Positions 1 through 39,601 of a stretch of DNA of 39,601 nucleotides are shown here, one piece after another. The stretch is taken from NCBI GenBank assembly GCA_964563095.1, contig CAZLVD010000001.1, positions 50,703 through 90,303 on the forward strand. The letters run 5' to 3'. Made by a program: the position numbers and the translations under genes. This DNA is from an uncultured Rickettsiales bacterium. GTDB lineage: Bacteria > Pseudomonadota > Alphaproteobacteria > CAJXXZ01 > CAZLVD01. Below the pieces are notes generated by a model. The model worked only from the letters and a program-made list of their open reading frames with translations. It searched no databases and was not told where the DNA came from. The number at the start of each line of letters is the position of its first letter. Position 1 is the first letter of the stretch.

Positions 1-75
1 ATAGACTAGTGTATATATAGATGCAGATCGATATGTGCGTATGTGATGTAGTATTGTAGTCGATAATATCATCAG

Positions 76-215
76 GATGGAGTGTAGTTTATCTATCAAG
101 GAATGTGAGTATAATGACAGTATGATGAACAATGCTGGTTAATTGGATTATCAAGGAATATGCATATATCATAGATGGAGTGTATTTATCTATCAAGGAA
201 TGTGAGTATAATGAA
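76..215. repeat. Two copies of a ~42-nt direct repeat (76-117 and 174-215, spacing 98 nt)
   Basis: GATGGAGTGTA(G/T)TTTATCTATCAAGGAATGTGAGTATAATGA is read twice. A partial third copy (TATCAAGGAATATG) lies between them at about 149-162. Confidence 0.8.
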
Positions 216-219
216 GTTA

Positions 220-687
220 TCAGTTAGGATTATTCCAATTCGTACGATTAATATCTGCAGTGTTAAAAGGAGGCTGCGAACGAGACTGCTGTTTGCTAGC
301 AAATTTAAAGTTGTGATGTATCAATAATATAAAATCAATCATATGCATGGAGATCATACCGTATATGAAATAAGTTGCATGAGTATATAGCACGGATGTG
401 GTCTTTTTGGCAGTAATCAGATAGAACAATAACATTTCTACTGATAATAAAGCAAAAAACGTATATGTTTTACCCTGTAGCGAGGTTGATCGTATCTTCA
501 TTTTCCCTATCGACTGTTGTATTAGATTGTCTGCAATGAGTTTCATATACATACCTGCTACAATACAACCTATATGTTTCGTATGAGAGAATTTCTGTGC
601 TGGTCTCTGCCTCCATATCGTAGGTATATAGATTTTTGCTTCTATATGAATGATTGTAGTAGCAAGAGCTAATAGTGCGTACTTCAT
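220..687 (-). CDS. Hypothetical small membrane protein, paralog A (N-terminus MKYALLALATTI...)
   Basis: 155-aa ORF with a hydrophobic N-terminus and internal hydrophobic segments. It is a paralog of ORF 1096..1464: the first ~20 aa are the same and they share a Y..F.(Y/H)GMI block. No recognisable family. Confidence 0.55.
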   Translation of the reverse strand: MKYALLALATTIIHIEAKIYIPTIWRQRPAQKFSHTKHIGCIVAGMYMKLIADNLIQQSIGKMKIRSTSLQGKTYTFFALLSVEMLLFYLITAKKTTSVLYTHATYFIYGMISMHMIDFILLIHHNFKFASKQQSRSQPPFNTADINRTNWNNPN

Positions 688-840
688 ATATATAGTATAA
701 TGGTTATCATAAAAAACACAAATGTATTAAAAGATTTGAGAGTATAGAGTTGATGTAAAAGTATGTATAAAAAAACTACTTACTTCTTCTACCTTGTCTA
801 CATTTTAATCTAGGGTTTTTTGGATCGATGACATATATTG
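631..840. repeat. Copy A of a 210-bp dispersed direct repeat (partner at 1408..1617)
   Basis: Aligned by eye. The spacer part (688-840 vs 1465-1617) is almost identical with a few mismatches. The part covering the ORF N-termini is about 85% identical. Confidence 0.9.
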
Positions 841-913
841 CATGACCGCGTCTGATAATTTTACATGTCTTGCTACGTGTTTTAACTGATCTACATGATC
901 TAACTATTCTCAT
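776..913 (-). CDS. rpmJ: 50S ribosomal protein L36
   Basis: Hand translation of the minus strand gives MRIVRSCRSVKTRSKTCKIIRRGHAIYVIDPKNPRLKCRQGRRSK (45 aa). This matches the L36 pattern (K.R.S.K.....C.IV.R.G...VI...NPR.K.RQG). It is too short for the ORF track. Confidence 0.85.
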   Translation of the reverse strand: MRIVRSCRSVKTRSKTCKIIRRGHAIYVIDPKNPRLKCRQGRRSK

Positions 914-1095
914 AATGGTCAGTGTAGCATATTAATTTGAGTAAATCTAGAGAATGCATGATATAAAAAATAAAAGTTATGATAATAGATGATATATTGG
1001 CTATATTTGTAAGATTATTCAGTAAAATTACATCAATCGATATGTCTATTGTGATTTGTATATATAATAAGATTCATTATTTAGTTGGAGTTATT

Positions 1096-1464
1096 TTACT
1101 CAAATACGTTCTTGTATATAATACATATATCAGTCAATATCATACCGTGTATGAAAAAAGATGCATAATCTTTTATATATGAAGATATATTTTTATAGTC
1201 AAAGAGACTGATGAATAGTAATTTACATAATATGGAGAAGATTGCGATAAATGATATATTCTGCTTCAATGTGTTTACAAATGAACACTGGTATTCTTGT
1301 ACATTGTTGTATATAGATGTATTAACTAGCGCGCCTGATATAAAACATCCTGCTTTTATCACATTATCCAATACCTTGATGGATATAGTGCGGGCTTGCT
1401 GTGTATTGATTTTTGCCTCTGTATGAGTGATTGTGGTCGCAAGAGCTAATAATGCGTATTTCAT
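1096..1464 (-). CDS. Hypothetical small membrane protein, paralog B
   Basis: 122-aa ORF whose N-terminus MKYALLALATTITHTEAKI is nearly identical to that of ORF 220..687. It has the same upstream 150-bp repeat. Confidence 0.5.
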   Translation of the reverse strand: MKYALLALATTITHTEAKINTQQARTISIKVLDNVIKAGCFISGALVNTSIYNNVQEYQCSFVNTLKQNISFIAIFSILCKLLFISLFDYKNISSYIKDYASFFIHGMILTDICIIYKNVFE

Positions 1465-1617
1465 ATATAGAGTATAATGATTATCATAAAAAACACAAAT
1501 GTATTAAAAGATTTGAGAGTATAGAGTTGATGTAAAAGTATGTATAAAAAAACTACTTACTTCTTCTACCTTGTCTACATTTTAATCTAGGGTTTGTTTG
1601 ATCGATGACATATATTG
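1408..1617. repeat. Copy B of the 210-bp dispersed direct repeat (partner at 631..840)
   Basis: See copy A. The right boundary (1617) falls inside the sequence homologous to the rpmJ coding region. Confidence 0.9.
1553..1617 (-). pseudogene. Truncated duplicate of the rpmJ 3' end (last ~21 codons plus stop)
   Basis: The minus strand reads ..IYVIDQTNPRLKCRQGRRSK*. This is almost identical to rpmJ codons 25-45, but no start codon or N-terminal half is present. Confidence 0.8.
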
Positions 1618-1638
1618 ATGATATGATGATGAATCTAA

Positions 1639-1711
1639 CGCGCCTAAGAGGGCTCGAACCTCTGACCTTTGCTATCGGAAAGCAATACTCTTCCAACTGA
1701 GCTATAGACGC
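1639..1711 (-). tRNA. tRNA-Arg (anticodon CCG)
   Basis: Hand-folded 73-nt cloverleaf. Acceptor GCGTCTA/TAGGCGC, D arm GCTC-AGTTGGAA-GAGT, anticodon arm TTGCT-TTCCGAT-AGCAA, T arm AGAGG-TTCGAGC-CCTCT. Confidence 0.85.
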
Positions 1712-1814
1712 ATAAGACTATCTTAGCATGATTATAATAAAAGTATATGCTCTAAGGTAGCTTGATCTATCCAGGTAGTGTATATCGTTTTGAGTGATTA
1801 GGGGAAGTATATGC

Positions 1815-2165
1815 TTATTGATGTTTTGTTGCAGTAATATCTTCTACATTATCTGTATATATATGATATTTCTTATTGATTTTACGACTAATATTTTTCA
1901 CTAAATCTTCTACAGGAGCTTTGACAGTATCTTCAGACCATAATCCTGAGCGATAAGCCGAAATTAGCATTTCAAATGAATATAGTAGTATTACCCAGAT
2001 AGGCCAAAAATATCCGCCACCAGATAACGCCCATGCTACTATACAGAATCCTACTCTAAGACTTTTCCGTAAGACTTTTCTAATTAATGTTTCTACATCC
2101 ATAATGCTAAGTCTATCACAAAACATATTCTCATGGAAGAAAAATTTATATGTTTGAAGTATCAT
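1815..2165 (-). CDS. Hypothetical membrane protein (possible 2TM-domain type)
   Basis: 116-aa ORF with two adjacent hydrophobic helices (GFCIVAWALSGGGYFWPIWVILLYSF). Family assignment is tentative. Confidence 0.45.
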   Translation of the reverse strand: MILQTYKFFFHENMFCDRLSIMDVETLIRKVLRKSLRVGFCIVAWALSGGGYFWPIWVILLYSFEMLISAYRSGLWSEDTVKAPVEDLVKNISRKINKKYHIYTDNVEDITATKHQ

Positions 2166-2253
2166 CTTTATATCTTATTAATCATTCAAAGAATTCAATT
2201 AGCATAGATAACATGTGTGCAGTGACAGATCAGGACATTAATACTATAGCAAT

Positions 2254-2553
2254 TTAATATGATTGCTTTAATGAATTTAGTTTTGCTTTCTCTATACTAT
2301 GTTTTATAAGAGAATGATCATGAAAATCTGATTGTATAGTATCTGTATATGGTACATATGATGTTTTGTTTGTTAGTCTATCAGGCATTTGAATATGCAT
2401 AACTTTTTCTTCTTGGAGAGTAATTTGCTGAGATAATTTTGTAACGTGCTCTATATTGCGGAGTTTATGCTCCATGAGTAGTATTAGTTTATCAGTTGCT
2501 TGTATATGTAATTTCATTTCGCTTAATAATTCACGAAGCATATTCTCATTCAT
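2254..2553 (-). CDS. Hypothetical protein, coiled-coil-like
   Basis: 99-aa ORF with a charged heptad-like N-terminal half. No recognisable motif. Confidence 0.4.
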   Translation of the reverse strand: MNENMLRELLSEMKLHIQATDKLILLMEHKLRNIEHVTKLSQQITLQEEKVMHIQMPDRLTNKTSYVPYTDTIQSDFHDHSLIKHSIEKAKLNSLKQSY

Positions 2554-2623
2554 GAATCACTATATCAAGAGAATACTAACTTAGTGTAAAAAAATGGATT
2601 CATGTTTCCAAATAGATAATTTA

Positions 2624-3106
2624 TTAACGCCTGAAAAATACTGTGAATACGTTATATTTAAAAATTGAAAGAGGTATCATAAACAGCGCCAAGACAGTAA
2701 ATAAATTTCCGACATATCTGCTATATTCATTTTTAAATATATTACGCAATCCAAAAGCAGAAGCGCATGCTACTGCATTTATGATAAAAAACTTATTATT
2801 ATCTGCATGATGGTCTTGTTGTTTTTTAATATACAATGTGACACCTAAGGGTATAAGGTATGCAGATAATAGTAATGAATAATATATTCCATAGTATTGT
2901 ATTTGAGTTTTAGCATGATTTTCAGCAATAATTTTTACAGGCATAGTAAATTCATATAATAGATCCGCCTCAGTGAGCTGAGTACGTATAATTTCTTTCG
3001 AAGTGATTGATTCTGGATTATTCTCTGCAAAAGTAATAGAACTTAATACGCAGATTGCTTTAAATAACTTGGACATGGTGCATCGTATCATAAAATACAT
3101 GTGCAT
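2624..3106 (-). CDS. Hypothetical membrane protein
   Basis: 160-aa ORF. It has a signal-like segment (MSKLFKAICVLSSITFA) followed by about 3 hydrophobic helices. The true start is probably an internal Met. Confidence 0.5.
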   Translation of the reverse strand: MHMYFMIRCTMSKLFKAICVLSSITFAENNPESITSKEIIRTQLTEADLLYEFTMPVKIIAENHAKTQIQYYGIYYSLLLSAYLIPLGVTLYIKKQQDHHADNNKFFIINAVACASAFGLRNIFKNEYSRYVGNLFTVLALFMIPLSIFKYNVFTVFFRR

Positions 3107-3219
3107 TCAATAGATTTTATTGCTAAAGTATTAATGTGTGGAAAAATATAGTGAATTTGTGGAATGTATAAGTGTATGGGCTATCTAAGATGATGATTTA
3201 TTATATACAGACCTCAGAG

Positions 3220-3421
3220 ATAACTGTTATCAAGATATAAACAAGATATGCTCTGAAAATACTGTAGTCTAATTGAGTTAATATGCATGACTCGTGTGCA
3301 ATGAGCAGAGGATGTATATGATAACTGTTATCAAGATATAAACAAGATATGCTCTGAAAATACTGCAGTCTAATTGAGTTAATATGCATGACTCGTGTGC
3401 AATGAGCAGAGGATGTATATA
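3220..3421. repeat. Tandem duplication, 101 bp x 2
   Basis: TAACTGTTATCAAGATATAAACAAG... begins at 3221 and again at 3322. I saw one mismatch (TGTAGTC vs TGCAGTC). Confidence 0.9.
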
Positions 3422-3474
3422 ATGATTCATGAGTAGTTAGAGGAGCAGAGTATATATAGGATGTATTTATGAGT

Positions 3475-4479
3475 TTATGCTACAAGTACTTTTTTAGCTC
3501 TATATAATGTATTTTGTATAATAGGTCTTGCTTTTTGTGCTCCTTGCAATAAGATCTGTTCAAGTAGCTCATCTTGTAGCATATAATATTCATATTTTTC
3601 ACGTATAGGCGTAATAAAAGCATTGACTTTATCATATACAGTAGCTTTCACTTGAGCCCATCCTATACCTGTTTGATATTTTGACGCTAATTCGACTTTT
3701 TCAGCATCTGTTGCAAATAATGCGTAAAGTTCATATAGTGTATCCAATGCTTTTGGTTCATTCATGCCGCTAGAGTCTGTTTTGATGCCATATATAAGTT
3801 TTTTAATCTGTTCCGGTGTATCGGTAAGTTTAATGGTATTATCATAGCTCTTACTCATTTTACGTCCATCTAAACCTGTAATACTTTGTTCCATTTCGAT
3901 TTGTATATCAGGTACTACAAAGGCTGACTGTAATCCTTGAGACTCCAGATGATGATTGATTTTTATAGCTAAATCACGGCAGATTTCTATATGTTGCTTT
4001 TGATCAGGTCCTACAGGTACAATATTTACATCGACTCCTAAAATATCAGCAGCCATAAGTATAGGATATGAATAGATACCCATGCCTACAGCTTCATTTT
4101 GATTATCTTGAGCAGCCTTAAATGCATGCGATCTATCCAATACACCTTTAGTACAGAAGCAGGTCAATAACCATGCTAATTCGAAAGTCTCAGATATATC
4201 TGTTTGTAAATAAAGACAGATTTTATTTGGATCAATACCGCATGCTAGATATGTAGATAGAAGACTTTTAGTATAAAATGCATGCATCTTAGCTTCTAGA
4301 GGGGTTGTAAGAGCATGTGCATTAGCTATAAACGCGAATATTTCATGTTCTGCTTGATTTGTTGCTTGTTGATAGTCTAATAATTGCTTGATACTACCGA
4401 AATAATTTCCTAAATGTAATAATCCTGTTGGTTTAATGCCAGTCAAAATACGCATATAATGAGTATATGCTGTTTGCAA
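3475..4479 (-). CDS. trpS: Tryptophan--tRNA ligase
   Basis: Class I signatures are present: GIKPTGLLHLGNYFG (HIGH-type) and KMSKS (GRKMSKSYDN). Length fits TrpRS. The likely true start is the Met at 4455 (MRILTGIKPTG). Confidence 0.92.
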   Translation of the reverse strand: MQTAYTHYMRILTGIKPTGLLHLGNYFGSIKQLLDYQQATNQAEHEIFAFIANAHALTTPLEAKMHAFYTKSLLSTYLACGIDPNKICLYLQTDISETFELAWLLTCFCTKGVLDRSHAFKAAQDNQNEAVGMGIYSYPILMAADILGVDVNIVPVGPDQKQHIEICRDLAIKINHHLESQGLQSAFVVPDIQIEMEQSITGLDGRKMSKSYDNTIKLTDTPEQIKKLIYGIKTDSSGMNEPKALDTLYELYALFATDAEKVELASKYQTGIGWAQVKATVYDKVNAFITPIREKYEYYMLQDELLEQILLQGAQKARPIIQNTLYRAKKVLVA

Positions 4480-4575
4480 TATTTGTGAAGGGTCAAAAAA
4501 TAAAATGCAGAATATAATGCTTATTGTTGAATATATTCTATATTTCAGCAGTTTACATCAATATAACACGTCTTC

Positions 4576-4735
4576 TATGAAGAATCATTATCAGTGAGAA
4601 TATAAAAATTAATAAAACACTTACATTTCAAATGCTCTCAAGATTATTGAGATCCTATATGAAGAATCATTATCAGTGAGAATATAAAAATTAATAAAAC
4701 ACTTACATTTCAAATGCTCTCAAGATTATTGAGAT
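4576..4735. repeat. Tandem duplication, 78 identical nt x 2, period 82
   Basis: TATGAAGAATCATTATCAGTGAGAATATAAAAATTAATAAAACACTTACATTTCAAATGCTCTCAAGATTATTGAGAT is read at 4576 and again at 4658. Confidence 0.9.
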
Positions 4736-4754
4736 GATATCAATTCACCAAGTC

Positions 4755-6107
4755 TTAGCGCTGCTTTCTCATTTCATGCATTAGCTTCTGATACTCTTGA
4801 CCTATGCTTAATGAGGCGATTTGAGTCATAATTTCATTAGTAACACCAACTATAATTAAAATACTTGTACCGCCGAATAAAATCTGTAGCCCGCTCAATT
4901 TAATAATGATCTCAGGTAATAGACATATGATCACTAAATATAGACCAGAGATTGACGCTAATCGATTTAATAGATATTCTAAGAAAGATACTGTATCCTG
5001 ACCCATACGTACGCCCTCAATCATTCTCATATTATGTTGTAAATCTTGAGCTGTTTCTTCAGGATCTAATGTAAGTGGCGCTGTTACAAAAGCTAATGAG
5101 AAAATGAGTAATCCAAATGCAATAGCGAAGAATGTATCTGTAAGAATGAATCTAGACATACTAGGCATAATGACAGATAATGTTTTTGGCAATGATAAGA
5201 GTCCGCTAGCAATCATAGGAGCCATCACACCGCCAACATTTAATTTGACAGGTATTTCATTTGGAATACTATTATGCATTAAATGTCTTTGACTTTGAAT
5301 TGCAACGACTTTTACAGCTCTATATGCCTGATCGAAAAACGCTGCTACTAGCATGAGACCTAAGATTAATCCTATATCTAAAAACAATATGTAATTACTC
5401 AATAAGTTAGCTCTTAGATACATGCTGATTTTGTTGATAGATGAAGGAATGCTTGCAACGATGCTTGTATAGATAATTATAGAAGAGCCTTGTCCTATGC
5501 CTCTATCGGTAATTTGTTCGCTGATCCAGATTAAGAAGAATGTACCTGCAGTTAATGTAATGACTGTAGAGAATTTAAAGAAAAAACCTGGCATGGCTAC
5601 AGCTGGCATGTTTAATATATCGGACTTTTGTCTTTCAAGCATCCAGGCAACTCCATACGATTGGATTACTGTCAATACTAATGCTATATAACGAGTATAT
5701 TGATTACGAGTTTTTTGTCCTGATTCACCATCTTTTTTCAATGCTTGTAATGTAGGCGACATAGTTGTATATAATTGAATAATCATACTTGCTGTAATAT
5801 ACGGGGATAAGCTCATCATGAAGATAGTAGCTCTTTCAATTGATCCTCCAGAGAACAGATTAAGCATAGACATTACTCCTCCTGCTGATTGATTCACAAT
5901 ATCTTTTAATACATCAGCATTTAAGCCAGGTACAGGTATATATGATCCAAAGCGATATATTAACACTACGAATAATGTAAAGCCTGCTCTAAGCCATAAT
6001 TCATTAGAAGAAAAATCCATTTTATGCTTTTTGCTAGATTTCTCTGTTACCTGAGGATTCAAGCGCAATATTAATGGTTTTATTTTGTTCAATATTGTTG
6101 TAAACAT
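4755..6107 (-). CDS. secY: Protein translocase subunit SecY
   Basis: 450 aa with about 10 hydrophobic segments. SecY-typical blocks: RFGSYIPVPG, LFSGGSIERATIFMMSLSPYITASMIIQL, RYIALVLTVIQS, WISEQITDRGIGQGSSIII. The start may be the internal Met at about 6020. Confidence 0.93.
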   Translation of the reverse strand: MFTTILNKIKPLILRLNPQVTEKSSKKHKMDFSSNELWLRAGFTLFVVLIYRFGSYIPVPGLNADVLKDIVNQSAGGVMSMLNLFSGGSIERATIFMMSLSPYITASMIIQLYTTMSPTLQALKKDGESGQKTRNQYTRYIALVLTVIQSYGVAWMLERQKSDILNMPAVAMPGFFFKFSTVITLTAGTFFLIWISEQITDRGIGQGSSIIIYTSIVASIPSSINKISMYLRANLLSNYILFLDIGLILGLMLVAAFFDQAYRAVKVVAIQSQRHLMHNSIPNEIPVKLNVGGVMAPMIASGLLSLPKTLSVIMPSMSRFILTDTFFAIAFGLLIFSLAFVTAPLTLDPEETAQDLQHNMRMIEGVRMGQDTVSFLEYLLNRLASISGLYLVIICLLPEIIIKLSGLQILFGGTSILIIVGVTNEIMTQIASLSIGQEYQKLMHEMRKQR

Positions 6108-6374
6108 AGAATATGATAAAACAAAAGAGAACAGCTTGCAAGATGAAATAACTGGTAGCGTGCGAATTTAATTCACATGATACATACTGATAATATTAAA
6201 AATGTGATAGATAATGCATATATAGTCAAAGATATAAATCCAAATGTTGTATAAAAGCAGTATAAGAAATGAAATAATGCATATAAACAGCTTTTTAGAT
6301 ACTTCGTGCAATATATATTTTTTCTAGATCTTGTAAGAAATGCTAAAATATGTAAAAATTTCTAGAGGTCTTGT

Positions 6375-6902
6375 TTGAAGATAAAAGATAAACATATTAA
6401 GAGAAATCCTAGAAAAGATAATCAAATTCGTATACCTATCATTGATCTAATAGATAGTAATGGTGTATATCATAAAAGCATTAGTACAATCTCTGCTATG
6501 CAAATGGCTGAGAGTGTAGGATTGAATCTTGTTGAAATACGTGCTGATAGTAATCCGCCGTTATGTAAAATTATGGATTATGGTAAGAATCAGTATGAAG
6601 AAAAGAAAAAAGCATCTGCAGCACGTAAGAATCATAAAGAAATTAAAATTAAAGAATTTAAATTAACGCCAAATATTGGACAGCATGATATTGATATCAA
6701 AATTAAACATGCTCGTACTGAGATCATGGAGGGTAATCAGGTTAAGGTCATCTTAAAATATAAGAAACGTGAGATTATACATAAGGATGTTGGTATAGAG
6801 ACAGTTAAGCGCTTTTTGGAAGGTTTGTCAGATATTGGTCAGTATGCTACCCCTACAGTAATAGGTAATCAATGTGTATGTGTAGTGCAGCAAAAAGTGT
6901 AG
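6375..6902 (+). CDS. infC: Translation initiation factor IF-3
   Basis: NQIRIPIIDLIDSNG...GLNLVEIRADSNPPLCKIMDYGKNQYEEKKK matches the IF-3 N-domain and linker. There is no in-frame ATG upstream of the conserved core. A TTG at 6375 is preceded by AGAGG. Confidence 0.9.
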   Translation: MKIKDKHIKRNPRKDNQIRIPIIDLIDSNGVYHKSISTISAMQMAESVGLNLVEIRADSNPPLCKIMDYGKNQYEEKKKASAARKNHKEIKIKEFKLTPNIGQHDIDIKIKHARTEIMEGNQVKVILKYKKREIIHKDVGIETVKRFLEGLSDIGQYATPTVIGNQCVCVVQQKV

Positions 6903-6943
6903 AGTATACTTTCAAATATCAATCATATAATTCCTTAGAAGTA

Positions 6944-7372
6944 CTATAAGCTCAGTAAAAAATTGATTAATATAAAGCATAATGTACTGATAGTGCTATA
7001 CAAATGAGTACGTATCATGATGATCAAACATTTGCTTGTAAATAACCATGTTGTATGAGTGTGGATATAGTCAACTATAGGATATAACACAATATCCAAG
7101 AAAAGATTTACAGCAAGCATATTCAGAATAATAGGTAGTGTGAGTGTAATGTTATGAGAGAATAATGATGGCATGTATGTATTTGGTATGAGCAGACGTA
7201 TAGGTGCGAGGATTATATAACTCATTGCGATTGAGATGCTACAATATGCAAAAAATTTAATAATTTTTGAGATGTATGGATTATCTGGCGATAATTGCTC
7301 GACTGTATATGTTAATGTTTTTTCATATTTCGACTTATACAGTAATGATCTGAAGAAATCTATTATAATCAT
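6944..7372 (-). CDS. Hypothetical membrane protein
   Basis: 142-aa ORF with about 4 hydrophobic segments. No family recognised. Confidence 0.45.
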   Translation of the reverse strand: MIIIDFFRSLLYKSKYEKTLTYTVEQLSPDNPYISKIIKFFAYCSISIAMSYIILAPIRLLIPNTYMPSLFSHNITLTLPIILNMLAVNLFLDIVLYPIVDYIHTHTTWLFTSKCLIIMIRTHLYSTISTLCFILINFLLSL

Positions 7373-7414
7373 AAAAAAGAATATATAGTATAAATTTTAA
7401 TAAAGTACTGAAAT

Positions 7415-8416
7415 TTGTATAAAATTTTTACAATATTATCAAATCTGATATCATTCAATATGAAGTTATGTGTAACAAATGTAAGTGATATGTTAGGTAA
7501 GCGTGTTTTGAGTATGCTAGAGAATATATTGACAGAGCAAGATATATTGATGATTATATCTGATATTCCTCAAAAGATACGTTTTAAAAATAAAATCATA
7601 CATACTAATATCTTTCATCATCATATGTTAAAAGATCTAGATGCGATTGTGAATACTGACGCGGAATTGACTCAGCAGATTTTGGAATGTATAGATCCAA
7701 AGACATTTTTAATTGATACTACGCATATTATAAAACATCATACTGATACAGTATTAATTGATTTATCTAATATAGAATCTATAAAACAGCATGATAATAT
7801 AAAGAAATTATTGCCATTAGCACATATAGTAACGCTGGGTATTTGTACCATATTACGGAGTATTTTATCGAAGTGTCAGTTTGATTTTGTGTCATTAAAT
7901 ACATGTCAGTCTATTTCAGATGCAGGGATTAAAGCAATGAAAGCATTAGATAGAGAGAGAAAGCATGAAGAAATGCACATACATGATAATCCGCAGTTTT
8001 TCGATAACTATATATATTCTAATGTAATTCCTGGTATAGGTGCAATAGATAGCTATTTACATACTAGTGATGAAAAGCAGATAATAGGTGAAGTAAAGCG
8101 TTTATTGGATCATGATATCAGTATATCTGTTACATGTGTGCATGTGCCTATTAAAATAGGTCATGTGATTTCTGTACAAATGCATACTAAACACGATGTG
8201 AATTTAGATTCTATTGCGCAAATATTGCATAAAAATCCAGATATTATTTTAGTAGAAAAACCAGTGAATATTACTCCGAAGGATGCTATAGGACATGAGC
8301 AGATTATAATATCTCGTTTACGTATAACAGATGGAGGGATTTCGTTTATTGCTACGTATGATAATCTTACATTGCAAGCTAAGACTATTGAGAGAATGTT
8401 AAATTTATTACGTTGA
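7415..8416 (+). CDS. asd: Aspartate-semialdehyde dehydrogenase homolog, divergent (cofactor loop and one substrate Arg not conserved)
   Basis: Colinear with short-type Asd: GICTI (cf PNCSTI), NTCQSISDAG (cf STYQAVSGAG), TCVHVPIKIGH (cf TCVR.PV..GH), IISRLRITDG (cf VGRIR.D) and YDNL (cf DNL.KGAA). The N-terminal GxxGxxG is replaced by VTNVSDMLG. The probable start is the ATG at 7460. Confidence 0.55.
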   Translation: MYKIFTILSNLISFNMKLCVTNVSDMLGKRVLSMLENILTEQDILMIISDIPQKIRFKNKIIHTNIFHHHMLKDLDAIVNTDAELTQQILECIDPKTFLIDTTHIIKHHTDTVLIDLSNIESIKQHDNIKKLLPLAHIVTLGICTILRSILSKCQFDFVSLNTCQSISDAGIKAMKALDRERKHEEMHIHDNPQFFDNYIYSNVIPGIGAIDSYLHTSDEKQIIGEVKRLLDHDISISVTCVHVPIKIGHVISVQMHTKHDVNLDSIAQILHKNPDIILVEKPVNITPKDAIGHEQIIISRLRITDGGISFIATYDNLTLQAKTIERMLNLLR

Positions 8417-8556
8417 TGTACTATTGTGCAGAATAAGAGATGTAAGAGCAAGATAGCAACAGAGCTCAGCATGACATAACAGATTATATGCATAATTACG
8501 AATTACTATATAAAATAAAAGTAGCCGGACAGATGAGATATAAGATTCATTTTTAA

Positions 8557-10212
8557 TTATTCACGCAAAGCATATTTTTCTAAATTGATTTGTTTATCAA
8601 AGATATCTCCAAGTATTTCCTGACCATTATGCATACATATAATAATGGAGCTATTTGGCAAGGACTCACATATCATTTTCATCAATACTTGACTCTCGTG
8701 ATTGTCTATATTACTGAACGGTTCATCAAGGAAAATTGCATTATATTTATCATCAGATTGATATAGTAATCTTGCAAGTTGTATCTTCTGACGCTCACCT
8801 GCAGATAAATTTTGCATATTTAATGTTTTATATAATGGTAATATTTTGCTTAAGATATATTCTATTTGCTGTTTATCACAATGATCACATGGATATGCTA
8901 CATTTGCGAAAATATCTCCTTCAATAACCAGTGTTTTATGCGGTAAGAAGAATAGTTTGGTAGTAGCCGGTGTGGATATTGTACCTGAAGCAGTTGTATA
9001 ATGTCCATGTAGAGCGCTCAATAAAGTTGTTTTACCAGTACCCGATTTACCATATATTAAGATATGTTCGCGTGGAGCAATATGTAAGTTGACGTTATGT
9101 AAAATCATTTTCATAGTATTGTCTGTTGGGACAAATATCGTGGCATTTATATGAATATTGCTATCAAGAGATTTAGCTTGTATCAAACCAGTGGCAGATA
9201 CATTCATACAAGTATCATAAATTTCATTTAATCGTTTCATGGATACACTGATTTCAGAAAATTTATCAGTATTTTGAGTTATAAATACTAAATTATACAA
9301 GATATACCATAGTAATGATGCGGCATATACTGTATCGTAAGTAGTAGCTAATCCTGCGCATGCTAATGGAGTAAATAATAAACGCCCCATATTGCTATTC
9401 ATTGTATTTACTATAGACTGTACAAAACCAGATAATGTTTTAATGATCATAATTTTTCTTTGCGCATTAATATTCATATGTACGGTTTGCTTAATATGTG
9501 TAAAAGTAGCTTCTTTACCATTGAACATAGCTATAGCAGAACTCATTTGATCAGTACCTTTAATAGTACGACGTAGAGCGCCTTCGGTTTCTAAAAATTG
9601 TTCATGATAGTATTGTATATAGTGCTTAAATATGAGATTCAACATACTGAATAGTAAAGCAAGCAGGATTACAATAATAGCAATTTTTCCTATACCATTG
9701 CCGCATTTTTGTATTTCATTAATGAATTTAGGTGTATATATACAGAGCTGTATGAGTGCAGTAGTAGCTCCATGCAATAATTCTCCCAGTGTAATAGAAA
9801 TTGATTTTATATCATCTGTCAGACGTTTATCTATATTTTCTATATTATGATGAGTGAAGTGCTTGCTAGAAATCCAACAATTTACAAGTTGCTGAGTAAT
9901 TGTCTGTTTCCAATATAATGTTATATATTTTTTTAAAAATAATGAGGTATAATAAATCGCAGTAGAACCAGCTGCTATTATTAAAAATCTATATGCAAGA
10001 GCAAATATTTCTGATCTGGAAGTGGATGTATTGAGTAATGCGAAGATTCTACTGGAGGCTTGAATAGATGCATTTTGTACATATGCATATAATATTAATA
10101 TAATCAAAATTGATATACATATACTCACTGATTGCATACTGAAAAAAATACTTTGCAACATTCTGCGAAATAATTTTTGTACATTGACTTTGGACATATC
10201 ACAGCATATCAT
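8557..10212 (-). CDS. ABC transporter, fused permease/ATP-binding half-transporter
   Basis: N-terminal half has about 5-6 TM segments. C-terminal half has Walker A (GKSGTGKTT), ABC signature (LSAGERQKIQLARLL), Walker B (IFLDEP) and an H-loop (ICMHN). YddA/SbmA-like subfamily is a guess. Confidence 0.8.
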   Translation of the reverse strand: MICCDMSKVNVQKLFRRMLQSIFFSMQSVSICISILIILILYAYVQNASIQASSRIFALLNTSTSRSEIFALAYRFLIIAAGSTAIYYTSLFLKKYITLYWKQTITQQLVNCWISSKHFTHHNIENIDKRLTDDIKSISITLGELLHGATTALIQLCIYTPKFINEIQKCGNGIGKIAIIVILLALLFSMLNLIFKHYIQYYHEQFLETEGALRRTIKGTDQMSSAIAMFNGKEATFTHIKQTVHMNINAQRKIMIIKTLSGFVQSIVNTMNSNMGRLLFTPLACAGLATTYDTVYAASLLWYILYNLVFITQNTDKFSEISVSMKRLNEIYDTCMNVSATGLIQAKSLDSNIHINATIFVPTDNTMKMILHNVNLHIAPREHILIYGKSGTGKTTLLSALHGHYTTASGTISTPATTKLFFLPHKTLVIEGDIFANVAYPCDHCDKQQIEYILSKILPLYKTLNMQNLSAGERQKIQLARLLYQSDDKYNAIFLDEPFSNIDNHESQVLMKMICESLPNSSIIICMHNGQEILGDIFDKQINLEKYALRE

Positions 10213-10225
10213 TTTTGCGATATTA

Positions 10226-10549
10226 TTATATATTGATTGTAAAATTATTTATGATCATGCTTGTCAGATCTTTTTTCAATTCACTAAAATCTGCTGATAT
10301 AATATTTTTTTTCGGATACAACATGCAGTCTATTGGAAGATGCTGACTTAATTCACGTACTATATGTCTAATGCGTCTCTTGATTTTATTACGTACAACA
10401 GCATTGCCAATTTTTCTACCTATTTTCAAAATGATTTTGCCTGCTACGTTATCTGCAGGCTTGGAGGTATAATGAAAGAATGAAGTATCTATTCTAGATA
10501 ATATAGCTAACTCTTTATATCTTGATAGCTTCATTTTTGTTTTATACAT
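10226..10549 (-). CDS. rnpA: Ribonuclease P protein component
   Basis: Basic RNR-type motif GNAVVRNKIKRRIRHIVRE, about 107 aa, located downstream of rpmH as in most bacteria. Confidence 0.8.
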   Translation of the reverse strand: MYKTKMKLSRYKELAILSRIDTSFFHYTSKPADNVAGKIILKIGRKIGNAVVRNKIKRRIRHIVRELSQHLPIDCMLYPKKNIISADFSELKKDLTSMIINNFTINI

Positions 10550-10574
10550 ATACTTATCATTGCATAATTTCTAA

Positions 10575-10620
10575 GCGATGTGTAGAGATAGTTTATGTGC
10601 GATGTGTAGAGATAGTTTAT
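10575..10620. repeat. 22-nt direct repeat x 2 (period 24) in the rpmH-rnpA spacer
   Basis: GCGATGTGTAGAGATAGTTTAT is read at 10575 and again at 10599. Confidence 0.85.
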
Positions 10621-10709
10621 TGATGAATGATTTACGTAATGATATATAAAAGTATGTGCGTATATGAAATGTTCACAATGCTTTTATATTTTGGAAAGAA
10701 AGTGAGATA

Positions 10710-10859
10710 TTACTTAACTGGCTTATCATATGCTAATACATGTCTACCTTTAGCTCTACGTCTGTTAATTACATCTCTGCCACCAACAGTAGACATGCGT
10801 GCTCTGAAACCGATTTTACGTCTTACACTTCTTTTACCTTTATATGTTTGATATGCCAT
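10710..10859 (-). CDS. rpmH: 50S ribosomal protein L34
   Basis: Hand translation gives [49 protein letters not shown] (49 aa). The L34 core GFRARM....GR.V...RRAKGR is present. The track only shows the antisense ORF 10627..10851. Confidence 0.88.
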
Positions 10860-10907
10860 TTCAAAATATTCTAACAAAAAACCAGTCTTATTGCAATATG
10901 TATCTCG

Positions 10908-12155
10908 ATGTTATTTATATTTTTATGTTATTATTGTGTTATGATTTTTACCAGAAAAACAATCGGTTTATTAATTAGTATAGTTGAATGGTATGATTTT
11001 GCTATATACGCCATGTTTATTAAAGAGATTACAAAGAGTTTTTTTAATAATTACGCTACCATGTATGCTGGATTATATTCATTTTTAATACTATCTGTAG
11101 CTTATCTATTTAGACCTATAGGAGCATATATATTTGGGCAAATTACTGATATATGTGATGAAAATAGATCATTGCAAATATCATTATTTATGATGGCTAT
11201 ATCGAGTTTATTGGTATGTACCGTTCCCGAGAATAATATCATAGGTATCATTATACTAGTTTTAGTGCGGATTATACAGGGAATTGCTATGGGTGGTTGT
11301 TATGGCATGTCTTATGTATATGTGGTAGCAAATACTGAGGAAAATAAAAATTATGCAGCATCATTTATATGTATTGGCTTTATTCTTGGATTTATTATGG
11401 GACAAATGATGAATGTACTCTTAGGTATGTATACTGATCATTCTTTTTTAGCTCAATATGGATGGAGGCTAGCGTTTATGCTTGGTGCTCTGATGTCGCT
11501 ATGTGTCATACAAATGATTGGATACAAACGTGATGAAAATTATTGTAATACCAATCAAGTTCAGAAATCTCATACATATAAGTATATGTATCAGATGTCT
11601 AGCAATGAGAATATGTCTAGAACAAATATAGGATACATGTATTTTATCACTAGTATCTTAGTTGTAGGATTAGATATTCTTGGATTTTATTTGCTGTTTG
11701 TTTACAATAAGTATTTAATGCAACATACTTTGCATTTAAGTGCAACATACATCGATATATATAATATGTTCTTATTATTATGTTTATGGCCTATTATAGT
11801 CATGTTTGCTAAGCTGTCAGACGCATATGGATGTAGAAAAATTTTATTATTTTCAGGTGTATTATTTACAATAATGATATGTATCCTGCCATGGTGTAGT
11901 TTGTATACATTAATACCAATGTTATTAATGCTAGGTTCATGTTATGGTTCATTACCTGTATGGATGGTAGAGAGATTTCAATATTATCCTGCAAAAGTTG
12001 GATTAAGTTTCAATATTGCTGCGGCTTGTTTTAATATTCTACTCTCAATATTAGCGCCTATATCTGTAAATTCTGGAATACATATCTTCAAGGGTATTTT
12101 AATGATGATTGGATTGATGATATGTAGTATTGTGTATATGGATCAGAGAATTTAA
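10908..12155 (+). CDS. MFS transporter, proline/betaine (ProP/MHS)-like
   Basis: About 12 hydrophobic segments. The N-terminal [12 protein letters not shown] motif is typical of MHS/ProP-family transporters, which are common in Rickettsiales-type genomes. Confidence 0.7.
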
Positions 12156-12273
12156 TTCATAACATGAAGATTGCATATTTATATATTTATAACGGGCAGA
12201 TTGTATTGATATCTCACTATAATGACAAAATGTATATAGATCAGAGATATAATGCAAAATATACTATGTCATT

Positions 12274-13530
12274 TTAATTAAAAGTGTAAATGGCTTTTGT
12301 AGTGCTGAACATATGTTCAATAGCTCCAAGTATCACAGAGCCTGTAAGTGTTTGAGCAATATTTAATACTCTATGTGACAGAATTGTTCTAGCATATGTG
12401 TGCAGATCTATACAGATTGTATAATGCGTGGTATTCACAAATATATATTTATCTGTAATATGAGATGATATAATTTTTTCATCAAACATTAATCCATCAT
12501 ACCATGCTGCCTGAAAGACTGCTTGTAATGCTAAAGTTTTTGTATCTAATTGAAATATCTCTCTATTGGTAGAAAGAAAAATATTAGATGAGTTATTGAA
12601 TATATGTATATATGGCACAGGTGATACAGTCACTGTCACATCGTCAGGAGTTTGCTGATCATATTGATTGGTTTGAGATGCTATGTATTGATATGTGGAT
12701 TTATCTATCTGATAGACCGTATGATTTGTAATACAGTAAATGCTTTTATCATCTACATATACGTGTGCAAGTAAATGATATGGTATATAAATTGTTTGTA
12801 ATGTATTCCCGGAATGTAAATCTACTACAGATAATGATAATGGAGCAGAGAATGTATATAGGAGATTGCCATCTATACATGCATTGGTATTATATGCAAT
12901 ATCATTTGGTAAAGTAGACTCTAGATGCCAGAGTATTATCCCTTGATCTTTTAAGAAACAGGTAATCGATCCGTTATTTGATAGAGCAAGAAGCTTATCA
13001 TCTTTTTCTATAAAAGATAAAATCAGATGATGATTAATAATTTCAGTAATTTCCTGAGTATTATTATCTACAATAATCAGATTGCCTATTTCATCAGCTA
13101 TATACATTAGATTATTAATTACATGTACAGCAGTTATAGTATATTGATGGGTAAAAATGATACTAGTATTTCCATTATGATTGACGCAGACGGTATTAGC
13201 ATCTGTAAAATAGATTTTATCCTGACATGTGCTTAATTGTTGAGTTCTATAAGTTATCTTTCTATTTGTTGCTTTTTTAGTAGCTATTTTTGTTTCTGTA
13301 TAATTATGTTTTACTTCGATATCTGATATTCTATCTAAGAACTCTATGTAGTTATATATATGATTATTGTTTAGATTTTGTGTATCAGTATTGACAGTTT
13401 GCTTTGCTGTATCAGTATTGGCAGTTTGTGTTACTCCAGGAAGATCAGTGGTATTTGCATACTGAGATGTGTTTTCGGTATCTGAGTCCGCATATAAACT
13501 CACTGCATATAGTAATAAGAATTTCTGCAT
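12274..13530 (-). CDS. Secreted beta-propeller-like protein, possible BamB homolog
   Basis: Signal-like N-terminus. Repeated motifs fit PQQ/BamB-type blades (LMYIADEIGNLIIVDNNTQE; LLALSNNGSITCFLKDQGIILW; LLYTFSAPLSLSVVDLHSGNTL; IYCITNHTVYQIDKSTYQ). No lipobox Cys was seen, so the assignment is tentative. Confidence 0.45.
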   Translation of the reverse strand: MQKFLLLYAVSLYADSDTENTSQYANTTDLPGVTQTANTDTAKQTVNTDTQNLNNNHIYNYIEFLDRISDIEVKHNYTETKIATKKATNRKITYRTQQLSTCQDKIYFTDANTVCVNHNGNTSIIFTHQYTITAVHVINNLMYIADEIGNLIIVDNNTQEITEIINHHLILSFIEKDDKLLALSNNGSITCFLKDQGIILWHLESTLPNDIAYNTNACIDGNLLYTFSAPLSLSVVDLHSGNTLQTIYIPYHLLAHVYVDDKSIYCITNHTVYQIDKSTYQYIASQTNQYDQQTPDDVTVTVSPVPYIHIFNNSSNIFLSTNREIFQLDTKTLALQAVFQAAWYDGLMFDEKIISSHITDKYIFVNTTHYTICIDLHTYARTILSHRVLNIAQTLTGSVILGAIEHMFSTTKAIYTFN

Positions 13531-14150
13531 TATAATTTACTCCAATCGTACTCATTAGCATTTTCATGACCTATTTCAGATAAAATTAATCTAGGATTTA
13601 ATGATAATTCACGCTCAATATCTACAGGTATAGCTTCTGTAGATTTACTATAAATTAATTCAGCTGCAACTTTTTTCTCATGTAAAGATAATGTTTGATA
13701 AGACTGTACCAAATTGCTTTGACCTGTTCTTAGTAAGAATAATAATCTATATCTATGATCTGGATTATAAGGTTTATTTGCATAAATATCTTTAATAAAG
13801 TTAGCCAGTTGTGTGCTATAGCAATATTTAGCGTATCTCTGATCAATTTTATCTAACGTACGTAGTTTACCTTTGCTCAAATATTCCTGAATAATTATAG
13901 TATTAGCTTTATTGATTTTATTTATTTGAATATATACATATCCAGCATAAAACATACTAGCCGTAATAACTATTGCTGCAACTACAACAGTATAGAGATA
14001 TTTATATAGCAGACGCTGTCTATTATAATGTTTTGTCATGTCATGTGAATCAAAATTTGCAAACATATTCATATGATATTGTATGACTTTATATATAAAA
14101 AGCAATTCCAAAAGCAAAAAAATAGAAACATCGAATTGAAAATATATCAA
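13530..14150 (-). CDS. Hypothetical membrane-anchored protein (YfgM-like by position only)
   Basis: 206-aa ORF with one TM (LYTVVVAAIVITASMFYAGYVYI). Its stop overlaps the start of the BamB-like gene by 1 nt, which resembles yfgM-bamB synteny. Confidence 0.45.
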   Translation of the reverse strand: MIYFQFDVSIFLLLELLFIYKVIQYHMNMFANFDSHDMTKHYNRQRLLYKYLYTVVVAAIVITASMFYAGYVYIQINKINKANTIIIQEYLSKGKLRTLDKIDQRYAKYCYSTQLANFIKDIYANKPYNPDHRYRLLFLLRTGQSNLVQSYQTLSLHEKKVAAELIYSKSTEAIPVDIERELSLNPRLILSEIGHENANEYDWSKL

Positions 14151-14193
14151 AAGGTATAAAAAATTAATAAAAAATTTACTTTTAGGATGATAA

Positions 14194-14640
14194 TTGTTAC
14201 AAATGTTAAAAATGTTAGTTGCAATTCTGAGTATCTTTTCAGTTACAAATTTATATATGTATAATATGCATATGCATACAAATACAATCGCAGAAAAAAA
14301 AGTTTACGATAAAACAAATGTATTTGCACGAATATTAAGAAATGAGCTTCCATGTAAGAAGGCTCATTATAATGGTGTGGTGTTTGAAAATCAGCATGCA
14401 GTAGCTATTTATGATATTAATCCTAGAAAAAATGTACATATTTTACTGTTGCCAAAAGGTGAATATGTAGATTTAAGAGATTTTCTAGAACATGCTAGCA
14501 ATGAAGAAAAAATAGCAGCATATAATATGTTAGTCAGTATTTTAAATCATTGTGTGGATGTTAGAGTAGAGAATAATCTGGATATTTATCAAGAAGTACC
14601 GCATTTACATTGGCATATTATGGCTGATAGATGGATATAA
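14194..14640 (+). CDS. HIT-family (histidine triad) nucleotide hydrolase
   Basis: Histidine triad HLHWHIM at the C-terminus and the IFARILRNELPCKK...DINPRKNVHILLLPK block. The N-terminal ~25 aa of the ORF are probably not translated (several internal Met). Confidence 0.8.
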   Translation: MLQMLKMLVAILSIFSVTNLYMYNMHMHTNTIAEKKVYDKTNVFARILRNELPCKKAHYNGVVFENQHAVAIYDINPRKNVHILLLPKGEYVDLRDFLEHASNEEKIAAYNMLVSILNHCVDVRVENNLDIYQEVPHLHWHIMADRWI

Positions 14641-14762
14641 GAGATATAAAAATGCAACAGATTTGTGAATATTATTAATTTCTTGTTAGTATATATTTAA
14701 TATATTTAAAAGTTATTGTATCATAGTGATTTTTGTTATATACTATTTAAATCATTAGAATT

Positions 14763-17700
14763 GTGGTGGGTGCGATGACTGTAAATAAAAAACATACTGA
14801 TAAGCAAGCAAAAAATACATCTAACTTTAAGAAAAATCATATAATCCGTGGTTATTCTGGGAAAAAATGTATGCCTCAGCTGGCTAAAATAAGATCTTTT
14901 CATCATGATTCATATCGTGACTTTCTTCAATTAAATACTCCAGAAAATGCACGTTTGAAAACAGGATTGCAAAGAATTTTAGAAGAAGTGTTTCCTATCG
15001 TTAGCTATAATGGAGTAATAGAATTGAGTTTTATTAGCTATAAATTCTTACCTATTAAATATTCTATAAATGAATGCAAGAAGGGTAACTTAACATACGC
15101 TATTCCTGTAGTTATTAGATTAAAGAGAACATTATATGAAATTAGTACAGAAAAGAATGAGCTGAATAATACGGAGAAAACTGAACGTAAAATTACTGAT
15201 GTAATAGAACAGGATGTTCATTTAGGTTCAATCCCTATGATTACTGAAAATGGATCATTTATTATTAATGGTGTTGAGCGTGTGCTTGTATCTCAATTAC
15301 ATAGAGCTCCAGGTGCATTCTTCGAAGTGACAGAAGATAAGACTCATGGAAAATCTGTACATTCAGCGCTTGTAATTCCTGCAAGAGGTTCATGGTTAGA
15401 TATGCTCTTTGATTCAAAGAATATTTTACAGGCGCGTATAGATAAGAAACGTAAAGTAATCGCTACATCATTATTAATGTGCTTTAACTCTAAACGTTTA
15501 TCGGATACATATGATTTTGATAATATGGACTTAGGTTATGCTGAAAAAAATCGTAATCTTTCTATTGCTAGAGGTGGAGTATCTAAAACTGAATTATTAT
15601 CATTATTCTATAAACATAATACTGCAAAGCGTGTAAAAGACGGATGGTCTATAGATTGGATCGAATCAGAATGGTCTAATGTTAAATTAAAACATGATTT
15701 GATAGATGCTGAAAGTCATAAAGTCTTACATGAAGCTGGTACTACATTAAAAGCTAGACAATTACAAGTAATTACTAAAAGTGGCGTAAAGCATATATTC
15801 TTATCAGATGAACAATTCTTGGGTGCATTTTCTGCATGTGATATAGTAGATACCCGTAATGGTAAAATTTTAGCTTATGCAGGTGAAGAGTTTACTATGA
15901 AGAAAATGGCTGAACTAGCTGAACATATTGATAAATTCTATATTTTATCTCTCAATAGAAGCTTTAATGAATTATATTGGTTAGATACCATTAATGCTGA
16001 AAGAGCTCATACGCGTGAAGAAGCATTATTAAATATATATAAGGTAGTTAGACCAAATGAACGTCCATCATTAAATATTGCATGGGAACTATTCTATGGT
16101 ATGTTCTTAGATGCTGAAAAGTATGATTTGTCAGATGTTGGTAGAGTCAGATTGAATATGCGTTTGTTGTTAAACATAGATAAAAATCACTCTGTACTTA
16201 CAAAAGCTGATGTAATGGGTATTACTAAGATTTTACTAGAAATTAAAGCTGGAAGAAATCAAGTTGATGATCTAGATGGTTTGATGAATAGACGTGTACG
16301 TTTGGCCGGAGAATTAATCGAAGCGCAATGTTATACAGTATTAACAAAAATGACAAGATTAATTAAAGATAGAATGAGTATGTCTGATACTGCTACAGCT
16401 ACACCTCATTCCATGTTCAACTCACAATTATTTGTATCTGCTATGAAAGATTTTTTCACTAAATCGCAATTATCTCAATTCATGGATCATACAAACCCAT
16501 TGTCAGCATTGACACATGTGCGTAGATTATCAGCTCTTGGTCCTGGTGGATTAAATAAAGATAGAGCAGACGCTGGTGTACGTGATGTGCAGAGTACTTA
16601 CAATGGTAAAATCTGTATTGTGCAGACTCCTGAAGGTACAAACATTGGTTTGATTAACGCCTTTACAGTAAATGCTAATATTGATAGATATGGATTCTTG
16701 CAATCGTGTTATAACAGAGTAGTTCAAGGTAAAGTGACAGATGAAATTGTATACTTGTCTTCTATTGATGAAGCTCGTTACAATATTGCTTATGGTGATA
16801 CTGATTTAAATGAAACAGGTGAATTTGCTAATACTATTGTACCTTGTCGTAAAGGCGGAGAGGTTATTGATGTAGAAGCTACAGAAGTAGACTATATTGA
16901 TGCATCTACAAACCAAATCGTATCAGTATCTGCATCATTGATTCCATGGCTAGAAAGTAATGACGCTATGCGTGATCTTATGGGTTCTAACATGCAAGGC
17001 CAGGCAGTACCTGGTTTATATTCACAAAGTCCATTAGTTGGTACAGGTATGGAAGCATCAATACTTGAGCAATCAGGAGCTTGTATTTATGCAAAAAGAG
17101 ACGGAGAAGTTATACAGGTATTCGGTGATCGTATTGTAGTAAAAGCAGATGAGTACGATAAAGATACAGGTGTAATTGATATTTATAATATGCACAAGTT
17201 CGAGCAGTCAAACGCAGGTACATGTGTGCATCAAACAGCGGCTGTAAATGTGGGAGATAAGGTTTCCAAAGGAGATGTATTAACAAATGGATCTTCGGCT
17301 GATAGAGGTGATTTAGCTCTAGGATACAATGTTCGTGCTGCATTCTTATCCATGAATGGTATGAACTTTGAGGACTCTATTGTTATTTCAGAAAAATTAG
17401 TACAAGATGATGTCTTTACATCTATTCATTTGAAGACATTCGAAGCTACAATCAAAGATACAAAACATGGACAGCAACAAACTACAGCGGATATTCCTGG
17501 TGTGTATAGAGAAAAAGTATGGCATTTAGATGAGTCCGGTATTGTGCAAATTGGTACAACAGTTGCACCTGGAATGATTTTAGTTGGTAGAGTTACTCCT
17601 GTTGTAGAAAGCCATATATCCGGTGAAGATAAATTAATTAGAGCTATCTGTAAAGGTTCAGCATCATCAGTAAGAGATGACTCATTGTATGTACCTGCCG

Positions 17701-20700
17701 GTGTAAATGGTACCGTGATCGATGTTAAGATAATTAACAGACGTGATAATACAGATAAACGTACAATAGCATTGAAAAAAGTAGAAATCTTAGAATTGAA
17801 AAAGGATAGAGATCTAGAAATTTCTATGTTAAAGCAGAGCTTTACTCATATCTTACATGATCTTTTCAAAAATCAGATTATAGCTAAATCAAACGATGTA
17901 ATTTCTGAAGCTGAATTAGCAAAAATTCATATTGATAACTGTGATAGGATAAAATTAAAAGATACTGAAGTACAAAAACGTGTAGATTTCATGCGTGCTG
18001 AATTTGACAAAGCTGCCGCAGACATTACAGCTAAATGTGAACGTGATATAGAGAAAGTTCATGAAGGTATCGATCTACCTACAGGTGTAGAGAAGTTAGT
18101 AAAAGTTACAGTTGCTGTCAAGTGTGCAATGCAGTCAGGTGATAAATTATCAGGTCGTTATGGTAACAAAGGTATCGTATCATACATTTTACCTGTAGAA
18201 GACATGCCGTTTACTGCTGATGGTAAGCCTGTAGATATAGTCTTAAGTCCATTAGGTGTAGTATCTCGAATGAACTTGGGTCAAATTTTCGAATGTCATT
18301 TGGGTAAATCAGCTCAAGGTCTAGCGGATAGATTGCATCATATGTTATGTGGTTATGTTGCTAATGATAAGGCTGATAAAGCACTGAAAGCATTGACAGA
18401 AGCTGAAATAGCAGGAGCATTAAAGAAAACGGATGCGTCATTGGCGATATTGACAGATCAGGAACAGATTGATGAAGATATTGATTTTACAGATCATACA
18501 GTATCGCATGCTACATTACGTGAATTAGCAAATCCTAATCGTGATATCAAATCAGATATGAATCATATTCGTTCATATTTGAAAACTGTGTATGCAAAAG
18601 AACATGCTTATATAGATAGTTTATCAGATGCAGATGTGATCAAATGGAGCGTAGAATTAGCTAAAGATGGAGTGCATTTTGCATGTCCTGTATTCAATAG
18701 TATGCGTGAACAAGATATTCAAGATATGTTGACTAAAGCTGGATATGAGACGCATGGTAAAGAAACATTATACGATGGTAAAACAGGTATGCCTTATGAT
18801 AATAAAGTCAATGTAGGTATTCTATACATGTTGAAATTACATCACTTAGTTAATAAGAAAGTGCATGCACGTTCAATTGGTCCGTATAGCTCAGTTACAT
18901 TACAGCCATTGGGAGGTAAAGCTCAAGAAGGTGGACAGCGTGATGGTGAGATGGAAAACTGGGCATTGCAAGCTTATGGTGCGGCATATACATTACTTGA
19001 AATGATGACTATTAAGTCAGATGATGTATCAGGTAGAATTGCTGCATTCGAAGCTATTACTCAAGATAGAATGATTTCACATGTGTCTATTCCTGTAGCA
19101 TTCCAAGTATTCGTAAAAGAGCTTGAATCATTATGCTTAAAGGTTACATTAGGTCAACGTGAACATGCTATTCGTGATGGATGGACAAGAAAGCAAGATA
19201 TCGATACAATCGCATTATCTCTATCAAGTCCTGAGGATATACTAGCGCAGTCATACGGTGAACCTAAGAAGCCTGAAACTGTGAATTATCGTAACTACAG
19301 ACCTGAAAAAGGTGGATTATGTTGCGAGCGTATATTCGGTCCTGTAAAAGATTACGAATGTGCTTGTGGTAAGTATAAGAAGTATCAAAACAGAGGTATT
19401 ATTTGCGAACGTTGCGGTGTGGAAGTTACAACTTCTAGAGTAAGACGTGAACGTATGGGTCATATTGAATTAGTAACTCCTGTATTACATACATGGTTCT
19501 ATAGAGTATTACCAAACAGAGTAGCACTCATGTTAAATTATAGCTCGCATGATATTGATGCTATCATAAACTTTGATAAATATGTTGTCATAGATCCTAG
19601 AATGACAGTGTTCGACAAAGGTCAATTATTGACCGAAGATGAATATCAATCAGCTTGTGATGCAGAAGGTGCAGAGACATTTAAGGTAGCTACAGGTGTA
19701 GAAGCTATTGAACTCATGTTGAAAGATATAAATCTAGAAACAGAAATCAAAAAAGTGAAGAATGATTTAGAGGCTACTGGCATGAAGGCTAAACGTAAGA
19801 AATTAATCGTGCGCTTTAAGTTATTAAACGGTTTCTATCAAAATAATATTAAGCCTGAATGGATGGTATTGCGTATATTACCTGTAATGCCTGCTGACTT
19901 AAGACCAATAGTAAGCATTGAAGCTGGTCGTTTAGCTGCCTCTGATATTACAGAATTATATCGACGTTTTATTATTAGACATAACAGATTAAAACATTTG
20001 TTAGAGCTTGATGCGCCTGAAATTCTTATCAGAAATGCTAAGAGAGCACTACAAGAAGCATTGGATAACTTATTCGATAATACAAGAAGAGATAGACCTG
20101 TATTGGGTGCAAATAACAGACCATTGAAGTCTATTTCCGATAAAATCAAAGGTAAAGATGGTATGATTAGACAGAACTTGATCGGTAAACGTGTGGATTA
20201 CTCAGGTCGTTCTGTAATTACTGTAGATCCTACATTACAATTACATCAATGTGGATTACCTAGATCCATGGCACTTGAATTATTCAAGCCATTCGTATGT
20301 GCTGCATTGATTAAAGATGGTGTAGTCTTAACCTTACGCGATGCAAACTTAATGATTGAAGAAGAGCGTCCAGAGGTATGGGATGTGCTAGAGTCAGTTG
20401 TATATAGACATCCTGTGCTATTAAACCGCGCTCCTACATTGCATAGACTCAGTATTCGTGCATTCGAAGTAGTATTGGTAAATGGTAGTGCTATTAGATT
20501 ACATCCGTTAGTATGTTCTGGTTTCAATGCTGACTTCGATGGTGATCAGATGGCTGTGCATATTCCATTATCTGTAGAAGCTCAATTAGAAGCACGTGTC
20601 AGTATGCTAGCATCAAACAATATCTTACATCCTGCTGATGGTCGTGTAGCTGTATTACCTTCAAAAGATGTGGTATTGGGAATTTTCCATTTAACAAATA

Positions 20701-23234
20701 TGCCTGAAACATCAAAGAATCCATATAAATTTATGAATTTAGAAGATGTATTGCATGCATTTGATCATAATGTAATTAAGAGTCAGCAACATATACAGTT
20801 ATTACATGATGGAAAATGGATGGATACCACGGCTGGTAGAGTAATTTTCTACAAGATTCTACCTCAGCATCAGGAAATTACATTTGAATCTGTCAACAAA
20901 GTAATACGTAACAAAGATATGGCGGCATTGTTTAGAAATATATATAATATTTGCGGACAAGAAGCTACAGGATTACTTGCAGACAAGCTCATGCGTCTAG
21001 GATTTGAATATGCTACAAAATCTGGTATTACATTCGCTCTAAATGACTTACGTATTCCTCAAATGAAGACAGAATTAGTTGCTACTGTAAATGAAAAAGT
21101 ACAATCGCTGCAACAGCAATACTTAGAAGGTATGATTTCTGATAACGAAAGACATAACGCTGCTCAGGACCTTTGGATGCAATGTATGGATAGTCTGTCT
21201 GAGTATGTAAAATCAGGGATGACTGAAAATGGTCAAAATGATATATACGCCATGATTGATTCTGGTGCTAGAGGTACAAAACAACAGTTAATGCACATGA
21301 TTGGTATGAGAGGTCTTGTGGTAACTACTACTGGTAAAGTGCTTGAACATATGATTCAAGAGTGTTATAAAGAAGGTTTGACTATCAGATCATTCTTCGA
21401 TACAACTCATGGTACTAGAAAAGGTGTTGCCGATACTGCTCTTCGTACAGCTGTTGCCGGTTACTTGACTAGAAGATTGGTTGACGTAGCTCAGGATTGT
21501 GTAGTCTTAGAAGATGATTGCGGATGTACTGATGGATTAGTAAAACATGCTATATATCAAGGTGATACTGTAGTAGAACATCTATTTGCTCGTTTAGAGG
21601 GTAGAGTATTAGCTCATGATATTAAAGATGAACATGATGTTACAATAATATCTGCAGGAACATTAATAGATAAAACACATGCTGATATTATACAAAAACA
21701 TAATGTGAAATCTGCTACTATCCGTTCAGTATTGACATGTCAGACGAAAAATGGTGTATGTGCGGCTTGTTATGGTATAGATCTTGGACGTAACAAACTT
21801 GTTGGATTTGGTACAGCTGTCGGTGTGATAGCAGCTCAATCTATCAGTGAGCCAAGTACGCAGTTGACATTACGTACATTCCATCAGGGTGGTGCTGCTC
21901 ATAAAGATGTTGAAGAATCTACAATCATGAGCCCTATTGCTGGTATATTAACGTATAATGAGACTCATACAGTAATAAATAGACATGATGAAGCTATTGT
22001 CATTCGTAAGCATTTAGAATGTGTATTGAAAGATACTCATGATAATGAATTTAAATATACTATTCCTTATGGTGCTAAAGTATGTTTCAAGAACAAGTCT
22101 AAGATAGATAAGGGTGATATGATCGCTGAATGGGATCCGTATTCCATGCCAATTATTACAGAATCTACAGGTATAGCTAAGTACATAGATTTACTAGATG
22201 ATGTGACTATTAAGAAGAGCGAAGGTGATTCTGGTATTATGACTGTGACAGATTGGCGTAAGTTAAGCGTACAGCGTGAATACAGACCTGCAATACAGCT
22301 GATTAATGAGGATGGCACACCTATTATTACTGAATATGGTGCTGATTTGAAGTATTATTTACATGCTGGCGCTATGATTATGATAAAAGATGGACAGCAG
22401 ATCTTGCCTGGTGATGTCATTGCTAAGTTATCTAAAGCTCAGTCAAAATCTAAAGATATTACAGGTGGATTGCCAATGATTTCTGATTTATGTGAAGCTC
22501 GTGAGCCTGTAAATAAAGCTATCTTGTCCATGACAGCAGGTACAGTAAGATTTATTAAAGATAAACGTCAAACAAGACGTATTGCTGTACAGGATGCCGA
22601 TGGTAATACTACAGAATATGCAATTCCATCTCATGCGCATTTACTAGTGCACGAAGGCTATAATGTATCTAAAGGTGATATGTTAACGGATGGACGTATA
22701 TATTCATTTGATATATTGCGTATCTTAGGCACAAAACCTATGGTAGAATTCTTCATTAATGAATTGCAAGATATTTATAGATCTCATGGTATTTCTGTGA
22801 ATGAAAAACATATTGAGATCATAGTGAAATATATGTTGCAAGCTGTTGAAGTAACTGATCCAGGCGATAGCACATACTTACCTGGTGAACGTGTAAATAT
22901 GGAAGAATTTGAGAAGACAAATGCGGAATTATTGGCTAAGGGTGAAAAGATTGCTCATAGCATACCTCATCTGCAGGGTATTTCTGATAGATCGCTTGTG
23001 AAATCAGGATTATCTTCAGCTGCCTTCCAGGATTCAATTAAGTATATGTTGAATGCTATATATAGTGGCTTTACCGATGATTTAACCAGTCATGTTAAGA
23101 CTGCTATGATGACGGCTAATTTGGCTAATATCGGTACAGGTGCTTATGTATATAAATTACATAATCAATATTACGCAACGCAAGCTCAGCAGAGCGCAGT
23201 GATCGATGAAGCTATTACAGAAGTTGCTGTGTAA
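14763..23234 (+). CDS. rpoBC: DNA-directed RNA polymerase beta-beta' fusion protein
   Basis: Single 2823-codon ORF. The beta part contains [17 protein letters not shown] and [29 protein letters not shown]. The beta' part contains [54 protein letters not shown] and the C-terminal domains. The junction is at about 19150-19210. Confidence 0.95.
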   Translation: [2823 protein letters not shown]

Positions 23235-23494
23235 ATAATACAATGATAGATGAGTATATTATATGTATAATGAATATGTTGTATATGTATATGTTCTGAT
23301 CTTCTATAAACATGTTTACTCTAATAAATTTTTCTTCATATAGCATATTAATATACATGCTCTCTGAATGATTGATTTTCTGATTATGTAAATATCGAAG
23401 CAGATTGTATTGTATCGAAAACATATGTATGAATAGTATTGTATAAATTACTATTTGATACATAACACCATATATGAGACTACTATTATTCTCA

Positions 23495-25189
23495 CTAGAT
23501 AATTTGATATTGTGCATCTGTATGCATTAGAGTATTAGCTTTCAATGTTTCTCCAAAGATTTTCGCAAATAAATATGATTGTACTGGGAATTTTGGATTA
23601 GTATATATTTTATACATAAAACAGGGTATTGCAGTAAGTATATTTTCTATCACAGTATGTGTGACAGTATTACAGCATTCAATGCGTTCAATATACTGCT
23701 CTATATTTACATGATCTGTATTAAGATGTCTATAGAGTTGTAGTAATTGATTTAAAATTACGGATGCTTTTTTATAGCTAAATTGCCCTAAATAATTGAT
23801 ATGTAAAGCATGTATAGCTGCTGTGTATTCAGACGAGGGTAGTCCGGCTTTACTTTTACTCATAGTTTCAATATGTGTGCATTTTAAACCTGCTACCGGA
23901 TCATTCATATTCCATGTTGTACCTACTGGAGCGTTTAGATTTTGATTATAATATAAGACTTTAGGTGTAACAATTTCTTCGCTTTGATCTATTTCATTTA
24001 CAGTATCTTTTGAAGCATCTGTATTACCTTTTGAACTCAATCCAAGCATAAATTGCTCATCATTCTTAAATAAAATCCATGTATCTGTACTGTTCATGCC
24101 ATCTAAGTAATTATGATAGATTTTATCATGACTATGTAATGCATCAGTTTTCACTACGCTTGTAATTTTACTTACCGAATGAATCACTACATTTGGATCT
24201 AAAGATGTAATACGTTCAAAGCTACTCAAATGCTGTGTGGTAATGGGAGTTGCATGACCTTCAAAGATATTTAATGCTGGAGTACAGTTTGTCAGGAATA
24301 TATTCTTGTGCAAGGTGACTGATTTAGTACTTACAGTATCCGCTAGAGGAATGATAATAGTTTGATCTGTATTAATCACATCTATATCTGCATCTTCTAA
24401 TATAATATCAAAGAACATGAATTTTTTGTAACATACCATAAATTCATACAATAAACTGAAACGATTGTCTTCATGACGCTGAGTAGTCATTTCTGTAGCT
24501 GACAGATGATCTGATGATTCAAAACCTATTGCTTTGATTTTAAATTTGGTCAACATTGCTTTAAAATTTTTCAATATATATATATTCTTGTCAGATCTAT
24601 CAAAAATCAATTTATATATAGTCAGTGCATTAGTATAATTTGTATTGATATATAATCTCACTACATTACGTGTAATATTATACATTGGTATCTCAAGAGC
24701 TGTTTTACATGAGAAATTATATAAATATCCATCAGTAAACTTTGCGGACCCAATTTCGATTGTATTGAGATCTACAGGATACAATGTTCTCATATGCAAT
24801 TGAGATGACAATACATTATTATTTACAGTTTGATCAAGAGGATTATCTGTATATAGATCTGTATTACGTGGAATAACATAACCTGTGTTTTTTGGTGAAG
24901 GGGTAAGCTGAAAAATACCATGTCCTGGCGTATCATAGACCAAATGCGGAGCTAATATCTGTAAAATATTTTGATTAATATAATTAAACTGAGTATCTAT
25001 TTTTTGTGAAATACGTCCTGTTAGAAATGCAAAGGATTCTATCAATTTGGACATATGAGGATCTCTAAATTCATTCAAATGTATACCTAATTTACTTGCT
25101 ATATGAGGATACTGCGCTGCGAAAGTTTGACCTTCTTCATTCAAATACTCTAGTTCTTTTAGATAATATTGCAATTGTTGGTTGCTCAT
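23495..25189 (-). CDS. tssF: Type VI secretion system baseplate subunit TssF (ImpG/VasA family)
   Basis: The N-terminus LQYYLKELEYLNEEGQTFAAQYPHIASKLGIHLNEFRDPHMSKLIESFAFLTGRISQKIDTQF...ILAPHLVYDTPGHGIFQLTP matches the TssF hallmark (YY..EL.YL...G.eFA..YP.iA..L......DP.vErLlEgfAFL.aR...KlD..fP......L..LyPhyL.PiPs..i.qf.P). It is 564 aa and intact. Confidence 0.8.
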   Translation of the reverse strand: MSNQQLQYYLKELEYLNEEGQTFAAQYPHIASKLGIHLNEFRDPHMSKLIESFAFLTGRISQKIDTQFNYINQNILQILAPHLVYDTPGHGIFQLTPSPKNTGYVIPRNTDLYTDNPLDQTVNNNVLSSQLHMRTLYPVDLNTIEIGSAKFTDGYLYNFSCKTALEIPMYNITRNVVRLYINTNYTNALTIYKLIFDRSDKNIYILKNFKAMLTKFKIKAIGFESSDHLSATEMTTQRHEDNRFSLLYEFMVCYKKFMFFDIILEDADIDVINTDQTIIIPLADTVSTKSVTLHKNIFLTNCTPALNIFEGHATPITTQHLSSFERITSLDPNVVIHSVSKITSVVKTDALHSHDKIYHNYLDGMNSTDTWILFKNDEQFMLGLSSKGNTDASKDTVNEIDQSEEIVTPKVLYYNQNLNAPVGTTWNMNDPVAGLKCTHIETMSKSKAGLPSSEYTAAIHALHINYLGQFSYKKASVILNQLLQLYRHLNTDHVNIEQYIERIECCNTVTHTVIENILTAIPCFMYKIYTNPKFPVQSYLFAKIFGETLKANTLMHTDAQYQII

Positions 25190-25246
25190 GATGATATTGT
25201 GTAGTGCAAAAGTTAATTTTTGATGATCGCTTATGAAAAAAGATTA

Positions 25247-25306
25247 CATATGACTGCTGTGGAGATAAGCTTTCATATAATTGCATATGATTACTGTGGA
25301 GATAAG
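25247..25306. repeat. 23-nt direct repeat x 2 (period 37) in the tssF / tssJ-like divergent spacer
   Basis: CATATGACTGCTGTGGAGATAAG (25247-25269) and CATATGATTACTGTGGAGATAAG (25284-25306) differ by 2 mismatches. Confidence 0.85.
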
Positions 25307-25372
25307 AATATTTTTGTGATTTTCTCATTCATATTAACAAATTATTAGATTTTTATTGGAAAATCAAATAAG

Positions 25373-25882
25373 ATGTTACGTGTATTATTATTATTATTCT
25401 TACCTGTGATTGCGGAGATGGATATTGGCTTTGGTATAGGTCTGCATAGTTTTAGATCGGAAGCGGGTATGATATTAGATGGATCTGCTATAAATATTCA
25501 TATAGTGCTTGCATATAGTGCAGATTTAGTGGCAAAGCTCAAGAATATGCGTTCTGAAGAATATTTTGCTCAAGTTAGTTCATTAAAAAATGCTCATCCT
25601 AAAGAGATGTATGTATGGACTTTCGAACAGCAACCTCAATCTAATAATCCTGTAGAGATACTATTATGGCCAGCAAATCAAGTAACGTGCTTGCAGGCAT
25701 TTGTTTTTGTAGATTATCGTAATGGTAAAGATAATCGTGTAACTGTTCCTCGCTCTACCAGACATCTTACATTAAGATTGGGACAGAATGAGATTGATGC
25801 TATTATTTTACGTGATGAGAGAGTAGCGGGTAAGCCTACGAAAGCCGTAGAAGTTGCTCCAAAAGCCACAATTTTTGGATAA
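25373..25882 (+). CDS. Small secreted protein, possible TssJ-like (T6SS outer-membrane component); tentative
   Basis: 169 aa with signal-like MLRVLLLLFLPVIA. The size and beta-rich pattern are loosely colinear with TssJ/SciN: INIHIVLAYSADLVAKL (cf the vvvRiyqLks..aF block), AFVFVDYRNGKDNRVTVP (cf vvAaYrd......Wr.vvp) and LTLRLGQNEI. There is no lipobox Cys. Confidence 0.35.
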   Translation: MLRVLLLLFLPVIAEMDIGFGIGLHSFRSEAGMILDGSAINIHIVLAYSADLVAKLKNMRSEEYFAQVSSLKNAHPKEMYVWTFEQQPQSNNPVEILLWPANQVTCLQAFVFVDYRNGKDNRVTVPRSTRHLTLRLGQNEIDAIILRDERVAGKPTKAVEVAPKATIFG

Positions 25883-26008
25883 ATGCTAGAGAAAATGAGA
25901 TGATGGACTGCGTTTGTGCTTGTGCTATGCGGTGCGATGATGTGAGATGCTTGCTGTGATGTGAGATGTTCTTGCTCGGTATTGTGGCTTGCGATATACT
26001 ATATTACT

Positions 26009-26422
26009 ATGCGTAAATTTTTAGCAAATAAGCTTATTCGTGATAAATTACCTGAGATACTCAAGACAGTAAATGGCACTCATTTAGACTGTATGAATAT
26101 CACAGATGAGCATTTAATACAAGCTTTAAAGCAAAAATTATTGGAAGAGTCGAATGAAGTATTGTCGGCAGCATCTACAGATGAGATAAAACATGAAATT
26201 GCTGATGTGCTAGAGGTGATCGACGGATTGTGTAGATGTTTACATATAGCAATGGAAGAGGTGATAGTTATAAAACGCGCTAAACGAGATGCGCGCGGTG
26301 GCTTTGATATGGGTATTTTTTGTAAGACTATCAATGTAGATGAGAGGGATGTTGATAAAATACAATATTATGCTGATAAGCCAGAATATATTGAAATGCC
26401 AGATGTTGAAGATGTCAAATAG
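26009..26422 (+). CDS. MazG-like / PRA-PH-like all-alpha NTP pyrophosphohydrolase
   Basis: KLIRDKLPEIL...KQKLLEESNEV...EIADVLEVIDGL...KRAKRDARGGFD matches the house-cleaning NTP-PPase pattern (KLVRDkIPEII...KL.EE..E....EElADllEVi.al......K...RGgF). Start chosen at ATG 26009; the ORF opens at GTG 25961. Confidence 0.7.
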   Translation: MRKFLANKLIRDKLPEILKTVNGTHLDCMNITDEHLIQALKQKLLEESNEVLSAASTDEIKHEIADVLEVIDGLCRCLHIAMEEVIVIKRAKRDARGGFDMGIFCKTINVDERDVDKIQYYADKPEYIEMPDVEDVK

Positions 26423-26800
26423 TGTACTGTAAACAGATATATTCTATGAGCTAATATCGACGTTTGGACTATTGAATATATGAATCAGTATGATAATAGC
26501 GCATGATATACAATTTCATATTGTGCTATATCGTGATTTATGTATCAATACTATTAATATCTTCAAATCAGAAATATTTATATATCATTAGATTTTGGTA
26601 TGATTAAAAATGATTATCTTTTTTATCTTTTAATAGTAAAGCGATATATGTGCGTTTGGATATGAATCTAAGTATAGATTATAAAATCTATATGTTTGAT
26701 GTATGTGAATACTATACTGCAAGTAGTAGTAATCTTGACATCGCTAGTCATTTTATGATTTAATAATAAAGATTGTATATTGAATTGTATAAACAGATTA

Positions 26801-26857
26801 ATTACAAGATTACTTTCTTCTTTGACGAATACGATTATCTGTGCGTTTATTATTACA
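26801..26857 (-). pseudogene. Duplicated fragment of the rplB 3' end (last ~16 codons, stop and 9 nt)
   Basis: ATTACAAGATTACTTTCTTCTTTGACGAATACGATTATCTGT(G/A)CGTTTATTATTAC is read at 26801 and again at 26898. The latter copy is the genuine rplB terminus. One mismatch. Confidence 0.85.
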
Positions 26858-26906
26858 TAATATTGACCGATATTATTTGAAACTCTATCTGAATATAATT
26901 ACAAGA

Positions 26907-27734
26907 TTACTTTCTTCTTTGACGAATACGATTATCTGTACGTTTATTATTACGTGTTTTGAAGCCTTTAGCTGGGATACCTGTTCTAGAACAAGGATGA
27001 CGACCACCTGAAGATTTACCATTACCACCACCCATTGGATGATCAATAGGGTTCTTGGCAACAGCTCTAACGCGAGGTCTAATACCTTTATGTCTATTTT
27101 TACCAGCTTTTGATAAATGCTCATTCATATGATCGCCATTAGATACAATACCGATTGTAGCCATGCAGTTACCATGTATTGTGCTTAATTCACCAGAAGG
27201 CATGCGTACTAATACAGAAGTACCCTCGTGACCAAGAATTTGCAATGAAGATCCAGCTGATTTAGCTATCTGACCGCCTTTACCAATCTTTAATTCTACA
27301 TTATGAACGAAGAAACCGAGAGGTATATTTTTGATCTGTGTAGCATTACCATCTTTCATTGGAATCGCATCACCAGACATAATTTTATCACCTGTTTTCA
27401 TCTTGTCTGTAGATAAGATGTATGCTTTAGCTCCATCTTCATACTGCACTAATGCTAAAAATGCTGTTCTATTTGGATCATATTCAAAACGTACTACTGT
27501 ACCTTCTTTATTCCAATGAACTAAACGCTTACTATCAACCACACGTAATACTTTCTTATGTGCTGCTGAACCGCGTCTAGGTGATGTGATATGACCGTGA
27601 TGGTTACGACCACCTGTTCTTGTTACGCCAAATGTTAATGATTTTTCTGGCTTACCTCTCCATAATCCACGTTTATCTACAAGTGTTAAATGTCTTCTAG
27701 ATGACGTGGTAGGCTTATAATGTATTAATGCCAT
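26907..27734 (-). CDS. rplB: 50S ribosomal protein L2
   Basis: 275 aa with typical L2 blocks: GRNHHGHITSPRRGS, VVRFEYDPNRTAFLALVQYEDG, GNGKSSGGRHP. Confidence 0.95.
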   Translation of the reverse strand: MALIHYKPTTSSRRHLTLVDKRGLWRGKPEKSLTFGVTRTGGRNHHGHITSPRRGSAAHKKVLRVVDSKRLVHWNKEGTVVRFEYDPNRTAFLALVQYEDGAKAYILSTDKMKTGDKIMSGDAIPMKDGNATQIKNIPLGFFVHNVELKIGKGGQIAKSAGSSLQILGHEGTSVLVRMPSGELSTIHGNCMATIGIVSNGDHMNEHLSKAGKNRHKGIRPRVRAVAKNPIDHPMGGGNGKSSGGRHPCSRTGIPAKGFKTRNNKRTDNRIRQRRK

Positions 27735-27862
27735 GTTTTACTCCTCGATAAGTATTCCATTTATTGTAGCAGGCTCGATATAATATAGCAAGAGTATATT
27801 CGTATTTTTTACAGATGATTAGCAGAGTTTATTGTTCGCGAGAAAAAATATACTAGTCAGAG

Positions 27863-27897
27863 CGCATGCAAGACGTATGCAAGAGCGCATGCAAGAA
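27863..27897. repeat. GC-rich 12-nt motif x 3 (GCGCATGCAAGA / CGTATGCAAGA / GCGCATGCAAGA) in the rplW-rplB spacer
   Basis: Read directly. Each unit carries the palindrome (G)CATGC. It sits in an otherwise AT-rich 247-bp gap. Confidence 0.8.
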
Positions 27898-27981
27898 TGT
27901 GTATGAATGTTTGCTAGTGAATGCAGTAAACATATCAAATCATATTAATATAAAATTTATTGACTCGCGTGAAGTATTTAT

Positions 27982-28347
27982 TTATGCCTGTAAGAAATCA
28001 AAATTTGCATCAGCTGGAAGGAAAATCATAGCTTTCTTGATCTTACCTGTATTTACTTCTACTGTTTTATACTTACTTCCTGCACGCTTTCTTAATGATT
28101 TCGTTTTACCTGGCAATGTCACAGTATTTACAGCTAATGGTTTGATATTAAACAAATTTTCGAAAGATGTTTTGATAGCTAATTTTGTAGCATCCAACTG
28201 TACTTGTACAACATACACTTTACGATTACCTAAATCATAAGCCTTTTGTGTGCTCCATGCGCCTATAAAAAGACTTTGTTGCCAATGATTAGAATAACGT
28301 TTTGCTTGCTCATTTTTCAAAGCTTTGATATATTTTGGCATAGTCAT
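27982..28347 (-). CDS. rplW: 50S ribosomal protein L23
   Basis: VVQVQLDATKLAIKTSFENLFNIKPLAVNTVTLPGKTK...KKAMIFL matches the L23 core (v..V...AtK.eIK.a.e.lF.vkv..VNT....GK.k...wKKA.V.L). Confidence 0.85.
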   Translation of the reverse strand: MTMPKYIKALKNEQAKRYSNHWQQSLFIGAWSTQKAYDLGNRKVYVVQVQLDATKLAIKTSFENLFNIKPLAVNTVTLPGKTKSLRKRAGSKYKTVEVNTGKIKKAMIFLPADANFDFLQA

Positions 28348-28430
28348 ATTAACCTACTTCAGTAACAAGTATATATGATTTCATGTTTTTTACAATGATA
28401 TTTTATCAAAAATCAGCCTATATCTAGTTC

Positions 28431-28678
28431 TCAGTGATATCCATGTTGTAATCTATGAGTTATCATGATGGAGTGATCTGATAGGGATGATGCTGCAGGA
28501 TCTATGGAGTGAGATCAGGATACATGTATTTTATTGTAAAATCTTTATATGATCTCAGTGATATCCATGTTGTAATATATGAGCTATCATGATGTAGTGA
28601 TCTGATAGGGATGATGCTGCAGGATCTATGGAGTGAGATAAGTATACATGTATTTTATTGTAAAATCTTTATATGAGC
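28431..28678. repeat. Tandem duplication, 124 bp x 2 (about 95% identical)
   Basis: TCAGTGATATCCATGTTGTAAT... starts at 28431 and at 28555, with about 6 mismatches. It lies between the tRNA-Arg(ACG) 3' end and the rplW start. Confidence 0.9.
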
Positions 28679-28690
28679 TCTTGTAATACA

Positions 28691-28763
28691 CACGCTTGAG
28701 ATGATTCGAACACCCAACCTTTGCATCCGTAGTGCAATGCTCTATCCGTTGAGCTACAAGCGT
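28691..28763 (-). tRNA. tRNA-Arg (anticodon ACG)
   Basis: Hand-folded 73-nt cloverleaf. Acceptor ACGCTTG/CAAGCGT, D arm GCTC-AACGGATA-GAGC, anticodon arm TTGCA-CTACGGA-TGCAA, T arm GGGTG-TTCGAAT-CATCT (two G-T pairs). Confidence 0.85.
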
Positions 28764-28855
28764 ATCAATATTATTGTAATACATTTTACTATCTGCTGCA
28801 AGTTCAAAATTATAATATCATAATAAAAAATTTGCAGACTGATTGAAGCTTTATT

Positions 28856-29512
28856 ATGAATAAAATATGTTATCATGAAAAATTATTCGCATGTTGCATG
28901 TTTTCACAATCTTTTGTTTTTTTATTTAAACTAGTGCATGCTAGATATGACTATACTGATGGTCGCTGGTATTGTAATTACTCACCAAATTTATATACAT
29001 TCGATTTACTGAATGAACAAGGTGTATCATTGAGATTATCACAGAGACATACTTTAAAACATTCAAGTCCGTTTTATTGGGATTTACCTGTTGCGTCATG
29101 GGAATATTATCTAAATACAAAAGATGCTTCGACTCCATGTATGATGCTTGCTGGTATATATTTCTTGCGATACTTCAGTCAGAGATATTATAACTATTTT
29201 ACCAAGAGATACAGTGATATTAATGCTAAAACTGACAAAACTGAAGAAGACATGAAATTTAAATCTAGAAGCATGTATATAGAAATTGGATTATTAATAT
29301 TAAGCTTGCGTCTGTATTCGATAGGACATGAATTTCATAGAACTGCAAGAACAATGAAAAGATATTATTTCGGGGTTTGTCTCAAATGGTTTGCTGCTTT
29401 GTTATTCTGGTCATTGATAGAAATAGAATATTATAAGTTCTATAAATGTAAATCAATAAGTGCAGCAGATACAGTATCTTCTACTACACCTGATAATATA
29501 TCAAATACTTAA
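28856..29512 (+). CDS. Hypothetical membrane protein (ORFan)
   Basis: 218-aa ORF, aromatic-rich, with about 3 hydrophobic segments. No family recognised. Confidence 0.45.
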   Translation: MNKICYHEKLFACCMFSQSFVFLFKLVHARYDYTDGRWYCNYSPNLYTFDLLNEQGVSLRLSQRHTLKHSSPFYWDLPVASWEYYLNTKDASTPCMMLAGIYFLRYFSQRYYNYFTKRYSDINAKTDKTEEDMKFKSRSMYIEIGLLILSLRLYSIGHEFHRTARTMKRYYFGVCLKWFAALLFWSLIEIEYYKFYKCKSISAADTVSSTTPDNISNT

Positions 29513-29523
29513 TCTTGTAAAAA

Positions 29524-30063
29524 TTATACAAATTTCTTATCTAGATGTTCTGTTATATTTTCTAATACTTTTGAATCTATACTGAGCATAAATTTATATG
29601 TGACTTTTTGCCAATCTTCAAGACGTACATGATCTAGTAGATATTTAGATAAATCACCATTTGGACCAGGATGTCCGACTCCAATTTTTACCCTATAAAA
29701 TCCCGAACCGAAATGTGCAATCATATTTCTTAGTCCATTATGTCCTTTAGCACTTCCATCTTTACTAATTTTGATTACTCCTGGATTTATCATAGCCTCA
29801 TCATGTAATGCAACGATATCTTCGGTATTAAATTTATACTTATATTGTATTGCTTTAAGAGTTTCTCCGCTACTATTGATATTTAAGCGATTTGAATAAG
29901 TATATATAATATTCTCTTTTTTATATATCATATATTCTTTAGTCTCTTCAAAAGTCCAAGACTGCTGTTCTGCTATTAATTTGAGACATTCCGCTCCAAT
30001 GCTATGCCATGTACGATTATATTGTTTTTCTGGATTACACAAACCAAAAATGACTTTATACAT
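29524..30063 (-). CDS. pth: Peptidyl-tRNA hydrolase
   Basis: VIFGLCNPEKQYNRTWHSIG (cf GLGNPG..Y..TRHN.G), HDEAMINPGVIKISKDGSAKGHNGLRNMI (cf HDDLDL..G..r.K.gGG..GHNGLkSi) and RVKIGVGHPG. Start placed at MYKVIFGL (30063); the ORF extends to 30126. Confidence 0.85.
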   Translation of the reverse strand: MYKVIFGLCNPEKQYNRTWHSIGAECLKLIAEQQSWTFEETKEYMIYKKENIIYTYSNRLNINSSGETLKAIQYKYKFNTEDIVALHDEAMINPGVIKISKDGSAKGHNGLRNMIAHFGSGFYRVKIGVGHPGPNGDLSKYLLDHVRLEDWQKVTYKFMLSIDSKVLENITEHLDKKFV

Positions 30064-30215
30064 GAAATAGTCTAGCATAGAAATGACTTTATATATGAGA
30101 GTAGAATGTTTGTTGGATATTATCATTCATCAGCAGTACAGTCTATACATAAGCGATACAATATAACGAATCCATGTAGATTGATCAGTACTCCATGTGG
30201 ATAGAGTAGTGTTCG

Positions 30216-31301
30216 TTATTGCTGCAGATATTTCAATGCTTTCATGGCAGCTGTACAGCCTGTGCCAGCAGCAACCACAGCTTGTTTACCTAAATGATGG
30301 GATTCTTCTATTACATCCCCAGCAGCGTATAATCCAGATATATCTGTCTCGACTGTATTTGAAGTGTGAATATATCCACTGGAATCCAATGTCAGTAAGT
30401 CTTTTACAAAATTTGTATTAGGTTCATGTCCTACTGCCAAGAATATTCCATCAAGCTGAATGTCTTTTTCAGTATTATCTAATATATTTTTGATTTTTAG
30501 CCCAGTAATTTCATTGTTATTATGTATTAATTCAGATGCAATACTATGCCATTCATAACGTATGTTTTTAGCTGCAAATAACGCATCTTGCATAATTTTT
30601 TCAGCACGTAATGTATCTCTACGATGGATTAATATGACTTCTTTAGCAAGTTTAGATAAATATAATGCTTCTTCTACAGCTGTATTGCCGCCCCCAATAA
30701 CGGCTACTGTCAAGCCTCTATACGCAAATCCGTCGCATGTAGCGCATGTAGATACTCCATTGCTTTTAAATCTATCAATATCTGGTAAATCTAACCAGCG
30801 AGCTCGCGATCCTGTAGCTATAATGACAGCTTTAGCATAATATACAGATTGCACTGCAGTGACTTTAAATACATGAGAATTGCCAGCTGTATCATGAGAT
30901 GTTTGATCAGCTTTTACATCAGCACAAATAGATACATTGACTGATGACTCGCATGATATAGATGAATCAGTTTGACATTGTACTGTAACGTTGGTAGCGT
31001 CTTGATTTAGTTGCATGAATGGTCCTTGAGAGACTTGTTCTATACTAGTCACATAATCTATAACAAATTTTGCTCCAAATTGTTTACATTGTGCTGTCAT
31101 TTTGTCTATTAATTCTGGTCCAGATGATATAATGCCTGGATAATTTTCTACACTATGAGTGAGCATAAGTTGTCCGCCAGGTTCTTGTCCTGATATTACA
31201 AGTGTATTTGCATATCCTCTAGCGGCATATAAAGCTGCTGTCAATCCAGCTGGTCCTGATCCTAAAATAAGTATATCTATTATTTCTGAATGCGTATTCA
31301 T
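30216..31301 (-). CDS. trxB: Thioredoxin reductase, with a ~48-aa lineage-specific insertion
   Basis: FAD motif ILGSGPAGLTAALYAAR, redox centre CATCDG, NADPH motif VIGGGNTAVEEALYL, C-terminal AAGD......Q...A.G.GC.AA. An extra Cys/Ser-rich segment lies between the FAD and NADPH domains. Confidence 0.92.
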   Translation of the reverse strand: MNTHSEIIDILILGSGPAGLTAALYAARGYANTLVISGQEPGGQLMLTHSVENYPGIISSGPELIDKMTAQCKQFGAKFVIDYVTSIEQVSQGPFMQLNQDATNVTVQCQTDSSISCESSVNVSICADVKADQTSHDTAGNSHVFKVTAVQSVYYAKAVIIATGSRARWLDLPDIDRFKSNGVSTCATCDGFAYRGLTVAVIGGGNTAVEEALYLSKLAKEVILIHRRDTLRAEKIMQDALFAAKNIRYEWHSIASELIHNNNEITGLKIKNILDNTEKDIQLDGIFLAVGHEPNTNFVKDLLTLDSSGYIHTSNTVETDISGLYAAGDVIEESHHLGKQAVVAAGTGCTAAMKALKYLQQ

Positions 31302-31445
31302 AGTGTTATATTACAAGATTTTCATATGTAAGTGAATCTCATTTATCAAAAAAGTATGAAGGAATAGCAAGAATATGTAATTTCTCTATCTTTCTTATCA
31401 TGCTATAAATTTACATTTAGCTTGTTTAATGATAATATGTGTTAG

Positions 31446-31518
31446 GCCCAAGTAGCTCATTCGGCAGAGCAGCTGTTTCGTAATCAGCAGGTAGAGTGTT
31501 CAAATCACTTCTTGGGCA
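31446..31518 (+). tRNA. tRNA-Thr (anticodon CGT)
   Basis: Hand-folded 73-nt cloverleaf. Acceptor GCCCAAG/CTTGGGC, D arm GCTC-ATTCGGCA-GAGC, anticodon arm GCTGT-TTCGTAA-TCAGC (one T-T at 31-39), T arm GAGTG-TTCAAAT-CACTT. Confidence 0.8.
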
Positions 31519-31521
31519 GTA

Positions 31522-31541
31522 TTCAAATCACTTCTTGGGCA
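31522..31541 (+). repeat. Exact 20-nt duplicate of the tRNA-Thr 3' end, 3 nt downstream of the tRNA
   Basis: TTCAAATCACTTCTTGGGCA occurs at 31499-31518 (T loop through discriminator) and again at 31522-31541. Confidence 0.9.
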
Positions 31542-31641
31542 ATATTTCTATTAGTCACCTGTCTCTACATATACCCATATCCAGCACCTCACACTCTATC
31601 GATACAGTTCACAGATTTCGCTAAAAATGTTATATTAATAT

Positions 31642-33423
31642 ATGTTACAACTTTTGCAATCAAATATCATTCAAACAATTCTTCAAATTTATCCTAATAA
31701 TAATGATATAATCCAGACGTTACAATTACATGCGATTGATCAAAAATTCGGAGACATAGCGTTGAATATAGGTTATTTATTATGTAAAGCTACAGGCGAA
31801 AATATTCTTGATGTAAATAAAAAGCTTTGCTCTTCCTTAAATGCGTTAATAGATGTCAAATCTGTAGAGATTGTTAATGGTTTTATCAATATTAGACTTA
31901 CAGAAGAGTTTTATAGAGAGATGGCAAAAGATATTTTACAGAAAAAGAATACATACGGTTTTAAGTCTAAAAATAATATTATAGTCAATTTTGATTTTGC
32001 ATCCATGAATCCTACAGGTCCTATGCATGCTGGTCATTTAAGCTCAGCGATTTTATCTGATACATTATGTAATATTTTTACCTCTCAAGGTTATACAGTT
32101 CAGCGTGAGTATTACATCAATGATACAGGAGGGCAGATAGAACGTTTAGTGAAAGCTGTACATGGTCGTTATGCTGAATTATTTGGTATACATACAGATG
32201 AGGATAAAGAGTATATAGGTGAATATTTAATACCTGTAGCCGAAGCAATCAAGAATGAGCATGGCGATAAATGGTTACAAAGCGAGTTTGATGAGTATTA
32301 TGAAATTTTTAGAGCTACAGCTGTGGATATGTTACTTGCTGATATTAAAAATGATTTAGCTGATCTTGGTATTAAGCATGATATATATTTTAGCGAACAT
32401 AAAATGTCTAAAAGCGGCGATATCAAATTAGCTTATGATTTATTGTTACAGAAAGGTATGGTGAAGAAACAGATACTGGCAAGACCTACAGATTGGCAAG
32501 GTGAATATATTCCTTTAGCTATCGATGGACTAGAATTAGATAATCAATTTAGACCTTTATTCAAACGTGATGGTTCGCATACGTATCTCATGGGAGATAT
32601 TGCTAATCATCTAAATAGAGTAGGGCGTGCAAATGTATTATTAGATTGCTTTGGAGCCGATCATTTTGAACATGCGAATATGTTAAAAGATATCATGATG
32701 CAATTATGCGGTAAGACTAATAATGATGCGAATAATATCGTCGAGATGCATAATGAGAAATTTATGAAATTAGATATTAAATTATGTCAGATGGTGAAAT
32801 TTCAACAGGATGGTAAAGCTGTGAAGTTTTCTAAACGAGCAGGTACATATGTGACAGTACGTGATATTCTGGATGCGGTAGGTAAAGATGCAATACGATT
32901 AACTATGCTCTCGCGTAAATCAAGTGTACATTTTGTGGCTGATTTAGGAAATATGCTACGTATAGATGATAATAATCCGGTATTTTATATACAGTATGCC
33001 TATGCTCGTTGTTGTTCAGCATTATCGAGAATCAATATGGAGACTGTAGCGCAAAAGATTAATGTAATAAGCTCTGACACATTATGCGATGAGTTTATAC
33101 AAGAGAAACATGTAAGAGCTTTGCTGAATAAAATGTTATTTTGGCCACAAATGCTTGAACAGTGTATGCATACACTTGAGTCACATACATTATTAGCATA
33201 TGTACAAGAGATGGCTAAAACCTTTCATAGTATCTGGTATCATGGTACTTCTATTCCCATTCTGCAATTAACTCGTGAACAAAATGGATATTATCCAGGT
33301 ATTGTATTATGTAATATGTTTCAGAATGTATTTGGTACTGGGTTAAATTTATTAAATGTTACAGCTTTAGAGAGTATGGGTCGTCATGATAGTGCTGATA
33401 AAACATCTACTTCAGACAAATAA
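31642..33423 (+). CDS. argS: Arginine--tRNA ligase
   Basis: 593 aa. Class I HIGH-type motif (SMNPTGPMHAGHLSSAI), ArgRS-like catalytic core and a C-terminal anticodon-binding (DALR-type) region (VFYIQYAYARCCS). Confidence 0.9.
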   Translation: MLQLLQSNIIQTILQIYPNNNDIIQTLQLHAIDQKFGDIALNIGYLLCKATGENILDVNKKLCSSLNALIDVKSVEIVNGFINIRLTEEFYREMAKDILQKKNTYGFKSKNNIIVNFDFASMNPTGPMHAGHLSSAILSDTLCNIFTSQGYTVQREYYINDTGGQIERLVKAVHGRYAELFGIHTDEDKEYIGEYLIPVAEAIKNEHGDKWLQSEFDEYYEIFRATAVDMLLADIKNDLADLGIKHDIYFSEHKMSKSGDIKLAYDLLLQKGMVKKQILARPTDWQGEYIPLAIDGLELDNQFRPLFKRDGSHTYLMGDIANHLNRVGRANVLLDCFGADHFEHANMLKDIMMQLCGKTNNDANNIVEMHNEKFMKLDIKLCQMVKFQQDGKAVKFSKRAGTYVTVRDILDAVGKDAIRLTMLSRKSSVHFVADLGNMLRIDDNNPVFYIQYAYARCCSALSRINMETVAQKINVISSDTLCDEFIQEKHVRALLNKMLFWPQMLEQCMHTLESHTLLAYVQEMAKTFHSIWYHGTSIPILQLTREQNGYYPGIVLCNMFQNVFGTGLNLLNVTALESMGRHDSADKTSTSDK

Positions 33424-33472
33424 TTTTCTATAAAATTAATGAACTTTTTAACATCTTATATTAATCTACTGT

Positions 33473-34456
33473 GTGCGTACTTTAATATTGTTAAGTTTAC
33501 ATCTTTGCAGTATAGCGGTTATTAAACAGAAGAATCATGTGCGTTTTATGAATATTAATAAGACTCAGCACGTATCATTAAAACAGAAGCTAAAATATAA
33601 AAGAGATCATACTAAAACTGTTATATGTAATCATAAAAAGAAAGCGATAGTGATTGCAGGTGCTGTAGGATTAGGATTAATAGTAAAAAATATTCTAATG
33701 AAGAGTAGCATTGAGAGTCAAATACTCGAAGAATACAACGATAATGATTATATACTCGAAACAGCAATGAGATCTGAAAACAGAACTGATCTTGGTATGA
33801 CAGAGTCATCTTTCTACAGAACTGAAATTACCCGAAAGGATTATCAAAAAGAGGTCAATAAACAATATATAGGTATTATTATTCAGTATTTAACTGATGT
33901 ACATAATATCATAAGCTCCAAGAAGTTGTTTCTATTCAAAATGCACGAATTAATTTGGGGAGATATGCGTACAAGAGGTCTATGCTTAGTAGGTATTTTA
34001 AATAATCATTATTTTACATTAATCTCATATCCAGATGCATTAGTACAGATGGAATTGAATAAAAAGAGAGCTAATTACGATGAGGATATTCGAGTATTCA
34101 TGGAGGAAAAAGAAAATTTTTCTAAAATATTTCGTACTCTTTCTACTCAATTAATACGCATATATCAGAGAGGTTTGCAAGTAATGAAGAGACATGATGC
34201 ATTTCGATATGATGCTCATGGTATTATACATCCTAATATGACAAAGCTAATCAAAAATCGTAAGAATATTTACACAAACTTGAAAAACATTATAGCTAAT
34301 GCTGTAGAAATTTTTGCGCGAGATGAATTTAAATGGGGTTTAGCTATATTGATACATTATCCTGAAATACATGAATTAGCAGAAAAATTAGCACCAAAGA
34401 AAAAACAGAAATGGCTGGAAGAAAATAAAGAGATATTATCAAAGAAAAAATATTAA
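33473..34456 (+). CDS. Hypothetical membrane-anchored protein (ORFan)
   Basis: 327-aa ORF with one clear TM (AIVIAGAVGLGLIV) and a Lys-rich C-terminus. No family recognised. Confidence 0.5.
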   Translation: MRTLILLSLHLCSIAVIKQKNHVRFMNINKTQHVSLKQKLKYKRDHTKTVICNHKKKAIVIAGAVGLGLIVKNILMKSSIESQILEEYNDNDYILETAMRSENRTDLGMTESSFYRTEITRKDYQKEVNKQYIGIIIQYLTDVHNIISSKKLFLFKMHELIWGDMRTRGLCLVGILNNHYFTLISYPDALVQMELNKKRANYDEDIRVFMEEKENFSKIFRTLSTQLIRIYQRGLQVMKRHDAFRYDAHGIIHPNMTKLIKNRKNIYTNLKNIIANAVEIFARDEFKWGLAILIHYPEIHELAEKLAPKKKQKWLEENKEILSKKKY

Positions 34457-34629
34457 TCATGATATTAATTTAATCGATGAGTTTTGCAGTAATATCACGT
34501 TTTTTCATGTATTTTGCCATGGAATCTTAAACTGTATACTATCAGGTATTATTTAGAATATTAACATTCAATGAGCTTTATTAATATTTTTTTAAGCTTT
34601 AAAATGAACTATTAAGTTTAGGAGAATCA

Positions 34630-35334
34630 ATGAGATGTTTATTAGTTGATGATGATGTATGTATGAGTAATGGTCTGTTAGCCAGATTAAAAGCTCGTGA
34701 CATGTTGTGTGATGCGGTGCACACTGGTACAGATTGTTTAAAACAGGTGTTTTTACATAAGTACGATATTATTATTTTGGATATTATGTTACCAGATATG
34801 AGTGGGCAAGATTTATTGAAGCGCTTAAGAAGAAATGGTATTACTTCACCTGTGTTAATGTTATCTAGTTTATCTAATGTAAATGAAAAAGTGAAAGGTT
34901 TTAATCATGGAGCTGATGATTATTTAGTTAAGCCATTTGATACAGCTGAATTTTTTGGCCGTGTAGATGCGCTGATTCGTCGTTCAAAAGGTCATTGTGA
35001 TACAATAATTAATATTGGTCTGATGGCTATTAATTTGAAAGATAAAATTGTTACAATCTCAGATAAATCATTATCATTGACCAAGAAAGAGTATGCGATA
35101 TTAGAATTATTAGCATTGCACAAAGGCGCTACTATAGATAAAGATGTATTCTTTAGTCACTTATATTCAGGCTTACATTCTCCAGAAATAAAGATCATAG
35201 ATGTGTTTGTGTGTAAGATTAGAAATAAGATGCAGGCTATATTAGGATATGATCCTGGGTATATTAAAACTGTTTGGGGTAGAGGTTATAGTTTAGATGA
35301 TTCAGAAGTAACACCTCTACGTGATATTGCTTAA
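34630..35334 (+). CDS. ctrA: Cell-cycle response regulator CtrA (OmpR family)
   Basis: Receiver domain (LLVDDD...YDIIILDIMLPDMSG...GADDYLVKPF). The DNA-binding domain is near-identical in pattern to CtrA (LTKKEYAILELLALHKGATIDKDVFFSHLYSG...PEIKIIDVFVCKIRNK...IKTVWGRGYSL). Confidence 0.9.
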   Translation: MRCLLVDDDVCMSNGLLARLKARDMLCDAVHTGTDCLKQVFLHKYDIIILDIMLPDMSGQDLLKRLRRNGITSPVLMLSSLSNVNEKVKGFNHGADDYLVKPFDTAEFFGRVDALIRRSKGHCDTIINIGLMAINLKDKIVTISDKSLSLTKKEYAILELLALHKGATIDKDVFFSHLYSGLHSPEIKIIDVFVCKIRNKMQAILGYDPGYIKTVWGRGYSLDDSEVTPLRDIA

Positions 35335-35554
35335 TACATTTTTGCTAAGATATGAATATTCGTTTGTGATTTTGAGAAGATACATATGCATAATCTTAAT
35401 AACATAAACTATAGACGCATATTATAGATCTTATATAATGTAATACTGATTATGATTAGAGCATGACACGATGATAATTATAATAATCAATATTAAACTA
35501 AAAAACATATGAGATGAGATATAACATGTGAGTATAGATTATTCTTGAGCTTGT

Positions 35555-37051
35555 TTAGCCTCTTGATTCAGTGTTAGCATTGTTATTTGTAGTCTTTTCA
35601 ATATATTGTATACCTGCGAGCCAATCTATACATTTTCTCGGGAATGATCTATTATTAATATTTTCAGATAATTCCTGTTGTAGAGTTGGAGCTAACTCTC
35701 TCATGAAATCTCTATATGACATATTTGTCTTTTTTAGCAATCGATCGTATATCTCTGGATATTTTTCTCTTGAAATATTATTTAATTGAAATGTACTTAT
35801 TTTTTGTTCATTGGTAATATGATCTATATGTAATCTTGTAAATCTACTTGCTAAGATATTGTTCATTGCTTTATGAGGATAGTTTGTTGTGAATACAAAA
35901 ATAATATTATGATTAGGATCAGTTGAATCTAATAGATTGGATATGAATTTAGCCTTATGATTGTTTATATCAGCAGTAATATTAGCTGCAGGAGTTGTAA
36001 CATATGTCTGATAATACTGTGGATCCGATACTAATTTATCATCAGTTGTAGTAGGACTTGCATTATATAATAAGTTTCCACGAATGTCTAGATATCTATC
36101 ACATTCATCCATCAGTACTACTATCGGTCTAGATTGAGCACGGTTTCTGATATACTTCATAAATTTCATAAAATTAGCTGTATTCATGTTATTTTGTGTC
36201 TCTGTATCACTTAATGCCGCACTTTGCATAAAATTCTTCATCATATTGACAGCACCAGTAGGCTCATGATATTCAAATAATTCAGCTCTTAACTGGTTAG
36301 CCATACATTGTGCGAAGAATGTTTTACCTGTGCCTGGAGGTCCCATGAGCATAAAAGATCTTACGCTTTTGTTTGGTTGAGCTGGTACTCTTCCTATAAA
36401 TCTATCTATCCATGAGCTACGTTCTGCAATTATTTGATTATAGCCAGCTATACCAGCCTTCTGACATTCAGGATTTAAGCCTCCATCAGTTATCTTTAAA
36501 CTATGACGTATCTTACTTGCTACAGGTTTATCCTGATATTCTTGCCAAGCATTCCATACTTTTATAGTACCTAGCGAAGTGATAATAAACATTAAACCTG
36601 GAGATTTTTGAAGTTTATCGATTACTTGACATGTAGCTGTGAATTTATTTGAATTCCATTGATTATACAATTCTTTTATTTCTGTAGTTATAGATTTAGG
36701 CTGTGGTTTTGTAGGAGTTTGCAATAATTTAGCTATGGTATTTAGAGCTACTATTAATTCATCTCTATTCAGATTTGTAGCCTGATTCATATGATTTGTC
36801 ATAGCTTGTGTTTTATTATCAGAACTCTGCGCTATATTATTGTTAGATTGTGTTGGTTCGATTATTTGCGCTTTATCTGTCGTATTGTTCACAGATTGAT
36901 TGTTAATGTTCTGCTTTTTTATAGTAGTTTTTTTTAGCTTTTTTGTTGTGATATCTGTTGGTGTTTCTGTAGATTGACTAGCATTTGCCAAGCAAATAGC
37001 ATATAATAAGATTTTGTCATGCATACTGTAGTATACTGCACATAATCTCAA
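35555..37051 (-). CDS. AAA+ ATPase with signal/anchor-like N-terminus and low-complexity linker (ORFan architecture)
   Basis: Walker A (LMGPPGTGKT), Walker B (IVVLMDECD), sensor-1-like FVFTTN and an arginine motif (LASRF). The N-terminus MHDKILLYAICLANASQS is followed by an N/Q/T/K-rich stretch. It starts 9 nt after the ruvC stop. Confidence 0.75.
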   Translation of the reverse strand: MRLCAVYYSMHDKILLYAICLANASQSTETPTDITTKKLKKTTIKKQNINNQSVNNTTDKAQIIEPTQSNNNIAQSSDNKTQAMTNHMNQATNLNRDELIVALNTIAKLLQTPTKPQPKSITTEIKELYNQWNSNKFTATCQVIDKLQKSPGLMFIITSLGTIKVWNAWQEYQDKPVASKIRHSLKITDGGLNPECQKAGIAGYNQIIAERSSWIDRFIGRVPAQPNKSVRSFMLMGPPGTGKTFFAQCMANQLRAELFEYHEPTGAVNMMKNFMQSAALSDTETQNNMNTANFMKFMKYIRNRAQSRPIVVLMDECDRYLDIRGNLLYNASPTTTDDKLVSDPQYYQTYVTTPAANITADINNHKAKFISNLLDSTDPNHNIIFVFTTNYPHKAMNNILASRFTRLHIDHITNEQKISTFQLNNISREKYPEIYDRLLKKTNMSYRDFMRELAPTLQQELSENINNRSFPRKCIDWLAGIQYIEKTTNNNANTESRG

Positions 37052-37060
37052 TATACAATC

Positions 37061-37522
37061 CTATATGCAATGAAATAATGCGCAGGCTAAAGCATCTGTA
37101 GCATCAAAATTATTCCGAATATCTATATTCAATATACCGCATACATATTGTGCGACGAGATCCTTTTCAGCTCCTCCATCACCTGTAATTTTTTTCTTAA
37201 TAACACGAGTAGGTACATTAATCAGTTCGCAATTATATCTTGCAGAGCATAACACCGCCATAGATCTTGCCATACCTAATTTAATTATAGTATTACGATT
37301 GATACTAGCGAAAATCTCCTCTATCACCATAACATTTGGTTTATAGATAGATAAAAAATGACTAAGTTGCTCGAATAAAGAATTCAGTCGATTTTCCAGA
37401 TTATGAGTAGGCTTAGTCATCATGACTGCATGGGTAATGTATTTAGGTCTATTATTTACAAGTTCTATTAAACCTACTCCCATTTTATGCAAACCAGGAT
37501 CTATACCTACAATTAATGTCAT
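37061..37522 (-). CDS. ruvC: Crossover junction endodeoxyribonuclease RuvC
   Basis: N-terminal IVGIDPGLHKMGVGLIE (catalytic Asp), internal VMVIEEIFAS (Glu) and C-terminal DATDALACAL (Asp pair). 153 aa. Confidence 0.88.
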   Translation of the reverse strand: MTLIVGIDPGLHKMGVGLIELVNNRPKYITHAVMMTKPTHNLENRLNSLFEQLSHFLSIYKPNVMVIEEIFASINRNTIIKLGMARSMAVLCSARYNCELINVPTRVIKKKITGDGGAEKDLVAQYVCGILNIDIRNNFDATDALACALFHCI

Positions 37523-37701
37523 TTATTAATTACAGTATATATAGTTATATTTAAAAACTAAAATACTTTGTAGTAAAAAACTTTTTTAACTAAATAAGAG
37601 TATGATAGTAATGAATGCTGTGAAAAAATCTAGAAAATCATATAAGTCTATTTTTATTTTGAGAAAAACATGTTACAATAGTGCCAACGAGAGAGGCTAT
37701 A

Positions 37702-38127
37702 ATGTTAGTTGATAGATTGGCTAATGTATTGACATCCATACGAAATGCAGGTATGAGAGGGTTAGATACTGTGTCTGTTAATGTAAATAAACATGTGCTA
37801 GAAGTATTGAATGCTCTAAAATCACATGGATGTATCGGAGTTATTACGAGTTATGATAATGGTACTGCTGCACAATGTGTGAAAGTTGAATTGCTTTATA
37901 CAAAGAATCATGAGCATGTAATACAGCAAGTTCAACGTGTATCAAGAGTATCGAATAGAATTTATAAAGATGTGAAAGAATTAAAACGTTTATCATATCG
38001 TTTTATTGATAAATTGTATTTGGTTTCTACAAGCAAAGGTATTTTATCTGCGCAAGAAGCTGCAAAGCAAAATCTTGGCGGTGAAGTATTGTTGTTTGTG
38101 TCCAAAATAGGACAGGGGGTGATGTAA
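37702..38127 (+). CDS. rpsH: 30S ribosomal protein S8
   Basis: MLVDRLANVLTSIRNAGMRG matches the S8 N-terminus (D.iaDmLTrIRNa). The C-terminus has STSKGILS..EA...N.GGEVL. Start set at ATG 37702, preceded by GAGAGG; the track ORF begins at GTG 37681. Confidence 0.9.
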   Translation: MLVDRLANVLTSIRNAGMRGLDTVSVNVNKHVLEVLNALKSHGCIGVITSYDNGTAAQCVKVELLYTKNHEHVIQQVQRVSRVSNRIYKDVKELKRLSYRFIDKLYLVSTSKGILSAQEAAKQNLGGEVLLFVSKIGQGVM

Positions 38128-38128
38128 G

Positions 38129-38665
38129 ATGTCAAAAATCGGAAAGAGACCTGTAACAATACCAGCTGGTGTAAAAGTTCATTTCGAACACGGAGTATGT
38201 ACTGTAAGTCACGGAGCTAACAAGCAAACAGTTAATGTACCTTATTTCTTAGATTGTAAAATCGAAAAAGATATATTAAATGTAGTGCCTTTGAGATTAC
38301 GTGATAAGCATATGCGTGCAATGTGGGGTACAATTCGTGCATTGATAGCAAATGCTGTAGAAGGTTTGACAAAAGGATACGAAAAGAATCTTGAATTAAA
38401 AGGTCTTGGTTATAAGGCTGAAGTAAAAGGTTCAAATACAGAATTATTCTTAGGATACAGTCATATAGTGAAGTTTGCGAATCCAGAAGATGTAAAAATC
38501 AAGTGCGCAAAGCCTACACATATCGTAATTAATGGTCATGATAAGCAACGTGTTGGACAAGTAGCTGCAAACTTAAAGAGACTCAGAAAACATAATAGAT
38601 ACAAGGATTATGGTATTCATGAAATGGGTCAATGGCGTTATGTCAAGGTTCGTAAGAGCAAGTAA
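38129..38665 (+). CDS. rplF: 50S ribosomal protein L6
   Basis: MSKIGKRPVTIPAGVKV..., GLTKGYEKNLELKGLGYKAEVKG, LGYSH. It begins 1 nt after the rpsH stop, as in spc operons. Confidence 0.92.
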   Translation: MSKIGKRPVTIPAGVKVHFEHGVCTVSHGANKQTVNVPYFLDCKIEKDILNVVPLRLRDKHMRAMWGTIRALIANAVEGLTKGYEKNLELKGLGYKAEVKGSNTELFLGYSHIVKFANPEDVKIKCAKPTHIVINGHDKQRVGQVAANLKRLRKHNRYKDYGIHEMGQWRYVKVRKSK

Positions 38666-38900
38666 TTATTAGTCAGTATATATAAAATATTATCATCAAA
38701 AATATTCTTAATGCTGTGTGATATAGTTAAGATGCAATATTGTATTGTGTATATGCCTAATGTTGTGTATATTGCTAATATTGTATTACATAGTTAGTAT
38801 ATAGCATTGTATCAAAATATTCATATCATATATTCCTCATGTTGTATAGTATATTCGCAATTATATGGCGAGTTTATATTAAAGAAATATACTCATTATT

Positions 38901-39601
38901 ATGCTATATTATTACATGTACAAGATTTTAGCGTATTTAATTTTTATATCTTATGCGAATACAGAAAATCAAAGTTTTGCTCAAGATATTATTCAGAAAA
39001 TACAGCATATAAAGTCGATTAATGAAATAAGATTAGATATAGATAATATGGATGTAGAATGTAGTGATGAGTATAATAGAGAGAATAATGATGATAATGA
39101 GATCGCAATACTAAATCATACAGATCTAGAAATAAGCATACCTAAGAAATATCTCACTAAAGAATATATTAGCAAATGTGAATATAATAATGGCAGATTG
39201 ATTATTGAGATCAAGAAAGCCGATGGAAAATTGCTATTAAAAATGAAAAAATCAGTGAAAATCTATATGAATTTAGGCTCAGGTAAATTTACATATAATT
39301 CAAAATATGCTACAGATGTTACAATTAATGCTGGTTACATGGATTTAGATATCATATCATCGTTGAGTTCTTTAGAAATTTCTGCAGGCACATTAAATGG
39401 TCTGATTAAAAATTATAATTATCCGTGTGCGATTACTGCCGGAAGATGTGTATTAGATGTATATGATAATCAAGAAAATAGACTGACACAAGATGTAAAA
39501 TTCAAAATTACCGCGCCTGCTGGTAGATTAAAAATCTTTTCTAAACGAGCTATCTTTGATAATAAGCGTATGACAGCTATGCACTGTCGCGATAAAGATA
39601 T
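38901..39601 (+). CDS. Hypothetical secreted protein, 3'-truncated by the window edge
   Basis: Hand translation shows this frame open from 38883 to the window end (about 239 codons without a stop in AT-rich DNA). Candidate starts are ATG 38901 and 38916. It has a signal-like MYKILAYLIFISYA. The ORF track omits it, probably because no stop is reached. Confidence 0.55.
   Translation, partial: MLYYYMYKILAYLIFISYANTENQSFAQDIIQKIQHIKSINEIRLDIDNMDVECSDEYNRENNDDNEIAILNHTDLEISIPKKYLTKEYISKCEYNNGRLIIEIKKADGKLLLKMKKSVKIYMNLGSGKFTYNSKYATDVTINAGYMDLDIISSLSSLEISAGTLNGLIKNYNYPCAITAGRCVLDVYDNQENRLTQDVKFKITAPAGRLKIFSKRAIFDNKRMTAMHCRDKD

Follow-up and report, generated by a model that had tools for sequence, protein, structure and literature searches.

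The str-S10-spc-alpha cluster is a textbook gene order that is held by selection across bacteria, and the usual explanations for it are co-regulation, balanced stoichiometry, translational coupling, co-translational assembly and gene dosage near the origin. How, then, does a bacterium come to carry rpmJ, secY, rplW-rplB and rpsH-rplF as separate islands within one short stretch of DNA? The stretch analysed here, hereafter called the window, spans 39,601 nucleotides in the genome (about 0.54 Mb (539 kb), 31% G+C) of an uncultured alphaproteobacterium which is seen in freshwater and wastewater metagenomes. Our preferred answer, to which we assign a probability of roughly 0.78, is a clade-wide and nearly operon-free gene arrangement that arose from small rearrangements, which were tolerated as most genes appear to be self-promoted. 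We found no published description of such an arrangement. In the published cases whole operons are separated by insertions, whereas here the breaks are located inside operons and go down to single genes.

Gene neighbourhoods in the window and across the genome

The genes rpmJ, secY, infC, trpS, rplB, rplW, ruvC, rpsH and rplF were identified in the window with Pfam, all of them passing its cut-offs. All four islands lie where a preliminary description of this DNA had placed them, have non-ribosomal neighbours and are found on different strands as it had stated (three on the minus and one on the plus strand). The solitary rpmJ (L36; 776-913, minus; PF00444, E = 5e-9; 45 aa), which is kept in the relatives L097 and L098, is flanked by two ORFans without a Pfam match, ORFan A downstream of it (220-687, minus) and ORFan B (1096-1464, minus). 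The two had been called paralogs, and an identity of 31% over 112 aa (E = 7e-14) confirms this; together they constitute the whole family in the genome, with no further members. A tRNA-Arg(CCG) is located at 1638-1712 (minus).

The gene secY (4755-6107, minus; PF00344, E = 7e-74) is also solitary, with trpS (3475-4479, minus; PF00579, E = 2e-53) as its downstream neighbour and infC (6375-6902, plus; Pfam) divergent from it. There is no rplO upstream and no adk or rpsM downstream; scaffold C3 carries rplO, and the distance from secY to rpsM is 96 kb. infC itself is without rpmI-rplT, and rplT is found apart from it at 110 kb of scaffold C1. The third island consists of rplB (L2; 26907-27734, minus; PF00181 and PF03947) and rplW (L23; 27982-28347, minus; PF00276, E = 3e-16). 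The tRNA-Arg(ACG) reported upstream of rplW is present at 28690-28764 (minus), and the spacer downstream of rplB, given earlier as 480 bp, measures 484 bp (26423-26906). In the fourth island, rpsH (S8; 37702-38127, plus) has its conserved start at the ATG at 37702, in a frame opened by a GTG at 37681, and rplF (L6; 38129-38665, plus; Pfam) begins 1 nt past it. ruvC (37061-37522, minus; PF02075) is divergent from rpsH, and rplF is followed not by rplR, which is present on scaffold C4, but by an ORFan (38901-39601, plus) for which no Pfam match is on record. The window also contains an rpmH-rnpA pair (10226-10877, minus) that is still joined in this genome, and a fused rpoB-rpoC gene encoding 2823 aa (14763-23234, plus), which has a HIT-family gene ahead of it instead of rplKAJL.

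A phmmer search with E. coli proteins as queries and the six-frame ORFs of the genome as target located all 28 genes of S10-spc-alpha, one copy each, on scaffolds C1-C5. The cluster genes are all intact and conserved across relatives; the gene set of the canonical supercluster is thus present while its contiguous one-strand rpsJ...rplQ order is not. The count of four islands holds for the window but understates the scattering, since genome-wide 26 cluster genes are distributed over 19 pieces on both strands and at least five scaffolds. Only 7 of the 25 canonical adjacencies are kept, the surviving core pairs and runs being rplW-rplB, rplV-rpsC, rpsQ-rplN-rplX-rplE, rpsH-rplF and rpsM-rpsK. As 18 of the 25 links are broken with every gene intact, none of the usual explanations for the conserved order can be an absolute requirement. 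The str operon is also dissolved; rplK, rplA, rplJ and rpoBC are separated from one another, and so are the members of rpsP/trmD/rplS, rpsB/tsf/frr and atpA/atpD/atpG/atpB. Neighbouring genes share a strand in 57% of cases, with a mean same-strand run of 2.1, and tight same-strand pairs make up 13% of neighbours as compared to 26% and 36% in two relatives, as judged from crude ORF calls.

Ancestral order and predicted promoters

Canonical order was seen at all 61 rplB loci compared from many phyla and at all 11 secY loci of the same class. Seven of the 12 genomes of the same order (G001, G004, G005, G006, G008, G010 and G012) also show it, and in the other five the cluster lies in two to four pieces. 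The presence of an intact str-S10-spc-alpha cluster in these seven genomes makes an intact cluster most simply ancestral to the order, and the shattered state would most simply be derived. The lineage with the shattered cluster spans several relatives, from species to family level. The extensive past rearrangement proposed earlier is evident, as 24 of the 28 neighbour pairs common to the complete relatives G004 and G001 are broken here; neighbour conservation is 5% between this genome and G004/G001 as compared to 22% between G004 and G001 themselves, at the same protein divergence. The isolation of rpmJ, which had been counted as part of the shattering, has to be set aside. In the alphaproteobacterial relatives both this gene and rpsD already have places away from the cluster, and in none of those examined does rpmJ lie between secY and rpsM, so that its solitary position does not belong to the derived shattering.

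Each fragment had also been supposed to have acquired its own promoter, a view supported by gene geometry and by conserved upstream sequence. Since secY and rpsH are divergent from their upstream neighbours, read-through from those neighbours is impossible. Sigma-70-type -35/-10 or extended -10 boxes are present upstream of secY, rplW, rpsH and rpmJ, and these predicted promoters are conserved in relatives while the rest of the spacers is unalignable. The promoter-like site of rpmJ (921-949, minus; TAGATT-17-TGCTACACT), conserved in L097 and L098, ends 7 nt before the ATG. That of secY (6113-6141, minus; TTGCAA-17-TATCAT) ends 5 nt before the ATG, and its -10 box and spacing are kept in four relatives whose SecY is 55-84% identical. 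The site upstream of rplW (28368-28395, minus; TTGTAA-16-TATACT), followed by a Shine-Dalgarno sequence, is conserved in L101, L102 and L103 despite different upstream neighbours. The spacer between rplW and rplB is expanded to 247 nt, as compared to 24-56 nt in relatives, and contains a promoter-like site for rplB (27763-27791, minus; TTGCTA-17-TACAAT with a TG extension) and then a GAGGAG Shine-Dalgarno sequence. Upstream of rpsH, an extended -10 box (TGTTACAAT; 37671-37679, plus) is located 22 nt before the ATG at 37702 and is followed by a GAGAGG Shine-Dalgarno sequence; both L105 and L107 have retained the block AAAAACATGTTACAAT.

Most of the remaining genes that head a fragment are preceded by a -10 or extended -10 box, at a distance of 5-9 nt or 20-30 nt. 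Each piece would accordingly act as a stand-alone transcription unit under its own sigma-70-type promoter, often of the extended -10 form (TGnTAnnnT). For rpmJ and secY this promoter would be of a leaderless type, 5-7 nt ahead of the start codon; for rplW, rplB and rpsH it would lie 20-30 nt ahead, with a Shine-Dalgarno sequence after it. The internal genes of the surviving mini-operons (rpsC, rplN, rplX, rplF and rpsK) have a Shine-Dalgarno sequence alone upstream, and only these would depend on the gene before them. Across the genome, 74 genes carry a TGnTAnnnT that stops 5-6 nt short of the start codon. For TAnnnT the figure is 178 genes, the background at these two positions being about 50; the -10 box at this distance from some 130-180 start codons suggests leaderless transcripts. 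Scans with consensus promoters gave no excess over shuffled controls. RNA contigs from three wastewater RNA runs are sparse and cover only parts of rplB, rpsH-rplF, secY and rpoBC. One of them spans the rpsH/rplF junction, and one begins at 37697, past the predicted rpsH promoter, a start that does not count as evidence of a transcription start site. No intrinsic terminators were found and rho is present in the genome, so that termination is presumably Rho-dependent.

Duplications, inversion and the origin of the arrangement

A remnant of the rpmJ 3' end (about the last 20 codons; 1553-1617, minus) is located directly after tRNA-Arg(CCG). It belongs to a 217-nt repeat in which 1401-1617 corresponds to 624-840 with 94% identity; the rpmJ-ORFan unit is duplicated, and in L097 the intact rpmJ occupies the position of the remnant, after the same tRNA-Arg(CCG). 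The spacer between secY and trpS is filled by a tandem duplication of 2 x 82 nt (4571-4734, 98% identical), the junction of its copies being spanned by unitigs from three samples. At rplB, a duplication with a 97-nt period (26799-26953) has placed a copy of the last 47 nt plus the stop codon in the spacer that follows the gene. This duplication varies between strains, with a 34-nt replacement in three runs (X1-X3). A further tandem duplication of 2 x 124 nt (28429-28676, 96% identical) lies between tRNA-Arg and rplW, and its copy junction is spanned by a unitig. Young two-copy tandem duplications, some of them polymorphic among strains, number 50 in this genome as compared to 10 and 4 in two relatives; where tandem repeats are perfect, their number of copies may have been set by the assembler. 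Only two gene remnants, of rpmJ and of the rplB 3' end, are present in spacers; the other spacers hold no recognisable ones. Comparison with a relative of 84% SecY identity reveals a 9-kb inversion, and in that relative rpmH is split from rnpA.

In this lineage the ancestral str-S10-spc-alpha supercluster has come apart almost gene by gene. In the reading that we prefer, many small inversions and local duplication-and-loss events would have piled up over a long time, and rearrangement would still be active. Fixation would have occurred by drift in a small, slow-growing and probably host-restricted population, an assumption for which we draw on the genome size and the relatives. The rearrangements may have been tolerated because genes with their own promoters lose little when separated. 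However, per-gene promoters alone do not explain the shattering, since G001 has the same leaderless-type -10 peak and yet an intact cluster.

Pieces on both strands could also result from inversions between inverted repeats, if IS elements or other repeats had once multiplied in the genome, had shuffled it by recombination between copies and had later been purged during reduction. The recombination-related genes recA, ruvC and mutS are retained, and in two relatives a tyrosine-recombinase (Phage_integrase) gene is present close to rpmB and rpmJ, although this may be merely XerC/D. However, self-BLAST of the genome revealed no IS elements, and dispersed repeats of 100 nt or more were absent except for a redundant scaffold and a 533-nt pair of 73% identity; the remaining matches were local tandem repeats and 55-nt assembler overlaps, and the window has no long dispersed repeats. 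Rearrangement moreover continues without such elements, as the inversion and the polymorphic duplications indicate, and we consider an origin through mobile elements unlikely.

Selection might itself have favoured the splitting, for individual regulation, for positional dosage or for the avoidance of long polycistronic transcripts. That the derived junctions and their promoters have stayed in place over large divergence, with protein identity as low as 55-63%, and that promoters are well conserved amid spacers that are not, is in line with such a benefit. Against it, the dissolution is not ribosome-specific, as it extends to the atp, rpsB-tsf, trmD and infC operons and neighbour conservation is so low, and gene order is still shifting between close relatives. 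Gene orientation is near random, and the leading strand, inferred from GC skew, carries only 17 of 40 translation genes, which looks like relaxed constraint and not like optimisation. Adaptive re-partitioning thus seems quite improbable to us.

The small rearrangements that we favour resemble several known systems in part. Tandem duplication followed by random loss is a model of gene-order change in animal mitochondria. It is echoed here by local duplications that take in gene ends or whole small genes, and by the rpmJ remnant at the place of the intact gene of L097. However, this process cannot yield strand changes, and the pieces on both strands together with the 9-kb inversion imply that it was not the sole mechanism. 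Orientia tsutsugamushi and Wolbachia are heavily rearranged alphaproteobacteria with abundant IS and other repeats and with recombination genes retained; to our knowledge they still keep the ribosomal protein cluster. Our organism is likewise an alphaproteobacterium with heavy rearrangement and recombination genes kept, but it is without dispersed repeats and has lost the cluster. A passage in PMC3491384, which cites the genome paper, states that the genome of Nanoarchaeum equitans has no conserved operonic structures. The likeness lies in a dependent organism with a genome of similar size (about 0.5 Mb) and dissolved conserved operons, ribosomal ones included. Genome-wide operon dissolution and near-random orientation, as in N. 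equitans, are both found here. N. equitans is an archaeon with extremely tight gene packing and many genes that are split, whereas our genome is that of a bacterium with fused rpoBC, no split genes and many young tandem duplications, and its gene density is not very high (about 82% coding, median spacer of 120 nt).

A broader claim, that this genome belongs to a clade of reduced alphaproteobacteria in which operons have been all but abandoned throughout, falls in our estimate slightly short of even odds. If true, most genes would be monocistronic, many of them with leaderless mRNAs beginning at ATG, and gene order would be near selectively neutral and drifting on. Ribosomal protein stoichiometry would be reached without co-transcription or translational coupling along S10, spc and alpha messages and without classical operon-level autogenous feedback. 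Such a clade would be a bacterial counterpart of N. equitans and would amount to a natural experiment on the reasons for the near-universal presence of the ribosomal supercluster elsewhere. The lineage with the shattered cluster offers a system for testing the usual explanations. In it one can ask how about 19 promoters yield balanced amounts of ribosomal proteins, whether the known feedback operators persist and whether leaderless one-gene transcription frees gene order to drift. On the practical side, synteny of the cluster fails as a guide for binning, marker extraction and phylogenomics in this clade.

Recurrence of the junctions in independent assemblies

The genome was assembled from a metagenome and scaffolded from 39 N-free contigs, with a CheckM completeness of 76% and an estimated contamination of 1%. 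The window, free of N, corresponds to an entire contig within a scaffold. Joining contigs would restore none of the canonical adjacencies, since in no case do both partner genes lie at contig edges. Two Logan contigs of 21 and 27 kb are colinear with the window and 100% identical to it; they probably derive from the same reads, put together by a different assembler. A second sample matches the window at 99.97%, and the island borders are tiled by unitigs from four samples and two studies.

That chimeric joins or mixed organisms hide a real genome with a normal cluster is hardly credible, for although the scaffolding from 39 contigs, the tandem repeats often found at contig ends and the probably shared reads of the Logan contigs would suit such an artefact, each cluster gene is found exactly once at this low contamination, the four islands lie inside one gap-free 39.6-kb contig, the second sample and the unitigs show the same junctions, and their recurrence in diverged relatives contradicts it. 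These relatives, which came from other samples and other pipelines (Logan, ENA, NCBI), have SecY 55-84%, L2 61-79% and L6 63% identical to the proteins encoded here. Common to them are infC divergent from secY-trpS, an isolated rplW-rplB and ruvC divergent from rpsH-rplF; the secY-trpS junction is present in L097, L098 and L100, and that between ruvC and rpsH in L107, the relative with 63% L6 identity.

Isolated pieces of the cluster and their dispersal over the genome

The genome assembly consists of nine scaffolds (C1-C9) totalling 539 kb with 31% G+C, and the window is one entire contig without N (C1:50703-90303). Pfam matches for the island genes and the genes flanking them bear out the preliminary description of four unlinked pieces of the S10-spc-alpha cluster. 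secY (4755-6107, minus strand) is located between trpS (3475-4479, minus) and infC (6375-6902, plus), the latter without rpmI-rplT; rplW (27982-28347) and rplB (26907-27734), both on the minus strand, have a tRNA-Arg(ACG) upstream; rpsH (37681/37702-38127) and rplF (38129-38665), both on the plus strand, follow ruvC (37061-37522, minus). rpmJ (776-913, minus), with tRNA-Arg(CCG) nearby, had been described as isolated between ORFan paralogs. Its position and the paralogy stand, the flanking ORFs being true paralogs of each other at 31% identity (E 7e-14), with no further member in the genome, but as a mark of shattering it falls away, since rpmJ, like rpsD, lies outside the cluster already in alphaproteobacterial relatives. 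No Pfam family matched this ORF pair. The Rfam matches in the window amount to three tRNAs; ribosomal-protein leaders were not among them.

The genes between the islands include pth, trxB, argS and tssF, a T6SS gene (23495-25189) that is full-length (PF05947, E 8e-58) and lacks T6SS neighbours; its solitary position near rplB is kept in a diverged relative (locus L101). rpoB and rpoC form an in-frame fusion of 2823 aa (14763-23234) preceded by a HIT-family gene and not by rplKAJL, and the fusion is also present (2812 aa) in L097, the locus of a relative with 84% SecY identity. Placement of the genome at class level is based on the named database matches of SecY and L2, which are from Alphaproteobacteria.

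The remaining ribosomal protein genes were sought with phmmer, using E. coli proteins against all six-frame ORFs of the genome. All 28 S10-spc-alpha genes and four str genes were located, one copy each, scattered over C1-C5. Leaving out rpmJ and rpsD, the 26 cluster genes constitute 19 pieces, the sole surviving canonical adjacencies being rplW-rplB, rplV-rpsC, rpsQ-rplN-rplX-rplE, rpsH-rplF and rpsM-rpsK. Since no canonical adjacency has both partners at contig edges, joining of contigs would restore none. The str genes rpsL, rpsG, fusA and tuf are each separate, and separation is also seen among rplK, rplA, rplJ and rpoBC, between infC and rplT, among rpsP, trmD and rplS, among rpsB, tsf and frr, and among atpA, atpD, atpG and atpB; secE-nusG and rpmH-rnpA are still together. 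The observation of shattered islands is confirmed and extends genome-wide. C1 makes up 38% of the genome yet carries 22 of the 32 str, S10, spc and alpha genes, 12 of them within C1:122-163 kb, which suggests that the cluster was partly dismantled in place, provided that the scaffolding is correct.

The S10-spc-alpha cluster is described as a prominent exception to the rapid decay of gene order (PMC8046335, PMC6735719). Canonical order was seen at 61 of 61 rplB loci from many phyla, including Dependentiae, Pseudomonadota, Omnitrophota, Verrucomicrobiota, CPR and Bacteroidota, and at 11 of 11 secY loci of the same class. Within the GTDB order to which this genome belongs, genome sizes are 0.4-0.8 Mb throughout; str-S10-spc-alpha is kept by seven members (G001, G004, G005, G006, G008, G010 and G012), and in five more the cluster is in 2-4 pieces. 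JGI metagenome contigs scanned with SecY gave no matches. In the literature, we found no description of dissolution of S10-spc-alpha to the single-gene level in a bacterium, nor of such shattering in work on fragmented S10/spc clusters in endosymbionts; a Holosporales review and a diplonemid-endosymbiont preprint do not mention gene order. Of the cases on record, Nanoarchaeum equitans comes closest, its genome being one where 'conserved operonic structures are absent' (PMC3491384); it differs in being archaeal and in having split genes in a dense genome. No new molecular system is involved; the gene arrangement is extreme for Bacteria and apparently undescribed.

Junctions in independent assemblies and diverged relatives

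One sequencing run yielded two Logan contigs, 21 and 27 kb long, that are colinear with the window at 100% identity. The first spans rpoBC to infC-secY, while the second runs from a response regulator gene through AAA, ruvC, rpsH, rplF and ORFans to rpsS and crosses the scaffold gap at the window end. Identical junctions were recovered at 99.97% identity in a second run, and the trpS-secY spacer and rplW-rplB island are both tiled by unitigs from four samples of two studies, among which no loose ends compete with this arrangement. The same junctions recur in diverged relatives, which come from other samples and pipelines. asd-infC divergent from secY is found in relatives with 84, 63, 57 and 55% SecY identity, the first three also having trpS downstream; pth-rplW-rplB with tssF further on is found at 79% L2 identity; and ruvC divergent from rpsH-rplF, without rplR, is found at 63% L6 identity in three assemblies. 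At 67 and 61% L2 identity, rplW-rplB is isolated in other contexts with a solitary rpsJ or rpmD nearby. A chimeric or misassembled contig is made very unlikely by the independent assemblies, the multi-sample unitigs and these shared junctions, and since the derived junctions are common to diverged relatives, the shattered state is old and clade-wide.

The scaffold ends overlap by exactly 55 nt in the orders C6-C1-C3rc and C4-C5-C7-C2-C9, so that the assembly graph is nearly closed; one scaffold, C8, merely repeats C2:56-3898 and is redundant. The 57% SecY relative (infC divergent from secY-trpS) lies on contig JARVMK010274819.1 of NCBI GCA_029981695.1, whose contig numbering points to a genome project of very large size, possibly on a eukaryote, and this assembly may be a pointer to a host.

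Candidate promoters of the fragments

The preliminary description held that each fragment had acquired its own promoter. Because secY and rpsH each face away from the gene upstream, they need promoters of their own. Consensus promoter scans of the island borders, used as a locating step only, gave sites not above shuffled sequence; support for the sites came later from conservation, as alignment of spacers otherwise unalignable among relatives revealed conserved sigma-70-type boxes. Upstream of secY, TTGCAA-17-TATCAT ends 5 nt before the ATG and is conserved in four relatives. The putative rplW site, TTGTAA-16-TATACT with a Shine-Dalgarno sequence, lies ~25 nt upstream and is conserved in three relatives in which the upstream genes differ. 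For rpsH, an extended -10 (TGTTACAAT) with a Shine-Dalgarno sequence, 22 nt upstream, is conserved in two rpsH-rplF loci (L105 and L107), and for rpmJ, TAGATT-17-TGCTACACT ends 7 nt before the ATG and is conserved in L097 and L098. The rplW-rplB spacer has grown to 247 nt as compared to 24-56 nt in relatives and contains, in the sequence of this genome, a promoter-like site for rplB (TGCTACAAT with GAGGAG).

Most other fragments have a -10 or extended -10 box upstream of their first genes (fusA, rpsS, rpsQ, rpmD, rplO, rpoA, rpsB, rplS, rplK, rplP, rpsE and others), at either 5-9 nt or 20-30 nt, and internal genes of the mini-operons have a Shine-Dalgarno sequence only. Across the genome, 74 genes have TGnTAnnnT ending exactly 5-6 nt ahead of the predicted start and 178 have TAnnnT ending there, against a background of ~25 per position; examples in the window are located at 921-929 (rpmJ) and 6113-6118 (secY). 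Such spacing would be expected of leaderless transcripts, and promoters of leaderless type appear to be widespread. Of two complete relatives, G001 shows this peak too, at 6 nt, whereas G004 has a broad peak at 23-27 nt instead. Scans of the island borders for intrinsic terminators gave almost none; rho is present. RNA coverage is sparse: contigs match rplB, secY and rpsH-rplF, including one that crosses the rpsH/rplF junction, and are too few to place transcript ends. Taken with the divergent geometry, the conserved boxes support the interpretation of fragments with promoters of their own.

Extent and origin of the rearrangement

Extensive past rearrangement, as had been proposed, is supported by synteny comparison with the complete genomes G001 and G004, for which ORFs were called by the same crude procedure as here. 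Protein divergence is equal in all comparisons (reciprocal best hits ~36% identical), yet G001 and G004 have 22-23% of neighbour pairs in common and this genome has 5% in common with either, and 24 of the 28 pairs common to both relatives are broken here. By the crude ORF calls, same-strand neighbours amount to 57% here versus 63-65% in the relatives, the mean same-strand run is 2.1 versus 2.7-2.85 genes, and tight same-strand pairs make up 13% versus 26-36% of neighbours. GC skew is positive across nearly all scaffolds. The leading strand inferred from it carries 55% of all genes and, from the set of ribosomal, rpo, tuf and fus genes, 17 of 40.

Neither dispersed repeats nor IS elements are present in the genome; its repeats are local tandem ones, several of them at island borders. 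The 539 kb contain 85 whose period is 25 nt or more (in the window, for example, at 3219-3420, 4571-4734, 26799-26953 and 28429-28676), 50 of which are young, near-identical two-copy duplications in spacers, versus 10 and 4 in the two complete relatives (5-12x more). Border duplications measure 2 x 82 nt in the secY-trpS spacer and 2 x 124 nt ahead of rplW, and the rplB 3' end is copied downstream of rplB, the only significant match when long spacers were searched for remnants of neighbouring genes. Similar repeats adjoin rpsJ, rpsE, rplD, rplO and rpsP elsewhere, and contig breaks frequently coincide with tandem repeats. Some duplications are polymorphic among strains, as with an additional 134-nt copy at 29458-29591 in two runs (X1 and X2).

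A remnant of rpmJ (last ~20 codons, 1553-1617) adjoins tRNA-Arg(CCG); L097 has an intact rpmJ at this place, whereas in this genome one ORFan separates the intact copy from it. A 217-nt segment made up of the rpmJ 3' end, a spacer and 64 nt from the ORFan start occurs twice (624-840 and 1401-1617) with 94% identity, while the ORFan bodies are just 31% identical, which suggests a recent conversion or copy event on top of an older duplication. Relative to window positions 1815-10877, L097 also differs by a single ~9-kb inversion (orf1815 to rnpA) that splits the near-universal rpmH-rnpA pair; with the 63% relative as outgroup, the arrangement in the window is the older one.

We favour gradual small rearrangements under relaxed constraint over adaptive redesign of the gene order or a burst of IS elements. 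Neither rival is favoured by the combined evidence, namely the lack of IS elements and dispersed repeats, the retention of recA, ruvC and mutS, the local duplications, the rpmJ remnant, the 9-kb inversion and the 17 of 40 genes on the leading strand. A cause in lost recombination or lost mismatch repair was tested and rejected, recA and mutS being present here and in 12 of 12 relatives. The gradual process would combine small-scale inversions with duplication and loss, and would still be active. In a distant relative with 61% L2 identity (L103), a tandem repeat of 94 nt x 2.1 (10802-11001) starts inside the last rplB codons, and together with the repeat here it indicates that the rplB 3' end was hit independently in two lineages.

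Follow-up and report, generated by a model that had tools for sequence, protein, structure and literature searches.

T6SSs have been reported in almost all Holosporales, including those with the smallest genomes (PMC11909080; 10.1101/719211), and at least four separate loci are reported to share out their genes (PMC8163844). TssJ and Hcp are often reported "missing" from these systems (10.1101/719211; PMC11909080), and "modified" T6SSs without some parts have been described in diplonemid symbionts (10.1101/719211). The first-pass annotation of the DNA examined here had treated T6SS genes as a rarity among reduced symbionts, a view which these reports have put out of date (PMC11909080; 10.1101/719211). 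A second point of reference is the H3-T6SS of Pseudomonas aeruginosa, in which lip3/PA2364-hsiJ3-dotU3-icmF3-hsiA3-sfa3 is divergent from hsiB3-...-hsiG3-hsiH3-clpV3 (PMC3804575). This H3-type layout (lip3-tssK-L-M-A divergent from tssB-C-hcp-tssE-tssF-tssG) is also present in Bryobacteraceae and metagenome loci. A literature search combining TssF, endosymbionts and genome reduction returned nothing specific.

We analyzed a stretch of 39,601 nucleotides from an uncultured Rickettsiales bacterium (hereafter the window), whose relevant features are listed in table 1. The window contains a real, intact and selectively maintained tssF, which starts with ATG and has zero internal stops. Its product scored 196.8 bits (E = 8e-58) against the Pfam family PF05947 (T6SS_TssF), whose gathering threshold is 25; residues 1–509 were aligned to profile positions 1–530 of 608. 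The score against NCBIfam TIGR03359 (190.1 bits) was under the equivalog cut-off of 260.3, indicating that the window TssF is divergent, yet clearly homologous. When a TssF profile of the clade was compared with PDB sequences, the TssF proteins of 6GIY, 6GJ1 and 6N38 were matched (E = 4e-25, residues 1–342). The AlphaFold (AF2) model of the window protein (pLDDT 83.5, pTM 0.78) was aligned by Foldseek with chain H of 6N38, the E. coli TssF, over 563 columns (E = 5e-27, TM 0.69/0.72), and the matches ranking after TssF were CIS and phage gp6-like baseplate proteins. The window TssF has the complete three-domain fold and retains the residues which are invariant across canonical TssFs. It thus shares its fold over the full length with EAEC TssF in the TssK-F-G(-E) wedge (6N38, 6GIY, 6GJ1), although identity in the structural alignment is just 14–15%. 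The first-pass annotation had called a full-length TssF, and profile search, structural superposition and sequence reading all upheld this call. It had placed the hallmark of the family in the first ~95 residues, and residues 1–95 are indeed the best conserved part of the protein (53–88% identity within the clade and 39% to 20 canonical TssFs), whereas identity outside them is only 13–21%. We take this N-terminal helical segment to be the part through which TssF and its partner subunits build the core bundle of the wedge, as in T4 gp6/gp7 and in TssF/G/E structures.

Table 1. Features of the tssF locus in the window
Feature	Position	Strand	Evidence or interpretation
tssF, T6SS baseplate subunit, 564 aa, full length	23495..25189	-	PF05947, PDB profile match, AF2/Foldseek, dN/dS
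tssJ-like gene (Lip3 / H3-T6SS type, putative), 169 aa, divergent from tssF	25373..25882	+	HMM, phmmer, hhalign, dN/dS
AT-rich spacer, 260 bp, from tssF stop to convergent rpoBC stop; tssG slot, no remnant	23235..23494	.	Sequence read, tblastn, HMM
Divergent intergenic region, 183 bp, between tssF and tssJ-like gene	25190..25372	.	Sequence read, four-genome alignment
Conserved block adjoining tssF	25198..25227		Presumed promoter/5'-UTR element
Conserved block adjoining tssJ-like gene	25331..25369		Presumed promoter/5'-UTR element
23-nt direct repeat, window-specific	25247..25269 and 25284..25306		Sequence read

Orthologs of this tssF were detected in independent SRA and ENA assemblies at 76, 75, 53, 49, and 33% identity. 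Comparison of the window gene with two of them (L002 and L003) gave a dN/dS of 0.06–0.09, which is in the range of rpoBC (0.08–0.09), rplB (0.06) and pth (0.10) and reveals purifying selection. The genomic context was readable in four orthologs (L002–L005): tssE and tssG are absent in 4/4, and a divergent partner of 167–169 aa is kept beside tssF in three (L002, L003, and L004); the 33% ortholog (L005) lacks it. Among the window, L002 and L003, the partner gene is also under strong constraint (dN/dS 0.10–0.13).

The absence of the usual neighbors, together with the two spacers that had been described around tssF, was confirmed. In canonical loci tssG adjoins tssF in 74–78 of 83 cases and tssE does so in 65/83, and TssG is an obligate partner of TssF. 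Family HMMs found neither TssE nor TssG among the window ORFs (50 aa or longer), in its right extension (L013) or in the relatives L002–L005. Downstream of tssF, where a fused rpoBC gene lies in convergent orientation, neither tblastn with TssG nor the TssG family HMM detected a tssG remnant in the spacer; a 100-aa ORF at 23215..23517 is of low complexity and has no family match. The upstream spacer contains two blocks which are conserved in the alignment of four genomes (window, L002, L003, and L004) and which we presume to be promoter or 5'-UTR elements. A sigma-70 scan of this spacer showed no enrichment over shuffles. A conserved TTGCA suggested a sigma-54 promoter, which was rejected because GG is lacking at -24.

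On the other side of this spacer, the divergent ORF had been described as a small secreted protein. A hydrophobic, signal-like segment is indeed present at its N-terminus, but the protein is better regarded as a diverged Lip3-type TssJ, an assignment we hold as putative. An HMM built solely from the four reduced-clade orthologs, and hence non-circular, gave its top ranks among 12,390 ORFs to the 35 ORFs located directly upstream of tssK-tssL-tssM-tssA (E = 3e-12 to 0.1, the last one 1.7). With the window protein as a single query, phmmer matched such ORFs at E = 1e-7. A family member is found immediately upstream of tssK in 29/29 metagenome loci with readable downstream sequence and in the GTDB locus L075, followed after tssK by tssL, tssM and tssA as far as the sequence extends. 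The hhalign comparison of the family with four annotated TssJ proteins gave a probability of 94.3% (E = 1e-7, 129 columns), and that of the four orthologs with the lip3-slot protein of the P. aeruginosa H3-T6SS gave 89.5%. Searches of Pfam, NCBIfam and PDB sequences with the 169-aa protein returned no match. AF2 modelled the protein poorly (pLDDT 55) and did not confirm the fold, and Foldseek on this low-confidence model gave a weak, non-significant echo to 4A1R (E about 1) and IglE.

The family resembles canonical TssJ (SciN/Lip, PF12790; 4A1R, 3RX9) in size, N-terminal signal, L-x-G-C lipobox and the slot upstream of tssK; it differs in that the Pfam and NCBIfam TssJ models matched no family member tested. 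The lipobox is the family consensus, whereas the N-terminus of the copies in the window, L002 and L003 is hydrophobic but has no cysteine there; the L004 copy has a cysteine at residue 8. The window gene is followed by a MazG-like gene and rplB, not by tssK-L-M. The "solitary" tssF of the first-pass annotation is therefore not strictly solitary, because its divergent neighbor itself belongs to a T6SS family according to the four-ortholog HMM and hhalign.

In the P. aeruginosa H3-T6SS, the homolog of the 169-aa protein is likewise divergent from the operon containing tssF. That system is a complete 13-gene locus, whereas at the window site tssB, tssC, hcp and tssE are missing between the pair, tssG and clpV are missing after tssF, and tssK-L-M-A are missing after the tssJ-like gene, whose product also lacks the lipobox cysteine. 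The gene order thus looks like an H3-type locus from which tssB to tssE have been taken out between the two genes. Another comparison is with Holosporales (Holosporineae; Ca. Bodocaedibacter vickermanii, Cytomitobacter, Nesciobacter). Like the window clade, these have reduced, AT-rich alphaproteobacterial genomes of symbiont type; they keep a T6SS, as the window clade would, with core genes spread over four or more loci, a dispersal akin to the one proposed here (PMC8163844). In the loci of Finniella and a Holosporaceae MAG, tssF-tssG lies apart from tssB/C/E/hcp/clpV. The tssG-tssF pair is conserved in those loci, whereas tssF of the window clade lacks tssG and has a tssJ-like gene as its divergent partner. 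The Finniella TssF, as every GTDB TssF, is at most 30% identical to that of the window.

We then consider how far other T6SS genes can be traced. Family HMMs of 39–78 members each, by which TssF is readily detected, found no other tss gene in ~49 kb of the source genome (the window and its two extensions) or in a further ~110 kb, which came from between five and seven contigs that are related or AT-rich. Nothing of the kind is encoded in the right extension (L013, +9 kb): a 759-aa double-AAA ATPase was rejected as ClpV on account of two PF00004 domains, and a sigma-54 EBP-like protein lacks GAFTGA. The left extension (L012, +2 kb) carries rpmB and an integrase. ORFs considered as cryptic tss genes were rejected, with no single-sequence or family HMM match: five in the window (220..3106, 6944..7372, the BamB-like 12274..14150, 28856..29512, and 33473..34456) and those without a family in L002, L004, L005 and L013. 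Ribosomal-protein genes and secY are scattered across the window, which agrees with the scrambled housekeeping context noted earlier.

Since tssF is real and under selection and its neighbor is tssJ-like, the locus is most likely part of a secretion system with scattered genes, which would carry the split organization published for Holosporales to an extreme (probability about 0.7). TssF is located in the cytoplasmic TssK-F-G wedge (PDB 6N38), and TssJ is an envelope protein that binds TssM (PMC3213119). That two proteins which make no contact, each from a different sub-complex, have both been retained suggests that the connecting parts have been kept too. Two genes of one T6SS would be transcribed divergently from the 183-bp spacer, tssF encoding a cytoplasmic baseplate wedge subunit and the Lip3-type tssJ the protein that caps the TssJLM membrane complex in the periplasm or at the outer membrane. 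The pair may represent the collapsed center of an H3-T6SS-type locus whose genes between and beyond have been moved or removed. The remaining components would lie elsewhere in a heavily rearranged, reduced genome, and the machine would most likely still assemble and fire. Wedge assembly is itself putative, with no tssG, tssE or tssK adjoining tssF as partners for an EAEC-like complex. Of the three readings offered at first pass, the one in which T6SS genes are scattered in the manner of the ribosomal operons has the best support, given the dispersed ribosomal-protein genes and the Holosporales precedent. Counting against it are the lack of a further tss gene in ~49 kb of own and ~110 kb of related sequence, the missing tssG, the lost lipobox cysteine and the TssF score under the equivalog cut-off.

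A rival, which corresponds to the repurposing raised at first pass, is that the contractile machine has been lost and that TssF, with or without the TssJ-like protein, now does something else, for example as a scaffold in the envelope or in host interaction, or works in a radically minimised apparatus without TssG and TssE. We regard this as unlikely, although it is the strongest competitor. Only tssF and the tssJ-like gene were seen in all sequence at hand, the uncoupling of tssF from tssG departs from both canonical loci and Holosporales, and the layout is the expected outcome of a deletion of tssB-E in situ; the lost lipid-anchor cysteine, the sub-threshold TIGR03359 score and the incomplete T6SSs of diplonemid symbionts (10.1101/719211) also fit. 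On the other hand, TssF retains its full fold and canonical invariant residues, its most constrained part is the N-terminus that binds partners, and strong constraint acts on two proteins of separate sub-complexes. By our estimate, 11–12 further genes would be spread over several hundred kb, and finding none of them in ~49 kb is not improbable. We know of no precedent for a stand-alone function of TssF. Rather improbable, in our judgment, is that the clade has dismantled its contractile T6SS and retains, as a divergent pair conserved in the clade, only TssF without its obligate partner TssG and a TssJ cap that has lost its lipid anchor, serving a function outside classical type VI secretion or a radically minimised apparatus.

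It is very improbable that tssF is a leftover of a lost T6SS in which pseudogenisation is still to come. It stands apart from every other tss gene, in a genome under reduction, which would agree with such decay, but the ORF is intact in six lineages with identity down to 33%, the fold is complete, the blocks upstream of tssF are conserved, and dN/dS equals that of core housekeeping genes; with the gene under purifying selection and conserved in five genomes or more, a decaying relic is excluded. The earlier suggestion of a remnant still under selection holds as regards selection, and a scattered system is favored over a remnant. That the gene stems from a chimeric assembly, from contamination or from recent horizontal transfer is also very improbable: T6SS genes are often mobile and an integrase is encoded just beyond the left end of the window, but the order rpoBC-tssF-tssJ-like-mazG-like-rplB is shared by three assemblies made independently from different SRA runs and by a Logan re-assembly of the window genome, GC at the site (0.30) equals that of the flanks, and the closest TssF outside the clade is at most 30% identical.

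The alphaproteobacterial affinity proposed at first pass agrees with RpoB, which is ~44% identical to those of Sphingomonas, Sneathiella and assorted Alphaproteobacteria and uninformative about placement within the class. A scan with the clade TssF alignment found no clade relative among GTDB r232 species representatives. The broader TssF alignment matched proteins from many phyla at no more than 30% identity and hence carries no taxonomic signal; the window TssF is equally distant (24–30%) from Finniella, Marivibrio and non-proteobacterial MAGs. A plasmid search with TssF returned only distant matches (23–25%). This clade, which has no GTDB r232 representative, also carries a fused rpoBC.

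If the T6SS genes of this clade are indeed scattered, theirs would be the most fragmented organization found, tssF being uncoupled even from tssG, and the clade would be useful for studying how the subunits of a large machine are still made in stoichiometric amounts after its operons have broken up in a reduced genome. A by-product possibly of more weight is the Lip3-type TssJ family, which is invisible to Pfam and NCBIfam and whose members PGAP labels as hypothetical. This invisibility probably explains some statements of a missing TssJ or a non-canonical T6SS in H3-like systems and, putatively, in Holosporales. The case also shows that a secretion gene should not be called "solitary" until the unannotated genes next to it have been searched with profiles. 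Three distant members of the family (L008–L010) lie in contexts that are not T6SS; the neighborhood of L009 is operon-like, but its proteins are bactofilin-like or of no assigned family. P0153, examined likewise, is on a contig of 698 bp.

The tssF gene runs from an ATG start without an internal stop, full length as the first-pass annotation had described. Its product matches Pfam T6SS_TssF with 196.8 bits (E = 8e-58; residues 1–509 on profile positions 1–530 of 608) and NCBIfam TIGR03359 with 190 bits, under the equivalog cut-off of 260; it is a true but divergent TssF. Residues 1–95, where the TssF hallmark had been noticed, proved to be the most conserved segment (53–88% identity among the AT-rich, reduced-genome relatives sharing this divergent tssF, hereafter the reduced clade; 39% versus canonical TssFs; elsewhere 13–21%). 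The N-terminus of TssF forms the core bundle of the wedge. A profile of the clade also matches solved E. coli TssF (6GIY, 6GJ1, and 6N38; E = 4e-25). An AlphaFold model with 26 homologs as input (pLDDT 83.5, pTM 0.78) superposes on chain H of 6N38 over 563 columns (TM 0.69/0.72), so that all three domains are present; its next structural matches are contractile-injection-system and phage gp6-like baseplate proteins. Thus, the identification as tssF held up in both profile search and superposition on a wedge-complex TssF.

Nei-Gojobori dN/dS among the window and the tssF-carrying contigs L002 and L003 was 0.06–0.09 for tssF, 0.10–0.13 for the divergent 169-aa ORF, 0.08–0.09 for rpoBC, 0.06 for rplB, 0.10 for pth, and 0.17–0.29 for the HIT and MazG-like genes, values which are approximate because tssF dS (1.1–2.6) is near saturation. 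Even so, the constraint on tssF matches that on core housekeeping genes, and a decaying relic under relaxed selection, which the first-pass annotation had considered, is therefore excluded.

Five clade members of TssF were detected in the protein database (76, 75, 53, 49, and 33% identity), followed by canonical TssFs with at most 29% identity; GTDB r232 species representatives contained no member of this clade. Three assemblies built from different SRA runs share the order rpoBC/tssF/167–169-aa ORF/MazG-like/rplB. In the 49%-identity relative tssF is still divergent from a 167-aa ORF, and tssF of the 33%-identity relative is flanked by rpmH-rnpA on one side and an EamA transporter gene on the other. 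None of the clade relatives whose contexts were read has tssE or tssG adjoining tssF. The nearest canonical relative is an alphaproteobacterial MAG (61% GC) with the usual order tssB-C-hcp-x-tssE-tssF-tssG-...-clpV-vgrG-x-PAAR. In the canonical alphaproteobacterial locus (L006) an EamA gene follows tssG; the EamA gene placed directly after tssF in the 33%-identity relative may reflect this ancestral locus, with tssG since lost.

The first-pass annotation had regarded tssF as solitary, beside a divergent small secreted protein. This neighbor has no sequence match in Pfam, NCBIfam, or PDB. Searching 1.84 billion representative proteins with a profile of three orthologs retrieved 65 relatives (117–340 aa) whose consensus includes an L-x-G-C lipobox and none of which matches Pfam TssJ. 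One family member, in a Bryobacteraceae T6SS locus, overlaps the tssK start. A metagenome scan yielded 34 loci; wherever downstream sequence was readable (29/29), tssK directly follows the family member, and then tssL, tssM, and tssA as far as the sequence reaches. An HMM built from only four reduced-clade orthologs ranked all 35 ORFs in this slot first among 12,390 ORFs of T6SS loci (E = 3e-12 to 0.1, the last one 1.7), with no other ORF above them, and the window protein as sole query reached E = 1e-7 among T6SS-locus ORFs. The link to the tssK-upstream proteins is thus non-circular. With hhalign, the 75-member family aligned to four PGAP-annotated TssJ proteins (94.3% probability, 129 columns, starting at the lipobox), and the four orthologs to the protein that occupies this slot in an H3-type locus on a P. 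aeruginosa plasmid (89.5%); PGAP labels that protein "hypothetical". NCBIfam recognized none of ten tested members. Structure prediction for the window protein was poor (pLDDT 55), and the weak Foldseek similarities of the model to Serratia Lip and IglE are taken as a hint. Sequence profiles and gene context together indicate that the divergent ORF is a hidden TssJ, so that tssF would not be solitary. In the window, L002, and L003, the protein has no cysteine at the lipobox; rather than lipoproteins, these copies may be proteins with a signal peptide or signal anchor.

Among H3-like T6SS loci, the position preceding tssK is taken by Lip3-type TssJ in Acidobacteria, Azospirillum, Paraburkholderia, Cupriavidus, and P. 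aeruginosa (metagenome loci L097–L130, Bryobacteraceae locus L075, P. aeruginosa locus L132). The family, although named in Pseudomonas (lip3), lies outside the standard models: neither Pfam nor NCBIfam has a model for it, and PGAP annotates its members as hypothetical. This lack of coverage may underlie reports of "missing TssJ", with Holosporales a candidate case. Solitary copies amid housekeeping genes also occur in two other AT-rich contigs (L008 and L010).

All 480 ORFs of at least 50 aa (~110 kb) from the window, L002–L005, L008, L010, and the contigs extending the window genome (L012, L013) were searched for other components. Single-sequence searches with three full T6SS protein sets, family HMMs from 83 canonical loci, and HMMs rebuilt with metagenome loci added (39–78 members each) all detected TssF only. 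The reported lack of a tssE or tssG neighbor was thereby borne out for the window; in the canonical loci tssG adjoins tssF in 74–78 of 83 and tssE in 65. No tss gene occurs in the extensions, which add 9 kb on the right side of the window and 2 kb on the left.

In the envelope, TssM is capped by TssJ (PMC3213119); TssF is a subunit of the cytoplasmic TssK-F-G wedge (6N38). Considering that proteins of two non-contacting sub-complexes are both under strong purifying selection and kept as a pair across deep divergence, the simplest explanation is that they would be parts of a complete T6SS whose other genes lie elsewhere in the genome (probability about 0.7). Scattering like that of the ribosomal operons had been among the readings first offered; in this genome, dispersed genes are the norm, and dispersal is documented for T6SS genes of Holosporales. 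In the published H3-T6SS layout, lip3 (PA2364) and hsiB3 are transcribed divergently, and the 361-aa sfa3 is the last gene of the left operon (PMC3804575). The P. aeruginosa plasmid-borne locus has the same layout, lip3 being divergent from tssB-C-hcp-E-F-G, and the window pair corresponds to this minus tssB to tssE; it could be the remainder of an H3-type locus from which these genes were taken out. Repurposing, or a minimized apparatus, is unlikely but stays alive because tssG is missing, the lipobox is lost, and the pattern is one of in-situ deletion; retention of the constrained pair from different sub-complexes speaks against repurposing. A relic or artefact, taken jointly, is highly improbable, the constraint on tssF opposing the former.

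T6SS is reported as conserved in almost all Holosporales, the smallest genomes included (PMC11909080; 10.1101/719211), with genes in four or more loci but [tssG-tssF] kept together (PMC8163844); Finniella and Holosporaceae MAG loci agreed in our own check. The window tssF, in contrast, is without tssG. The window lineage is new and uncatalogued and carries a known kind of system, not a categorically new one; its organization is more fragmented than any we found described, and its TssJ was previously unrecognized.

The window (32% GC) contains scrambled housekeeping genes (trpS, secY, infC, asd, ABC transporter, rnpA, MFS transporter, BamB-like, HIT, fused rpoB-rpoC, MazG-like, rplB, rplW, pth, trxB, argS, OmpR-type regulator, AAA protein, ruvC, rpsH, and rplF) and several lineage-specific membrane ORFs. 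Its RpoB is only ~44% identical to diverse Alphaproteobacteria; the organism is a fast-evolving alphaproteobacterium.

Coordinates of features in the window and related contigs
Sequence	Feature	Coordinates	Strand	Remarks
Window	Run of five small ORFs	220..687, 1096..1464, 1815..3106	-	no family matches
Window	secY, rplW-rplB, rpsH-rplF	4755..6107, 26907..28347, 37681..38665		operons dissolved, each isolated amid unrelated genes
Window	rpoB-rpoC	14763..23234	+	single 2823-aa ORF
Window	tssF	23495..25189	-	564 aa
Window	Conserved spacer blocks	25198..25227, 25331..25369
Window	23-nt direct repeat	25247..25269, 25284..25306		CATATGAYTRCTGTGGAGATAAG; 2 mismatches, 37-nt period
Window	tssJ-like	25373..25882	+	169 aa
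Window	AAA protein	35555..37051	-	498 aa, directly downstream of ruvC
Window	ruvC	37061..37522	-
L002	ORF between rplW and rplB	4073..5119		348 aa, unknown function
L005	EamA	8519..9412
L006	EamA	12843..13763
L008	Lip3-type TssJ	979..1527
L010	Lip3-type TssJ	6729..7262
L012	Phage-type integrase	1224..2480		418 aa, adjoins rpmB
L013	ATPase	6554..8833	-	759 aa
L013	Sigma-54 enhancer-binding type	12318..13649	+	443 aa
L132	Lip3-type TssJ	8869..9345

The spacers flanking tssF (260 and 183 bp) and the convergent rpoBC are as first described. The direct repeat in the tssF/tssJ-like spacer is not conserved in L002–L004, where the two spacer blocks are conserved instead. The rpoB-rpoC fusion is kept in L002 (2812 aa) and L003 (2834 aa), and the best database matches to the junction region (P0027–P0029) also have RpoB-C-terminal and RpoC-N-terminal domains.

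The AAA protein has a single AAA domain with weak DnaX/RFC-like matches only. About 3–10 kb right of the window end, L013 encodes an ATPase with two classic AAA domains (PF00004), adjoining a 408-aa unknown ORF, and a sigma-54 enhancer-binding-type protein whose GAFTGA loop is absent in alignment with the Sfa3-type regulator of a P. aeruginosa H3-T6SS locus. The integrase lies ~1–2 kb left of the window start in a genome otherwise of housekeeping genes. Two of the five small ORFs are paralogs (31% identity) with a common N-terminus, MKYALLALATTI..EAKI, and they probably encode lineage-specific membrane or secreted proteins.
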